A stretch of DNA of 58,156 nucleotides, from positions 1 to 58,156 of the forward strand of contig JALHMH010000031.1 of NCBI GenBank assembly GCA_022844165.1, read 5' to 3'. Origin of the DNA: Lysobacterales bacterium (lineage in GTDB: Bacteria > Pseudomonadota > Gammaproteobacteria > Xanthomonadales > SZUA-5). This document shows positions 1 through 58,156 of the stretch, one piece after another. How positions within the stretch are numbered: position 1 is the stretch's first letter; the number at the start of each line of letters is the position of its first letter. Made by a program: the position numbers and the translations under genes. The notes under the pieces are model-generated. The model was not told the DNA's origin, searched no databases, and saw nothing but the letters and a program-made list of their open reading frames with translations.

Positions 1-84
1 TCCCGTCGCCGAGCTGATGCGCGCTTCACCCAACGTTTTCGTCGATGCGCTTCGTTGAACCACCCCATATTCGAGGTTCTGACC

Positions 85-612
85 ATGGCTGATCCTTTTG
101 TTGCCGAAATCCGCATATTCCCATTCAATTTCCCGCCCAAAGGCTGGGCGTGGTGCGACGGGCAGCTGCTGCCACTGTCGCAAAACACCGCTTTGTTCTC
201 GTTGCTGGGCACCACCTACGGCGGTAACGGCAAGAGCAATTTCGCCCTGCCCAATCTGCAGGGAAACGCGCCAATGCACCCGGGTCAAGGGCCCGGACTT
301 TCGTTGCACTTTCTGGGCGAAATGGGCGGCAGCGAGACAGTTACCTTGCTCGAGAGCGAAATTCCGTCGCATTCGCACGCATTGCGTCCGAACAACGATG
401 GCGCGACAACCAATGCGCCTGCGGGACAATTGGCGGCGCGTCCGTTTGGTCGCGGCAACAACCTCTACACGACCACAACGACGCCGTTGGAGATGATGGA
501 CCAGAACGCATTGGCGCCGTCCGGGGGCGATCAGCCGCACAACAACATGCAACCCTATCTCACCTTTTACTTCTGCATCGCTCTCCAAGGCGTGTTTCCG
601 CCCCGCACTTGA
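85..612 (+). CDS. Phage tail collar domain protein (microcystin-dependent protein-like)
   Basis: MADPFVAEIRIFPFNFPPKGWAWCDGQLLPLSQNTALFSLLGTTYGGNG...HNNMQPYL...CIALQGVFP is the tail-collar family signature; ATG at 85 follows GAGG. Confidence 0.9.
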   Translation: MADPFVAEIRIFPFNFPPKGWAWCDGQLLPLSQNTALFSLLGTTYGGNGKSNFALPNLQGNAPMHPGQGPGLSLHFLGEMGGSETVTLLESEIPSHSHALRPNNDGATTNAPAGQLAARPFGRGNNLYTTTTTPLEMMDQNALAPSGGDQPHNNMQPYLTFYFCIALQGVFPPRT

Positions 613-631
613 CAGGGAGGTTTCCGAGCAG

Positions 632-1258
632 ATGGACGCCGATAAGGATCTCGCACTTCCGCCGTACCGGCCGAGTCTGCTACCTGCGGGGCGCAGCGGT
701 GATTGGACATTGACCAAGCTCAGGCTGCCCGAACGGGCAGCCACGAGCGTCATCGACGCGCGCCCGGACGCCTTCCGTTTTCGACCCGGCGAATACACGG
801 AACTGCGCCAGGGTGGCGTCACCTTCATGACCGATTTGTACGACGAGTGGTGGACCCAACGGCGGGCGATCGAGCGAGCGCGAGGCGTCGGCGGCAAGGT
901 GCTGATCACCGGATTGGGGCTGGGGATGGTGGTTGAAGCCATCCTGGCAACGCCGGCGCTGGCCCCGGTCAGCACCGTCACTGTTATCGAGCAATCGGCA
1001 GACGTGATTCATCTGGTCGCACCACATCTGCGCCATCAGTTCGCCGATCGAGTGGAGATTATTCAGGCGGACGCTTTCACCTGGCGGCCGTCGGCATCGG
1101 TACACTTCGACACCGTCTGGCACGACATCTGGCCAGACCCAGACGCCGACTATGTGGATGGCGACATGGCGCGGCTGTTGGAGCACCATCGACCGTGGTC
1201 TCGCTGGCAAGGGTTCTGGCCGCAGGACTACCGCGACGCACTCGCGGGCAAGGTCTAG
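632..1258 (+). CDS. SAM-dependent methyltransferase, spermidine-synthase-like fold
   Basis: VLITGLGLG motif I, VTVIE, IIQADAF, FDTVWHDIW; GGGAGG RBS upstream. Confidence 0.7.
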   Translation: MDADKDLALPPYRPSLLPAGRSGDWTLTKLRLPERAATSVIDARPDAFRFRPGEYTELRQGGVTFMTDLYDEWWTQRRAIERARGVGGKVLITGLGLGMVVEAILATPALAPVSTVTVIEQSADVIHLVAPHLRHQFADRVEIIQADAFTWRPSASVHFDTVWHDIWPDPDADYVDGDMARLLEHHRPWSRWQGFWPQDYRDALAGKV

Positions 1259-1390
1259 GCCGTTCCTGCTGGGAGAATCAGACCATTGTCCCGGCGCTTG
1301 GGTTCAATTCGCTACATCCGGGATATTGACCCACACGCCAATTCACGCCAGCCTCCGAGCGCGCAATCCCGCCGCCCTCTGAGAGCCGTT

Positions 1391-1987
1391 ATGAACCGTC
1401 GCAGTGTACTCGGAGCGGGTGGTGCGCTTGCCGTTGTTGGTTTCAGTCAACCGGCTGGCGCAACATTCACATCCGGACCAACGCGCGGCACTTCGACGCC
1501 GCGGGAATTCTCTGCCTTCATCCCCATCGAGGTTCGCCAGCGGACCAATGGACCGATCTCGGCTATCCATATCCGCAAATTCTGGCCCGATGAAACGCAG
1601 TCGGACAACCGGCTGAAATCCTGGACCGTCGACTTGTCGATACCCGACGACCGTGGTGTCACGCGCACGATTCTCGCGTGGCATCTGTCCAGAACGGCGC
1701 AACGATGCATGACCGGCAATTCCATCAAAATGCAATTCCCGGAAGGCGCGCATGCGCACGTCGCGATCAGTTGCGTACGCGGCGTCGGCAAGGAATCTGT
1801 AACAACGCAAAGCGCCTGGTCCGATCTGGTGCCTGGCGCGAGTTTGCTCGTTCTGGCCAGCGCCCGTTCAAGCACCGGGAGACCGCCGCAGTTGATGGAT
1901 TTGCGCTATTTCCCAGGCGAAAAGGACTTGCGTCTGGCCGACGGCTCGCCACGCGACTTTGATGCGTTATTGATCGAAACCGCATGA
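1391..1987 (+). CDS. Hypothetical protein with twin-arginine-like signal
   Basis: MNRRSVLGAGGALAVVG...AGA N-terminus; stop overlaps the next ATG (ATGA at 1984-1987). Confidence 0.6.
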   Translation: MNRRSVLGAGGALAVVGFSQPAGATFTSGPTRGTSTPREFSAFIPIEVRQRTNGPISAIHIRKFWPDETQSDNRLKSWTVDLSIPDDRGVTRTILAWHLSRTAQRCMTGNSIKMQFPEGAHAHVAISCVRGVGKESVTTQSAWSDLVPGASLLVLASARSSTGRPPQLMDLRYFPGEKDLRLADGSPRDFDALLIETA

Positions 1988-2514
1988 CATTGTCCCGCGC
2001 CTTCGCTGCCTCGACACATCCCGCGCGTCCGCAGGGGCTGTCGTTTCGCCCCATCGACGATCGCGACCTGCCCTTTCTCGCCGCGCTGTACGCAGATATG
2101 CGCGAGGACGAGCTGGCGCAGGTTCAATGGCCGGCGGAAGCCAAACTTTCGTTCTTGCAGCAACAGTTTGACCAACAGCACAGCTACTACGCTTCGAACT
2201 ATGTCGGCGCAGACCGCCTGCTCATCGCTTTCGGTGGGCAGCCCATCGGACGCGTCTACGTATTCCGTTCGCCCAGCGACATTCGCCTGATGGATATCGC
2301 ACTGCTGAAGTCCTGGCGCGGACGCGGATTCGGGCGCGCGATGCTGGCCGAACTGATCGACGAAGCCGAACGCTCTGGCGCCTGCATCTCGCTGCACGTC
2401 GAGTCGAACAACCCTGCGATGGCATGGTACCAGCGGCTTGGCTTTGAGCATTCCGAAGACCGCGGCGTTTACCAATTCCTGGTGCGGCTGGCGAATGTCC
2501 GAGCCCCTGCCTGA
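1984..2514 (+). CDS. GNAT family N-acetyltransferase
   Basis: DIALLKSWRGRGFGRAML acetyl-CoA motif and LHVESNNPAMAWYQRLGF; the type usually found next to tail-collar genes. Confidence 0.9.
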   Translation: MTLSRAFAASTHPARPQGLSFRPIDDRDLPFLAALYADMREDELAQVQWPAEAKLSFLQQQFDQQHSYYASNYVGADRLLIAFGGQPIGRVYVFRSPSDIRLMDIALLKSWRGRGFGRAMLAELIDEAERSGACISLHVESNNPAMAWYQRLGFEHSEDRGVYQFLVRLANVRAPA

Positions 2515-3232
2515 TCGCTGTTATGGCGACAGCAACGCGCCGATCTACGACCAGCTCTATCCACGAATTGACTCCGACTGCCTCGCCGAAATCGCAGGGC
2601 TCGCTGGCACAGGTCGCGTGCTGGAACTCGGCGTTGGCACCGGTCGATGCGCGGGGCCATTGGCGAGAATGGGCGTTGATGTTGTCGGCATCGACCGATC
2701 CGCTGCCATGCTGTCGCTCGCACGAGCCAACTACCCTACCCTGCCGCTGGTGCGCGCCGATTTCTCGCAGCTGCCGTTCGCCAACTGCTTCCGGTTAGCC
2801 GTGTCGCTGGTGGACACCTTGAGCTTGTTGGCGGGCATCGAGCAGTTGCAAGGAGCACTTCAGAGAATTGCCAATGTTTTGGAACCGGATGGCCTGTTGA
2901 TCGATGAATCCTGGCGCTCACACGAGGATGGCCAGGTGCCCTATGTCGAACACCTGGATGTTCCTATTGTCGATGCAACGACGGGTACCGCCGAGGCACG
3001 CTACCAGGTACGACGAATCCGGATGGATCAACCGGCATTCGACACCCTCTGCGCCGCGTCGGGCTTCGAACTTCAATCTCGCCATGCCGGTTGGTCTGAG
3101 CGCAAAGCATCAGCACCCGGTTCGGGCTGGATATCGATCTATAGCAAGACCCATCAAGGCGAGCCAAACCGCTCGGTCTGTGCCGTTGGCGCCACCCATG
3201 AACAACTCGGAGTGAGCAAGAACATCAGTTGA
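2495..3232 (+). CDS. Class I SAM-dependent methyltransferase
   Basis: RVLELGVGTGR, VGIDRSAAML, ADF, LEPDGLL motifs; start approximate. Confidence 0.8.
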   Translation: MSEPLPDRCYGDSNAPIYDQLYPRIDSDCLAEIAGLAGTGRVLELGVGTGRCAGPLARMGVDVVGIDRSAAMLSLARANYPTLPLVRADFSQLPFANCFRLAVSLVDTLSLLAGIEQLQGALQRIANVLEPDGLLIDESWRSHEDGQVPYVEHLDVPIVDATTGTAEARYQVRRIRMDQPAFDTLCAASGFELQSRHAGWSERKASAPGSGWISIYSKTHQGEPNRSVCAVGATHEQLGVSKNIS

Positions 3233-3518
3233 ACACCGCCTCGTAGTCAACCTCGCCGCCAACAATTTTGCGTGGCGACATGAAGATGCCCACTTCGCCC
3301 TGCGGCAATCGTGTCAACAGAACCCCTTGGCGAGGCGCGTGCGGCGGCAACCGTAAATCGACAGCGAATCCACCGCCCTCACGCAACGAACTGCCGCCCA
3401 CTTTACGCGCGGCCAGAACTTGCGAAGCAACAAAACGATCATCGATTTGCACGTCGATGGTGCGCCCAACCAGCGCGTTGAAGTCCTCCAATCGCAGCGT
3501 CGTCAGCAACTCACTCAT
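3225..3518 (-). CDS. DUF6916-like small protein
   Basis: 97 aa, LRLEDF...QG...IFMSP...YEAVFN ending, typical of the small genes that accompany tail-collar/GNAT clusters. Confidence 0.7.
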   Translation of the reverse strand: MSELLTTLRLEDFNALVGRTIDVQIDDRFVASQVLAARKVGGSSLREGGGFAVDLRLPPHAPRQGVLLTRLPQGEVGIFMSPRKIVGGEVDYEAVFN

Positions 3519-3599
3519 GCCCCTGCCCCTCGTGAAAAAATCATGTTACCGCAATTTCGCAGTTGTAGACTTCGATAACACAACGCGAAGGAGGTTGCC

Positions 3600-4130
3600 G
3601 TGGCGAACACCGTTCCGATCAGTGTCATGGGTACAAGACCCGCACAGTATGCGGCTGGGATCATTGCAGTCGGCAACAACCGACTGACGCATCAGTTGTC
3701 GAACTATCAACAAGGCTACTGGTACGTGGTGCTGGACGCCTCAAATCTCAACGTTGTGTTCAACGCGGTTGAGCCAAGCGGCAGCACGTTGCCGAACTTC
3801 GGTGTCAGTGGCCCTGGGTATCTGCTCGCTGTCGTAACGCTCGGTGTCAGCTTCGACAACCAGCCGCAAGGCGCGCTTTTCAAGTTCCTGATGGCCAACG
3901 GCGCTGGTGCGCGCCTGCTGGCCATCGAGCAGTTGGCCACGCAGATCGGCTGCGGTTCGCTAGGCGGGTTCACGTACACCTTCGTCACCACGCTCAACGA
4001 TCCCAATCCGGGCTTCGAGGCGTACGACACCGAAGTACAAGCCGGCTACACCGCCATCCAGACATTGTCATTGCTGGCCGTTAGTCAGCCCAGCGGCGGT
4101 GTGATGTACACACCGATTGCGCTGGCCTGA
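3600..4130 (+). CDS. Hypothetical protein, paralog 1
   Basis: GTG start after AAGGAGG; collinear similarity to 4243..4779. Confidence 0.8.
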   Translation: MANTVPISVMGTRPAQYAAGIIAVGNNRLTHQLSNYQQGYWYVVLDASNLNVVFNAVEPSGSTLPNFGVSGPGYLLAVVTLGVSFDNQPQGALFKFLMANGAGARLLAIEQLATQIGCGSLGGFTYTFVTTLNDPNPGFEAYDTEVQAGYTAIQTLSLLAVSQPSGGVMYTPIALA

Positions 4131-4242
4131 CGGCTGGATCCGTACGCCCCGCATCTGCTGCTGTGCGGGGGCGCGCAGAGCGCGTCCAAACCGGTGATTG
4201 CAGCGCGGCAACTTTGACTCAAACTGACCCAGGAGAACTGCA

Positions 4243-4779
4243 ATGGCCTCACCTTTACCACTTTCGCTGTTTTCATACATGCCGACTGCCAGCTATCCGT
4301 TTTCGAACATCGCCGTGGGAAACAACACCTACAGCCAGCAGACGCCGAGTCCTGGCCTGCAAGGCTATTGGTTTCTGGTGCTCGACTCGGCAACGCTCAA
4401 AGTAGTCGCCAATGTGTTTCAGGCTTCCGGCAACCAGGCGCCAGCCCTGGCGGCAAGCCCCGGCGACATCTTGATCGTGACCACGCTTGGCGTCACCTTC
4501 GACAATCAACCACAAGGCGCGCTGACGACCTTCTTGCAGGAAAACGGGGCTGGCGTTGGCTTGCTCGCGATCGAGCAGTTAGGTAATCAGTTCGGTTGCG
4601 GTACCTTGGGCGGTTTCGCATATTCCTTCGTCACCACCTATGGCGACACCAATCCCGGTTTCGAAGCGATGGACGCGAGCGGCGATACCGGCATCCAGTG
4701 CATCCAAACCCTGATGCTCGATCCGGTCACGCAGCCCAACGGTGGCGTGATCTACACGCCGGTGCAGTTAGGGAGCTGA
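4243..4779 (+). CDS. Hypothetical protein, paralog 2
   Basis: ATG after AGGAGA; shares IAVGNN, QGYW, FDNQPQGAL, LLAIEQL, GCG-LGGF and NPGFEA with paralog 1. Confidence 0.8.
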   Translation: MASPLPLSLFSYMPTASYPFSNIAVGNNTYSQQTPSPGLQGYWFLVLDSATLKVVANVFQASGNQAPALAASPGDILIVTTLGVTFDNQPQGALTTFLQENGAGVGLLAIEQLGNQFGCGTLGGFAYSFVTTYGDTNPGFEAMDASGDTGIQCIQTLMLDPVTQPNGGVIYTPVQLGS

Positions 4780-5014
4780 TGCGCAGCGGGCCGAAAGCGC
4801 TGCTTGCGGCGCTGGCTGGCCTGGGCCAGAAGCCAACTCAGACGAAGCCACGGAGATACGGCGTTTCCTGGCATAAGGGAATCCTGACTTCTTCGTGGCT
4901 TCGGTCATTGTGTGGCGCTCAGGGCTTGATGCCATTCTTGCGAACAAAAGTGGTGGGCCATGTTCGTTGCACCAAACCGAACTGTCTCACCACCAACACC
5001 TGAAGACCCTTAGC

Positions 5015-6178
5015 GTGACGAAACGCCACCTGCTGCTGCTCGGCTGGTACAAACCTGGCACGGGCTTTACGCGCGTGCTGGAATCGCTGCTGCCATATCT
5101 GGCGCAAGAATTTCGCATCACGTGGTACGGCGTCGGCTACAAGGGCGATGTCTTCGAACCCATGCCAGGCGTCAAGGTTCTGCCCACAAATCTGCGCGGA
5201 GGCGATCTGATTGGCGCTTATGCGGCCGCCGCCGCCTGGAATGAACTGGCGCCCGACGCGGTGCTCGCGCTCAACGATCTTTGGTACCTCAAACACTACA
5301 CGCACACGCTGGGCCCGCTGCGCGGCGCGGTGCCGATGGTGGGCTATGCACCCATCGACGGCATTCTCGACGACCCGCGCTGGATCGAAGCGCTGGTCGC
5401 TTTCAGCACGCTGATCACCTACACCGAATCGGCCGCCGACAACGTGCGCGCAGTTGCGCGCGAAGCAGGACTTGCGCTGCCCGTGGCCGTTGCCGGCCAC
5501 GGCGTCGATCACAGCCGATTTCGCCCCAGTGCGCTCACGTTGGATGAAAAGAAAGCAAAGGCGCAAGCGCTCTTTGGGCTGGATGCGCCAGCCTCCATGA
5601 TCCTCAACGCCGCACGCCCCGATCCGCGCAAACGCATCGATCTCACCTTGGCCGGTTTCGCGCCTTTTGCCCACGTGCACCCGGACGCCTACCTGTGCCT
5701 GCACCACGCGATCGAACACACGCCGGCCATCGATATACTGCGCCAACAGGCTGCCGCACTCGGCATTCAAAATCGCGTACTGTTCTGGCCGAAAACCCCA
5801 GGGCCACTGAGCGACACCGATCTCAACGCGCTCTACAACGCCTGCAGCGTTGGCATCAACACCGCACACGGCGAAGGTTTTGGCCTGGTGAGCTTCGAAC
5901 ACGCCGCCACCGGCGCACCGCAAATCGTGCCGGGACAAGCCGCGCTGATCGAGTTATGGGGCACGAACGCGCATTGCCTGCCAGCAAGGCCCATACGCAC
6001 ACCGATCTCGCCGCTGCCGATGGTAGAAGTACAACCAGCCGACATCGCCGCCGCGCTCACGCAACTGCACCACGAGCCGCATTGGACCGCCGCCAGCGCC
6101 GCTGCATTGGCGCACGTGCGAGACCCACGGTTCGATTGGTCAGTCGTCGCCGAGCGGCTCCTGGTGCATTTGCGCTGA
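5015..6178 (+). CDS. Glycosyltransferase family 4 (GT-B)
   Basis: GTGFTRV, HGVD, RKRID, LYNA, EGFGLVSFEHAATGAP motifs; start estimated at GTG 5015. Confidence 0.85.
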   Translation: MTKRHLLLLGWYKPGTGFTRVLESLLPYLAQEFRITWYGVGYKGDVFEPMPGVKVLPTNLRGGDLIGAYAAAAAWNELAPDAVLALNDLWYLKHYTHTLGPLRGAVPMVGYAPIDGILDDPRWIEALVAFSTLITYTESAADNVRAVAREAGLALPVAVAGHGVDHSRFRPSALTLDEKKAKAQALFGLDAPASMILNAARPDPRKRIDLTLAGFAPFAHVHPDAYLCLHHAIEHTPAIDILRQQAAALGIQNRVLFWPKTPGPLSDTDLNALYNACSVGINTAHGEGFGLVSFEHAATGAPQIVPGQAALIELWGTNAHCLPARPIRTPISPLPMVEVQPADIAAALTQLHHEPHWTAASAAALAHVRDPRFDWSVVAERLLVHLR

Positions 6179-6195
6179 GGCAAGACATTCGCGCG

Positions 6196-6650
6196 TCAGT
6201 CCAACGCGGTGGCGATGCCAATATTGCCATGCATTTGATACAGCCCCCAATCGTTTGCTGGCAGCGCTTTCACCCCCACGGTGCGCTCGCGATACTCGCC
6301 CTCTTCACCGTCGGCATAGGGAAAGCTTCCGTTGTAATTCGCCTTGTCCGGATCAACCTGCGCGCCAAAATGAAACGGCGTCACCGTGCCCGCCCGGCAC
6401 GCATATTCCCACTGCGCCTCAGTGGGCAAATCGGCGCCCGGCAAGCCCAGAACCGCCATCTGCTTGAACAGTTCTTGGGCGTCCAGCCAACTGACGCGTT
6501 CCAGCGCATGCGCTGGCGCACATCTTTGATCTCGAACTCGGCCCACAGCCCATATTGATCATCGCCCCAGGCATCGGCCCACGGCGGCGGAAAGGGATCG
6601 GGGTCGCGGTCCACTAGCGGCTCAGACACGGCCTGCCCCGCGAGTTGCAA
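6196..6650 (-). pseudogene. FGE-sulfatase (CLec-fold) DGR target-type gene, internally deleted and 3'-truncated
   Basis: Frame A reads PPPWADAWGDDQYGLWAEF...QRMRW; frame B reads ERVSW...LPTEAQWEYACRAG...PANDWGLYQMHGN and then stops without VWEW or the variable region. Confidence 0.85.
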
Positions 6651-6831
6651 CGAACTTTCGCCCAGCCGCTGCGCGACTTGCAGGCAAAGTCGGCGCGCCG
6701 GAGGGCGTTCGTGATCTCACTACTAACGCTCCGGCGGCCTTGAGGTTTGGTCGATGGCGGTCAATTGCCATCGACACTGGACGCCACATCTGGTCCATGG
6801 CGCTTTGGGCATCCGCCGGCTGCGCGCCATT

Positions 6832-6960
6832 GAGCTCAGGACAAGACGCATGCCAACGTTGTTGTTCCGGTTCTCGGGCGAGTTGGCGTTGCGGCAAGCG
6901 GCGCGCAAGTTCCTGGCGTTGTTGTTCCAAGAGCCGCCGGGCAGCGCACGTTGCGTGTTG
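6832..6960 (-). repeat. DGR template repeat (TR)
   Basis: Minus strand reads NTQRALPGGSWNNNARNLRAACRNANSPENRNNNVGMRLVLS; all 11 Asn codons are AAC; lies immediately after an RT fragment. Confidence 0.85.
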
Positions 6961-6971
6961 CGTGATGGGAA

Positions 6972-7337
6972 TCAGCACGAAGCATACTCCCTTGTCTCGC
7001 ACCACAGCCGCTGACGAAAGCCTTGGCTTTGACTATGCGCCAGCGACGCCAGAAGTACATCGTGCGCGCGTTGCAGTTGTGCTTCGCGGTCGCCACATTC
7101 GCCGGCATCGTCGCGCTCGAAGCGCAACAAGCGTTTGACGCCCGCCCGATAGCGCGACAACTTTCGCGCGCTCGGCAACACCACGCCCGGCTTGATGCGA
7201 AAACCACAGTACGCAACACCGCACGTGCTGCGCCCGATCTGCGCGTTGGGCTTCAACCTGAGCTTTCGTTCCTGCCAAAGCCAGTCGCCGACCGCATGCA
7301 GAACCGATTTCGCGGCCCGCCCATCCTCGCACCACCG
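6972..7337 (-). pseudogene. Reverse transcriptase C-terminal fragment (DGR type), YxDD and everything upstream missing
   Basis: Open frame WCED...VLHAVGDWLWQERKLRLKPNAQIGRSTCGVAYCGFRIKP matches RT domains 6-7 (LxLxLKP...GxxFxGFRI); in-frame TAG at 7338-7340 where YxDD is expected. Confidence 0.75.
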
Positions 7338-8239
7338 CTATCAACTGCGAACTGCAAGACACCGGTTGTCAGCCGACTGCCAATCTCCTGTTGTAGGTAG
7401 CGTTCAGCGCCGACAAGAAACATCAGAGCAAGCGAATATGACAGCGAGTCAGCCGAGTCTGTCTTGGGAAGGTCTGAGGCCTTATGCCGAACTCGCTCGA
7501 GAAACCTAAGACCACCTTCCTCCTCATATAAAATCGCATCCAAAGCGGCGCGGCTGGTGCATTGGGGCAGCAAACTCAACAAGCGTTTCTCATCTGGACT
7601 GCCCTGAACCCGAATTTCGTCGATGCGCTTGAACAATGCAGTTTGTAGTCGCGTTGCAACGGTGCAATCAGTTGGCGGGAACGCGGATGCAGAAGGCGCA
7701 CTCGGCGTCGGATCGGCCGCAGGCAAAGGCGCGTGTTCTCGAAGATGTTCTGCCAGATCCCGCATCGCGTTATTGGCTGCAAGCAGAAGATCCTTTTCGT
7801 TGTTGACCACTTTGTAGATTCGATGCTCGCCAGAGTTACCATCTTTCGACTTAGCGCGCTCCCGAAACGCTTCGAGGCTGTCGATGTCAGCCTGATTTTT
7901 GTCGCCTGCGCCTGTTGGGTAATCGTCACTGAGCAGGATCAACTTGATAGCTTTGTCCAAGCGAATCGCTTCATTGAACTCCAGTTCAGTAATGGACAAG
8001 TTCTTAGGATTTTTCGTTGACACTGGACGCTGGCCGTAGCGTCGCCCGATCAGCAACACGTAGGCATGCGACCTTCGAACCATGTCGAGTGAGTTCTCCA
8101 GCACACTGGCGTTGACTCCGCCGTCGTTGTGCTCCATGCCCTCGGCGTATAGCTTCGCCCTATCTGCGGCGCTCATCAAAACTTGCCGCTGCGAACTTAG
8201 ATCGCTAAACGTGCTTGAAATCATCACCGCGTGATGCAT
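7253..8239 (-). CDS. DUF4062 domain protein, probably C-terminally truncated
   Basis: VMISSTFSDL..QR, YVLLIGRRYG, SITELEFNEA; the 3' end runs out of frame into the RT fragment. Confidence 0.85.
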   Translation of the reverse strand: MHHAVMISSTFSDLSSQRQVLMSAADRAKLYAEGMEHNDGGVNASVLENSLDMVRRSHAYVLLIGRRYGQRPVSTKNPKNLSITELEFNEAIRLDKAIKLILLSDDYPTGAGDKNQADIDSLEAFRERAKSKDGNSGEHRIYKVVNNEKDLLLAANNAMRDLAEHLREHAPLPAADPTPSAPSASAFPPTDCTVATRLQTALFKRIDEIRVQGSPDEKRLLSLLPQCTSRAALDAILYEEEGGLRFLERVRHKASDLPKTDSADSLSYSLALMFLVGAERYLQQEIGSRLTTGVLQFAVDSGGARMGGPRNRFCMRSATGFGRNESSG

Positions 8240-8454
8240 CGACGCCCCCGTCAGATCGTCGGTCCGGATCTGACGATGGCTTAGCAGTTTTCGATTTGCA
8301 AGCATTGTTGCGTTTCAGATCTGCCGAGTCTTGGTGCAACTCTTGAGCGGTCACGGCTTGGCGATCGGGCTCTTTGGTGCTGCTGCTCCGCCGCCGTGGC
8401 TTGGCGTCATCATCGGTGTATTCCCGCCGGGCTTTTTCGACAGAACCGATAGGG

Positions 8455-8937
8455 CTACGTTGCCTGCCCACCGCGCTCCTCCTGCGCAACGCGCCGGATG
8501 TAAGCCTGGAAGCCCGGATCCTCGCCGCGCAGCAGGTGCGGCAGCGCGTCGTGGAACTCGTCGCGCCCGCACCACTCGCGCATGTAGTCGTCCCAGCTGT
8601 TCCAGCGCCGGCGCTCCTGCACCGTCATTTCGTCTTTGTAGGCGACCAGGTAGGCTCGCTCGAACATCGAGACCAACATGTCGAAGATCACCAGCATGCG
8701 TTCGCGCTGCTCCGCCGTGGCCGAGGCCAAAGCGGCACTGCTGCGCAGCTGCAAGTCGGCGTTGGCGAGCACGACTTTCAGAAAGTCGTTGTAGGCTGTC
8801 GCCAGCAACAGATAGGCCTCCTCCTCCTCGTTCTCGCGCTCGGCGCGTTCCTGCTTGATGAACACCCAGACGGCGAAAGGCAGGCCAATGACGGTGACGA
8901 TGTAGCTTGCGAGTTCGAAGCCTTCGAGCCAGGTCAT
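8455..8937 (-). CDS. Hypothetical membrane-anchored protein
   Basis: N-terminal TM segment (LASYIVTVIGLPFAVWVF) and strong GC3 codon bias. Confidence 0.7.
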   Translation of the reverse strand: MTWLEGFELASYIVTVIGLPFAVWVFIKQERAERENEEEEAYLLLATAYNDFLKVVLANADLQLRSSAALASATAEQRERMLVIFDMLVSMFERAYLVAYKDEMTVQERRRWNSWDDYMREWCGRDEFHDALPHLLRGEDPGFQAYIRRVAQEERGGQAT

Positions 8938-9034
8938 AGTGGGTCTACTTCCAGTGGGTTGCGAACGGCGAGCGCCGTTGCAGGGTGGCTGAACATGCAG
9001 AGTTGGTGCACGGCTAGTCCTGTTGCGATTTCGG

Positions 9035-9991
9035 TCAGAGGACGTGGCCTACAGACGCCAGAAACGCCATCGCGCGCGCCACCGTCGCCGCCGGATCCTC
9101 CTCATGCGGGATGTGGCCTAAGCCTGGGAAAATCGTCAGCTCGCTGCCGGCGATATCGGCGTGAAAACGTTCGGCGTTTTCCGGTGGGATCAAGCGGTCT
9201 TTGCTGCCCCACAGGATCAGCGTAGGAGCGCGAATCTCCGAGATGCGCTCGCTCAATGCGCCGTGCGCGGCAACGCCTTGTGCGAAACGATCGATCAAGG
9301 CTTGCCGATTGCCCTCGCGCAAGGCCAGCGCGTAATACAAATCGATAGTCGCATCCGTGACCTTGTCCGGATCGCCGTAGGTCTCGCGCACGCTGTTCGC
9401 GACGATGAAACGCGGCAGCAGATTGCGCACAATCGGTGCCATATTCGGATCGAGCGCCAGCCTGAAACCCAAGGGAATCGACTCGGGCACAAAGGGGTAA
9501 CCGGCAGCGTCGATCAGGATCAATGCGCCAACGCGATCGGGTGCCAGCACTGCTGCCAGCCACGCCACTTCCCCACCGAACGAGTTCCCCACCCATACTG
9601 CGCGGGTCACGCCCAGGCGATCAAGCACACGATTGACGTGCAGCACATAACTTTGCGCCGAATAGTCCGCACCGGGATTCGGTCCCGTCAGACCAAAACC
9701 AGGCAAGTCGATGCGGATCACCCGCCGTGTGGGCGCCAGTGCCGCTACCCACCCGTCCCAGGTATGCAAACTCGCGCTCGTGCCGTGCAGCAGCAAAATG
9801 GGCAGCGGGTCATCGCGTACGCCCTCATCGCGAAGGTGCACCTGCATACCGTCGACACCGATGAACTGCGACGGCGGCGGCGCGTATTCGGCCCTGAGCG
9901 ACGCCACGCTGCGATCCGGCGCATAACTCACGCCTATGCCGACAGCAGTGCTGGCCAGCAAGACGGCAATGACAACAATCCATCGGCGCAT
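9035..9991 (-). CDS. Alpha/beta fold hydrolase
   Basis: LLHG, DLPGFG, GNSFGG nucleophile elbow, WGSKD, GHIPHEE. Confidence 0.9.
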   Translation of the reverse strand: MRRWIVVIAVLLASTAVGIGVSYAPDRSVASLRAEYAPPPSQFIGVDGMQVHLRDEGVRDDPLPILLLHGTSASLHTWDGWVAALAPTRRVIRIDLPGFGLTGPNPGADYSAQSYVLHVNRVLDRLGVTRAVWVGNSFGGEVAWLAAVLAPDRVGALILIDAAGYPFVPESIPLGFRLALDPNMAPIVRNLLPRFIVANSVRETYGDPDKVTDATIDLYYALALREGNRQALIDRFAQGVAAHGALSERISEIRAPTLILWGSKDRLIPPENAERFHADIAGSELTIFPGLGHIPHEEDPAATVARAMAFLASVGHVL

Positions 9992-10018
9992 ACATCCTCT
10001 TGGGTCGCGGTGCGACCG

Positions 10019-10180
10019 GGTGTGGCGTCCCAGAAGTGATTGGACGAAGTTCCCGATGGATTTTGGCTCAAGGCAGGGCCCGAGGAGTCGTCATAGCAGC
10101 GCGATCGCGCCAATGAGCAACGCAGCATTTGAGCACAAAGACGCGGAAACAACTCCAATAAATCTCAGGGCCACCACACC
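10019..10180. mobile_element. MITE-like palindromic element, copy 1
   Basis: Imperfect terminal inverted repeats; internal CCGATGGATT(T/C)GGCTCAAGGCA...CATAGC...TTTGAGC...ACGCGGAA shared with 11117..11270. Confidence 0.7.
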
Positions 10181-10413
10181 CGTTGGCAGTCAGGCGGATT
10201 GTGGCAGGAAACTCGAAGAGCCGGGGCTCTGAATCAAATGCGGGGAGACGAGAATGCACTCGCGTATTTGGGCGATCTCATTGCGCACGTTTCGGTGCCT
10301 GGCTTGGACGGGTTGTTGCCTCGCTGTTGTTTGATCGGCACTGATCCGTATCCCTACTCGGCTGCTTTCAACTCTGCCATGATTCAAATTCACCACGCAC
10401 AGGGGATATCGCG

Positions 10414-10824
10414 ATGTTGAAAAAAGTAATGATGGTACTGATCGGATTCGTCGTTCTGATCGGCGGTTGCGTCGGTGCTGTGTTCTGGGCGACGGCGGAT
10501 TTGCCGAAGGCTGCGGATGCATTTTTCTCCGCGATCGCGCGTGAGGACTACGCTGCGGCAATGGCGCTGACATCATCGGACTTCAAAGCCTCAACCACTC
10601 AGGAGGAGTTGCAGACTTTCGCAGAAGACAATGGGCTCGTCGGCTATCGCGAGGCCAGCTGGTCATCGCGCGCAATCGAAAATAGCAGCGGCTCATTGGA
10701 AGGCACCCTGGCAATGGCAGATGGCGGCAGCTTGCCGATCACCGTGCAATTGGTGAAGTCCGGTCGCGGCTGGCAGATCCAAAACATCAAAAAGAGCGAA
10801 GCGGGTTTGTCGAGCGGCGACTGA
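10414..10824 (+). CDS. Membrane-anchored hypothetical protein (NTF2-like/DUF4864-like)
   Basis: N-terminal TM; AADAFF...DYAAA...LTSSDF and LVKSGRGWQI patterns. Confidence 0.65.
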   Translation: MLKKVMMVLIGFVVLIGGCVGAVFWATADLPKAADAFFSAIAREDYAAAMALTSSDFKASTTQEELQTFAEDNGLVGYREASWSSRAIENSSGSLEGTLAMADGGSLPITVQLVKSGRGWQIQNIKKSEAGLSSGD

Positions 10825-10927
10825 CCTGGATGTGCACGCTCCTGGAACCACGCAACGCCTTGTAAGTTCTGGTCTTGGACATCGAAACCCGGAAGTGCGT
10901 TTCTCAACAACGTGCTAGTCTTTGCGC

Positions 10928-11113
10928 TGCCATGCAGGAGAGCTTGGGCCTGGTGTGATGCGAAGCACCACACCAGATCCAACGCCGAAGGAGCAACCGC
11001 CCCGGAATCTCTCAGGCAAAAGGACTGCAAGGCACGTAGAACATCTGGAAAGCGCTGCATTCGATGGCAGCCGCCGAAGGAGTCACGCTCTCAGGCGAAC
11101 CGACAGATGGGGC
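10928..11113 (+). promoter_or_regulatory. Tandem glycine riboswitch
   Basis: Aptamer 1 GGAGAG...CGCCGAAGGAGCAA...CTCTCAGGCAAAAGGAC; aptamer 2 CTGGAAAG...CGCCGAAGGAG...CTCTCAGG; upstream of gcvP. Confidence 0.92.
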
Positions 11114-11116
11114 TGG

Positions 11117-11270
11117 TGGTGTTCCTAGAAATCATTGGTTGAAATTTCCGATGGATTTCGGCTCAAGGCAAGGCGCGAGAGAACTCATAGCTGAGCTATG
11201 GCGCCGACGAGCAGTGCAGCGTTTGAGCCGAAAAACGCGGAATTCACTCCAGTCACTTCTGGGACGCACT
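11117..11270. mobile_element. MITE-like palindromic element, copy 2
   Basis: Direct degenerate copy of 10019..10180 with imperfect TIRs and a central CATAGCTGAGCTATG hairpin. Confidence 0.7.
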
Positions 11271-11316
11271 GGCGGCGCATGCCGCGCACAGCCTATTTTT
11301 CTTCGGAGCCTCTGCG

Positions 11317-14187
11317 ATGTCATCCAGCAACGTCAGTTTCGTGCGCCAGCCTCATGTCGCGAGCGCATTTGTCGACCGCCATATCGGCCCATCTCCACAT
11401 GAAATCGTCTCCATGCTGGAGGCGATTGGCGTGGATACGGTCGAACAACTGATGAGCGAAACCTTGCCGGCATCGATTCGCCAGGCCAGGCCGCTCTCGA
11501 TTGGGGCAGCGCTCAGCGAAACTCAGGCGCTGGCGCGCTTGCGGCAAATCGCCGACCGCAACCAGGTGATGACTTCACTCATCGGCCAGGGTTACCACGG
11601 CACCTTTACGCCTTTGGTCATCCTGCGCAACATTCTGGAAAATCCGGCCTGGTATACGGCCTATACACCGTATCAGCCGGAAATCAGTCAAGGCCGGCTC
11701 GAAGCTTTGCTGAATTACCAGACGATGATCACCGAGCTGACCGGCCTTGACGTGGCAAACGCATCGTTGCTCGATGAAGCGACAGCGGCAGCCGAAGCCA
11801 TGGCCGTTGCGCAGCGCGGCGCAAAATCGAAATCGACCACGTTTTTTGTCGATTCCGACTGCCATCCGCAGACCGTAGCGCTGCTGAAAACGCGCGCCGA
11901 ACCATTGGGATGGACACTGTTGATCGGCGACCCGGAGCGCGATCTTGCCGGCATGGACGTGTTTGGCGCGATCTTCCAGTATCCTGGCACCACCGGCGCC
12001 GTGCGCGACTTTCGTTCGGCCATCGCAACCATCAAGGCAAAGGGTGGCATCGCCGTGGTCGCCGCCGATCCCCTGGCGCTGACGATACTCACGCCGCCAG
12101 GCGAACTTGGCGCCGACATCGCGATTGGCTCTACGCAGCGCTTTGGCGTGCCGATGGGCTACGGTGGCCCGCACGCCGCGTATATGGCGGTCCGCGATGC
12201 ACTCAAACGCTCGATTCCCGGTCGACTGATCGGCGTGTCTGTCGACAGCCGCGGCCAGCAGGCGTTCCGCTTATCGTTGCAAACGCGTGAGCAGCATATT
12301 CGTCGGGAAAAGGCGACGAGCAACATCTGCACTGCCCAAGTCCTGTTGGCCGTGATGGCATCAATGTATGCGGTGTACCACGGGCCTGAGGGCCTGACGG
12401 CGATCGCCCGGCGCGTGCAGCAGCTCACGGCAGTGCTTGCCGCAGGATTGAGGCGCCTCGGTTTTGCGCCACGCGAAGCGTGCTATTTCGATGCGATCAG
12501 CGTCGCTGTCGGCACGCAGCAGCGCGCAATTGTCGCGCACGCGCTGGCGGCCGGGATCAACCTGCGCATTCTTGATGGCGCGCTCGGCATTAACCTGGAC
12601 GAAACCAGCACAGTGCAAACCGTGGAAGCCGTCTGGCGCGCTTTCGGCGGCGCGCTTAAATTTCCGGAGGTTTCAGGCGACACCACGATCCCGGGCGAAT
12701 TGTTGCGCAAGGGCTCCTGTTTGCAACACCCGATCTTTTCGCGCTACCGTTCGGAGACGGAGTTGCTGCGGTATATGCGCCGCCTTGCAGATCGCGATCT
12801 GGCGCTCGATCGGGCCATGATCCCGCTCGGTTCTTGCACGATGAAACTCAACGCTACCGCTGAAATGATCCCGGTCACCTGGCCAGAATTTGGTGCGCTG
12901 CATCCTTTCGCGCCATCCGATCAAGCGCATGGTTATGCCGAGATGTTCGAAGATCTAAAGGCATGGCTTTGCGATATCACAGGGTACGATGCCGTGTCGT
13001 TGCAGCCCAACTCGGGCGCCCAGGGCGAATATGCGGGCTTGTTGGCGATTGCTGGCTACCATCGGAGCCGAAACGAAGCCCACCGCAATGTGTGTTTGAT
13101 CCCGTCCAGCGCGCACGGTACCAATCCCGCCTCGGCGCAAATGGTCGGAATGGACGTGGTCGTGGTTTCCTGCGACACGGAAGGCAATGTCGATGTCGAC
13201 GATCTGCGAGCGAAGGCGGAACACCATAGCGCCCAACTGGCGGCCCTGATGGTGACGTATCCATCGACCCATGGCGTGTTCGAGGAGCGCATTTCGGAGA
13301 TCTGCGAGATCGTGCACCAGCATGGGGGTCAGGTCTATCTGGACGGCGCCAACATGAACGCGCAAGTCGGACTATCGCGCCCGGGCGACTATGGCGCCGA
13401 TGTCAGCCATTTGAACTTGCACAAGACCTTTTGCATCCCGCACGGCGGCGGTGGTCCGGGCATGGGACCCATCGGCGTGAAGTCCCATCTGGCGCCATTC
13501 CTGCCAGGTCATATCGTACTCGACGGCGGCACGGCACCGGTCGGCGCCGTGTCTGCGGCGCCTTTTGGTTCGGCGTCGATCCTGCCGATTTCTTACGCGT
13601 ATATCTTGATGATGGGCAGTCCAGGTTTGCAGCGCGCAACCGAAATCGCGATCTTGAACGCCAATTACATTGCCGCACGTTTGGATGGGCATTTCCCGGT
13701 GCTATACAAGAACCATAACGGCCGCGTTGCGCACGAGTGCATCATCGACCCTCGTCCACTCAAAGACGCCGCGGGCGTGACCGTCGACGACATTGCGAAG
13801 CGCCTGATCGACTACGGCTTTCATGCGCCGACCATGAGTTTCCCCGTTGCCGGCACGCTCATGATCGAACCGACCGAGTCGGAGGCCAAGGTCGAGCTGG
13901 ACCGCTTTTGCGACGCGATGATTGCCATCCGCAAGGAGATCGCCGTTGTCGAATCGGGTACTTATGCGATCGAAGCCTCCCCACTGCGCCACGCGCCACA
14001 TACTGTGCACGATTTGGTTGACGACACCTGGAATCGTGCGTATTCGCGAAGCGAAGCCGTGTTTCCTGGCGGCATGTCCCGTCAGGACAAATACTGGTGC
14101 CCGGTTGGGCGCGTCGACAATGTCTATGGCGATCGGAATTTGATGTGCACCTGCCCGAGCCCTTCGGAGGCTGCGCAAGCGGCGTAG
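11317..14187 (+). CDS. gcvP: Glycine dehydrogenase (decarboxylating), P protein
   Basis: [34 protein letters not shown]-lysine motif, DNVYGDRNL. Confidence 0.97.
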
Positions 14188-14351
14188 TGGCGCGATGACA
14201 GGTTCACGCGAAGACACGAGCCTGTTGATGGTCATGCAGTTGAACACAGAGAACGTGGCAACATAGCGCGCATCGCGACACGCTGCGCGCTGTGGTGCGG
14301 GAGTCACTCAAAAGCGTCGCACCATAGCGCAACTCAAGAAGGCCATTGCTG

Positions 14352-17300
14352 ATGCCGAAACGTACCGATCTAAAGTCAATTCTCATCATTGGAGCAGGCC
14401 CGATCGTCATCGGTCAAGCATGCGAATTCGATTACTCGGGTGCGCAGGCGTGCAAAGCGCTGAAGAGCGAGGGGTTCCGCGTCGTGCTGGTGAACAGCAA
14501 TCCAGCAACGATCATGACCGATCCGGAAATGGCCGATGCGACATACATCGAGCCACTGCACCTGTCGACGCTCACCAAGATCATCGAAAAGGAACGCCCC
14601 GACGCGTTGCTGCCGACGATGGGCGGACAGACTGCTCTGAATGCGGCACTCGCGCTGGCCGATGCCGGCGTGTTGGCGGAATACAACGTCGAGTTGATCG
14701 GCGCCTCGCGTGAGGCGATCAAGCTGGCGGAGGACCGCGAGCTCTTTCGCCATGCAATGGCCGAAATTGGTCTTTCCTGCCCGAGCGCACAGATCGCTCG
14801 ATCGCTCGATCAGGCAATGGCCGCACAACTGAAAGTCGGGTTCCCGACCATCATCCGTCCATCCTTTACCTTGGGCGGTTCGGGCGGCGGCATTGCTTAC
14901 AACCGCGAGGAGTTCATCGAAATCGCCACGCGCGGCCTGGATTTGTCGCCCGTGCACGAAGTACTCATCGAAGAGAGTGTGCTCGGCTGGAAAGAGTATG
15001 AGATGGAAGTGGTCCGCGACCGTGCGGATAACTGCATCATTGTGTGTTCGATCGAGAACTTCGATCCAATGGGCGTGCACACGGGCGATTCGATCACCGT
15101 GGCACCCGCGCAAACGCTGACCGACAAGGAATATCAGCGCATGCGTGATGCATCGATCGCCGTTCTGCGTAAGATCGGCGTGGACACCGGCGGTTCGAAC
15201 GTGCAGTTCGGCATCAATGCCAAGGACGGCCGCATGGTGGTCATCGAAATGAACCCGCGCGTATCGCGCTCCAGCGCGCTGGCCTCGAAAGCAACGGGTT
15301 TCCCGATCGCCAAAATCGCCGCCAAACTTGCCGTCGGTTACACGCTCGACGAACTGAAGAACGACATCACCGGTGGTGCGACACCCGCCTCGTTCGAGCC
15401 GGCAATCGACTACGTCGTCACCAAAATTCCGCGCTTCGCCTTCGAGAAGTTCCCCAAAGCCGATTCGCGCCTGACAACGCAGATGAAATCCGTCGGCGAA
15501 GTGATGGCGATGGGGCGGACCTTTCAAGAGTCGATGCAAAAAGCGCTGCGCGGCATGGAGATCGGCAGCGATGGGCTGAACCCGCGCATTGCAGCACCCT
15601 TTGACGACGACAAGATCCGAGAATTGAAGCGGGAACTGCGTGAGCCCAAACCGGATCGTATTTTTTATGTTGCGGATGCCTTCCGGGCAGGCATGAGCAT
15701 CGACGACGTCCATGCACTGAGCGCCATCGACCCGTGGTTCCTCGCCAATATCGAGGACCTGATTCTGGAAGAGAAACTACTGGCCAGTCAGGGCTTGTCG
15801 GCGCTGACCGCGCATCGGTTACGCGCGCTGAAACGCAAGGGCTTTTCCGATTCCAGGTTGGCGGAATTGTGCGCAACCGGCGAAGCCGCGATTCGGCAAC
15901 TGCGCCGCGCATTGAACGTTCGCCCTGTGTACAAACGCGTCGATTCCTGCGCGGCTGAGTTCGCCACCGATACGGCCTATATGTACTCCACGTATGAGCA
16001 GCAATGCGAAGCGGAGCCAACGAATCGGGACAAGATCATTGTGCTCGGAGGCGGCCCAAATCGCATCGGCCAGGGCATCGAGTTCGACTATTGCTGCGTA
16101 CACGCCGCTCTGGCGCTGCGCGAAGATGGTTATGAGACGATCATGGTCAACTGTAATCCTGAAACCGTATCGACCGATTACGACACCTCCGATCGGCTCT
16201 ACTTCGAACCGGTGACGCTTGAAGACGTGCTGGAGATTGTCGACAAAGAGAAACCCAAGGGCGTCGTCGTCCAATATGGTGGCCAGACGCCGCTCAAGCT
16301 GGCCCGGGCGCTCGAACGCGAAGGCGTGCCGGTCATCGGCACCTCGCCGGACTCGATTGATCTGGCCGAAGATCGGGAGAGATTTCAGAAGCTGATTCAG
16401 AGTCTGGGATTAAAACAACCCGCCAATCGCACCGCACGGACGCCGGAAGAAGCCACAGCACTGGCACGCGAGATCGGCTATCCGCTGGTCGTCCGACCCT
16501 CGTACGTGCTCGGCGGACGCGCCATGGAAGTGGTCTATGCCCAGAGCGATCTGAAGCGCTACATGACGGACGCTGTTCGCGTCTCCAATGATTCGCCGGT
16601 GCTGCTCGATCGTTTCCTGGATCATGCGATTGAGGTCGATGTCGACTGTATTTGCGACGGTCAGGACGTTTTGATCGGCGGCATCATGGAGCACATCGAA
16701 GAAGCCGGCGTGCACTCGGGCGATTCGTCATGTTCGCTGCCGCCTTTCTCGCTTTCGAAGGAACTGCAGGACGAACTTCGCGCACAGGTGACGATCATGG
16801 CGAAAGCGCTGAATGTCGTAGGCCTGATGAACACGCAATTTGCGATACAGGGCGAGGACATCTTCGTCCTGGAAGTGAATCCGCGCGCATCACGCACTGT
16901 GCCTTTCGTTGCGAAGGCGACGGGACGCCCGCTGGCAAAAATTGCCGCGCGCTGTATGGTCGGCCAGAGCCTGAAGCAACAGGGCATGACGCGCGAGATC
17001 GTTCCGGAGTACTTCTCGGTCAAAGAACCGATCTTCCCATTCAACAAGTTCCCGGGGGTCGACCCGATCCTGGGCCCTGAGATGCGCTCAACGGGTGAGG
17101 TGATGGGCGTCGGCCGCAGCTTCGGCGCTGCGGTTGCGCGCGCCGCACTCGCGGCGAATCAAACACCGCTCAAACTCGGCACCGTTTTTCTTTCGGTGCG
17201 CGATGGCGACAAACCACGCCTCGTGCCGATCGCCAGAGATTTGCTTGCGCGAGGTTTCCGTCTGGTCGCGACCGGCGGCACTTGCGACGCGCTGCTGGCA

Positions 17301-17573
17301 GCCGGCGTGCCGTGTCAGCGCATCAACAAAGTCATGGAGGGCCGCCCGCATATTGTCGATCTGATCAAGAACGGCGAAGTCACGTTCGTGGTCAACACCA
17401 CCGAGGGGCGGCAGGCAATCGCCGATTCATTTGCCATCCGCCGCGAAACGCTGCACCACAAGGTTCCCTACTCAACAACCATCTCCGGCGCAAAGGCGAT
17501 GGTCGGCGCGCTGGACTTCACATCCGTAAACGAGGTGCACTCGCTTCGGCAATTGCATGCAGAATTGGCATGA
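14352..17573 (+). CDS. carB: Carbamoyl-phosphate synthase large subunit
   Basis: [30 protein letters not shown]; duplicated ATP-grasp halves; C-terminal MGS domain. Confidence 0.98.
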
Positions 17574-17614
17574 TAGTGCCTGGATGCGAAACCGCATCGA
17601 AAGAGTCTGAGTCC

Positions 17615-18385
17615 ATGGACGATCTACAGAGCCTTCACTGTTGGGCGGAGGATTTTCACCGCGACATCGAACAGAGCGCTGGCCGCATGCGGCCGCGGGC
17701 GGCCGATTGCCGGAGCTGCCACAGCGCTGTGTTCTGCGTTCCTGGCCATACCGAACCGGGTGTGCAGACGGCATTCGAATGTCTGGTCGAGCAGATTGGC
17801 CCCTTGCCAGCAGGCACACGCTATATCGCGATGGGCGATCCCTTCGATGCGATCTACGCAATCAAGAGCGGGCAGGTCAAAACCGCCAGGGTCGACAGCG
17901 ATGGAAACGACGAGGTCCTGGGGCTCCACCTGCCTGGAGAACTGGTGGGCCTGGACGCGCTGGCCGGGTCTCGTTATCGGTGCGACGCGACGCTGCTCGA
18001 TACCGGTGTCCTGTGCAGAATTTCCTTTCCGCGCGTCGCCGATCTGGCGTTGGTATGGCCAACACTTCAGGCACGATTGTTCCAGCTTTTCAGTGCAGCC
18101 CTGCAAACCCCACGCTATTCGGTCGATCATCCGGTTGAAATGCGTTTGGCCGGTTTCCTGCTGGACCTGAGCAGCCGTTGGAAACAACGCGGCTTTTCGT
18201 CAACAGAGTTCTCGATCGCCCTGCCCCGGCAAGATATTGCGCGTCTGCTGGCCATGCGCAAGGAAACCATGAGCCGCGTTTTCGCCCGGTTCGAAGAACA
18301 AGGTTTCGTGCGTACCGACCGCAAGCATGTCACGCTACTGAATTTAGAGGCATTGCGGCGCCAGGCCGGGCCTCTGGCAGTTTGA
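17615..18385 (+). CDS. Crp/Fnr family regulator, FNR-like
   Basis: CRSCHSAVFC Cys cluster, GLHLPGELVGLD, C-terminal HTH RQDIARLL...ETMSRVF; alternative start at 17570 overlaps the carB stop. Confidence 0.85.
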   Translation: MDDLQSLHCWAEDFHRDIEQSAGRMRPRAADCRSCHSAVFCVPGHTEPGVQTAFECLVEQIGPLPAGTRYIAMGDPFDAIYAIKSGQVKTARVDSDGNDEVLGLHLPGELVGLDALAGSRYRCDATLLDTGVLCRISFPRVADLALVWPTLQARLFQLFSAALQTPRYSVDHPVEMRLAGFLLDLSSRWKQRGFSSTEFSIALPRQDIARLLAMRKETMSRVFARFEEQGFVRTDRKHVTLLNLEALRRQAGPLAV

Positions 18386-18469
18386 GCGCAACGCAAGATA
18401 TCCACGAAGCGCTCTGGAACGCCAGATTGTCGACTTTTGAGCGCGTGGTGGGCAACGAAGGTGCCTGTG

Positions 18470-19045
18470 ATGATCGGCGTGATACTTGCGGGTGGCCAGT
18501 CGCGGCGCATGGGGGAAGACAAAGCCCAACTGCAGTGGCGCGGGCTCCGTTTGCTCGAGCACATGTCAAACCTGCTGCGTACGGCAGGGGCAATCGAGGT
18601 TGTCGTCAGCGGCGCCAGACCGGGCGGCGTTTGCGACCGCCGCGACCATCTGGGCCCGATCGGCGGCGTGGCGACTGTCGCGTCCCTACATCCTGGCGCG
18701 AGATTGTTATTTGTCGCTATCGATACGCCACGGCTCAGCCCGGCACTGCTCGCACGCCTATACCAATGCCCCGCCCGATGCACGCATTTCGACGGCTGGC
18801 CGCTGCCTTTTTGTCTGATCGCCACGCCACAGGCGCTGAGCCACCTGGACGCAATCTGCGCGCAATCCGAGGCTCGCGCCAGAAGCCTCCGAGAAATGCA
18901 CCGTCGCCTCGGTGCCCTGGCGCTTGACTTGACTTTCGCAGAAGAGGAGCAGCTGCGCGGCGCCAATACGCCGGAGCAATGGGCAGACTTGCAAAGCACT
19001 TTGCACCATGTCTTGGCTTTCAAACCACCAGGTACTTCCAAATAG
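18470..19045 (+). CDS. mobA: Molybdenum cofactor guanylyltransferase
   Basis: GVILAGGQSRRMGEDKA, GPIGG, AIDTP, ANTPEQW. Confidence 0.85.
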   Translation: MIGVILAGGQSRRMGEDKAQLQWRGLRLLEHMSNLLRTAGAIEVVVSGARPGGVCDRRDHLGPIGGVATVASLHPGARLLFVAIDTPRLSPALLARLYQCPARCTHFDGWPLPFCLIATPQALSHLDAICAQSEARARSLREMHRRLGALALDLTFAEEEQLRGANTPEQWADLQSTLHHVLAFKPPGTSK

Positions 19046-19103
19046 CTCCCTGGCAACAACACTTTTTTGGGATGATCGAATAAACCCATTGAGCATCTTG
19101 GCC

Positions 19104-19973
19104 ATGAACTCAAAACGTACCGTGTTAGTCGGCTGCGACTTTTCGACCCTTGGACAAGCAGCCGTGCGCCGTGCCGCGATGATCGCCGCGGACCAGGGAT
19201 CTCACTTGCACATCGTGCACGCATTTCCAATCGCTACGCTGCTCGACAGCGTTTTTGCCGGCGGCGACTGGGCAGCAAGAATGCAGAGTGATGCCGAACA
19301 CCGCTTAAGCGCAATGGCCGCACAAGCGCGCGAACTGGGCGCTTCCAGCGTGAGCCAACAACTCATGCATGGCACAGCGCATCGCATTCTTGCCGAGGCG
19401 GCCGAAAGCGTGCGCCCGGAGCTGATTGTCATCGGCGCACATGGGCGCGGTGCGTTGCAACAGTTCTTTCTTGGCGGTACCGCAGCGCGGGTGCTCGCAA
19501 GCGCGCCTTGCCCGGTGCTGGTGGTTCGATACGCAGCGGATGTCCCTTACCGTCGTGTCCTGGCGGCGCTGGATCTTGGACCACGCTCCCAGCACGTGCT
19601 GCAAGATGCAACGCGCTTCGCTCGAAATGCGCAATTGGTGCCGGCGCACACATTTCGATCGCCGCACGAGGCCAGGATGCGGCTGCATGGCGCAAGCGAA
19701 GCAGAACTGAGCGCATTCATTGATGGCGCTGCGCATTCCGCCCAGGAGTCGATGATGGAATGCCTGCGCGAAGCGGGAATGGGCCAACTGACATCGCAAC
19801 CGCGAATCGTGCATGGCGACACAAACCCGGCCATTCCAGATTTGGCACGAGAGCTGGAAGCAGATCTGCTTGTTGTCGGCCGGCATAGTGGCTCGCGCAT
19901 GACCGAAGCCGTGCTCGGCAGCGTTCCTCGCTTCCTCGCGTATTACGCGCCATGCGATGTCCTGGTGGTCTGA
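19104..19973 (+). CDS. Universal stress protein, tandem Usp domains
   Basis: VLVGCDFS...LIVIGAHG...FLGGTA...PCPVLVVR, then a second copy ending LGSVP...APCDVLVV. Confidence 0.92.
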   Translation: MNSKRTVLVGCDFSTLGQAAVRRAAMIAADQGSHLHIVHAFPIATLLDSVFAGGDWAARMQSDAEHRLSAMAAQARELGASSVSQQLMHGTAHRILAEAAESVRPELIVIGAHGRGALQQFFLGGTAARVLASAPCPVLVVRYAADVPYRRVLAALDLGPRSQHVLQDATRFARNAQLVPAHTFRSPHEARMRLHGASEAELSAFIDGAAHSAQESMMECLREAGMGQLTSQPRIVHGDTNPAIPDLARELEADLLVVGRHSGSRMTEAVLGSVPRFLAYYAPCDVLVV

Positions 19974-20057
19974 CCGCGGTCAATGCCGACTGGACAAGCA
20001 GACATTCGTTACGCCATACCGCTATCGTTACGGCCTTCGTTGTCGCTTGACTGAACC

Positions 20058-22376
20058 ATGCGCATTGCTGCCTTCTCGCTGCTCGGCATTTCCTTGTGCC
20101 CGCTGTCTGCTGCCATTTCGGCGGAATTGTGCCCAGTCGATCCGTGGCGCTGTACCAAAGACAACGGCGAATGGAATTGCACTGGCGTTCCGGTTGCCGC
20201 GGGTGACGCAACCAACGATGCGGCGGCGGAAACCCGGTTAACCGGCGACCGTCTCGAGGGCATTGATGGCCAATCGGTCACGCTGACCGGCAACGCTTTC
20301 GCTTTGCGCGGCAGCCAGTCAATCCGCGCCGATCGCATCGACTACGACGTCAAAAATGCGCTCGCGACCGCATCGAGTGGGGTGCGATACGAAGATGCGC
20401 GCCACCAATTTTATGCCGATGAAGTTCGCAGCGATCAAACGAATGAACGCACCGAGCTGGATAACGTGCGTTACGCGATCAAGGCCAGGCGCGGCCAAGG
20501 CAAAGCGAAAACTGCACTTACGCTGGGCGAGACTACGACCCTGGGCGAAGTGACCTACACGACGTGTCCTGGAAGCGACCTGAGTTGGCAAATCGAAGCG
20601 GCAAAGCTCGACATCGACCACGCTCGTGGCCAGGCACGAGCCGAGGATTTCAAGCTGCGGATTGCCGGCATCCCTGTTCTTTACGCACCATTCGCCAGCT
20701 TTCCGATCGACGATCGACGCAAGAGCGGCTGGCTTGCGCCAAAGCTCGGCGGTGGCAGCGACGGGCTCGATGTTGGCGTGCCGTATTACTGGAACCTCGC
20801 GCCGAATTACGATGCCACGGCCACGCCGCGGTTTATCGCCAACCGCGGCGCGCAACTGGGCGGCGAGTTTCGCTATTTGTCGTCGCAGGGCGCCGGGCAA
20901 TTCGACGCCGAGTACTTGCCGGGCGACGACCGCTTCGGAGATGACCGCAGCCGTGCCAGAGTGCGCCACAACGGTCATCTGTTCGCCAACCTGCGGCTCG
21001 ATGCGGATGTCCAGTATGTGTCTGACGATCGCTACTTCGTCGATCTTGGCGACTCTTTGAATGCGTCTGCGACAAGCGTGCTCGGCAGTCTGGTGCAGCT
21101 ATCGAGTGCGGGTCGTTCCTGGCAACTGAGTGCGCTGGTCGATGACTATGAGCTGATCCTGCCGGATGTCGATGAAGCTCTGCAGGTCGATCCGTATCGC
21201 CGGGTACCACGCTTTTTTGGCAGCTATGCTGATCGCCGCGGCAATTGGCGTTATGGCGTCGGTGCCGAGTGGGTGCGCTTCGATCGCGACCCATTGTGCC
21301 TGGACTTCAACGGTGACCAATGCACACGCACCGAATTGGATGGCGGCACGCGCTCGGATTTCGCACCCTACATCGGCTACCGGTGGCAACGTCCGGCGGG
21401 CTATTTGGACTCGCAAATCAAATGGCGTTTTACGCAACACGAACTGGACCGGCCACGTGGAGCCGCGAGCGCTTTTGACAGCTCCCGCTCCCGCTCAACG
21501 CCCATTGCCAGCATCGACGCCGGGCTTTACTTCGATCGCGACCGCGCGTTCGGCAACACATTGCGGCAAACGCTCGAACCGCGCATTTATTACTTGAATG
21601 TGCCCAATCGCGAGCAGGACGACACGCCGGTCTTCGATAGCGCGATGTTCGACTTCAGCTACGCGCAGCTGTTCCGCGATAACCGCTTCACTGGTGCCGA
21701 TCGGCAAAGCAACGCCAATCAGCTCACGCTCGGTCTCGCGACTCGATTGCTGGACCGCAACACGGGTGCGGAACGAGCGGCTCTACAGATCGGCCAGATT
21801 CGTTACTTCGACGCACCGGACGTGTTCTTACCGGGAGATCCCGATCCGCAGCAGGCGCCTGATCGGGATCAGTCGGCGTACGTGCTTGAATGGCGCACTC
21901 AGCTGACGCCTTCGACCAATCTTTCGGGAGCATTTCGATTCGATCCCGAGCGCAATCGCCGCGATCTTGCTGCCGTTCGTTGGCAGCGCAAATTCGGCGA
22001 GGGCGGATTGTTCAATGTGGGCTACCGATATCGGCCGGACACGTTCGACCTTCAGCCAGGCCCTGCGGCGCTGTTCGGACCTGCGGGAATAGAGCAAGCC
22101 GAAGTCTCCACATTGTTGCCAATCAACCAGAACTGGCGTGCGATCGCGCGCTGGAACTATTCGCTGCGCGAGGACACGACCCTCGAAGCCGTGGCCGGAT
22201 TCGAGTACTTGAGTTGCTGCTACAGCGTACGTTTGCTTTCGAGGAACTATCTTCGCGGCGTCGGCACGGAACGGCGCAATGCAGTGTTTCTGGAGTTCGA
22301 GCTGACGGGTCTTGGTCGTATCGGTCGTGATACGGGCGAGTTTCTACGCCGTGCTATTCTCGGTTATCAGCCTTAG
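20058..22376 (+). CDS. lptD: LPS-assembly protein LptD
   Basis: Signal peptide, YTTCP, RKSGWLAP, PYYWNLAPNYD, QTLEPR, NRFTGADR; lptD-surA-pdxA-rsmA order. Confidence 0.95.
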   Translation: MRIAAFSLLGISLCPLSAAISAELCPVDPWRCTKDNGEWNCTGVPVAAGDATNDAAAETRLTGDRLEGIDGQSVTLTGNAFALRGSQSIRADRIDYDVKNALATASSGVRYEDARHQFYADEVRSDQTNERTELDNVRYAIKARRGQGKAKTALTLGETTTLGEVTYTTCPGSDLSWQIEAAKLDIDHARGQARAEDFKLRIAGIPVLYAPFASFPIDDRRKSGWLAPKLGGGSDGLDVGVPYYWNLAPNYDATATPRFIANRGAQLGGEFRYLSSQGAGQFDAEYLPGDDRFGDDRSRARVRHNGHLFANLRLDADVQYVSDDRYFVDLGDSLNASATSVLGSLVQLSSAGRSWQLSALVDDYELILPDVDEALQVDPYRRVPRFFGSYADRRGNWRYGVGAEWVRFDRDPLCLDFNGDQCTRTELDGGTRSDFAPYIGYRWQRPAGYLDSQIKWRFTQHELDRPRGAASAFDSSRSRSTPIASIDAGLYFDRDRAFGNTLRQTLEPRIYYLNVPNREQDDTPVFDSAMFDFSYAQLFRDNRFTGADRQSNANQLTLGLATRLLDRNTGAERAALQIGQIRYFDAPDVFLPGDPDPQQAPDRDQSAYVLEWRTQLTPSTNLSGAFRFDPERNRRDLAAVRWQRKFGEGGLFNVGYRYRPDTFDLQPGPAALFGPAGIEQAEVSTLLPINQNWRAIARWNYSLREDTTLEAVAGFEYLSCCYSVRLLSRNYLRGVGTERRNAVFLEFELTGLGRIGRDTGEFLRRAILGYQP

Positions 22377-22390
22377 GCAGACGGTCCAAC

Positions 22391-23674
22391 ATGCGTAATA
22401 TTCTGATTTTCTTAACATTTTTAGCGTTCGCGCCAACCGCCTTAAGCCAGGCTCTGGGAGAGCAGATCGACAGCATCGTCGCCATTGTCGATGAAGACGT
22501 CATTCTGCGATCGGAGCTCGACCAGGCGATTGTTGGAGTGCGCCGCCAGTATCAAGGCCGCGAGACCCAATTGCCGCCGCCCGAAGTATTGGAACGTCAG
22601 GTACTCGAGCGGCTGATGTCGATTCGCCTGCAATTGCAACGCGCGGAGTCCACGGGCGTTCGAGTGACCGATACGGAAATCGACAATGCGATTGGCCGCA
22701 TCGCTCAACAGAACAACCTGACTTTCGCGCAACTACAACAACAGCTGAGCCGCGAAGGATTCGATCTGGCCGAATTCAGGCGCACGCTGCGCGAGGAGAT
22801 CATGGTGCAGAAGCTGCGCCAACGCGTCATCGAATCACGCGCCGAGGTCAGCCCCTCCGAAGTGGAAATCGCATTGGCGACCGGCGCGCAACGCCAGGGC
22901 GAGGTGCGGATATCGGCCGTACTGGTCGCCATTCCCGATGGCGCTTCGCCCGAACAGGTCGAGATCGCAAAGACCAAGATCGATGGCGTCAAGAAACTGA
23001 TCGATGAAGGTAAGATCGATTTTGCTGCCGCTGCCATTCGCTACTCGGATGCAGCGCAAGCTCTCGAGGGCGGCGATTTGGGATGGCGCCGGTACGACCA
23101 GATCGCGCCTGCCTTTGCCGATCTGGTCTCGGCCATGAAACCTGGGGAAATCTCTGAGCCCTTGCGCACACCCACCGGCTACTACCTCATCCAACTTACA
23201 GACAAACGCGATACCAGCCAAATCATGGTCACCGAGTTTCGCTCGCGCAAAATTCTGGTGCGGATTACTGAATTGCAGTCCGAAGATGCCGCTGAACGTG
23301 CCATCAATTCGATTTACAGCCGCCTAGAAAAGGGCGAGGAATTCGAAAAACTGGCACGCGAGTTGTCAGAAGACGAGGCAACCGCGCCGCTGGGCGGCGA
23401 TATGGACTGGTTCCCGATCGACAGCGTGCCACCGGCTTTTGCGGAAATGGTCACTTCGATGGAAGACGGTCAGTATTCGCGTCCCGTTCGCGACGCCGAC
23501 GGCTGGATGCTGATCCAACGCGTCGGAACAAGAGAGAGCGATCGCACCGAAGAAGTTGTTCGCAATCAGATTCGCGAAAGCTTGCGTCAGCGCAAAGGCG
23601 AAGAAGCCTACGAGGCTTTTCTGCGCCAATTGCGCGGCGAGGCTTTCATCGAAGATCGATTGGCGAAGTCTTGA
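22391..23674 (+). CDS. surA: Periplasmic chaperone/PPIase SurA
   Basis: DSIVAIVDEDVILRSEL; two parvulin domains (GGDLGW, GGDMDW). Confidence 0.95.
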   Translation: MRNILIFLTFLAFAPTALSQALGEQIDSIVAIVDEDVILRSELDQAIVGVRRQYQGRETQLPPPEVLERQVLERLMSIRLQLQRAESTGVRVTDTEIDNAIGRIAQQNNLTFAQLQQQLSREGFDLAEFRRTLREEIMVQKLRQRVIESRAEVSPSEVEIALATGAQRQGEVRISAVLVAIPDGASPEQVEIAKTKIDGVKKLIDEGKIDFAAAAIRYSDAAQALEGGDLGWRRYDQIAPAFADLVSAMKPGEISEPLRTPTGYYLIQLTDKRDTSQIMVTEFRSRKILVRITELQSEDAAERAINSIYSRLEKGEEFEKLARELSEDEATAPLGGDMDWFPIDSVPPAFAEMVTSMEDGQYSRPVRDADGWMLIQRVGTRESDRTEEVVRNQIRESLRQRKGEEAYEAFLRQLRGEAFIEDRLAKS

Positions 23675-24666
23675 TACCGCGCATCGGGCTGACGATCGGA
23701 GAACCTGCCGGCGTTGGCCCCGAACTGGTCCTTCGCGCCGCCGTCAAACGCTGGCCAGCGCGCCTGATCGCCTATGGCGACCCGGCACTTTTGCGTGCCA
23801 CCGCCGAGCGCTTAGGGGTCAAGGTCAGTCTCATGCCTGACGACGGCGAACGCACCGTCCGGCCGGGCCTGATGTTTCATGAGGCGATGCCCGTCGCGCT
23901 CGCTGCTGAAGCTCGCCCCGGCACACTCGATCCGCGTAACGCCGCAGCAACCTTGGCCATGCTGACGCATGCCGCACACGATGCAAAACGACGTCATATC
24001 GATGGACTCGTCACTGCCCCGGTGCAAAAGAGTGTGCTTGATACGACCAAATCGCCTTTTAGCGGTCACACAGAGTTCTTTCAGGCATTGGCGGGTGTCG
24101 AACGCGTCGTCATGCTGCTCACCGCCGCGCCGAAGAAGCAGCCCTTGCGCGTGGCGCTGACAACAACACATCTGCCACTGCGCGCAGTGGCCAACGCTGT
24201 TACGCCAGAGCTGCTGCAATCAACGCTGGCCGTGCTGCATGGCGGACTCAAACGCGACTACGGCATCGAACGGCCGCGCATTGCGGTCCTGGGTCTTAAT
24301 CCGCACGCTGGAGAGAGTGGGCATCTGGGCACCGAAGAGCAGCGCATTATTGCGCCAGTGCTCAAGTCATTGCGCAGCAAGGGAATTGAACTTGAAGGCC
24401 CCTTGCCAGCCGACACCGCATTCAGTGCCGAGCGAATAGCGCGCACCGATGCCTTTCTCGCCATGTACCACGATCAAGGTTTGCCGGTGCTCAAGTACGC
24501 CGGATTCGGTTCCGCTGTCAACGTCACATTAGGGCTGCCTTACGTGCGCACGTCAGTCGATCACGGCACGGCATTGGACATCGCCGGCCAAGGCCTTGCG
24601 GATCCAGGTTCTTTGTATGCGGCCATTTCCGAAGCGATCCGCATCATCGCAACACGCACACCGTGA
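23671..24666 (+). CDS. pdxA: 4-hydroxythreonine-4-phosphate dehydrogenase
   Basis: GEPAGVGPEL, GHTE, NPHAGE, MYHDQGL, RTSVDHGTA. Confidence 0.97.
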   Translation: MIPRIGLTIGEPAGVGPELVLRAAVKRWPARLIAYGDPALLRATAERLGVKVSLMPDDGERTVRPGLMFHEAMPVALAAEARPGTLDPRNAAATLAMLTHAAHDAKRRHIDGLVTAPVQKSVLDTTKSPFSGHTEFFQALAGVERVVMLLTAAPKKQPLRVALTTTHLPLRAVANAVTPELLQSTLAVLHGGLKRDYGIERPRIAVLGLNPHAGESGHLGTEEQRIIAPVLKSLRSKGIELEGPLPADTAFSAERIARTDAFLAMYHDQGLPVLKYAGFGSAVNVTLGLPYVRTSVDHGTALDIAGQGLADPGSLYAAISEAIRIIATRTP

Positions 24667-25430
24667 TCACTGCTCGAAAAAGATTCGGCCAGAATTTTCT
24701 CCGCGACGAACGCGTGATCGATCGCATTGTGCGCGCGATCGCACCCACGACAGACGAGCGTATCGTCGAAATCGGGCCTGGTCGCGGTGCGATGACATTC
24801 AAGTTGCTCGCCGAAGTGCCGCAGCTAACCGCCATTGAGATCGACCGCGATCTGGTGGCGTTACTGCGCGAACAAGGCCCGCAGCACGGCGACCTGACAA
24901 TTATCGAAGCCGACGTGCTCACGGTCGATTTCACCGCGCTGCGTGGCACGGGCAGCCGTTTGCGAGTCGTCGGCAACCTGCCCTACAACATTTCGACGCC
25001 AGTTCTGTTTCATCTGCTCGAACACCAGGACGTCATCGAAGATATGCACTTCATGCTGCAGCGCGAAGTCGTCGATCGCATGGTCGCACCGCCCGGCGAC
25101 AAGATTTATGGGCGCCTGAGCGTCGCGCTTCAGGCTCAATGCCAGGTGCAGCGTTTGTTCAAAGTTGCACCGGGCAGCTTCTGGCCAGTACCGAAGGTCG
25201 ACTCCGCCATCGTCAAACTGACCCCACACCACGATGCAGAGCGCATGCGCCTCGCCGCGCCACTCGATCGCATTCTGCGCGCCGCGTTTGGACAACGCCG
25301 AAAGACGCTCAGCAACGCGCTCGATGGTGTCGCCAGCGTCGAGCAAATGTCCGCCGCGGACATCGCCCCGGCAGCGCGAGCAGAGACGATCAGCGTCGAA
25401 AAATTCCTGGCGCTCGCAGCTCTGGTTTAG
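24663..25430 (+). CDS. rsmA: 16S rRNA adenine dimethyltransferase
   Basis: RKRFGQNFL, EIGPG, GNLPYNIST, PKVDSA. Confidence 0.97.
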   Translation: MITARKRFGQNFLRDERVIDRIVRAIAPTTDERIVEIGPGRGAMTFKLLAEVPQLTAIEIDRDLVALLREQGPQHGDLTIIEADVLTVDFTALRGTGSRLRVVGNLPYNISTPVLFHLLEHQDVIEDMHFMLQREVVDRMVAPPGDKIYGRLSVALQAQCQVQRLFKVAPGSFWPVPKVDSAIVKLTPHHDAERMRLAAPLDRILRAAFGQRRKTLSNALDGVASVEQMSAADIAPAARAETISVEKFLALAALV

Positions 25431-25623
25431 GGGACTTGCCGGTACTTGCTCTGGCCTACCAGTCCAACACCAGTTGGATCACCGGTTTTGCCCGCCGGAA
25501 TCGACCAACAACGCACCGTGCGTTAGCAACACGGCTTCGCCAGTGCTTGGCGTCTTGCTTCCCGTGCTCGCCGTTCGTTCCTGGCGGGCAGCGATGCGGA
25601 CTTTAAGAGATCTTGTTGAATCG

Positions 25624-25640
25624 TACGGAATTTTCCCGTA
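25624..25640. promoter_or_regulatory. Probable antitoxin operator TACGG-N7-CCGTA
   Basis: Inverted repeat about 30 nt upstream of the DUF1778 gene, resembling the TGTACGG-N7-CCGTACA operator of KacAT-type systems. Confidence 0.6.
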
Positions 25641-25671
25641 GCGTAGAACGAGTGAAACAAGGAGGCGTGTC

Positions 25672-25977
25672 ATGACGCAAGTTACTGACAAATCTAAAAA
25701 AGCCCGGTTCGACGGTCAGTTGAGTGTCGAGCAAAAAAGCCATTTTGAGTACGCCGCTGCTTTAGCCGGAAACCGGACGCTGACCGAGTTTGTATTCACG
25801 GCGGCCCAGGAAAAAGCCGACCGGATTATTTCGGAGCATCAGACACTGTTCCGCTCAAAACGTGACCGGGATGTGTTCTTCGAGGCACTGACGAATCCCC
25901 CGGCTCCAAACAAGAAGCTGAAGGCCGCTGCCAAACGCTACAAGGAAACGGCCGGCGAGAATGAACTTCATCACTGA
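25672..25977 (+). CDS. DUF1778 (TacA/AtaR-like) RHH antitoxin
   Basis: EQK..FEYAAAL...TLTEFV..AA.E.A...FFEALTNPPAPNKKL; overlaps the GNAT gene. Confidence 0.9.
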   Translation: MTQVTDKSKKARFDGQLSVEQKSHFEYAAALAGNRTLTEFVFTAAQEKADRIISEHQTLFRSKRDRDVFFEALTNPPAPNKKLKAAAKRYKETAGENELHH

Positions 25978-26455
25978 GCTTCTTCACGCCGATCACAAAA
26001 GATCGAGATTTTCATGCGGCGAGGAATCGCTGGATGTCTTCATCCAGAAACTGGCAAGCCAGCACGTCAAAAGTCGTGCCGCGGGCGTTTTCATCGCCGC
26101 CGATGCCGGTGGGCGGGTCAAGGGGTACTACACGCTTTCCGCAGACAGCATCCCCGCAGAAAGTGTTCCAGAAGATTTCCGCAAGAAAGTGCCACGTTAT
26201 GAAAGCCTGCCGACAACGCTGCTGGGCTGGCTGGCGATCGATCTGCACGATCAAGGACAGGGGCTTGGCGAGCTGCTGTTGATCGATGCGCTGCACAGGG
26301 CCTACGCGATCTCAGAACAAGTCGGATCAGCGGCCGTCATAGTTGATGCCCTGAATAGCAAAGCCGAGGCGTTCTACCAGCAATACGGATTCATCGCACT
26401 TCCTGATCGCGGACGTCTGTTTCTTCCGATGAAGAGCGTAAAGACGCTGTTTTAG
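25961..26455 (+). CDS. GNAT toxin (TacT/AtaT-like)
   Basis: FSCGEESLD, GYYTLSA, QGQGLGELLL, IVDALN..A..FY..YGF. Confidence 0.88.
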   Translation: MNFITELLHADHKRSRFSCGEESLDVFIQKLASQHVKSRAAGVFIAADAGGRVKGYYTLSADSIPAESVPEDFRKKVPRYESLPTTLLGWLAIDLHDQGQGLGELLLIDALHRAYAISEQVGSAAVIVDALNSKAEAFYQQYGFIALPDRGRLFLPMKSVKTLF

Positions 26456-26660
26456 TCCGGTGCGACACGCTTGACCTACATCGGCCTGCGCATTGACGGC
26501 CTGCGGCCTCGCTGCGCTCGCGCTCTCCGGCCATCCTGGCCTACGAGTCGAACCACTGTTCTCATCCCTCTCTCTCCCCCAAAAAAAATGCGGCCCGAGG
26601 GCGGCATTCATTTTGGCGGGGACGAGAGGTTGCTTCGAACCGTGAAGGCCAGGGCGGACT

Positions 26661-26700
26661 CCCCTCCCCGATGTTCGGGGAGGGGTTGGGGGTGGGGTTA
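26661..26700. repeat. REP-like element (CCCCTCCCCG-ATGTT-CGGGGAGGGG-TTGGGGGTGGGG)
   Basis: 10-bp GC hairpin with a G-rich tail. Confidence 0.55.
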
Positions 26701-26727
26701 GGCAACAACGCGCGGAGATACTCCGCC

Positions 26728-26762
26728 AAAAAACAAAGCCGCCTGGCGGCGGCTTTGTTTTT
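26728..26762. terminator. Bidirectional intrinsic terminator
   Basis: AAAAAACAAAGCCGCC-TGGC-GGCGGCTTTGTTTTT. Confidence 0.75.
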
Positions 26763-26919
26763 CTGGCGGAGAGAGAGGATTGCGCGGGCCATCCATGGCC
26801 CGCGGCCTGCGGCCTCGCTGCGCTCGCGCTCTCCGGCCATCCTGGCCTACGAGTCGAACCACTGTTCTCATCCCTCTCTCTCCCCCAAAAAAAATGCCGC
26901 CCGAGGGCGGCATTGATTT

Positions 26920-27012
26920 TGGCGGAGAGAGAGGGATTCGAACCCTCGATGGGTTTTTTAGACCCATACTCCCTTAGCAGGGGAGCCCCTTCGGCCTCTC
27001 GGGCATCTCTCC
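26920..27012 (-). tRNA. tRNA-Ser (GCT)
   Basis: GGAGAGATGCCCGAGAGGCCGAAGGGGCTCCCCTGCTAAGGGAG...GGTTCGAATCCCTCTCTCTCCGCCA; long variable arm; alaS-csrA-tRNA-Ser synteny. Confidence 0.97.
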
Positions 27013-27022
27013 AATTTCTTTG

Positions 27023-27229
27023 TCAGCTTGTCGTTCCGCTGTCTTCCGGTGGCGTTTGGCCATCGTCGTCGCCGCGGATTCTCTGATAAATCTCTTCTCG
27101 GTGCACGGTTACATCGCGCGGGGCGTTGATTCCTACGCGCACCTGATTGCCTTTCACGCCGAGCACGGTCACGGTGACCTGATCGCCAATCACCAGTGCC
27201 TCACCCACGCGACGCGTCAAGATCAGCAT
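27023..27229 (-). CDS. csrA: Carbon storage regulator
   Basis: [10 protein letters not shown]...[22 protein letters not shown]. Confidence 0.97.
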
Positions 27230-27382
27230 CCATTCCTCCTGCCGCCAGACTTGCGTCCGACACCACGCCATTCGATTCCGTGAATGACGCGCCAAACATT
27301 CCATGTTCGTTCGGCCGGTCGACCGAAGCCGCGAATGCTAACCCAAGGTACAGGCCACGACAACGAGTGCGCACACGCGCGT

Positions 27383-27759
27383 TCAGCGCAGAACGTAACT
27401 GGCCAACACCGCCTGCACTTCGAACACACTCAGCTTTTTGTTGAACGTCTTGCTGATCGGCGTTGGATCGCCGGAGACCCATACCTTCAGTTCGGCATCG
27501 AGATCGAGCGATCCGGCTGTTTCCACCGAAAATCGCGTCACGCTGCGATAGGGGATCGACATGTATTCGATCTTCTTGCCGCTGATGCCCTGTTTGTCCA
27601 CCACACCAGCCGCTGATTGGTGAACACGAAGAAGTCGCGGATCAAAAGGTAGGCGTGATCAACGGTCTCGCCTGCCGCGAGCACGCGCTCCATTTCGCCG
27701 CGAATTGTTGCCGGATCGATCTTCGAAGCATTGCCAAGCAAACCATCCAGCAATCCCAT
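27383..27759 (-). pseudogene. Bacterial PH-domain protein with a 1-nt frameshift
   Basis: MGLLDGLLGNAS...LIRDFFVFTNQRLV in one frame; VDKQGISGKKIEYMSIPY...ETAG..DLDAEL in another; shift near 27603. Confidence 0.8.
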
Positions 27760-27910
27760 CGGAACGTCCTCGTTTAGGGTGAGGGGCGATGATGGGGCGA
27801 TGGGTTGGCGCGCGAGCGTGACGGAAGTCAGCCTCGATTGGACAAACCGAGGCTCTGGATTCCTGTTTTCAGAGCAGCAACCGATGCAACTGGCGAGTTC
27901 GTGAAAGCGA

Positions 27911-30667
27911 TCAGGCAGCTTGTGTGCTGACGAAGCGCTGCACCTCAGCAAGCGCCGCCTTCAGCTCCGGGCCATCGTTCGCGCCACCTTGCGCCATATC
28001 GGGCCGACCGCCGCCCTTGCCGCCGGCTCTGCTGGCGACGAAACTGAGCACATCGCCGGCCTTGACGCGGCCGAGCGCGCTGCCGGCGACGCCGGCGATC
28101 AAAGTGGCTTTGCCATCGGCGACGCTGGCCAAAACGATGACCGCATCAACGAGCTTTTGCTTGAGCGTATCGAGCATCTGCCGCAAAACCTTGGCGTCCA
28201 CGCCCTCCAGGCGCACGCTCAGCACCTTGACGCCATCGATATCGACAGCCGATGCGATGAGATCGTCGAGTGAGGCGCTCGCGGCTTTGGCTTTGAGCTG
28301 GCCCAATTCGCGCTCGCCGTGTTTGACGCGATCGAGCAATTGCTGGACTTTGGCGAGCACTTGATCGCCGCCACCCAGCATCAATGCCAGCTCGCGCAGG
28401 CGCTGTTCCTGCTCTTGCACAAGCGCCACAGCGGCATCGCCGGTGATCGCCTCGATACGGCGCACGCCGGCGGAAATGCCGCCTTCGCTCAAGATCTTGA
28501 ACAGGCCAATATCGCCGGTGCGCGACACGTGCGTGCCGCCGCACAGCTCAGTGGAGAACTCGCCCATGCGCAACACGCGCACGCGTTCGCCGTACTTCTC
28601 GCCGAACAGCGCCAGCGCGCCGAAATCGAGCGCTTCTTTCATCGCCATTTGATGCACTTCGGCCTGCGCGTTGGCGCGAATGTCGTGATTCACCTTGGCT
28701 TCGATGCGCGCCAGTTGCTCGGGCGAAATGGCCTCGAAATGGGAGAAGTCGAAGCGCAAACGATCGGGGGCCACGAGGCTGCCTTTTTGCTGCACGTGAT
28801 CGCCCAGCTCGTTGCGCAATACCGCGTGCAATAGATGCGTGGCCGAGTGGTTGAGCACCGTGGCGCTGCGGCGTGTGGCGTCGATACGCGCTTGCATCGA
28901 ATCGCCCACATTGAGCGTGCCTTGCGTGACGTCGACCACGTGTCCGTGAAACACGCCAGCGATCTTGATGGTGTCGCACACGCGCGCTGCGCCGCGTTCG
29001 CTACTCAGTTCACCGTGATCGCCGACCTGCCCGCCACTCTCGGCGTAAAACGGCGTGCGATCGAGCAGCACGATGGCCGTCTCGCCATCGCGTGCGCTTT
29101 GGCGCACCTGGCCATCGACCAGCATGCGCACGATCTTGCCGCTGGCTTCGTGTTGCTCGTAACCGAGAAACTCCGTCGGCGCCAGGCCCTCGACGTGCTC
29201 CGCGGTGATTTTCAGGCCGCCGCCGAAATTGCTGGCTGCGCGGGCGCGATCGCGCTGCGCGGCCATCGCGTCGTCGAAACCGTGCTCGTCGACAACCAGG
29301 CTGCGCTCGCGCGCAATGTCTTGCGTGAGATCGAGCGGGAAGCCGTAAGTGTCGTACAGGCGAAAGGCGTCGGCGCCGGCAATGATGGTGTCGCTCAACG
29401 CGGCAACAATGAGCTCGAATTGACGCATGCCACTGTCCAGCGTCTCGGCAAAACGTTCTTCCTCACCGGCCAATACCTGATCGACCAAAGCGGCCTTCGC
29501 CGCCAGTTCGGGGTACGCCTGGCCCATTTGCTCAACCAGAGCGCCGACCATCTTGTGAAAGAACGCGCCACGTGTGCCCAGCTTCCAGCCGTGACGCAGG
29601 GCGCGGCGAATGATCCGTCGTAGCACGTAGCCCCTGCCCTCGTTGCTCGGCAGCACGCCATCGACGATCAGGAACGCGGTGGCGCGAATGTGGTCGGCGA
29701 TCACGCGCAGGGAAGGTTCGGCGATATCGGCGCAACCGGTCAGTTCCGCAGCGCGCTTGATCAGCGCCTGGAACAAATCGATCTCGTAGTTCGAATGCAC
29801 GTGCTGCAGCACGGCGGTCAGGCGCTCCAGACCCATGCCTGTGTCGACGCACGGTTTGGGCAGCGGCGCCATCTTGTATTCGGTCAGCACAAACTTTAAC
29901 TCGCCCGAGGGCAACCGCTGCGGCACCGGCGGATTGACCACCTTGCCAGCTGCGAGCGCTGCCTCGTAGGCGGCGCGCGCTTCACTTTCGCTGGCGAATT
30001 CACGCACGCCGAGCACCGAGCGATCGAACTGCATGAACACGAGGTTCCAGATTTCGATGTAACGATCGCCATCGGCATCCGGCGATCCCGGCGGCCCGCC
30101 GGCAATGCCGGGACCATGATCGAAGAACACTTCGGAACACGGACCGCAAGGACCGGTATCAGCCATCTGCCAGAAATTGTCCGACGCGAACGGCGCGCCT
30201 TTGTTGTCGCCAATGCGCACGATCCGCTCGGCCGGCACGCCGATCTCGTCGTGCCAGAGGCCGTAGGCTTCGTCGTCGTTGTGGTAAACCGTGACCCAGA
30301 GCTTGTCCTTGGGCAGCGCGTAAACGCCCGTCAGCAACTCCCATGCATAGTGAATCGCATCGCGCTTGAAATAGTCGCCAAAACTGAAGTTACCGAGCAT
30401 CTCGAAAAAAGTGTGGTGGCGCGCGGTGTAGCCCACCTGGTCGAGATCGTTGTGTTTGCCCCCCGCTCGCACGCAGCGTTGCGATGAGGCCGCGCGCGTG
30501 TAGTCGCGCTTTTCCGCGCCGAGGAACGTGTCTTTGAACTGCACCATGCCGGAGTTGGTGAACAGCAACGAGGCGTCGCCCACGAGCGAACTCGACGGCA
30601 CGTGACGGTGTTCCTTGCTCACGAAATAATCGATGAACGCTTGGCGGATGTCGTTAGTACTGCGCAT
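27911..30667 (-). CDS. alaS: Alanine--tRNA ligase
   Basis: [56 protein letters not shown]. Confidence 0.98.
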
Positions 30668-30939
30668 GGCGGAGTGTGTACGGTTTGGCGATCAGACCGC
30701 TAAATGTACCCGAAAAATGGGCGAAACTTTGCTTGAAACCGGTGCCATCGGTTCATGGCTGCTGTTGTGGGTCACTCTATAGCGCGACGCTGCGGAATCA
30801 GCTCGAATGGCAGAAGCAGTCAAGTCGCCCTGTTCCAAGCGGCTGCGAGAATGTTGGGCACACAAAAAAAGCGTCGCGCCATAGCGCGACCCACAGAAGC
30901 AAAGGGCATTATTGAGCGGTTTTTGACCCGGAAGCCGCC

Positions 30940-32409
30940 ATGAACCCGATTCTCATCACGTTCGCGCTCTACCTTGGCGGCATGCTGCTGATTGGCGTTG
31001 TGGCCTCGCGGCAAACCAAGAACCTTGACGACTACATATTAGGCGGACGAAGCTTGGGACCGGTGGTCACCGCGCTCGCGGCAGGTGCGTCGGACATGAG
31101 CGGCTGGTTGCTGATGGGTTTGCCGGGCGCGCTTTACGCCGCCGGGCTCATTGAGGGTTGGATTGCAATTGGCCTGATCCTGGGCGCCTGGGCCAACTGG
31201 CGATTTGTCGCCGCACCACTGCGTGCTTACACAGAACGCGCGCAAAACGCGCTGACACTGCCCGACTACTTCGCCGCACGGTTCCCAGAGCGCGGCCGCG
31301 CGCTACGCATCCTGGCGGCCGTCGTGATTCTGCTGTTCTTCGCCATTTATTCGGCTTCCGGCATGGTAGCCGGCGCAAGACTTTTCGAATCGACATTCGC
31401 CATGCCCTACTCCACCGCGTTGTGGGCCGGCGCCGCCGTCACCGTGCTGTACACGCTGCTCGGAGGCTTCTTGGCGGTGAGCTGGACCGACGCAGTGCAG
31501 GCCACGCTGATGATTCTGGCGTTGATCATCACGCCCATCGTGGTGATCTCCGTCGGCGGTGGTATCGATGTGTCGTTAGCGACGATGTCGGCAGCCAATC
31601 CGGCGCGCGTGGATGCCTTCGGCGGGCTAACAGTCATTGGATTCATCAGTCTGATGGGCTGGGGTTTGGGTTACGTGGGCCAGCCGCATATTCTGGCGCG
31701 CTTCATGGCCGCCGAATCAGTGACATCAATCACCGCCGCCCGGCGGATCAGCATGAGCTGGATGGTGGTTTGTCTGTTGGGTGCGATGACCTGCGGCTTT
31801 TTTGGCTATGCGTGGCTCAGTGCCCACCCAGAAGTCAAAGCCATCGTCGATGCAAATCCCGAGCGTGTCTTCATTGTCTTGGCGCAGCAGCTCTTCAATC
31901 CGTGGATCGCGGGTGTGCTGCTATCGGCCATATTGGCGGCGATCATGAGCACATTGAGCTGCCAGTTGCTGGTATGCGCCAGCGCGTTGGTCGAGGACTT
32001 CTACAAACCCTTTGTGCGCCCCGCCGCCAGCGGATCGGAATTGTTATGGATGGGTCGGATTGCGCTTCTGGTGGTAGCGGTGGTGGCCATCACACTGGCG
32101 ATGGCGCCTGAGAGCCGGGTTCTCAAACTGGTCAGTTACGCCTGGGCAGGATTTGGCGCAGCGTTCGGACCTGTCGTTGTGTTGTCGCTCTATTGGCGAC
32201 GCATGACTGGCGCCGGTGCGCTTGCGGGTATGTTCACCGGTGCGATCACAGTCTTGGTCTGGGGCCATTATCAGTTCTGGGGTCTATACGAAATGGTGCC
32301 TGGCGTGGCGCTGGCGAGCATCGCGATCGTCCTGGTTAGCCTTGCTACCGCACCGCAAGTCGAGAGCGAGAGACTCTTTGCGCGAGTCTGGAAAGAACTG
32401 GAACACTGA
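30940..32409 (+). CDS. putP: Sodium/proline symporter
   Basis: DDYILGGR, ASDMSGWLLMGLPG, GQPHILARFMA, YAWAGFGAAFGP. Confidence 0.95.
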   Translation: MNPILITFALYLGGMLLIGVVASRQTKNLDDYILGGRSLGPVVTALAAGASDMSGWLLMGLPGALYAAGLIEGWIAIGLILGAWANWRFVAAPLRAYTERAQNALTLPDYFAARFPERGRALRILAAVVILLFFAIYSASGMVAGARLFESTFAMPYSTALWAGAAVTVLYTLLGGFLAVSWTDAVQATLMILALIITPIVVISVGGGIDVSLATMSAANPARVDAFGGLTVIGFISLMGWGLGYVGQPHILARFMAAESVTSITAARRISMSWMVVCLLGAMTCGFFGYAWLSAHPEVKAIVDANPERVFIVLAQQLFNPWIAGVLLSAILAAIMSTLSCQLLVCASALVEDFYKPFVRPAASGSELLWMGRIALLVVAVVAITLAMAPESRVLKLVSYAWAGFGAAFGPVVVLSLYWRRMTGAGALAGMFTGAITVLVWGHYQFWGLYEMVPGVALASIAIVLVSLATAPQVESERLFARVWKELEH

Positions 32410-32424
32410 CTCATACGATACAAT

Positions 32425-32520
32425 CCCGCCTTGAAGCGGGGGTGCCAGGCGGGATGCCTGGCTGAGACAGTCCCTTCGAACCTGATCCGATTCGCATCGG
32501 CGTAGGGAGCTTCGATGGTT
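32425..32520 (+). promoter_or_regulatory. TPP riboswitch
   Basis: GGGGTGC...GCTGAGA...CCCTTCGAACCTGATCCG...CGGCGTAGGGA upstream of thiC. Confidence 0.95.
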
Positions 32521-32522
32521 GA

Positions 32523-34460
<1,938 letters not shown>

Positions 34461-34565
34461 GTCGATTGTTCCAGAGACGGACGCGGGAACATCGCCCGCG
34501 AACGCGCCAGGCAGGAACGGGTCGACTGGAATTCTTTGCCAGGCAGATGCCAGGGAAAAGCAATC

Positions 34566-34651
34566 TGGTGCCCGAGGCCGGACTCGAACCGGCACGGCTT
34601 GTGGCCGAGGGATTTTAAGTCCCTTGCGTCTACCGATTTCGCCACTCGGGC
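34566..34651 (-). tRNA. tRNA-Leu (TAA)
   Basis: GCCCGAGTGGCGAAATCGGTAGACGCAAGGGACTTAAAATCCC...GGTTCGAGTCCGGCCTCGGGCACCA. Confidence 0.96.
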
Positions 34652-34919
34652 TTGCAGTGATTCGAGCAAAAGCTAACGAGGCTTCGCCTCAGACCGACGA
34701 GCATTGCTGGCTTCGTCCGACAGCGTACTCGCCACAACCCCGCGCTCCGCATTTACGGCCCAGCGGCGCAGCCGCCGGGCGTTCGACCCGGCACACGCCT
34801 GCGACGTGTCAGCGCCGAATCTCACCCCCTTGACTCAAGGGGGCTTCAAAAGCCAAAGCCGCTTCGTAGAAAACTTGACTCATTTGTCGAGATCAGTCAC
34901 CGTCAAGGAGACTAGCGGA

Positions 34920-34993
34920 TGGAGGCCAGGGTCGGAATCGAACCGGCGTCCACGGCTTTGCAGGCCGCTGCATGACCACTCTGCCACCTGGCC
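34920..34993 (-). tRNA. tRNA-Cys (GCA)
   Basis: GGCCAGGTGGCAGAGTGGTCATGCAGCGGCCTGCAAAGCCG...GGTTCGATTCCGACCCTGGCCTCCA. Confidence 0.96.
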
Positions 34994-35058
34994 ATCCGCT
35001 AACACAGTGATCCGCAGTTGCGGATCGCCACACCAGGACTTTGAGTCCCTCAAAACAA

Positions 35059-35084
35059 CGAAACCTCGGTCACCCGAGGTTTCG
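35059..35084 (-). terminator. Terminator-like hairpin downstream of tRNA-Gly
   Basis: CGAAACCTCGG-TCAC-CCGAGGTTTCG followed by TTGTTTTG on the minus strand. Confidence 0.6.
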
Positions 35085-35092
35085 CCCTGAAC

Positions 35093-35168
<76 letters not shown>

Positions 35169-35355
35169 AAGAGCCGCGCAGCATAACTCGGCGAGCGACG
35201 ATGTCAACACCCTGCGCTTGCGCGAATGTCATCGATTCATATTTTGTCGAACGCTGGCCGTAGCCTCTCGGCAAATTCCGAGTTCCTCGGCGCAGGAAAG
35301 AAGGCACATGTTTGCTCAGCTGCCGCCGCTCATGGCGGGCAATGGGAGAAGGCAA

Positions 35356-36045
35356 ATGTCGAAACTCATGGCGGAATTTCTAGGGACTTTTTGGTTGGTC
35401 TTGGGCGGTTGCGGCAGCGCGGTCCTCGCCGCTTCGTTTCCAGATGTCGGCATCGGACTCGTCGGTGTATCTCTCGCTTTTGGCCTCACTGTCTTGACGA
35501 TGGCGTACACCTTCGGTCCCATTTCAGGCTGTCATTTGAACCCCGCAGTGTCCATCGGGTTATGGAGCGCAGGCCGCTTCGAGACCTCGCAGCTCTTTCC
35601 GTACATTCTTTCGCAGACTCTTGGCGCTGTCGCTGGCGCCGGGGTCCTGCTGGTCATCGCCAGTGGCAAAGCAGACTTCTCGCTCGCGGGTGGTTTCGCG
35701 TCCAACGGCTACGGCGCACACTCGCCCGGTGGCTACAGCCTGATCAGCGGCGCCGTGACTGAAGTTGTTATGACTTTTTTCTTCCTGACGATCATTCTTG
35801 GCGCGACGAGTCGGCGGGCACCAGCGGGTTTCGCGCCCATCGCAATTGGTCTGGCGCTCACACTCATTCACTTGATCAGCATTCCGGTCACAAATACATC
35901 GGTCAACCCCGCCCGAAGTACGGGTCCGGCGATTTTTTTGGGCGGATGGGCTTTGCAACAACTCTGGCTGTTCTGGGTCGCCCCCATCGTGGGAGCGCTG
36001 CTGGCTGGATTCGCGTGGAAGTCGTTCTTCGACAAAGACGCTTGA
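35356..36045 (+). CDS. aqpZ: Aquaporin Z
   Basis: [17 protein letters not shown]; two NPA motifs (HLNPAV, SVNPARS). Confidence 0.95.
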
Positions 36046-36181
36046 GCATCTGACAAGGGCCAGGGCGAACCCGTTTCGCTCTGGCGGCCCGAGATAGTGC
36101 CACGACGCACGCCTGTCACAAGCGAACTTGATAGTCTGCGATCCTCACGGCCAACGGCCGGAAACCTGCGTCAGGCGAAAC

Positions 36182-36847
36182 ATGCTCATTGGTGAGGACA
36201 TGCTGCTGATGGCACTCGATGTCGAGTCGGGCCGGATGTTGCCCGGCCTGGACCAGGTGAACTCCGCGACTTTTCTTGCTGCTTGTCTGGTTGCTGAACT
36301 GGCGGTGCAAAAACAAATTGGCTGGACACCGCAGGGTGTCCATGTCGTCGATGAACTTCCCAATTTCCACCCGCTGATCGACACGGCGTTAAAAGCGATC
36401 AAGTCGCACGGCGTGCAGCCGACCGCGGAGATGATCAAGCTGACTCGCCGAGCGACCAAGCCCATCGTGGAGCAGCACTTCGAAAGTCTGGTTGCGCGTG
36501 GACTGCTACACGAGCCGAGCCTGAGGCGCTTCTGGTTGTTCGGCCCGAGGCGCTATCCGGTTCGCTCGATGCGAGCTCGTAGCGAGGCGCTTGGGCATCT
36601 GCGCGAGGCTGCGATCGGCGAACGCACATCCATGCGCAGTGTCGCGCTCTTGATGCTCGCCAACAGCATCGGTGTCAGCCAAAAGCTGCTCGAAGAAGCC
36701 GAGGGCAACGAGGCCACAGCCCGAGCCAGCTCGCTCAGCGACGAGGTTCGCGCCGATCTCGCCGCGGCAACCGATTGGGACGAAAATGCCAGCGCCATTG
36801 CCATGCTGGTCAGCATCAGCGAACAGCTGCCGCAGTTGTTGAGATAA
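36182..36847 (+). CDS. GPP34/GOLPH3-like protein
   Basis: MLIGEDMLLMALD..SG, LAACLVAEL, PLID, LVARGLL, F...RYP patterns. Confidence 0.7.
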   Translation: MLIGEDMLLMALDVESGRMLPGLDQVNSATFLAACLVAELAVQKQIGWTPQGVHVVDELPNFHPLIDTALKAIKSHGVQPTAEMIKLTRRATKPIVEQHFESLVARGLLHEPSLRRFWLFGPRRYPVRSMRARSEALGHLREAAIGERTSMRSVALLMLANSIGVSQKLLEEAEGNEATARASSLSDEVRADLAAATDWDENASAIAMLVSISEQLPQLLR

Positions 36848-36878
36848 GCGCGGCGCGGGAAAAGCCATCGTGTGCTGG

Positions 36879-37292
36879 TCACTGCGAGCGCAACGTCGCC
36901 ACCTTTGCGGCTTGCTGCGTTTGATACCAGGGAAACAACGCGAACGCGATTTGCCCGAAGAGCCCCAGCTGGTGTTCTCGTTGCGCGTACAACAACAGAT
37001 GTTCGACGAAGCTGCGATCCAACATCAGCATCGATACAAGCGACTCAGCCACCAGCAACAGCGTGAACGCAACCCCACCCATCACCGCCGCCGCGCACGC
37101 CGTCTTTGGCGAGCCCCTGAGAATTCGTGCGCAGACGAACCACGAAAACCACAGAATCACCGGTAGCTCAATGAGCACTGCAACGAGCGAGCCGACCTTC
37201 GGAGCCACGATCAAAGTGCGCAAGATGCCGAGCACAAAACCCGCGACAAAAACGCCGACAAAATAGAACGTGCCTGAGGTGACCGCACTCAT
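36879..37292 (-). CDS. Hypothetical membrane protein
   Basis: Four hydrophobic segments; GFVLGILR...ELPVIL. Confidence 0.65.
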   Translation of the reverse strand: MSAVTSGTFYFVGVFVAGFVLGILRTLIVAPKVGSLVAVLIELPVILWFSWFVCARILRGSPKTACAAAVMGGVAFTLLLVAESLVSMLMLDRSFVEHLLLYAQREHQLGLFGQIAFALFPWYQTQQAAKVATLRSQ

Positions 37293-37304
37293 CGTTCACT
37301 CGCG

Positions 37305-38489
37305 TCAAAGGTCGTTGACAAAAGCCACCAGGTCATCGCGCTCGCTTTGATTCGCCCAGCGAAACTTCTCGCGCGCCGGTAGCCCTTCCCCACCATGCCA
37401 CAGAATCGCCTCCGCGACGCCGTCAGCCCGCCCGTCATGCAATAGCTGTTGATGACCGTTCACGGCGCGAATCAAGCCAAGGCCCCAGAGCGGCGCCGTG
37501 CGCCACTCCCGGGCGTATTCGATGTGGCTCATTTGCGGGTCCGAGAGTGCTGCTCCCAAGTCGTGAACGAGCAGATCGGTATAGGCGAAGAACGTCTGGT
37601 TCGCGAGCCAGTCCGGCTGCGCGTCGGCAACAGTCCGCAGCATCGGTCGGTGACACGCCGCACAGCCGAAGTCACCGAACAAAGCTGATCCTCTGGCGAC
37701 TGCCGCCGACGTTGGCGAACGGCGCGGCGGCACACCGAGGAAAGCGAGATAGCGCGTCAACCGATCGACATCGCGAGGACCCATTTCCGGCTCGCCGCCA
37801 TGCGTGGCTGCCGCGCAACCGGCCTGAGCCGACGTACAGTTTTGCCGCGGGAATTCATCTGTCGAAATCCCGATGTCCTCAATGGCTGCCGCCACGACCT
37901 GACCGCGCAATGCGGCCACCTGCGACTTCCATCCAAACTTGCCCAGGTTGCCATTCGTCCAAATCGCCCGGCCGCTGATGCCATCACTGTTGCGATCCGA
38001 AGGGTCAGCCCAGGCGACAACCATCGCCGCATCGACATTCTCAATCAGCCCTAACCCAAAGACCGCTGGCGCAACCCGCGGCGCCAGGCGCACGTCGCTC
38101 GGCAATTCGCCATACGCGAGGCGATCCACACCAAACACCGGCCGTTTCAAGACCACCGTGCTCCCGTCGCCCATGCGCACCTCTACCGGTTCCCAACGAA
38201 CGACCAGTTTCGCTTCAGGTGTCACATTGGCGATTGCCTGATCCTGCATTTGCCGGCCATAGGCGTGAAGCGGGGTGCCGTCGGCGTGGTGCCAACGCAG
38301 CACCATGCTGCTCGACTCTCGATCGGGTACGCGCCCTCGCCCATCGCGCACATGGCAACCCGAGCACGAATTGCGGTTGAACAATGGGCCCAGGCCGTCG
38401 AAGGCCGCGGCCGACGCCGGCGCAGGCACCCATTGGGTGTTGAACAGCCGGTTGCCATAGTTAAACTCACGCAACTCCGGCGCTGAGCG
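37305..38489 (-). pseudogene. Di-heme oxidoreductase (DUF1111-like), 5' end missing
   Basis: DGLGPLFN..SCSGCH..DGRG, GCAACH, TDLLVHD, EWRTAPLWG, LLHDGRA; no signal peptide, and an in-frame stop at 38490-38492. Confidence 0.8.
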
Positions 38490-41400
38490 TCAGCGGGCGC
38501 ATCACCGATGTCAGCAACGGCACGCCGGTGGGCGGCGCAATTATCGCTGTAGCAGGTACCGCGATCACGGCGCAGAGCGATGCAACCGGTCACTATCAGC
38601 TTTCCGGCATCGCAAACGTTCCGTTTTCGCTGAACATCACCGCATCGGGTTATCAGTCGCTGACCTTTACTAACCCATCAACGGCGCATGGCAGCTTCAC
38701 CATGAACGTGGCGATGACCCGCCTGGCCGGAGGCAGTTTCGCGCTGGAAGGGCTGACGATTTCTTCGCCAGAAATCGACCCTTATACCGAAGTCGGCGTG
38801 CTCGGAACGGTGCGCAACACCGGCACCAGCGAGGCAGGGCTGATCTTCAACGCCATCATTTACAACACGCAGCAACAGGTTGTTCGCGATGTTCCGGCTG
38901 TGGTTGTTGGCGCCCATATGCAGCCCAGCGAGGCGATACTCCCGATGGCTGCTGGCGCGACACGCGCAGTTACGATCGCCTGGGGCATACAGAGCGATCC
39001 TCCGGGGACTTATCAGGTTCGTTTCCGTGGCCTAACGCCCAGTGGTCAAGTCGCGGTCGAAGGCAATACCAACTACAGCGTTCGCGCGGTGCGTCGCTTG
39101 GGCGGTGGCATCGACGCCGATCCGCCGTTGTTGCAGGCGGGCCTTGGGCAATCGGTTGCGGTAACGGCCAAGCTTGGAAGTCTAGGCAATCTTCAGATCG
39201 GCGCCGGGTCTGTGGAGCTGACCGCAACTTTGGTCAGGGCCGATACCCGCCCGCCGTTCCCGACCGTTCCAGAAGTCGGCGCGCCAGTCGTTCAGGGCGC
39301 TCCGCTAGCGCAACCGGTCGACGCTACAAGCGATTCGGCAGGCAATGTCTATGTCGTCAATCGATTCAACCGCGAGTTGATCCGAATTGCGCCGGGAGGA
39401 TCGACCTCCACTTTGCGCGCTCTCTCTGGGTTCTTCAACGGCACCACCACGGGAATGGGCGAGCCGAGGAAATTGGCCATGCACCCAGACGGTCGGTTGC
39501 GGGTTCTTTGGACTGGCGACTACATCAGTGCCATCGAACTTACACCGCCTTACTCGCAAACGGACTCGACGCCCAACTTAGGTGGCGGCGTAAGCGCCTA
39601 TGACATCGACAATCAAGGTAACGAGTACTTCGCCGGTTTCATCGCAGGCAAGTACCAGCTGATCAAACGCTCGTCTGCGGGCAACGTGAGCACGCTCGCC
39701 GAATCCAGTTTTAACCGCGTTGCGCAAGCAGCAGTTGGTGCGAACCAAAATGTCTTCGTCGCCGACGAGTCCGGCATTTTTAGTGTTGACCCATCGACGG
39801 GACGAACGACACGTTTACTCGGTGGGATGCAGCCAAGCGGAATTCTGGCGCTCTCAAATGGCGATCTGCTCATTGCAGAGAAGAGCCTCAATCGCATCCG
39901 GCGATTCAGCAATGGTACCTTGACGACATTTGCGTCTCTGCCGTCGCCAGAGCGCCTGTCGCTTGGTCTCGATGGCAACGTCTATGTGTTGCAGAGCGCC
40001 GCGTCGCGGATTAGTCGTGTCGATACTAACGGCGCCGTTGCTGTGTTCGCCTCGGCATTGATCGACAGCCCGACTGCGCTGAGCTTTGATGATCAACAAC
40101 GACTTCTGGCGCTGAATGCCAAAGAACTCCGCCGGCGCAACGCTGACGGTTCGATTCACACGTTGGCGACCGGATTTAGCGCTGGCGCTGCACTTGCGCC
40201 TGCTGCGGACGGCACTATTTTTGTTGGCGACATTGGTTCCGTCAAACGCGTGACATCGCAAGGAGTGGAGACACTTGCGAGCCTGACAGGAAGCTCTGTT
40301 CGCGCCTTGACAGTCAGCGCGAGCGGCGAGGCGGTGGTGGCACACAGTGGCTCCCGATCAGAAGGGCTTCTCCGCCTCAACGGCGGCAATTTTGCATCGA
40401 TCATTGAGATACCGTCGGCTTTGAATGACCTTGGTTTTGTCGATGGTCGACCTGTACTGAACGACGGCGACCAGTTGTTTGAAATTGGCAATCGACTGAC
40501 ATTGCTGGGTAGCAGCTACGGGACTTCGGGCGAGCTTCTGGGCAGTTCGCGAAACGACCTTTACTTGCGCGTCGTTTCCGGCAGCGCCGGGCAAACTGGA
40601 CTGTTCAAGGTCTCCGCCGATGGATCGCGCGCCCTGATGTCGACTAACACCACCAATTGGTACGGGCGGGCTGCGATTGACAACAACGAGCACGCAATTT
40701 TCGGCCGCACCGATCGCGGCGTGTACCGATTGAATTTGGCGACGAACGAATCGCAACTACTGGTCACGATGCCGGGTGCTGAATTCCCATGGCGAATTGC
40801 TGTCGACGATACAAATCGAGTATTCGTTGAATCCAACTCCCAAAAGCTCTACCGAATCGATGGCGCGTCCTTGGTCTTGATCGAAGGCGGTGCGCAGGGA
40901 TTGATCAGCCGGCCCGGCGCGAAACCCTGGTGGCGATCAACGCTGCAATTGAGGACTCTGGGCGCGAACGATGCGATCGAAAATGTGGGGGCGCTGGAAA
41001 CGCATGCCGATCTTTGGGCGCCGAGCCACGATGGAAAGCTGGCCCAAATCACAGGTACCCGACGCTTTCGGCTGCGTGAGCCATCGGGCGCAGCAACATA
41101 CGATTTGCCCCTCCCCGGCAACATCGTTTCCGTCGCGACACTTGCGCAGGACTCTGTCGTAGCGGATGTCCAGGGGCGCATCCATCGTATCGCAGCGGAT
41201 GGCTCGATAACGCGGGTTGGACCAGACACCTATACCAGAGCGCGCAAAGTGTCGGTTAATCAGGGGAGACTGTTCGCCCTCCACTCGGATGGCGTCTACG
41301 AAATCACCAATGGTTCGCCCGTGTTCCGCTGGAGCCAATCGAGTTGGGGCAACGACCATAGGTTGTTCGACGTTAGCGGTCAGCTGATCGCTGCGTCGGA

Positions 41401-44400
41401 TTCGTTTACGGGCGAAATCATCGTATCGAACGACAATCATGTCGTCGCAAGTCTGGTTCCGCTGTCGATCATGACCATGTTCGCGCCACAATCCGACGGC
41501 CGATGGTTAGCGGCAAGCAGTAACCGCCTGGTGCAGATCGCAGCGGATGGCCTGAGCTCCCGCGTCATTTACTCTTCCAGTTCCATCAGCCTCGCGGACT
41601 TGCAACGAACGCCAACGGGAGACGTGCTGGCGCTGGACAGCGGCTTGTCGCTGTACCGCGTTAGTAGCGATCTGAACTTCGTCGCCATCGCAACGCGACC
41701 TGAGACTTTCGGCTTGAACTTCCCCTGTTTGGCGATTGGGCCGGAGGGTTCGACCTACGTCGCGGGATCGGGAGGACAAGTACTGCAGCGCGAAGGACAG
41801 TACCTACGTCGGCGCGCCGGAGGCATGGTTTCGGTCAGCGACATCGACGTTGACTCCGGCGGCCTTGTGTACTTGACAGACTCCACGTCCGGTTCGCTGG
41901 GTGTGATCGATGAAATCGGTTACCGGCGTCTGGCGTCGGGTTTTTCGGCGCCATTCAGTCTCACGCTACATTCGGACAGCGAGATTCTAATCGGCACGGA
42001 TCAAGATATCGTGGTGAGCGATGCAGAGGGACGCTGGTCGCGCCGGTTACTCACTACCCAGATGCGCGGAGTCGCCAGGAGCGGCAGCCTGTCGGCACTC
42101 GCGATTGACGCAGCGAACAGAGCGATACCCATCGCACTCGGACAACCCTCACTTCCCGTACCTGAGGGAACCGTTGTCTATCGTCGTACCCTGCCGCACG
42201 GGCCCTATGGAGCAAGCAATACCGAACTGATCGACTTTGGCTCCTTTGTGCCTCCAGTTGGGGGGGACTACGAGATCACTGCGCGTTCCACCCAAACAGA
42301 CGTGATCGGCCAAGCCACCACGGGATTGCATGTAGGGCCCAACACCGTTGCACACATGAACGCCGAACCGTCTCGCACGGTACCCGGAGACCGAACCGTT
42401 CGCGTCGGAACTCAAATCGAGGGCGGCGACTTCTCATCGATCTCGCGGGTCGATATCAGCCTGCTGCAACTGGCGATTCCCGAGTCCATCAATCCTCTGG
42501 CACTCGGCGCCGATGCTTCCGGGGCGCTGTGGTTCCAAAGTACGTCCGGGCTTTGCCGCGTTCCCCCCGGAAGTACTGCGTCCACGACTGTTGTGCCTGG
42601 ACAAACGTTGAATCGCGGCGAGGTGCCGGTTGACAGCCAGCAGCGAATCTACTTCGCAAAACGAGGCACGCAAGTCGCAACAACACAAATTATGCGCGTC
42701 AATACCGATCTCTCGAACGAACCGTTCGTTACCGTGACTGGTACCGTCGTGAGCATGACCATCGACCCTCTCGATCAGTTGTTTGTGCTGCTGGATGGAA
42801 AGATCCAGCGGATCGCTGCAAACGGTTCCATCAGCGACTTCATGACGATCCCGGCTGGCACACCTTTCGGCATCACGCGCGACGGAGCAGGTAATTTTTA
42901 CGTACTGATGCGGCAGAACATCATCTACAAGATCGACCCGCTCAGAAATTTGACGACGATTGTCTCGGATGCAACCTTCGAGTATGAAAATTTCAATATC
43001 GCAGGAACCTGCGCAGAAGGGCTGTTTTTTACCCCGTTCACCTACAACCGACTGGGTCAAAGCGGTGAGGAATACACGATTGCCCAAGTGCTCAGCAGCG
43101 GCGAGATTGGCGCGGTTTTCAATGGCTACGCCGTTTCCGAGAAGCTCACTGATATCGATCTGATTACCTACGATCGATTCCGCAGCAGACTTCTGATGTT
43201 TACGCACGATGCAGTGACTTTTCGCACTTTTTCGATTCCTGTGACCTGCGGTGCCATCGATGTCGCGCTGCACGTGGTTCTGCCTGCCGGCCAGGCCTAC
43301 TCGAATGCTTCGCCCGCCCCAACGCAGACGATTGAACTCAGTAATGGCGACAAGGAGCTGGTTTTTGAACTGCGCGATGTGAATCGCCAGGGCGTTTCCA
43401 TCGACTTCGATACCGTGCTGTCGAATTTGATGCGCGGCGAATCGCGAGCCGTTGCCAAAGCAGCGACACTGGTATTTCGCAACACTTTTATAGCAGAGCC
43501 AGTGCGACTAACGGTTCAGGTGCCGCGCGTCGATGTGGAAGATCTAATCGACATAGAGGTGTCGACGGATCGAACCGCGTACCCGCAAAACACGGCAGTG
43601 AATATCGATTTGTGGCTGCGCAACGAGCAATCGTTGGCAGCGAGCGGTCGCCTCGTGGTGAGCGTTGTGGACGCTGGCGGCGCATTGGTGGAACGTCTGA
43701 TCGATCGAACCGAACAACTCGATGCCAGCGAGGCGCGCGAACTCGATCCGCCCTTCACCACCGGATCGCGCCGTGCCGGCGAGTACCGCGTACTGGCACA
43801 GATGTTTGCCGATGACGGAGTGTTGGTGGCCGAGCACAGCTCAGCTTTTGCGATCACCGCAGGGGCCGGAACGCCGGCGCTGACGTCAACGGTCGCAACC
43901 GATCGCACGCAGTATGTGCCGACAGCAACCGCGCTGATTGCAGCCCAGTTGACCAATCCAAATACCAATCAGGCGTTCAAAAATTTGACCGTACGCGAAA
44001 CGGTGCTCAAGCCAGACGGCAGCACGTTGCAGGTGCTGACGCGCGCGGTGCCGAATCTGGAACCCAACACAGACGTGCGCCTGGACTTCGAATTGCCGCT
44101 CAGCAATGCCGCCACGGGGCGATACGAAGTCCGTCAACAAGTGCTCGACAGCGCCGGCTCGGTCCTGAGTGCACCGACGACAAGCTTCGATGTCATTGCG
44201 CAACAAGGTAACGATGCGCTTTCGGGCTCGCTTGCCGTAGCACCCCAATCCGTACCGCGTCCGCAGCCAACCCAACTGACCGCAACCGTGCGCAACCGCG
44301 GCAGTGCGGCGCTCAGCGAAGTGCCACTCGCGCTGCAAATCCTCAACCCGTCGCAAGGCAATGCGCTGCTGCGCGAGTTCTCCTTCACACGCAATATCGC

Positions 44401-47400
44401 CACCAACGAAACGATCGCACTGGAGCAATCCTGGAGCACCGAGGGCATCGCACCGGGACCTTACATCGTCTTGCTGGTCTCGAAACTCGGCGGCGAAACA
44501 CGCGTGCTCGATCAAAAACCACTGACCGTGCTGGCGCTAATCGTCAACGGCACAGTGAGCGCGACGCCAACCCAAGCAACTCAGACGCAAGCCATCGCGC
44601 TGAATGCAACAGCGCGCAATGTCGGCAATCTTGCCGGCACCGACCTGCCCTTCGTCATGCGCTTGATTCGCAACGCGAGCGGCAATGTGGCGCGAGAGTT
44701 TGCCTACACCAGCTCGCTTCCTGTCAATGGCGAACTGACACGCAGCGAGTCGCTCGCCGCCGGGAGCCTGCCGCTAGGCGAGTACCGAGTCGAATGGTCG
44801 CTCGCAGTTGCCGGCACCACGCAGCCGCTGGCGCAGGCCGAATTGCGTATCGTCGGCGCGCAAATTGGCGGCACATTGGAAGCCTCTCCGGCATCGCTGC
44901 AGCTTGGCGAAGTCGTGCAACTCAACGGAACTGTCCGCAATACGGGCAACACAGCCTCTGGCGCAATTCCGGTGCGACTTGAAGTTCGGCGACAAGACAC
45001 GCAGGTTGTCCAACAATCCTGGAACGACAGTGCGACCATTACCGCTAACGGCATCTTTGTCATTCAGCGCCAGTGGACCGCAAACAATGCTGCCCGATAC
45101 GATGGCGTGCTCCAGGCCCAACTGGATGGAACCTGGCAAACACTATCGACAGCGACTTTCTACGTGCTGGCGCCGGCGGTCGACGTCCAACTGCGCATGG
45201 CCGTGCAACGCGATGCTCGTCTGCTGGTGCTGGTCAGCTGCGACCCCGGGCAAAGCCAGAACGGTTCGATCGGCAGCAATCCAGCGCTGACAGAAACGAT
45301 ATGCGAATCGAACAAAAAGATGTTCCTGGAGCAGTACCTGACCCAGATCGCGGTAGAACACACTGTGGTGACCACGGCAGAGGCGTTCTTGCGCGAGTTG
45401 CGCTGCGGTCGCTACAACGTGTACTGGCTCAGTGGCGGCAGCGAAAAGCTCTCCGTGTCGGCAAGCAAAGAACTGCGCGAGACAATTTACCGCGGCGAAG
45501 GTCTGATTCTTGACGGTAGCCACGATCAACGCACGGCATTGCTCGACACCATCGCGGGATTCAACTTCCGTGGCCGGCATGCGCAGGAGAACCAAGTTTT
45601 GCGCGGTAGCGGCACGCTGCTACCGGCGGCGGATGTCACGACATATGGTCGTGCGTTGAATCTCGAACTCAGCAGCGGTCAGTTGCAGGCCACTTTCGTC
45701 GCTACCGCGAGTCCTGCGGCGATCAGCCACAGCTTCGGCCAGGGTCGCACGATGACTTACGCTTTCGATCTCGTTGAGGCTCTGCGACGCGACACAACTC
45801 AGCCGGCGACCACGCGCTTGCTCGACGCAGCGCTGTTCCATGTCGCACCCACGGTGGTGACGGCGGATCATCCTGCGAACGGCTACGTGCCGGTGACCAC
45901 AACCATCGAAAACCGCGCGGCATCGGTCAATTTGAACCTGCGCACTGACGTATCGACACCGGGTAGCGTCGCTTCAAGCGCACCCGCACCGACCAGCAGC
46001 GATCCGCAATCGGCAACCTGGGAGTTCGGTCTGGCGACTGGGCAGACCCGCAGTTTCGACGTTGCAGCTCGTCTTCCGAGTGCGGCCGACACAACTGTCC
46101 GTAGCACCCTGCAGCGGCGCAATGGCGCGCTGCTGGAACCACTGTCGAACCAAAGCGCGGCGCTGCCGCTTCGGCAGGTTTCTGCCACTGCGCAATCGTT
46201 GATCGATGGGCTCAATGCGGCAAACCTGTCTGGTGGAGAATCGCAAGCGCGAAACCGTGCAGTGACTGCGATTCAAGCGGCCTTGGCGGCGCATCAGAGT
46301 GGCGATTCGCTGAGCGCCATCGCCAGGTGGATCGACGCCGCCGAGGACATTGTGCGCATTGGCTCCATGCCCCACGCCGAGTGGCGCCTCGCCAATACGC
46401 GTTTGCTCGAAGTCAGCCAGCGCGCGGCGTGCTCTGCTGTGGCGCCGAGCTGCAACGTGCTCGGTGCGGCGGGCGACTACAACGGTTTCTTCTTCGACAG
46501 TTACACTGCATTGTCGTCGGATGTACAAGGCCGATTGGCGGCAGGTGGCAACGTTTCGTTGAACAACTACAGCATTGCCGATCAGTTGCCGACGGATTTC
46601 TCCGGCACTTCGCTGCTGGTTGGCGGCAATCTGATTTTCCCATCGGGCCGCGTTTACCGTGGCGACATTGTGATCGGCGGCAGTGGAGCTGGTGTCGGTG
46701 CGCCCGTGATCAATGGCCTGGGACCGAATCAGCGGTTGATTCAAAACGCACCGATGCCGATCGACTTTGCCGCTGAGCGCACGCGTTTAATCGCCGAGAG
46801 TCAGCGCTTGCGCACCTTCCCAACGAACACCACTCATGAGTACCAGTGGGGCGGGTTGTATCTGCATGGCGATAACACCAGTCCGGTGCAGGTCTTCAAC
46901 TTGAATGGGCAACAAGTACTCGATGCGCACACATTTCAGGTCGACCGCATTCCTGCCGGTGCCACAGTGCTCTTCAACGTTTCTGGCACCAACACGGGCC
47001 TGACCAACATGAGCCTGTCGAGCTTGATCGCACATCGTAACAAGGTGCTGTTCAACTTCTACGAAGCCACCAGTCTGCAACTGGCAGGCATTTCCGTGGA
47101 AGGCAGCATTCTCGCGCCGATGGCGAATCTGGATAACCCCCAAGGTGTGATTTGGGGAACCATTGTTGCCAACCGCTGGAATGGTCAAATGCAGATCAAC
47201 CTTGCCGCGCATTCGGGTTGCATGGTGGCGCCCGTCGCGCCGCCAAACCTGTGCGCGTCGACCCCCACCACGCCGGTTAAGGTGGCAACTGGACAAGGCA
47301 CCTTTGGCGCCTTCGAGTCGCGCGAGCGGCTGGAGGTTCGCGGTGGTCGCACGGGTACGGCGGATTGGGAATGGGGACTGGGCAGCAACACACAGTCAGC

Positions 47401-47851
47401 CGGTCAGTTTGTCAGCGAACACCTCAATTGGATCCATGGCAAGGACTATCGTTTCGTACTTCGCTACGACGGCCAGGGCAGCGGCAGCTACCAGGTCCTC
47501 GATGGCAGCAATTTGCTGTTTACCAAGACTTTCAACGCGGGACCGGGTCGCCAGCTACGCACCGGGAACGCCCTTGAGTTGTTCGCGAAGACCAACGCCG
47601 GACAGGGCAGCGCGCGCGTCGTGACGACGTTGAACCGCCTGGAGAACGGCAGCTATAGCGAAACGCTTCAAACCGCAGGCGACAATAATTATAGCGAGGT
47701 CCGGAGCATCTACTTCTCGCCTGCCCTGGTGGATGGCTTCGAATTGGAAGGAACGATCCGACTGGAGTTCACGGGGACCGCGCCACCGACCGGCTCACGC
47801 CTGAACTTTTTCGTCACGGCCGGTAACCTGACGTGTGGAGCAGCGCCATGA
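38465..47851 (+). CDS. Giant extracellular multidomain protein (carboxypeptidase-regulatory-like, NHL-type propellers, CARDB/Ig repeats, choice-of-anchor A), 5'-truncated
   Basis: Frame opens mid-domain (LSVSGRITDVSNGTPVGGA); repeated D..GN(V/L)YV propeller blades; repeated VRN.G Ig units; SSDVQGRLAAGGN...VLFNF..A...GSILAP at about 46460-47215. Confidence 0.85.
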   Translation, partial: THATPALSVSGRITDVSNGTPVGGAIIAVAGTAITAQSDATGHYQLSGIANVPFSLNITASGYQSLTFTNPSTAHGSFTMNVAMTRLAGGSFALEGLTISSPEIDPYTEVGVLGTVRNTGTSEAGLIFNAIIYNTQQQVVRDVPAVVVGAHMQPSEAILPMAAGATRAVTIAWGIQSDPPGTYQVRFRGLTPSGQVAVEGNTNYSVRAVRRLGGGIDADPPLLQAGLGQSVAVTAKLGSLGNLQIGAGSVELTATLVRADTRPPFPTVPEVGAPVVQGAPLAQPVDATSDSAGNVYVVNRFNRELIRIAPGGSTSTLRALSGFFNGTTTGMGEPRKLAMHPDGRLRVLWTGDYISAIELTPPYSQTDSTPNLGGGVSAYDIDNQGNEYFAGFIAGKYQLIKRSSAGNVSTLAESSFNRVAQAAVGANQNVFVADESGIFSVDPSTGRTTRLLGGMQPSGILALSNGDLLIAEKSLNRIRRFSNGTLTTFASLPSPERLSLGLDGNVYVLQSAASRISRVDTNGAVAVFASALIDSPTALSFDDQQRLLALNAKELRRRNADGSIHTLATGFSAGAALAPAADGTIFVGDIGSVKRVTSQGVETLASLTGSSVRALTVSASGEAVVAHSGSRSEGLLRLNGGNFASIIEIPSALNDLGFVDGRPVLNDGDQLFEIGNRLTLLGSSYGTSGELLGSSRNDLYLRVVSGSAGQTGLFKVSADGSRALMSTNTTNWYGRAAIDNNEHAIFGRTDRGVYRLNLATNESQLLVTMPGAEFPWRIAVDDTNRVFVESNSQKLYRIDGASLVLIEGGAQGLISRPGAKPWWRSTLQLRTLGANDAIENVGALETHADLWAPSHDGKLAQITGTRRFRLREPSGAATYDLPLPGNIVSVATLAQDSVVADVQGRIHRIAADGSITRVGPDTYTRARKVSVNQGRLFALHSDGVYEITNGSPVFRWSQSSWGNDHRLFDVSGQLIAASDSFTGEIIVSNDNHVVASLVPLSIMTMFAPQSDGRWLAASSNRLVQIAADGLSSRVIYSSSSISLADLQRTPTGDVLALDSGLSLYRVSSDLNFVAIATRPETFGLNFPCLAIGPEGSTYVAGSGGQVLQREGQYLRRRAGGMVSVSDIDVDSGGLVYLTDSTSGSLGVIDEIGYRRLASGFSAPFSLTLHSDSEILIGTDQDIVVSDAEGRWSRRLLTTQMRGVARSGSLSALAIDAANRAIPIALGQPSLPVPEGTVVYRRTLPHGPYGASNTELIDFGSFVPPVGGDYEITARSTQTDVIGQATTGLHVGPNTVAHMNAEPSRTVPGDRTVRVGTQIEGGDFSSISRVDISLLQLAIPESINPLALGADASGALWFQSTSGLCRVPPGSTASTTVVPGQTLNRGEVPVDSQQRIYFAKRGTQVATTQIMRVNTDLSNEPFVTVTGTVVSMTIDPLDQLFVLLDGKIQRIAANGSISDFMTIPAGTPFGITRDGAGNFYVLMRQNIIYKIDPLRNLTTIVSDATFEYENFNIAGTCAEGLFFTPFTYNRLGQSGEEYTIAQVLSSGEIGAVFNGYAVSEKLTDIDLITYDRFRSRLLMFTHDAVTFRTFSIPVTCGAIDVALHVVLPAGQAYSNASPAPTQTIELSNGDKELVFELRDVNRQGVSIDFDTVLSNLMRGESRAVAKAATLVFRNTFIAEPVRLTVQVPRVDVEDLIDIEVSTDRTAYPQNTAVNIDLWLRNEQSLAASGRLVVSVVDAGGALVERLIDRTEQLDASEARELDPPFTTGSRRAGEYRVLAQMFADDGVLVAEHSSAFAITAGAGTPALTSTVATDRTQYVPTATALIAAQLTNPNTNQAFKNLTVRETVLKPDGSTLQVLTRAVPNLEPNTDVRLDFELPLSNAATGRYEVRQQVLDSAGSVLSAPTTSFDVIAQQGNDALSGSLAVAPQSVPRPQPTQLTATVRNRGSAALSEVPLALQILNPSQGNALLREFSFTRNIATNETIALEQSWSTEGIAPGPYIVLLVSKLGGETRVLDQKPLTVLALIVNGTVSATPTQATQTQAIALNATARNVGNLAGTDLPFVMRLIRNASGNVAREFAYTSSLPVNGELTRSESLAAGSLPLGEYRVEWSLAVAGTTQPLAQAELRIVGAQIGGTLEASPASLQLGEVVQLNGTVRNTGNTASGAIPVRLEVRRQDTQVVQQSWNDSATITANGIFVIQRQWTANNAARYDGVLQAQLDGTWQTLSTATFYVLAPAVDVQLRMAVQRDARLLVLVSCDPGQSQNGSIGSNPALTETICESNKKMFLEQYLTQIAVEHTVVTTAEAFLRELRCGRYNVYWLSGGSEKLSVSASKELRETIYRGEGLILDGSHDQRTALLDTIAGFNFRGRHAQENQVLRGSGTLLPAADVTTYGRALNLELSSGQLQATFVATASPAAISHSFGQGRTMTYAFDLVEALRRDTTQPATTRLLDAALFHVAPTVVTADHPANGYVPVTTTIENRAASVNLNLRTDVSTPGSVASSAPAPTSSDPQSATWEFGLATGQTRSFDVAARLPSAADTTVRSTLQRRNGALLEPLSNQSAALPLRQVSATAQSLIDGLNAANLSGGESQARNRAVTAIQAALAAHQSGDSLSAIARWIDAAEDIVRIGSMPHAEWRLANTRLLEVSQRAACSAVAPSCNVLGAAGDYNGFFFDSYTALSSDVQGRLAAGGNVSLNNYSIADQLPTDFSGTSLLVGGNLIFPSGRVYRGDIVIGGSGAGVGAPVINGLGPNQRLIQNAPMPIDFAAERTRLIAESQRLRTFPTNTTHEYQWGGLYLHGDNTSPVQVFNLNGQQVLDAHTFQVDRIPAGATVLFNVSGTNTGLTNMSLSSLIAHRNKVLFNFYEATSLQLAGISVEGSILAPMANLDNPQGVIWGTIVANRWNGQMQINLAAHSGCMVAPVAPPNLCASTPTTPVKVATGQGTFGAFESRERLEVRGGRTGTADWEWGLGSNTQSAGQFVSEHLNWIHGKDYRFVLRYDGQGSGSYQVLDGSNLLFTKTFNAGPGRQLRTGNALELFAKTNAGQGSARVVTTLNRLENGSYSETLQTAGDNNYSEVRSIYFSPALVDGFELEGTIRLEFTGTAPPTGSRLNFFVTAGNLTCGAAP

Positions 47852-47904
47852 GCTTTCGCAGCAATAGCGCCAAAGTTGGCCGCCTTCACTTTGTTGGACA
47901 ACGC

Positions 47905-50900
47905 ATGATCTCGATTCGCCCTACCCTGATCGCCGCGCTCTTTGCTACCTGGATCACGCCGCTGGCCGCGCAGGCACTTGGCACAGCGCCGCGGAGCAGC
48001 ACCGAGTACGCAGCCGCAGTTGCACGCGCCGCAGACGCTGCGGAAGCCAGACTAACCGATGGTCGCAAGGCGCTCATCGACATCGCCGTCACGCACCCGC
48101 GGCTGCTCGAACGGCAGCGTGCGGCCGAGTTGGCCGTCGCCGAAGCGCGGCGCGCTGCATTGGAAGCGCTCTCCCAACTGGAACGTGGTTCCGACACTGA
48201 GCGGCAGCGCGCGCTGGAAACCCTGGATCGTCTGCTGGCCGCAGCGCAGCGGGTTGATCAGGAAGCACCTGTGGTCCAAGCCTCGCGCATCGAACTGGGC
48301 TTGATTCCGGAATCGCAGTCACCACGACCCGCACCGAGCCCGGCCGATCTCGCGCCAACGCTCGATGCGCCGCTGACGGCCGCCATTAGGGCCAAAGCCG
48401 ACGAACTCGACAATGCGCCAGTCGAAATTTATGAGTGGGTGCGCAAGAGCATCACGTTGGTACCAGGGCGCGGCTCGTTGCAGGGTGCGGCAGGCACATT
48501 GGAAACTGGGCGCGGCAATCCGACCGATCACGCCAGTTTGTTGATTGCGCTACTGCGCGCTGCCGGCGTGCATGCGCGTTACGCTAGCGGGCAAATCGAG
48601 ATCGATGCCGTACGAGCACGCGCCTGGTGGGGCGTCGATCGCACAGAGGCCGTGGTTGAGTTGCTCACCGAAGCGGGCATCCCGTTCGACACCGTGATTG
48701 TCGGCGGCGAGATTAGCGCACTGCGGATGCAACATATGTGGGTGGAAGCATGGATCGATCTGGCACCATCGCGTGGCGCCAAACATCGCATCGGCGACGC
48801 CTGGATCGGACTCGATCCGAGTTTCAAGGAACTGACGCTCACGCCGGGTGCCGATTTGTCGACCTGGATGGCGCTGGATGTCAATGCTATTCGCAATGCC
48901 GTCAATGCTGCAGCAATTGTGGATCAGGCGGCTCTAGCCCTGCAATCGCTGGGTGCGAACAGTCTTTCGCAACAGCTGGGTCTGGCGCGGCAACGATTGT
49001 TGGACGCGCTCGGCTCGCGCAACTTGAGCAACGCGCGCATCGGCGAGTTGTTGCCGGGTGCCAACGACGCCACGCCCAACTACCCGTTTTTCCTCGGCAA
49101 CCTGCCCTACCGGGTGCTCGCCGCGAACGACACAACCACCAGTCTTGGCGAACTGGAACGTCACCGCCTGCAGTGGATCATCAAAAGCGACGACAACGGC
49201 CAACCCGGCGCCGCTGTGTTGAGTTTCGACCAACCGACCGTCGCGTTGGTCGAAGCGCCGCTTGACCTGCGTTTTGTGCCAGCAGAACTTGCTGATCGCG
49301 ACGCGCTGTTGGCGCTGGTCCCTTCGAACCTCACACAGTTCGCCGACCTTCCCGAAGCCTTGCCCGCGTATTTGATCGAACTGCGCGGTGAGATCTGGCT
49401 CGGCGCCACCCGAATTTCGTCAACGAACGCACTCGGACTCGGAAGCACCCTGCATGCCGAGTTGCGACAGGTAACGCCCACACAAACGCTCACGCGCCAC
49501 GAGACCATCTTTGTTGGCGAATCGCGCAGCCTTAGTTTGTCCTGGCATGGCGGGCTCCAACATACGTTGACGCGCGCCCGCGGTCGCGTCAGTGCGGCGC
49601 GCGACGCCATCAGCGCCACCACACCGTCCGTCGATCTGATGCCCGCGCTGCTGCAGTTGACGGGCAATGGCCATTTTTCGGTGTCCGATGCGTACCAAAG
49701 CTGGTTGGCAGGCATCCATCGCGTGCGTTTTTACCGTGAGCCTGGCATCACTTCGAGTTACACCGCGCTTGAGGTCGCCGCACCTTTCGGCGTCATCACC
49801 AGCGCTTGGCCGACGGGGTTTGGCCTCACTGACGTTACGCCGCCACACCTCGGAAGCGCGCTCGTTGGCGGCGCCGAACAACGATTTGTTCATCAGAGCC
49901 TGGGCACCCAAGCGGCGTTCGGGCACCTGTTGCTGTCACAACTATTTGGCGGCACCGGGCGCTCGACCCCCGCGCTGCTGAGCGCCAACCTGGCGGCAGA
50001 ACAGCCGGTACACACCTTCAGACCCGATCAGGCCGCATCATTGCCCGGCGGATTGCCGCCCGCGATGCGCGGACCTCTGCAAACAGCCTTGGCTCGAGGC
50101 GACAGCGTTACGGTAAATGGCACGCCGGCCAGCCTGGGCGGATGGAGCGGCTTTGGCGCGGAGGTCACCTATCCGGCCGGGTTGGGCGGCAGTAGTTTTA
50201 TCGTCGGCCAGCAGCGGCCCGAAGCTGGCGCGCAGCGCACTGGCGCGAACACTTCGAGCACACTCGCGCGCGGCGCATTCTTCACCGGTGTGCTGGGCAC
50301 CGACCTGCCAACGCATATCCTGCCACTTTGGCTGCAAGAGCTGGAGCGCGCGCTGGCGGCTGGCGACGGCTTGATTGCAATCGCACGCAACCCGCAAGGT
50401 CTGGGGCTATCGCCCGTCATGAGCGATCTGCTTGCTGGCGCAATTCTGGATGGCACCATCGGCACCGGCCTGAATCCGTTGATCGATGCGCCATTGTGGG
50501 GCCATTTGATCTCACCAGTGTTGTCGATTGCACCTTTGCTCGATCCCACCCCGCCGACATTGGCCTTGAGCGTCAGCCCCAGGACCATCGATCTTGGTCA
50601 GAGCACGACCATCAGCGCCAGCGCCAGCGACAACCGTGAGGTGGCAGCATTGGTCGTCACCGCAGGCGGTGTGCCAATAGCCCTCGACCAGGGCCAGGCC
50701 ACACACACACCGTCGCGCACCGGCGTGCTTCCTGTCATCGCCACCGCACGTGATAACGCCGGCAATATCACCGAGAAGCGTGAGGACCTGCTGGTTCGGG
50801 CACCGGGCGATACCGCGCCGCCTGTCGTCGAGATCGTCACGCCGGCGGATAACGCCGCCGTGACGCAGCCAACCGAGGTCATCGGCAACGTCACCGACGC

Positions 50901-53900
50901 GAGCCTGCGCTATTGGCGACTCAACCTTCGCCCCGGCAACTCGCCGAACGTGCCGGCCATCGTCCTCGGCGAGGGCGAGCAAAATCAAACCGCAGCTGTG
51001 CTCGGCCGCATCGATCCGACGCTGATGTTCAACGGCGTGTACGTGCTGATCCTTGAGGCCGAAGACGCCAACGGACTGCGCAGCCAGTACACGACCCAGA
51101 TCCGCGTTGATGGCGACATGAAGATCGGCCACTTCCAGATCAGTTTTGAGGAGATCGAAATCCCGCTGCAGGGCATTCCGATTCGCATTACGCGCACCTA
51201 CGACACGCGCCAGGCTAAAGAAGATCTGGACTTCGGCTATGGCTGGTCGATCGACTACCAGAACGTGCGCATTCGCGAGAGCCGCAAGCTCGGGTTTTCG
51301 TGGACCATGCAGCAATCGGGCGGTGGCTTTTCGCCGTTCTGTGTACGCCCGGCCGGAACGCCGATGGTGACCATCACGCTGCCCGATGGCGAGACCGAGC
51401 AGTTCAACGCCAAGTGGAGCCCGGAGTGCCAGCAGTTCCTGCCGCCGAACGATGGCTTCCTGACCTTCGTCCCTGCCAATGGCAAGACGCACTCGAAACT
51501 GGAGCAGACCAGTTATGGCTCTCTGCGCTGGGTGAACCTGGGCAACGGCGCGAGCAATCTGGCCGATTTGAGTGATCCTTTTGTGCCGGTCGATCCGCGC
51601 CACTATCGTCTGACCACGGAAGACGGCATGGTCTACGACCTCGATCAGGAATTCGGCATCACCAAGATCACCGATCAGGCCGGCAACTTCGTGCGCTACA
51701 CGCGCGATGGCATCACCCACTCCACCGGTGTGTCGGTGCAGTTCGTGCGCGATGCGCAGGACCGCATTACCGATATCGTGCTGCCCGATGGCCGACGCCT
51801 GAAGTACCGCTACAGCGCCGCAGGCGATCTGATGGAAGTGGCGGATGTGCTCGGCCAGAAGACCACGTTCGCGTACCTGCAGAACATCCGCTATCCGCAC
51901 TATCTGGACACCATCACCGATGCGCGCGGCGTGCGGGCGGTGAAGCACGAGTACGACGACGGCGGACGCCTGATCGCCACCACCGATGCCAATGGCGAGC
52001 GCATCGAGTACGTGCACAACATCGCCGGAAAGACCGAGACCATCAAGAATCGCCGCGGTCATTCGACGACGTACGTGTACGACGCGAACGGCTGGGTCTT
52101 GAGCGAGACCAACCACTTGGGCGAACAAACGCTGCGCACCTACGATGCCAACGGCAACGAGCTGACGCGCACCGATCCCTTGGGCCGGCGCACTGAGAAC
52201 ACGGTCGATGCGCGCGGCAATGTGCTCACCGAAAAGGACGCGCTGGGGAACATCACCACGCGCACGTATGGGCGCTACAACCAGCTGTACACCGAAGTCG
52301 ATGCGCTGAATCGCACGGTGGTCACCAACACCTACATGACGAACCTGCTGACCGGCGATGAGACCTCTTACCTGTTCGACACCAAAGATGCGCTCGGCAA
52401 TCGCACGCTGATGCCGCACGACATCTGCGGCTCGCAGTGCCCGAACACCGGCAACTTGAAGTCGATCACCGATCCGATGGGCAACCAGACCTCGTTCTCT
52501 TACGACAGCCGCGGCAACGTGACGCGCGAGACCGACCCGAACGGCAACATCGTCTCGCGTACGTACGACGCCATGAACCGCCTCACGCGCGAAATCCGCA
52601 CGCGGCAAGTCGCTGGCGCACCGGAATCGCTGACCACCGACTACACCTACGATGGCAAAGGGCGCCTCATTGAAACCAAGCACCCAGACGGCAGCATCAC
52701 GCGCACCAGCTATAACGCCATCGACAAGGTCGAGACTGAGACCGACGCGCTCGGGCACGTGACGCGCTACGAGTACAACTCGCGCGGCGAGCAAACCGCT
52801 GTCATCCACCCCGACGGCGTGCGCGAAGAAACCGCGTACGATCCAGAAGGCAATGTGATCGCGCAGACCGATCGCCTCGGTCGCACCACCAAGATGGTCT
52901 ACGACGCGGCCAATCGGCTGATCGAGACGATCCATCCCGACGCCACGCCGGATGATGCGGACAATCCGCGCACGCGCAGCGAATACGATGCCGCCGGTCA
53001 GTTGACTGCCAGCATCGACGAGCGCGGTCAGCGCACCAGCTACCGTTATGACCTGGCCGGCCGCCAGATCGAGGTCAAGAACGCGCTGAACCAGACGATG
53101 ACCACGAGCTACGATGTGGCCGGACAGCGCACGCAAGTCACCGACAACCTGGGCCGCACCACGAAGTTCGTGTACGACGCGGCGGGCCGGCTCACCGAAA
53201 CCATCCACCCCGACGCCACCGCCGGCGATGCCGACAACCCGCGCACGCGCATGGCCTACGATGCCGCCGGGCGCAAGATCGCTGAGACCGACGAGATGGG
53301 CCGCACCACGCGATTTGCGTACGACAAACTGAGTCGTCTGGTGGCTGTGGTATTGCCGAATCCGGCCACCGGCGCCAATCCCGAACTGATCGATGGCGCC
53401 AGCCCCGACGCGGGCACGCTGACCACGCGCTATCAGTATGACGAGCAAGGCAACAAGATCGCGCAGATCGACGCCGAAGGCCGCACCACGCGCTGGACGT
53501 ACGATCGCCAGGGGCGACAGCTCACGCGCACGCTGCCGATGGGTCAGAGCGAGTCGTTCCAGTACGACAGCAACGGCCAGCGCGTGCAGCACACCACGTT
53601 CAACGGCGAAGCCATCGCCACCGCGTACGACAACCTGGGCCGGCCGACGACAGTGACGCTGCCGGGCAAGACGCGCACGTTTAGCTACGATGCTGGCAAT
53701 CGGATCACATCGATCCAGGAAGGCGCCGACACCTACAGCTTCCAGTACGACGTACGCGATCGCCTGATTCGCGCCACGGATGCGCAGAATCGTTCCATCG
53801 ACTATGCCTACGATGCCATCGGCAATCGCACGCGCTTGAGCACGCCGCGTTAGCACGTCGACTACGCGTACGACGAACTCAATCGTCTCACCGAAGTGAT

Positions 53901-55857
53901 CGCAGTCCTCGACCAGGGCCGCGCGCAGACGACGAGTTATGCTTATGACGGCGTCGGCAATCGCGCCGGCCAAACGCACCCGAACGGCACCACGGTGGCT
54001 TACACGTATGACGAGCGCAATCGCTTGAAGACGTTGTTGCACAAAGCCAGCGCGGCGGCGAACGCGGCCATTCTGCTGAGCTTGAGCTACAGCGTCGACG
54101 CCAGTGGCTTGCGCACGCAAATCGCCGAGACGCGGCCGAACCCGACGGCGAGCCAACCGGCGATCACGCGCACCACCGATTACCAGTACGACGCGGTCAA
54201 ACGCCTGACGCGTGAGCAGGTGACCGGCACGCAAAGCCAGGGGCGAACCACGGTCTTCACCTACGACAAGGTGGGCAATCGCAAGACCGAAGCCACCAGC
54301 GGCACGCTGAGCAAAAATCAGACGCTGACCTACGACAACAACGATCGACTGACACGCGTCGCCGGCACCGGCGGCACCATCGATCATGTGTACGACAACG
54401 CCGGCAATCTGATCGAGAAGAAGCAAGGCACCGCGACGCTGGAACGCTACACCTTCGACGCCGAAGGCCGGCTCACCGCGGCCACCATCGGCACCGGCGC
54501 CAGCCAGAAAGTGCTGAGCTACCGCTACGACCCCAACGGCATCCGCAGAAGCCAGCACGTCGAGACGGCAACGGGACAAGCGCGAACCGAGTACCTCGTC
54601 GACCCGAACCAGGCGTACGCGCAGGTGCTGGAGGAATACGAGACGCAAGCAGCCACCGGCGCTGCCCTGCCCGCATCAGCGCTGGCAACCACGTACGTCT
54701 ACGGCGACGACCTGATCAGCCAGACCCAACTCGCACTGGCCGGCAACACCACACACGTCTACCACTACGACGGACTCGGCACCACACGAGCCCTAAGCGC
54801 CCACAACCTCGACGCCAGCGGCAACCCAGTCACCACCGGCCCGAACCCCCACGCCGCCATCACCGACCGCTACGCCTACACCGCGTTCGGCGAAAACGAC
54901 CCGGCGGGGACCAGCGGGAACACCGCGGGGACGACGGAGAACAACTACCGCTACACCGGCGAGCAGCTCGATCCGAACTTGGGGTTCTACTACCTGCGGG
55001 CCAGATACATGGATCCGCGGCAGGGGCGGTTTGTGGGGATGGATCCGTGGAGCGGTGACTTTAACGATCCCCTGTCGCTCCACAAGTACATTTTCGCAAA
55101 TCAAGTTCCCAGTGCTCTTGGGGATCCGAGTGGAGAAAGTGCAACCCTGATCGGCGTTGGCGTGTCGGCTGGCATAGGAGCGGTGATGGGTGTTGCATCT
55201 ACGCATCTGACGAATGTCGCTTTGGGCCGTGCTTCAACTGTCGGCGAACTAGCAATGGGCGCTGCCGTGGGCGCAGCACTAGGCGCGGGCGGGTACTTTT
55301 GTCCGAGTTGTTTGATTCCCCTGGGACTTTATGGTGTTGCTTCATCAGGCGCACTGGTTGCGGACGTGTGGACTGGAGAAGGAACGACGATGAAGCAGAA
55401 GGCTGCAGCGGCTGTGCTTCTAATTACTTCAATCGGCGGGACAGCAGCCGGGCAGAGGGTCGCCTCGAATATCAGGCAACTTCATGGTTTCGGCTTACTA
55501 CATGACCGAAGTGTCCGCGGCATCTCTCGCCTACTCACTTGGGCAGGTGTTAATCACCGGCTAGAGGTCTACGTAAGAAATCCATTCTATCGTCGAGGCA
55601 GACGCTATGACATTGTTGTTCAAGTTCCTGGAACTGGAAGATACATAGGTGTCGAATACAAGTCCTCGATGTCTGAATACCTGTATCCGAAAGCGAATCA
55701 GTCGTCGGCAGACCACTTCGTCAAGACTCAAGGTGGCGAAATGTTTGGTTCTGCTGCCGGGCCATACGGCGGCGCCAGCGTAACCGGTGTGGTAAGAATC
55801 AATGGCGGACGAAACCTCGTGTCCACATGTTCGGCGGGTATAGATTGTGAAGAGTAG
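47905..55857 (+). pseudogene. Signal peptide + inactive transglutaminase-like + Ig + RHS repeat protein with C-terminal toxin; one in-frame TAG at 53851-53853
   Basis: LAAQA signal end; DHASLLIALLRAAGVHARY, HMWVEAW, LDPSFK; DFGYGW; many YD repeats; YTGEQLD...YYLRARY...DPSG core; ORFs 47833..53853 and 53896..55857 share a frame. Confidence 0.88.
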
Positions 55858-56473
55858 ACCAACCAATCGCCTCAGGTACCTTCGAAACGAAATGCTTAGT
55901 TTCGGTTTTGGCGTTGTGGGCGCGAAATTTTCTCATGAGCAAAAATTCCACCGAGCGACAGAATACGGTGCTTTTGTCGTAGTGGTGATTGCACACGAGA
56001 ATAATGATTCGGGGGAGCACTGTTTTTTAGTTGGTGTCAAAGACGACTTGATTGGTCCAATTGTAAATCACCCATCAAAACGAGAATGTGACGGCTATGA
56101 TATGAGCCTCAATAGGTACTTAATCACAACGGGTGTCAATGTTAACATAGGACTCGACGAGCAATACGAGAGGGCGCTCGATAGGTTACTGACCGATCTA
56201 AACACTATTTATGATCGATTTAGCACTCGTCGAGCCTACTTTAAGACCGTTACTGGATTGCCGGAATATTTTGACAAGGCTTTTGCCATCGCGGCTTCAG
56301 GTTATTATGGAGATCGGAGGCGGTGGGCAGCAGTGGCAAAATCTTGGGGCCTAAAGGAACGGATATTTAGAACGCTATCGTTTGGAATAAGTTCTACCTT
56401 AATCGCGCCCGTCCGTTTCCACAGATTATCAAAGTTTCTTCGTGATGAAGAACTTCCGGACTGGCCAGTTTAA
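55847..56473 (+). CDS. Putative immunity protein
   Basis: Low-GC 208-aa ORF overlapping the RHS stop by 11 nt, the usual toxin-immunity arrangement. Confidence 0.6.
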   Translation: MKSRPTNRLRYLRNEMLSFGFGVVGAKFSHEQKFHRATEYGAFVVVVIAHENNDSGEHCFLVGVKDDLIGPIVNHPSKRECDGYDMSLNRYLITTGVNVNIGLDEQYERALDRLLTDLNTIYDRFSTRRAYFKTVTGLPEYFDKAFAIAASGYYGDRRRWAAVAKSWGLKERIFRTLSFGISSTLIAPVRFHRLSKFLRDEELPDWPV

Positions 56474-56866
56474 TTAAAAGCCGACATGAAAAGGCAGGGC
56501 GAAAAAAGCAAAATCTAGTTGGAATTGGGAATCGCCAGATGGCGTTTTTGTTCTCATGAGTGGTCAGCGCTTCACATTCAAGGTGTGACGGTCATCTACA
56601 TGCAGGATAGACGATGGAACTGGACGGTTCGCCACCCGGGCTCAAATTTCAGTAACCCATCTGCGTATGTTCGAGCGCGGGACGCGAGATCGCTCCTCAC
56701 CGACGTCGAAAGCAGACAGTCCACGAGGAGCTTTCCTCCGCAACTGAAGAATCTTCACACCTGAACTAGCCTAATCTTTAGGAATGGCTTCAAATATTGG
56801 AAGGCAAATCTCTATTGTCCAATATAATAACGACAATCAAGAGAATGAAGGCCGATCCAATATGGA

Positions 56867-57790
56867 TTAATAATTGGCATCGGATCTCGATGTCCAGGAT
56901 ACTTGGAACACAGTATATTCCGTCGAAGCTCGCTTCTCAAAAGGTTCAGCGAAACGGCCCGAGCTTGCCCGCCAGACCGAAACATCGCGAAATACGGCTC
57001 CAACCAGCAAGCTTGCGAACGCAAAAACTTTGGGACCCAATGGCATTAATATACATCGAAAATTCTCACGAACGGCTCCGATTAACGCGAGTAACTGACG
57101 CATCAAAACCTCTCCATTCATGACGGGATAGCGGATGACATTAGAGGTCGGTATATCTCGAAGAATTAAAGAATTCGCACTTGAAACAGCAGCGTCATAC
57201 CGTTTGATTGTGGACTCAGGAAAGAAAAGCCATGTTTCAAAAGGGTCTATGTACTCCATGATTCCGAGCGCCTTCAACTGCTCGTAACCAAGACCACAAA
57301 CGAGGCCGACGGTCCGATCGGCTTCGCCTGTCCATCCCGAGAAAAAACCCGTGACGGGACAAAGAAATTCATTTTGCGGCTCATTCTCGGGTGGTGGTGA
57401 AAATTCGGCGAGAGAATAATAAACCTCTAGAAGATAGTCGCCCCTTTTATGCAGTGCTTCTACGATCTGCGCCAAGCGAATTCGCGTGAAGCAAGATATG
57501 TCGAGAAGCACAGACGGGCACGCAATCTCTTTGAACGATTCAAGCAACTTTTCAAGAAACCCAGAAAACTCCGCATCTGAAACTGCATAAAACTCAAATT
57601 CGGCTTCGGCAAAGCTTCGTCGATTCGCATGAAACGACAAAACCTCTCGTTCGCCATAACCGATAGCTACGCGCCGCCCTGATAACTGTCGACGACCTAG
57701 CAAGCTGCTCGAACGGGATTCGTAGCCGCAAGACGCGATTACAAGATCGTGCTGTAGCGCCCCGTCAGCGGAACTAATCCTTAGCGTCAT
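56867..57790 (-). CDS. Hypothetical Rossmann-like protein, possibly defence-associated
   Basis: Low GC; GYESRS, LDISCFTR, CGLGYE, LMPLGPKVFA; overlaps the upstream gene's stop. Confidence 0.6.
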   Translation of the reverse strand: MTLRISSADGALQHDLVIASCGYESRSSSLLGRRQLSGRRVAIGYGEREVLSFHANRRSFAEAEFEFYAVSDAEFSGFLEKLLESFKEIACPSVLLDISCFTRIRLAQIVEALHKRGDYLLEVYYSLAEFSPPPENEPQNEFLCPVTGFFSGWTGEADRTVGLVCGLGYEQLKALGIMEYIDPFETWLFFPESTIKRYDAAVSSANSLILRDIPTSNVIRYPVMNGEVLMRQLLALIGAVRENFRCILMPLGPKVFAFASLLVGAVFRDVSVWRASSGRFAEPFEKRASTEYTVFQVSWTSRSDANY

Positions 57791-58156
57791 TGTCCAACTC
57801 CAGCGAGAACTGAGGATTGTCATTGCGCGCACGCGAAAAGCTGTCTCGACTTGAGAGGATTGTCGATAAATGGATTGCTTTCCCAGTCATTAGCGGTAGC
57901 GCAAAATCCGGAGCCAACCAATTAGATAGCCTAAACCGGCGACCTTCTAGACCTTTTGTGAACAGATCAAAAACTTCTGCTTGGAGAGGGACGAGCGCCC
58001 CCAAGTACAATGCCTGCGCCACTGCGGCCTGCATGCTGCGGAATGTGTCAACCTTTTTCCAACGTTTTTCGTCAATTATTAAGATGAACAATCGGGATGT
58101 CAGATGGCTCGGTTGGTGGTGGTTGAGAAGCAAAGCTGCCGCTGGCCTCGATGAGC
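57774..58156 (-). CDS. C-terminal part of an uncharacterised protein, cut by the window edge
   Basis: Coherent C-terminal frame ALYLGAL...RFRLSNWLAPDFALPL..GKAIHLSTIL; overlaps the start of the next gene. Confidence 0.5.
   Translation of the reverse strand, partial: SSRPAAALLLNHHQPSHLTSRLFILIIDEKRWKKVDTFRSMQAAVAQALYLGALVPLQAEVFDLFTKGLEGRRFRLSNWLAPDFALPLMTGKAIHLSTILSSRDSFSRARNDNPQFSLELDNDAKD

Follow-up and report, generated by a model that had tools for sequence, protein, structure and literature searches.

Probable relic of a chromosomal diversity-generating retroelement in a Lysobacterales bacterium

Introduction

The prototype diversity-generating retroelement (DGR), that of Bordetella phage BPP-1, is laid out as avd, template repeat (TR), spacer and reverse transcriptase (RT), with the target gene upstream. 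The locus described here resembles it in its TR with adenine-specific mutagenesis, its lectin-fold target and the structured RNA that lies 3′ of the TR. It differs in that the RT precedes the TR, that HRDC rather than Avd accompanies the RT in related loci, and that the element is chromosomal and appears decayed.

Two further described classes are also close. HRDC-containing DGRs make up 'Architecture C' of Wu et al. (2018; PMC5758913), who list 11 variants in their supplement. As far as that account characterises the class, the relatives of our locus share with it an HRDC gene upstream of the RT and FGE-sulfatase/C-type lectin targets with a C-terminal VR, whereas the window (the whole stretch of 58,156 nucleotides that was analysed) holds neither HRDC nor a catalytic RT nor a VR, and the order is RT, TR, target 2, with a second target upstream. 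DGRs associated with MoxR ATPases diversify putative sensors of conflict systems, according to the parts of Kaur et al. (2020; PMC7159879) and Dore et al. (2024; PMC10907252, as the 'clade 5A/DGR 8' type) that deal with them. Matching those descriptions, a MoxR-like AAA gene lies immediately upstream of the large target in the relatives of our locus and in G001, a species of the same genus; TIR/SEFIR, DUF4062 or kinase effectors adjoin; and a GT4-conflict glycosyltransferase gene flanks the locus. The N-terminal extension of the large target contains no known domain in either the relatives or G001. Set against the MoxR-associated DGRs of these two papers, the window has lost both the ATPase and the large sensor by deletion, and the likeness is drawn from the gene neighbourhood. 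Decay as such has precedent: in the sections of Dore et al. (2024; PMC10907252) on this subject, truncated RT genes and decayed, redundant DGR parts are described in Thiohalocapsa PB-PSB1 and elsewhere. Our locus shares the truncated RT with PB-PSB1, in which transposons and MITE-like repeats are named as the agents of decay; neither an IS nor a MITE was noticed at the junctions described here.

A first-pass annotation, made from the sequence of the window, had proposed a hidden, fragmented DGR that was either dead or a stand-alone TR served by an RT in trans. The analysis presented here makes it highly probable that the locus is an inactivated relic of a chromosomal DGR. The relic is almost certainly inactive. 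It belongs, in decayed form, to the already known HRDC-type DGRs that are tied to a MoxR conflict system.

Parts of the locus

All of the parts that the first-pass annotation had named occupy the positions assigned to them, and all are read from the minus strand, in the order DUF4062 ORF, RT stub, TR, structured RNA and broken FGE-sulfatase gene. The features are as follows.

7253..8305, minus strand: DUF4062 ORF, 350 aa (PF13271, E 2e-16)
6972..7337, minus strand: DGR-type RT stub, last 121 codons and stop (phmmer homology to RT C-termini)
6832..6962, minus strand: TR, AAC-rich, 125-131 nt, with a VR-matching span at 6956..6832
6692..6831, minus strand: conserved structured RNA, a spacer-like element of a DGR RNA (comparative alignment of 5 sequences)
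6501..6650, minus strand: small FGE-sulfatase target, 5′ piece in frame A (orthologue of the 339-aa VR2 gene of G001)
6196..6546, minus strand: small target, middle piece in frame B (PF03781 positions 90-185 of 255, E 3e-16, in frame 6546..6199)
6193..6220, minus strand: deletion junction (lesion 3), at which ~745 nt of G001 (L021 11507-12252) are replaced by ~27 nt
4895-6178, plus strand: convergent GT4 gene (GT4-conflict glycosyltransferase), in which synteny with G001 resumes past lesion 3

Several features of a functional DGR are lacking, namely a catalytic RT, a TR/VR pair within one genome, a VR-bearing target end and an accessory gene. The window likewise lacks the combination of a MoxR-like AAA gene, an adjoining large FGE/CLec protein with a VR, and effectors. 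Features that point to descent from a DGR are present: a TR adjoining a DGR-type RT, a pattern of adenine-specific differences from orthologous VRs, and a conserved structured RNA beside the TR. The earlier statement that the window contains no VR, avd or YxDD is borne out, in that the RT sequence starts past the YMDD box, no VR is found and no accessory gene occurs at the locus. Given that the catalytic RT and the VR are both missing, the relic is unable to diversify anything.

The reverse transcriptase stub

Immediately after two in-frame stops, the frame 7337..6975 stays open over 121 codons. Homology to RTs begins at 7334, approximately 4 residues past the position of YMDD in the relatives, and nothing is left of the fingers or of the palm with its catalytic box. 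A Pfam scan of the stub gave no match because the RVT_1 profile ends before the thumb. In contrast to the silent profile, a phmmer search with the stub against 1.84 billion representatives returned 104 matches at E<=1e-3 and 29 at E<=1e-10. In the full-length proteins among them, which measure 331-394 aa, the aligned part is the C-terminal ~110 residues. Eleven of the 104 matches were scanned in turn; 10 of these 11 carry RVT_1 at E<=1e-3, eight of them above the Pfam cut-off. The full-length relatives display the motifs LPIGxLTSQ and YMDD, and an SQ-type motif 4 ([LIV]GxxxSQ) is a hallmark of DGR RTs.

The RT of an Ideonella metagenome-assembled genome (MAG; 349 aa) matches the entire genome only at the stub, over its residues 234-344. 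Its residues 1-233 have no counterpart, and therefore about the first two thirds of the enzyme, catalytic box included, have been lost. Judged from these alignments, the stub is the C-terminal third (thumb) of a DGR-type RT, in keeping with the reading '3′ third of an RT' in the first-pass annotation. None of 38 relatives from the same family or order matches the stub; the cassette is therefore patchily distributed, and a close intact orthologue for comparison is lacking.

The template repeat and its counterparts in a sister species

The AAC-rich segment begins 10-16 nt past the RT stop, as do the TRs of four related loci (L029, L030, L031 and L033). All 11 of its Asn codons are AAC and none is AAT, and both this count and the translation agree with what had been noted before; one of the 11 lies just upstream of the VR-matching span. 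The neighbouring ORFs use AAT freely, with AAC:AAT ratios of 8:3, 3:5 and 9:6 in three ORFs. The 29 adenines of the TR fall on codon position 1 in 15 cases, on position 2 in 13 and on position 3 in one. The segment also bears a weak similarity to the end of the FGE-sulfatase profile (E 8e-4, short of the cut-off). The term 'repeat' used for it earlier does not apply within this genome, as the TR is single-copy in the whole assembly.

The sister species G001 retains both VR-bearing targets at the syntenic site. On the GT4 side its locus is syntenic with the window at 88% identity, and the gene order at the site is DUF4062 (499 aa), protein kinase, AAA_5 ATPase, 959-aa FGE protein, 339-aa FGE protein and GT4. 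Each of the two FGE genes holds a segment 78-79% identical to the TR of the window (VR1 and VR2). Over 122 aligned columns, at least one VR differs from the TR at 22 of 26 TR adenines and at 10 of the 96 other positions (Fisher p 6.8e-13). Nine of these 10 non-adenine differences are common to both VRs and represent ordinary lineage divergence. Where VR1 and VR2 differ from each other, 16 of 17 differences occur at TR-adenine positions. Because the G001 VRs differ from it chiefly at adenines, the segment is a genuine TR, orthologous to the template that wrote the G001 VRs. With the RT stub, and with the TR placed as in intact relatives, these adenine-specific differences uphold the proposal of a hidden, fragmented DGR.

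The G001 assembly (99% complete) contains neither a TR nor a homologue of the RT of the window, an absence at the level of the assembly; its two RVT_1 matches are an orthologue of a retron-like RT and a distant RT of 31% identity. Between them, the two species preserve complementary halves of a single ancestral element.

Intact relatives in other lineages

No related locus was found when the RT stub served as a single query, and a pattern scan with a 6-sequence RT alignment, using one genome per species, returned seven loci. TR/VR pairs were identified in four of the seven, from Ideonella (L029), Defluviicoccus (L030), Phycisphaerales (L031) and a gammaproteobacterial MAG (L033); the first three have two VRs each, the last has one. 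In all four, the TR starts within ~20-40 nt of the end of the RT match and is followed by a small, VR-bearing FGE-sulfatase gene. Mismatches between TR and VR lie at TR adenines in 12/13 and 14/16 cases (L029), 15/17 and 13/17 (L030), 11/14 and 14/17 (L031) and 17/24 (L033). No repeat pair was seen in the remaining loci, one of which ends right after the RT (L032), one of which starts inside the RT (L034), and one of which is only 25% identical (L035).

The structured spacer RNA

The DGR of BPP-1 has a spacer RNA 3′ of its TR. Over the ~140 nt that follow the TR, the window and the four intact relatives, which come from other orders and phyla, show strong conservation. The consensus from the five sequences comprises 40 base pairs, 13 of them with compensatory changes on both sides. 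Spacer cells are paired in 89% of cases compared with 36-47% in slid controls, and at most one of 500 shuffles (0-1) does as well as the real alignment. These scores favour the structure, as it was itself deduced from the five-sequence alignment on which the pairing was scored. A compensatory G-C to A-U change at one stem position is specific to this genome, whose last stem lacks ~15 nt at its tip. Folded alone, 6975..6620 is no better than its shuffles (z -0.85), so that the structured spacer noted earlier, which gives no signal by itself, draws its support from the alignment with the four related loci. A search of 5800-8600 against Rfam gave no match at E<=1. By analogy with the BPP-1 spacer, this RNA probably provides for RT binding and priming within the DGR RNA.

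The DUF4062 ORF, the broken target and three lesions

The DUF4062 ORF resembles its G001 counterpart in its N-terminal part only. Its residues 1-224 are 66% identical to the 499-aa DUF4062 protein (L021:3590-5086) that heads the syntenic conflict-system operon of the sister species, and are orthologous to it, and there is no identity beyond. No relative was detected for residues ~225-322, the final ~28 codons run out of frame through the RT stub, and a homologue search with residues 190-350 (proteins of 192-613 aa) retrieved only the ORF itself. At the nucleotide level, DUF4062 homology ends near 7676-7704, leaving ~340 nt without a relative up to the start of the RT. The codon-position GC of 7633-7340 is like that of the N-terminal part of the DUF4062 ORF, and overall GC rises from 0.53 to 0.63 at ~7340. 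Missing in this first lesion, up to the RT stub, are the kinase and AAA genes, the large target and HRDC, as well as two thirds of the RT.

The other two lesions affect the small target. Window positions 6623-6500 match L021 10908-11031 with 90% DNA identity, and 6503-6220 match L021 11224-11507 and 9955-10235 with 86-88% identity. Relative to G001, a frameshifting deletion of ~190 nt lies at 6500-6503 (lesion 2). The middle piece of the gene is cut ~80 nt short of the start of the G001 VR, homology ending at 6220, and lesion 3 has removed the rest of the lectin fold, VR2, the C-terminal tail and intergenic DNA.

Logan contigs, which are independent builds from public runs, were examined for four runs (X1-X4). 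Contigs of X1 (5500-6560) and X2 (6345-6940) span lesion 2, and the same X1 contig together with one of X4 (5615-6329) spans lesion 3, in each case with 0 differences. A contig of X3 (6359-6520) ends 20 nt beyond the 6500 junction and was not counted as a bridge. One X4 contig joins 6329 to 6858 on opposite strands, which we regard as an artefact of low depth. No contig of the four runs covers 7242-7422, a span that includes the 5′ junction of the RT (~7335), so that the assembly is the only source for lesion 1. The assembly is 99.97% complete; the genome comes from a metagenome sequenced at low depth (a word depth of ~4-5 in X1). For these reasons, that is, the dependence of the RT junction on the assembly and the metagenomic origin of the genome, a modest residual doubt attaches to the reading as a relic.

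Search for partners elsewhere in the genome

The first-pass annotation had suggested a BLASTN search for VRs and a search for an intact RT or avd. BLAST of the TR against the whole assembly gave short chance matches only, and no VR was found there. When the 102 non-adenine positions of the TR were scanned along both strands of the assembly, the next best window agreed at 56 of 102; as controls, the G001 VRs score 88-89 and DGR repeats from other phyla 65-74. RVT_1 occurs in only two genes (contigs C20 and C6), both retron-type according to PADLOC (E 3e-111 and 1.5e-150), and neither the RVT_1 scan nor the Ideonella RT query revealed a DGR-type RT elsewhere in the assembly. A lone gene of the Avd family lies at C8:10808-11086 with no RT nearby. 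No homologue of the HRDC accessory gene is present in the assembly, in which the only HRDC domain sits inside a 623-aa ORF on C6. The assembly encodes five other FGE-sulfatase proteins, including a tandem pair on C30; the tandem genes and the other three were rejected as remote targets, none of them resembling the TR.

Since VR-like sequence and a DGR-type RT are lacking elsewhere in the assembly, the locus is read as a dead relic and not as a trans-acting TR. The first of the two alternatives offered earlier, a dead DGR, thus holds, with the catalytic part of the DGR RT and any VR absent from the assembly and the small target frameshifted. The second, a stand-alone TR with its RT in trans, is not supported, given the lack of VR-like sequence in the assembly and the retron type of its only other RTs. 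DGR parts could be present on unbinned or unassembled DNA of the strain.

Alternative explanations

The gap in contig coverage over 7242-7422 and the low depth leave room for an assembly artefact, in which a mis-join near 7335 would conceal a genome whose RT is complete and which may also keep HRDC and the large VR1 target, the DGR being only partly damaged. DGR loci with variable VRs are known to fragment metagenome assemblies. We nevertheless consider a mis-join unlikely: the missing part of the RT, HRDC and the large target occur nowhere in a nearly complete assembly, no repeat able to cause a mis-join is visible at the junction, and the composition of the DUF4062 ORF is unchanged up to ~7340. 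Moreover, the small target is independently dead through two lesions that contigs bridge. A different objection would strip the locus of its DGR identity: the AAC-rich segment would be where an FGE-sulfatase gene, normal or pseudogenised, has its coding end, and the 'RT' would be an unrelated ORF. In its favour are the stub without a Pfam match and the weak FGE-sulfatase profile match of the segment, but what lies upstream of the segment is an RT thumb and no FGE domain, the position is identical to that of the TRs in four intact relatives, the differences from the G001 VRs are adenine-specific, and 28 of 29 adenines occupy codon positions 1 and 2, leaving this reading with next to no probability. 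The first-pass annotation had held that the lack of an RT profile hit, together with an FGE coding end in relatives, would speak against a DGR. The first part stands in form only, as RVT_1 is silent on the stub owing to a limit of the profile; the second does not stand, as the FGE coding ends match the segment in the way that VRs match a TR.

The remaining alternatives concern function rather than identity. The TR and spacer look undamaged and all AAC codons are kept, which fits a recent death and would also be expected from continued use. A stand-alone TR-spacer RNA might accordingly still be functional, served in trans by a resident or incoming RT and acting on remote targets; the RNA is intact and conserved in structure, and TRs away from their targets in the genome are mentioned in the part of Kaur et al. 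(2020; PMC7159879) that bears on this question. We regard this as very unlikely, however, given that the best non-TR window reaches 56 of 102 non-adenine positions as opposed to 65-74 for distant DGR repeats, that the only two RTs are retron-type rather than DGR-type, and that all five other FGE-sulfatase genes fail to match the TR. It is likewise very doubtful that the TR-spacer is an orphan template kept by selection, transcribed and open to a DGR RT from a mobile element or unassembled DNA, or else an RNA in a new role. Were it an orphan template, the lineage could regain targeted hypermutation without re-acquiring a template.

The ancestral element and its loss

With an inactivated relic as the preferred reading, the relatives allow the original element to be sketched. 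Intact relatives in four other lineages have in common a cassette of MoxR-like AAA, large FGE target (VR1), HRDC, RT, TR and small FGE target (VR2). In the five loci scanned upstream of the RT, an HRDC gene directly precedes the RT in three and an AAA_5 (MoxR-like) gene is present in four, and four also encode an 884-1114 aa protein that ends in an FGE domain with the other VR. The ancestral locus may thus have comprised an effector gene (DUF4062, with or without the kinase), a MoxR-like AAA gene, the large FGE target with VR1, HRDC, the RT, the TR with its structured spacer RNA, and the small FGE target with VR2. The RT would have reverse-transcribed the TR-spacer RNA, with misincorporation opposite adenines, and the mutagenised cDNA would then have replaced VR1 and VR2. 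In this way two sensor-like proteins of a MoxR-ATPase conflict system would have had their C-type-lectin (FGE-sulfatase-fold) ends hypermutated. In this genome, deletions have since taken everything from the DUF4062 gene to the codons just past the YMDD box of the RT, as well as ~190 nt, with a frameshift, inside the small target and ~745 nt including VR2.

On its own, the locus is a case of ordinary gene decay, and neither the reciprocal loss nor the conserved RNA alters the current understanding of DGRs. ORF-based annotation misses such relics, and a lone AAC-rich template is recognisable from raw sequence. The reciprocal loss took place in one genus, leaving template and enzyme stub in this species and frozen, diversified targets in G001, and documents that DGR-diversified sensor genes are able to outlive their diversifier. 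Across several phyla, the RT-TR clade of MoxR-type conflict systems has in common a structured RNA on the 3′ side of the TR, for which Rfam has no family.

The neighbourhood itself recurs: a MoxR-like AAA gene, a large FGE protein and effectors are present at the G001 site and in L029-L032, and a TIR/SEFIR gene occurs in two of the relative loci. One of the RT representatives (P0019) is an HRDC-RT fusion.

A structured RNA shared among related retroelements

Directly 3′ of the template repeat (TR) of the DGR relic lies a structured RNA that is conserved across DGRs of the same RT-TR clade, being common to its Burkholderiales-like, alphaproteobacterial, planctomycete and gammaproteobacterial members; no Rfam family exists for this TR-adjoining element.

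6692-6831, minus strand: structured RNA of the relic
Counterparts: 7495-7665 in L029 (Ideonella), 7522-7700 in L030 (Defluviicoccus), 7503-7680 in L031 (Phycisphaerales) and 7421-7590 in L033 (gammaproteobacterial MAG)

Target genes and reverse transcriptases

In the same-genus sister species G001, the syntenic locus (L021, contig C18) retains two FGE-sulfatase genes bearing variable repeats, preceded by DUF4062, kinase and AAA_5 genes. Since the G001 assembly contains neither a TR nor a DGR RT, these genes look like diversified sensors that were 'frozen' once the diversifier had been lost.

L021 7713-11849: FGE-sulfatase genes of 959 and 339 aa

The genome that harbours the relic (G000) encodes two intact retron-type reverse transcriptases elsewhere, and a lone Avd-family (PF05635) four-helix-bundle gene with no RT nearby, whose neighbours are ORFs without Pfam matches. 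It also carries two FGE-sulfatase domains in tandem ORFs, the arrangement of which resembles a large-target/small-target pair; they show no similarity to the window TR.

C20 (L011 12194-13243), plus strand: reverse transcriptase, PADLOC RT_other (E 3e-111)
C6 (L012 7729-9126), minus strand: reverse transcriptase, PADLOC RT_XIII (E 1.5e-150)
C8 10808-11086 (L037 4249-4686), plus strand: Avd-family gene
C30 38706-40155: tandem FGE-sulfatase ORFs, 557 and 221 aa

Genes in and beside the relic

For the last ~100 residues of the DUF4062 ORF, no relatives could be detected in the databases searched, although their composition is that of the N-terminal domain; this stretch may represent an orphan adaptor domain or else a remnant that has been scrambled. 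Convergent with the relic is a glycosyltransferase gene whose match to the 'GT4 in conflict systems' family only narrowly passes the cut-off (28.7 bits against 26). This gene is syntenic in G001, and the tandem pair of paralogous genes beside it is conserved there too (L021 13656-14828).

7340-7676, minus strand: C-terminal part of the DUF4062 ORF
4895-6178, plus strand: GT4 gene
3600-4130 and 4243-4779, plus strand: tandem paralogues, 176 and 178 aa

Follow-up and report, generated by a model that had tools for sequence, protein, structure and literature searches.

Does an RHS-repeat gene with a Sec-type leader, lying directly behind a giant adhesin-like gene and ahead of a small ORF, belong to a toxin delivery system of its own, and is this copy of it still usable? 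The window in which we addressed this question is a stretch of 58,156 nucleotides from a Lysobacterales bacterium (contig JALHMH010000031.1 of assembly GCA_022844165.1). Our main reading, to which we give a probability of roughly 0.6, is that the locus is a decayed copy of a polymorphic toxin system that bears a Sec signal, works without a T6SS and combines an exchangeable payload on a conserved module with a coupled giant partner. A sequence-only reading had described three tightly packed, co-oriented genes; the packing and the shared plus strand were confirmed, but the giant gene is truncated at its 5' end and the RHS gene is split by an in-frame TAG. The RHS gene and the ORF behind it have the following features.

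47848..53853, plus strand: RHS toxin gene, first piece, 2001 codons, ending at the in-frame TAG
47848..47976, plus strand: Sec-type signal peptide of 43 aa, ending AQA before LG, read by eye from the sequence
48379..48819, plus strand: Cys-less transglutaminase-like core (Transglut_core, residues 183-329, E 7.9e-15)
48514-48528, 48733-48747 and 48811-48822, plus strand: transglutaminase motif positions GNPTD, HMWVE and LDPS, respectively
48820..50559, plus strand: conserved part of the N-terminal module without an assigned family
50560..50901, plus strand: two Ig-like domains of PKD type (E 0.0033) and Big_7 type (E 9.4e-5)
51115..55137, plus strand: RHS/YD shell, interrupted by the TAG (RHS_repeat, PF05593, E 5.1e-108 and 2.8e-16)
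53851..53853, plus strand: in-frame TAG stop, splitting the RHS gene into 2001 + 667 codons
53854..55857, plus strand: RHS toxin gene, second piece, 667 codons in the same frame; its first start codon, GTG at 53896, would give 653 aa
55138..55854, plus strand: putative toxin tip, 240 aa, placed by its position after the RHS core
55847..56473, plus strand: candidate immunity gene, 208 aa, named from its position; overlaps the end of the RHS gene by 11 nt

The ATG of the RHS gene overlaps the TGA of the giant gene (ATGA), with a GGAG 6 nt upstream, and the first piece encodes a 2001-aa product (P0001 in our protein collection of relatives). Its Sec-type leader, noted before and again read by eye, resembles leaders found across 56 aligned family members. 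The leader is followed by a helical segment of about 140 aa and then by the transglutaminase-like core, where GNPTD occupies the canonical Cys site, with Pro at the Cys position, and HMWVE and LDPS are retained, as the earlier reading had it. In the 56 family members, the canonical Cys column holds Ala (43), Asp (7), Ser (4) or Pro (2) and never Cys, with the catalytic His retained in 53 and the Asp in all. Residues 330-909, about 580 in number and earlier given as some 600 aa of unassigned sequence, matched no Pfam family, nor did the module part after the core in any of 44 non-RHS members (E ≤ 0.1). A PDB profile search of the module returned matches limited to the transglutaminase core and the N-terminal helix. 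The motif at the module end (family consensus DPxTGAGAYxIxGGxNGG) is degenerate in the window copy (50140-50208). Both Ig domains were recovered, with weak matches below the curated cut-offs; PKD/Big families also occur in relatives (precomputed Pfam list). The shell, too, is as previously outlined, with 16 + 3 RHS repeat stretches and an RHS-associated core at about 54877-55134 (Rhs_assc_core, TIGR03696, E 2.9e-13) that ends in GDPSGE (55120-55137), the terminal DPxG motif of an RHS/YD cage. Given the E-values and the 13 relatives found, of which 12 carry Transglut_core and RHS repeats, these domain features are far beyond chance.

The tip begins with a Gly/Ala-rich hydrophobic stretch (about 55138-55460), followed by a domain with a D...ExK hairpin motif, read from the sequence as YDIVV...VEYK (55606-55662); this second part is a putative PD-(D/E)xK-type nuclease. 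We found no match for the tip in Pfam, NCBIfam, PADLOC or PDB and no homologue, and the window sequence parts from that of L009 after about 55050. The ORF behind it matched no family in Pfam, NCBIfam or PADLOC and had no match in 78 related loci or in 400 sampled genomes of the class. Their positions make the tip a candidate toxin and the downstream ORF a candidate immunity gene.

With the TAG, the shell and tip have no uninterrupted reading frame in the window, and the RHS gene would end early unless this codon is bypassed. Both large genes being damaged in the window, the locus is a broken, probably decayed copy, and its earlier treatment as usable does not hold. Whether the TAG is a dead end is a matter of the gene's state only, independent of how the system works. 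The cage might be made as two chains, like TcB and TcC in one cocoon, or through low-level readthrough, in which case RHS toxin would still be produced; we regard this as possible but doubtful. The identical TAG is present in two other assemblies (three in total); in G001, a same-genus relative, the giant ahead of it is complete with its leader and the rest of the operon is intact. Both observations speak against the RHS gene having simply decayed. The gene has no other stop and no frameshift, 18 of the 24 codon changes 3' of the TAG relative to L009 are synonymous, and the two pieces together make a full-length protein, other family members being single chains of 2276-3488 aa. However, L009 and the window are 100% identical over a block of 900 nt that contains the TAG (260/260 nt around the stop); identity is 91-100% across the surrounding tract of about 3.2 kb and about 68% in its flanks, so a single recent recombination event may have spread the stop. 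Metagenome contig L093 also has the TAG (99.4% identity over 807 nt), but in a 5'-truncated orphan fragment. No suppressor tRNA (anticodon CTA) was found among the 47 tRNAs of the genome, the next start codon lies 43 nt beyond the TAG with no ribosome-binding motif seen by eye, and the excess of synonymous changes may predate the stop.

The architecture of the RHS protein, presented earlier as under-described, is already in the literature. Polymorphic toxins in which a signal peptide and a transglutaminase domain without catalytic residues precede RHS repeats and a variable C-terminal toxin, in some cases with bacterial Ig domains in between, were described in silico only by Zhang, de Souza, Anantharaman, Iyer and Aravind (2012, Biol Direct 7:18; PMC3482391), whose available text assigns the class to Sec/T2SS export and the transglutaminase domain to a non-catalytic anchoring role. 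The window protein belongs to this class, having the leader, the fold with a lost triad residue, the Ig domains, the RHS repeats and the variable tip. Two features set the present family apart from the class as given in that text. A giant partner gene is conserved here beside the toxin gene, whereas the export-pathway table of PMC3482391 lists the T2SS/Sec class without a signature neighbour gene; and most module-family members lack RHS and have membrane-type or enzymatic tails instead. Of the conserved pairing with the giant we found no published mention.

Independence from the T6SS, proposed earlier, is borne out by the genome (99.97% complete), in which neither TssC (PF05943) nor PAAR (PF05488) was found; delivery would therefore proceed without a T6SS. 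In five other module-bearing genomes, TssC was absent from three and distant from the locus in two. The reported lack of PAAR, VgrG, TcA/TcB and TpsB also stood: a scan of the two large gene products, both flanking ORFs and 23 ORFs upstream turned up none of the PAAR, VgrG, Tc and TPS families. GspL was found in 8 of 10 module genomes and not in the other two, a distribution that does not settle T2SS export.

Several known systems were considered and set aside. T6SS Rhs effectors linked to PAAR/VgrG share the RHS cage with autoproteolytic core motif and the polymorphic tip, and have an immunity gene where the window has a candidate one, but the RHS protein lacks an N-terminus of the PAAR or VgrG-binding kind, and neither TssC nor PAAR was found in the genome. 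Two-partner secretion/CDI was rejected, there being no TPS domain or TpsB in the giant, the RHS protein or the 25 neighbouring ORFs (two flanking, 23 upstream). Tc (ABC) toxins (TcA + TcB-TcC) likewise encode a giant component beside an RHS cocoon holding a variable toxin, and if the TAG split were functional the window cage would consist of two chains like TcB and TcC. In contrast to them, the RHS protein has no SpvB, TcdB_toxin_midN or FG-GAP N-terminus, the giant has no TcA family (Pfam only), and in the system described here the giant and RHS proteins both carry Sec leaders; identity with Tc toxins was rejected on the Pfam results. TcB-type N-termini (SpvB, TcdB_toxin_midN) occur in other RHS genes of the genome, on contigs C39 and C35.

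The giant gene and its upstream neighbour were resolved as follows.

37305..38474, minus strand: 5'-truncated di-haem oxidoreductase (DHOR) gene, abutting the truncated giant (Pfam DHOR, E 2.2e-65)
38465..47851, plus strand: giant partner gene, 5'-truncated, open frame of 3128 codons, stop TGA at 47849-47851
39827..43129, plus strand: beta-propeller region with NHL / Vgb-lyase-like blades, limits approximate (Pfam Vgb_lyase E 2.8e-13, NHL E 8.4e-8)
43892..45085, plus strand: MG2 / CARDB-type beta-sandwich repeats (MG2 E 1.1e-6, CARDB E 3.2e-6)
45200..46450, plus strand: conserved unannotated C-terminal partner domain with GATase1-like (GH42 trimerisation-like) and CARDB-like parts
46460..47815, plus strand: C-terminus with choice-of-anchor A (ice-binding-like adhesive) and choice-of-anchor W domains

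The giant frame starts at 38465, directly after a TAA and within a CarboxypepD_reg domain, and its earliest start codon is the GTG at 38528. No signal peptide was found in this frame; with no start and no leader, the window's giant would not be exportable. The giant of G001 has 553 extra N-terminal aa, made up of a signal peptide, an alpha/alpha toroid and CarboxypepD_reg domains, and the window copy is short by about 550 residues, with the junction near 38465-38485. The DHOR gene on the other side is also shortened (389 aa vs 464 aa in G001, the alignment beginning at residue 75), its Pfam match spanning only profile positions 147-498 of 499. Judged by the sequence, the two truncated genes side by side mark a rearrangement junction.

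Otherwise, the window's giant is 58% identical to that of L009 (3147 aa aligned) and matches CarboxypepD_reg, NHL/Vgb-lyase propeller, MG2/CARDB, choice-of-anchor A (pAdhesive_15, Pfam, E 4.3e-56; TIGR04215, NCBIfam, E 3.4e-59) and choice-of-anchor W (NF041928, NCBIfam, E 2.3e-14) domains, with a weak VgbA-like NCBIfam match at residues 1425-1534. Its MG2 match (29.4 bits) falls below the cut-off of 32.8, while MG2 in the L039 giant scores 46.2 bits; the MG2/CARDB region matches giants from most related loci. In intact relatives the giant comprises a signal peptide, a thioester-less alpha/alpha toroid, CarboxypepD_reg repeats, a variable propeller/lectin middle, MG2/CARDB repeats and a GATase1-like domain. 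The middle domains vary widely (NHL, FG-GAP, NIDO, IgGFc-binding, DUF642, cadherin). The partner domain matched no Pfam family at E ≤ 10 except for one chance-level match; it is present in 29 loci by tblastn (E ≤ 1e-6) and in 42 of 78 by profile. This profile matches the GH42 beta-galactosidase trimerisation domain (E 8.7e-5) and, more weakly (E 0.23-0.46), chains titled 'Uncharacterized protein' and 'Cell surface protein', which we take to be CARDB-type domains.

The linkage to a CARDB/NHL-type giant that the sequence-only reading had predicted is conserved. Searched with tblastn, 48 of 78 related loci have a giant homologue no more than 10 kb from the transglutaminase-module gene; adding the domain profile brings the number to 50. 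Of the 30 loci outside the tblastn count, 13 were too short and 17, each with at least 4 kb of flank, had no detectable giant. The 48 homologues lie upstream on the same strand (37), downstream on the same strand (10) or divergently (1); in 34 of the 37 upstream cases no more than 200 nt separate the two genes, with five ATGA overlaps and one single-base overlap. Linked loci come from Pseudomonadota, Myxococcota, Geobacter-type deltaproteobacteria, Nitrospirota and Acidobacteriota. Within its own genome, the giant query matched only C31 and one other place, and chance adjacency is about 1%. A second, paralogous pair on contig C29 consists of a 5706-aa giant followed by a transglutaminase-RHS gene; this giant falls outside the partner-domain profile, so the partners belong to more than one family. 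Pairwise distances of partner domain and module correlate (r 0.54, reached by none of 2000 permutations), a correlation that also reflects shared ancestry.

According to the available text of PMC3482391, the published proposal for this class is one of anchoring. Applied here, the dead transglutaminase would hold the toxin on the producer surface through peptide binding, and the giant would be a co-expressed ordinary adhesin or matrix protein with no part in delivery. The great differences among the giants' middle domains, the C29 giant without the shared partner domain and the 17 loci without a detectable giant are in line with it. We nevertheless consider it unlikely, with adjacency kept across five phylum-level groups, overlapping or near-touching stop and start codons, a conserved partner-specific domain adjoining the toxin gene and, in some loci (L043, L029), tandem toxin genes after one giant.

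The module family counted 4151 cluster representatives at E ≤ 1e-30, most of them about 1030 aa long, RHS fusions being a minority. A constant N-terminal module of about 750 aa (leader, long helix, Cys-less transglutaminase-like core and about 450 aa of unassigned fold) is followed in the shorter members by hydrophobic, NlpC/P60, phospholipase or DUF6310 tails, with small membrane or signal-bearing ORFs next. Two or more hydrophobic segments were seen in 33 of 44 non-RHS tails, NlpC/P60 in three, and PLA2 and DUF6310 in one each. The ORF behind the tail has a membrane-like segment in 29 of 39 cases, and those behind the three NlpC/P60 tails carry an N-terminal leader-like segment. RHS-fused relatives end in AHH, NucA/NucB or GIY-YIG tips, and SUKH-1 or DUF1963 was found in two of five downstream ORFs scanned behind such caged tips. 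The toxin-tip polymorphism expected earlier was evident: tips all differ among the window, L009 and nine of the ten relatives scanned, the tip boundary of the tenth (P0011) not being placed. Tails of many of the ~1030-aa members are 30-45% identical between genera, and thus not unrelated.

A membrane complex is an equally possible reading of a multi-pass tail with a small membrane ORF. The giant and the ~1030-aa protein, anchored by its C-terminus, might then form an envelope or surface assembly, for example for alpha-2-macroglobulin-like protease trapping, with enzyme and RHS tails as secondary fusions; the full-length alignment of most top family members, tail included, the hydrophobic tails with their small membrane ORFs, and the giant's MG2-type domains and TED-like toroid agree with this, but we judge it very improbable, as NlpC/P60, PLA2, DUF6310/DUF5953 and RHS-caged nucleases share one position, SUKH-1 or DUF1963 ORFs stand behind two caged tips, tail identity is 17-45% vs 45-86% for the module in nearly all pairs printed, and the toroid has no thioester motif. 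Alpha-2-macroglobulin and thioester proteins likewise pair MG2-type beta-sandwiches with such a toroid, but the giant's domain order differs. A thioester-type C.EQ motif occurred in none of 12 toroids examined (C..Q strings in two are not thioester-type), three of which have no Cys and six a single one. With the MG2 match below cut-off and the toroid missing from the window copy, membership of the giant in the alpha-2-macroglobulin family was rejected.

We therefore return to the coupled toxin system as our preferred reading. The ~750-aa module would carry exchangeable payloads, in the window an RHS cage enclosing the 240-aa tip with the candidate immunity gene next, and the toxin gene would be translationally coupled to the upstream gene for the giant secreted protein. 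Giant and toxin would leave the cytoplasm by Sec and may cross the outer membrane by T2SS or another route. The dead transglutaminase module would attach the toxin to the cell surface or to the giant, whose variable middle would bind target cells, and the payload could then act on the target's membrane, wall or DNA. Streptomyces umbrella toxin particles are reportedly Sec-secreted multi-protein assemblies as well, combining a polymorphic toxin that has a long helical stalk with lectin-carrying subunits whose scaffold is an inactive protease fold; their hosts are monoderm and the subunits small, and the likeness is one of logic only, with no sequence relation expected. WapA and bacterial teneurin-like proteins (10.1101/2025.11.11.687626), Sec-dependent YD-shell toxins mostly of Gram-positives and Myxococcota, share the Sec leader, adhesion domains, YD shell, polymorphic encapsulated tip and lack of a known dedicated injection machine, and have an immunity gene where the window has a candidate one. 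As far as the available part of that report goes, they lack a transglutaminase module and combine TTR, FN-plug and NHL domains in one chain; in the present system a separate giant carries the TTR-like and NHL domains, and the hosts are diderm. The window carries a damaged example of a putative toxin system that is widespread among bacteria.

The window spans one entire contig (C31) out of 59 in a 4.68 Mb genome rated 99.97% complete. The locus comprises the following frames.

Frames of the toxin locus
38465-47851, + strand: giant open frame, 3128 codons
ATG at 47848 to TAG at 53851-53853, + strand: first piece of the RHS gene, 2001 codons
53854-55857, + strand: second piece of the RHS gene, in the same frame as the first, 667 codons
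55847-56473, + strand: candidate immunity ORF, 208 codons

The sequence-only reading had described three packed, co-oriented genes; the plus strand and the packing stand, with four frames instead of three genes. The domains it had listed for the giant and the RHS protein were recovered with Pfam and NCBIfam. The giant contains CarboxypepD_reg at its very start, an NHL/Vgb-lyase propeller, MG2/CARDB sandwiches, choice-of-anchor W and choice-of-anchor A (E 3.4e-59). The RHS protein carries the leader MSFRSNSAKVGRLHFVGQRMISIRPTLIAALFATWITPLAAQA, which by eye is the Sec-type signal expected from the earlier reading, followed by Transglut_core (residues 183-329, E 7.9e-15), approximately 580 residues without any Pfam or NCBIfam family, weak PKD and Big_7 matches (each under its cut-off), RHS repeats (E 5.1e-108 and 2.8e-16) and an RHS-associated core (E 2.9e-13), the last residues of which, GDPSGE, are encoded at 55120-55137. 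No Pfam (even at E<=1) or NCBIfam family was found in the C-terminal 240-aa tip, the 208-aa ORF or the next gene. The giant TGA and the RHS ATG overlap as ATGA with a GGAG 6 nt upstream, which fixes the RHS start at 47848 and indicates translational coupling between the two genes. A promoter and terminator scan did no better than on shuffled sequence (8 vs 6.6 and 20 vs 20.7).

The passages of Zhang et al. (2012; PMC3482391) on this class already place inactive transglutaminase domains directly behind either a signal peptide or a TM helix and ahead of RHS repeats, sometimes with adjoining bacterial Ig domains, and the export-pathway table of that paper has the class under T2SS/Sec with no signature neighbour gene listed. 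The architecture of the RHS protein is therefore not new, and the description of the system as under-described holds for its conserved giant partner, not for an RHS architecture already recognized in silico. Our search of full-text literature (subscription journals outside its coverage) found no experimental test of the transglutaminase-RHS architecture, no paper on Sec-dependent toxins of this kind beyond Zhang et al. (2012) and none on the giant partner. Within the literature searched, the conserved giant partner appears new, and so does the breadth shown below for the module family.

Using an alignment of relatives, we found 183 encoding places in contigs from one genome per species, of which 78 loci were kept. 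RHS fusions represent only about a dozen of these. A profile of 56 modules, that is, of the N-terminal Cys-less transglutaminase-like part of the toxin, was run against 1.84 billion cluster representatives; 10579 of them passed E<=0.001, 7579 passed E<=1e-10 and 4151 passed E<=1e-30. The best 150 were nearly all ~700-1300 aa in length, mostly 950-1150 aa. Of 401 genomes sampled from the phylum, 11 had matches at E<=1e-30, counting the genome studied here and including some partial matches (tail-only or core-only). All atlas clusters of one homologue (P0015) were named 'hypothetical protein'. The canonical Cys column was occupied by Ala (43), Asp (7), Ser (4) or Pro (2) in the 56 members and never by Cys; eight had a Cys two residues upstream, while His persisted in 53 and Asp in every one of the 56. 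Flanking the lost Cys, the module also retains an invariant Asn/Asp pair. The toxin very probably belongs to the class of inactive-transglutaminase toxins. The ~450 residues behind the core had no Pfam family in any of 44 members, and a PDB profile search of the module matched nothing besides the core and a segment at the N-terminus (TM plus long helix). A conserved DPxTGAGAYxIxGGxNGG motif closes the module; past it, the sequences diverge. Since RHS fusions were scattered over several lineages of the module tree (FastTree, without support values), one of them nested among non-RHS members, the fusion arose more than once or was repeatedly lost. Two frames of 247 and 223 aa (G700:C4:126595-127206 and G623:C16:57854-58474) matched only the tail of the module profile (~773-996), so the hydrophobic tail also seems to occur as a stand-alone small protein.

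The proposed linkage to a CARDB/NHL-type giant proved to be conserved. With the window giant as tblastn query, a homologue was found in 48 of the 78 loci. It lay directly upstream in 37 and downstream in 10, in each case on the same strand, and was divergent in 1. A profile of the giant's unannotated C-terminal domain (window 45200-46450) matched 42 loci and added two, bringing the total to 50 of 78. By tblastn, no giant was matched in 17 loci with at least 4 kb of flank, and 13 more loci were too short. Among the 37 upstream cases, the distance from the giant stop to the next start was negative in 6 (five ATGA overlaps and one single-base overlap); 15 cases had a gap of 0-60 nt, 13 a gap of 61-200 nt and 3 a wider one. 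Because the giant query matched only this contig and one place on contig C26 in the whole genome, chance adjacency is approximately 1%. Counting any frame of at least 1300 aa as a giant was rejected, as about 30% of this GC-rich genome has such a frame within 10 kb. Carriers include named isolates of Alcanivorax, Alloalcanivorax, Marinobacter, Endozoicomonas, Methylobacter, Methylovulum, Moraxella, Undibacterium, Duganella, Andreprevotia, Dokdonella, Acidovorax and Archangium, as well as metagenome-assembled genomes of Geobacteraceae, Nitrospirota and Acidobacteriota.

A second pair was found on contig C29 of the same genome, where a 5706-aa CARDB/Big/fn3 giant with a leader lies directly upstream of a second transglutaminase-RHS gene, also with a leader. 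This giant was not matched by the C-terminal domain profile, so the partner is not one uniform family; a T9SS signal in it was rejected, the CHU_C match being internal. Pairwise distances of the partner domain and of the module were correlated (r 0.54, reached in none of 2000 permutations), which shows co-inheritance, not binding. A functional partnership of toxin and giant is likely. C26:50738-65512 encodes a 2139-aa cadherin/Big_9 adhesin, next a 2636-aa giant (toroid, CarboxypepD_reg, CARDB, FG-GAP, Calx-beta) and then a 152-aa ORF that runs off the contig and has no relation to the module. Possibly, it is a third giant locus, with the partner gene lost in an assembly gap.

Most giants of the 17 relatives examined open with a leader that runs straight into WLxxQxxxDGS-type toroid repeats; a few frames are truncated by the flank or have no leader at their start. 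The repeats matched squalene-cyclase-type toroids in the PDB (E ~5e-6), with weak Pfam matches to SQHop_cyclase, Prenyltrans and TED. A thioester in the toroid was rejected, the C.EQ motif being present in none of 12 toroids examined. The toroid is followed by CarboxypepD_reg repeats, a middle that varies (NHL or FG-GAP propellers, NIDO, IgGFc-binding, DUF642 or cadherin-like), MG2/CARDB repeats and the C-terminal domain. The profile of this last domain matched GH42 beta-galactosidases in their GATase1-like trimerisation domain (E 8.7e-5) and, more weakly (E 0.23-0.46), chains that we take to be CARDB-type domains. The partner is encoded by two separate genes in two loci; in locus L039, the choice-of-anchor A domain is a gene of its own. 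A conserved frame with a swappable middle is what would be expected of a binding protein.

The tails behind the module motif were Gly/Ala-rich and multi-pass, with at least two hydrophobic 19-mers, in 33 of 44 non-RHS members. Other non-RHS tails were NlpC/P60 (3), prokaryotic phospholipase A2 (1) and DUF6310 (1), with a second DUF6310 in a tandem copy. For nearly all listed pairs with modules at 45-86% identity, tail identity was 17-45%. The next ORF had a membrane-like segment in 29 of 39 cases, the ORF after each of the three NlpC/P60 tails had a single N-terminal leader-like segment, and DUF5953 followed DUF6310 in both loci; no paper on DUF6310/DUF5953 was found in the full-text literature (subscription journals outside coverage). 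RHS-fused tips were NucA/NucB (2/8), GIY-YIG (1/8) or without family (5/8), AHH and NucA/NucB tips also appeared in precomputed lists of relatives, and SUKH-1 or DUF1963 was found in two of the five ORFs scanned downstream of RHS-fused relatives. The anticipated polymorphism of the toxin tip was evident: the tips of the window, of the related locus L009 and of nine of 10 relatives scanned all differed, the tip boundary of P0011 being unclear. Judged from these family assignments, the pattern is that of effector-immunity pairs, with putative periplasm-acting payloads carried directly and putative cytoplasm-acting nucleases caged by RHS. The window tip opens with ~110 Gly/Ala-rich hydrophobic residues and further on contains YDIVVQVPGTGRYIGVEYK (55606-55662), which resembles the D...ExK hairpin of PD-(D/E)xK nucleases; by motif alone, the tip is a candidate nuclease of this type. 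Position alone makes the 208-aa ORF a candidate for the immunity gene. Neither one had a match in Pfam (E<=1), PADLOC or PDB, searches among longer proteins returned only the query itself, and 400 genomes of the class held no match for either. Against relative P0010, all BLASTP alignments of the tip were spurious.

The suggested independence from T6SS was supported by the absence of TssC and PAAR from the genome; among five other carriers, TssC was absent from three and present far from the locus in two. The ORFs scanned in the window included no PAAR, VgrG, Tc or TPS family, as had been noted, and the genes upstream are housekeeping (GcvP, CarB, LptD, SurA, PdxA, AlaS, ThiC). The genome encodes three secretins and one GspL; GspL was present in eight of 10 carriers and not found in Moraxella macacae and Methylobacter luteus. 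Export through T2SS would thus be a possible route. Two more RHS proteins, with a TcB-type N-terminus (SpvB, FG-GAP, TcdB_toxin_midN), are encoded at C39:32575-40416 and C35:44521-49368 in this genome devoid of TssC and PAAR; both genes run off contig ends. Past the immunity candidate, an ORF at 56867-57832 (- strand) had no Pfam or NCBIfam family and matched the PADLOC CARF-family model PDLC01915 (E 1.8e-71). The contig end is low in GC here (down to 0.476 over 56001-58000), and the ORF may be part of a defence island. At 4895-8305, a glycosyltransferase with a weak 'GT4-conflict' match (E 8.4e-7) adjoins an opposite-strand DUF4062 protein (E 2e-16); these may be conflict-system genes unrelated to the toxin locus.

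The window copy is damaged at two places. An in-frame TAG interrupts its RHS gene, compared with single chains of 2276-3488 aa in 12 RHS-bearing relatives. A TAG suppressor tRNA was rejected, as the CTA anticodon occurs in none of the 47 tRNAs of the genome; a tRNA-like gene at 2045-2141 of one of the genome's contigs has a four-base anticodon (ttgc) and was assigned no identity by ARAGORN. The same TAG codon is found in L009, from a genome of the same genus (G001), within 260/260 identical bases. Identity between the two loci is ~68-70% in the giant and the transglutaminase part, 91-100% over 51657-54806 and 100% over 53157-54056, and the tips diverge past ~55050. From this profile, the high-identity stretch is a recombination tract bearing the stop. 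Of the 24 codons changed 3' of the TAG relative to L009, 18 are synonymous, and these changes may be older than the stop. The TAG recurs in a third record, the public metagenome contig L093, with 99.4% identity over 807 nt. In that contig it lies within an orphan RHS fragment truncated at the 5' end, the immediate neighbour of which is a gene of 384 aa that by eye looks IS200/Y1-transposase-like (features at 182-1336, - strand, and 1252-2071, + strand). The opening 357 bases of the contig match sequence lying downstream of the L009 locus. The TAG in G001 lies behind an intact giant. The RHS gene may be dead, read through at the stop or expressed as two chains, and the recurrent TAG might even mark a natural two-chain RHS cage.

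At its 5' end, the giant frame begins right behind a TAA, in the middle of a CarboxypepD_reg domain and without a leader. It adjoins an opposite-strand di-haem oxidoreductase gene lacking its own 5' part (Pfam profile positions 147-498 of 499). The orthologous giant in G001 has 553 additional N-terminal residues, comprising a signal peptide, an alpha/alpha toroid and CarboxypepD_reg repeats, and its oxidoreductase is 464 aa long, compared to 389 aa in the window, and reversed in orientation. This comparison identifies the junction at ~38465-38485 as an inversion or deletion scar, or an assembly join. The part of the giant missing here was found nowhere else in the assembly. Four public sequencing runs from one study contain the window stretch, one with 0.81 of the sampled words; no RNA run is listed among them, and none of the listed read contigs (short, ~4x depth) spans ~38475. 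The oxidoreductase adjoins the giant in both genomes (window 37305-38474; G001:C10:22176-23570), in opposite orientation and with only 62% identity, and another neighbour of the G001 locus has a 92%-identical counterpart on a different contig of the genome studied here, so the toxin locus was moved or rearranged. The system in the window is probably inactive and, being damaged, this copy is of little experimental use.

The analysis documents the parts, their coupling, the conserved pairing, the exchange of payloads and the absence of T6SS. In the mechanism we propose, both proteins would be exported via Sec and reach either the cell surface or the medium. The dead transglutaminase module would bind a peptide belonging to the giant or the envelope, the variable middle of the giant would bind target cells, and the payload would be released there. 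That giant and toxin form a true physical delivery apparatus is a tentative reading, somewhat short of an even chance. The fuller proposal, to which we give a probability of roughly 0.35, is that they represent an unrecognised two-partner apparatus of diderms, independent of T6SS, T5SS and Tc, in which the giant would be an exported target-binding scaffold and the module a universal docking adaptor, with payloads swapped behind GGxNGG. If true, these payloads would include membrane-inserting tails, wall hydrolases, a phospholipase and RHS-caged nucleases. It is an open question by what route Gram-negative Sec-exported RHS and other polymorphic toxins get to their targets when T6SS, T5SS and Tc components are lacking. 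A large unnamed module family with a conserved giant partner and exchangeable payloads offers a concrete, testable candidate for such a route. Intact loci are present in several cultured isolates, among them Dokdonella fugitiva RH2WT43, Andreprevotia lacus DSM 23236, Duganella sp. Root336D2 and Alcanivorax sp. DG881. Thousands of proteins labelled 'hypothetical protein, Transglut_core' also gain a lead to their function from this family, as does a class of giant toroid/MG2/CARDB proteins.
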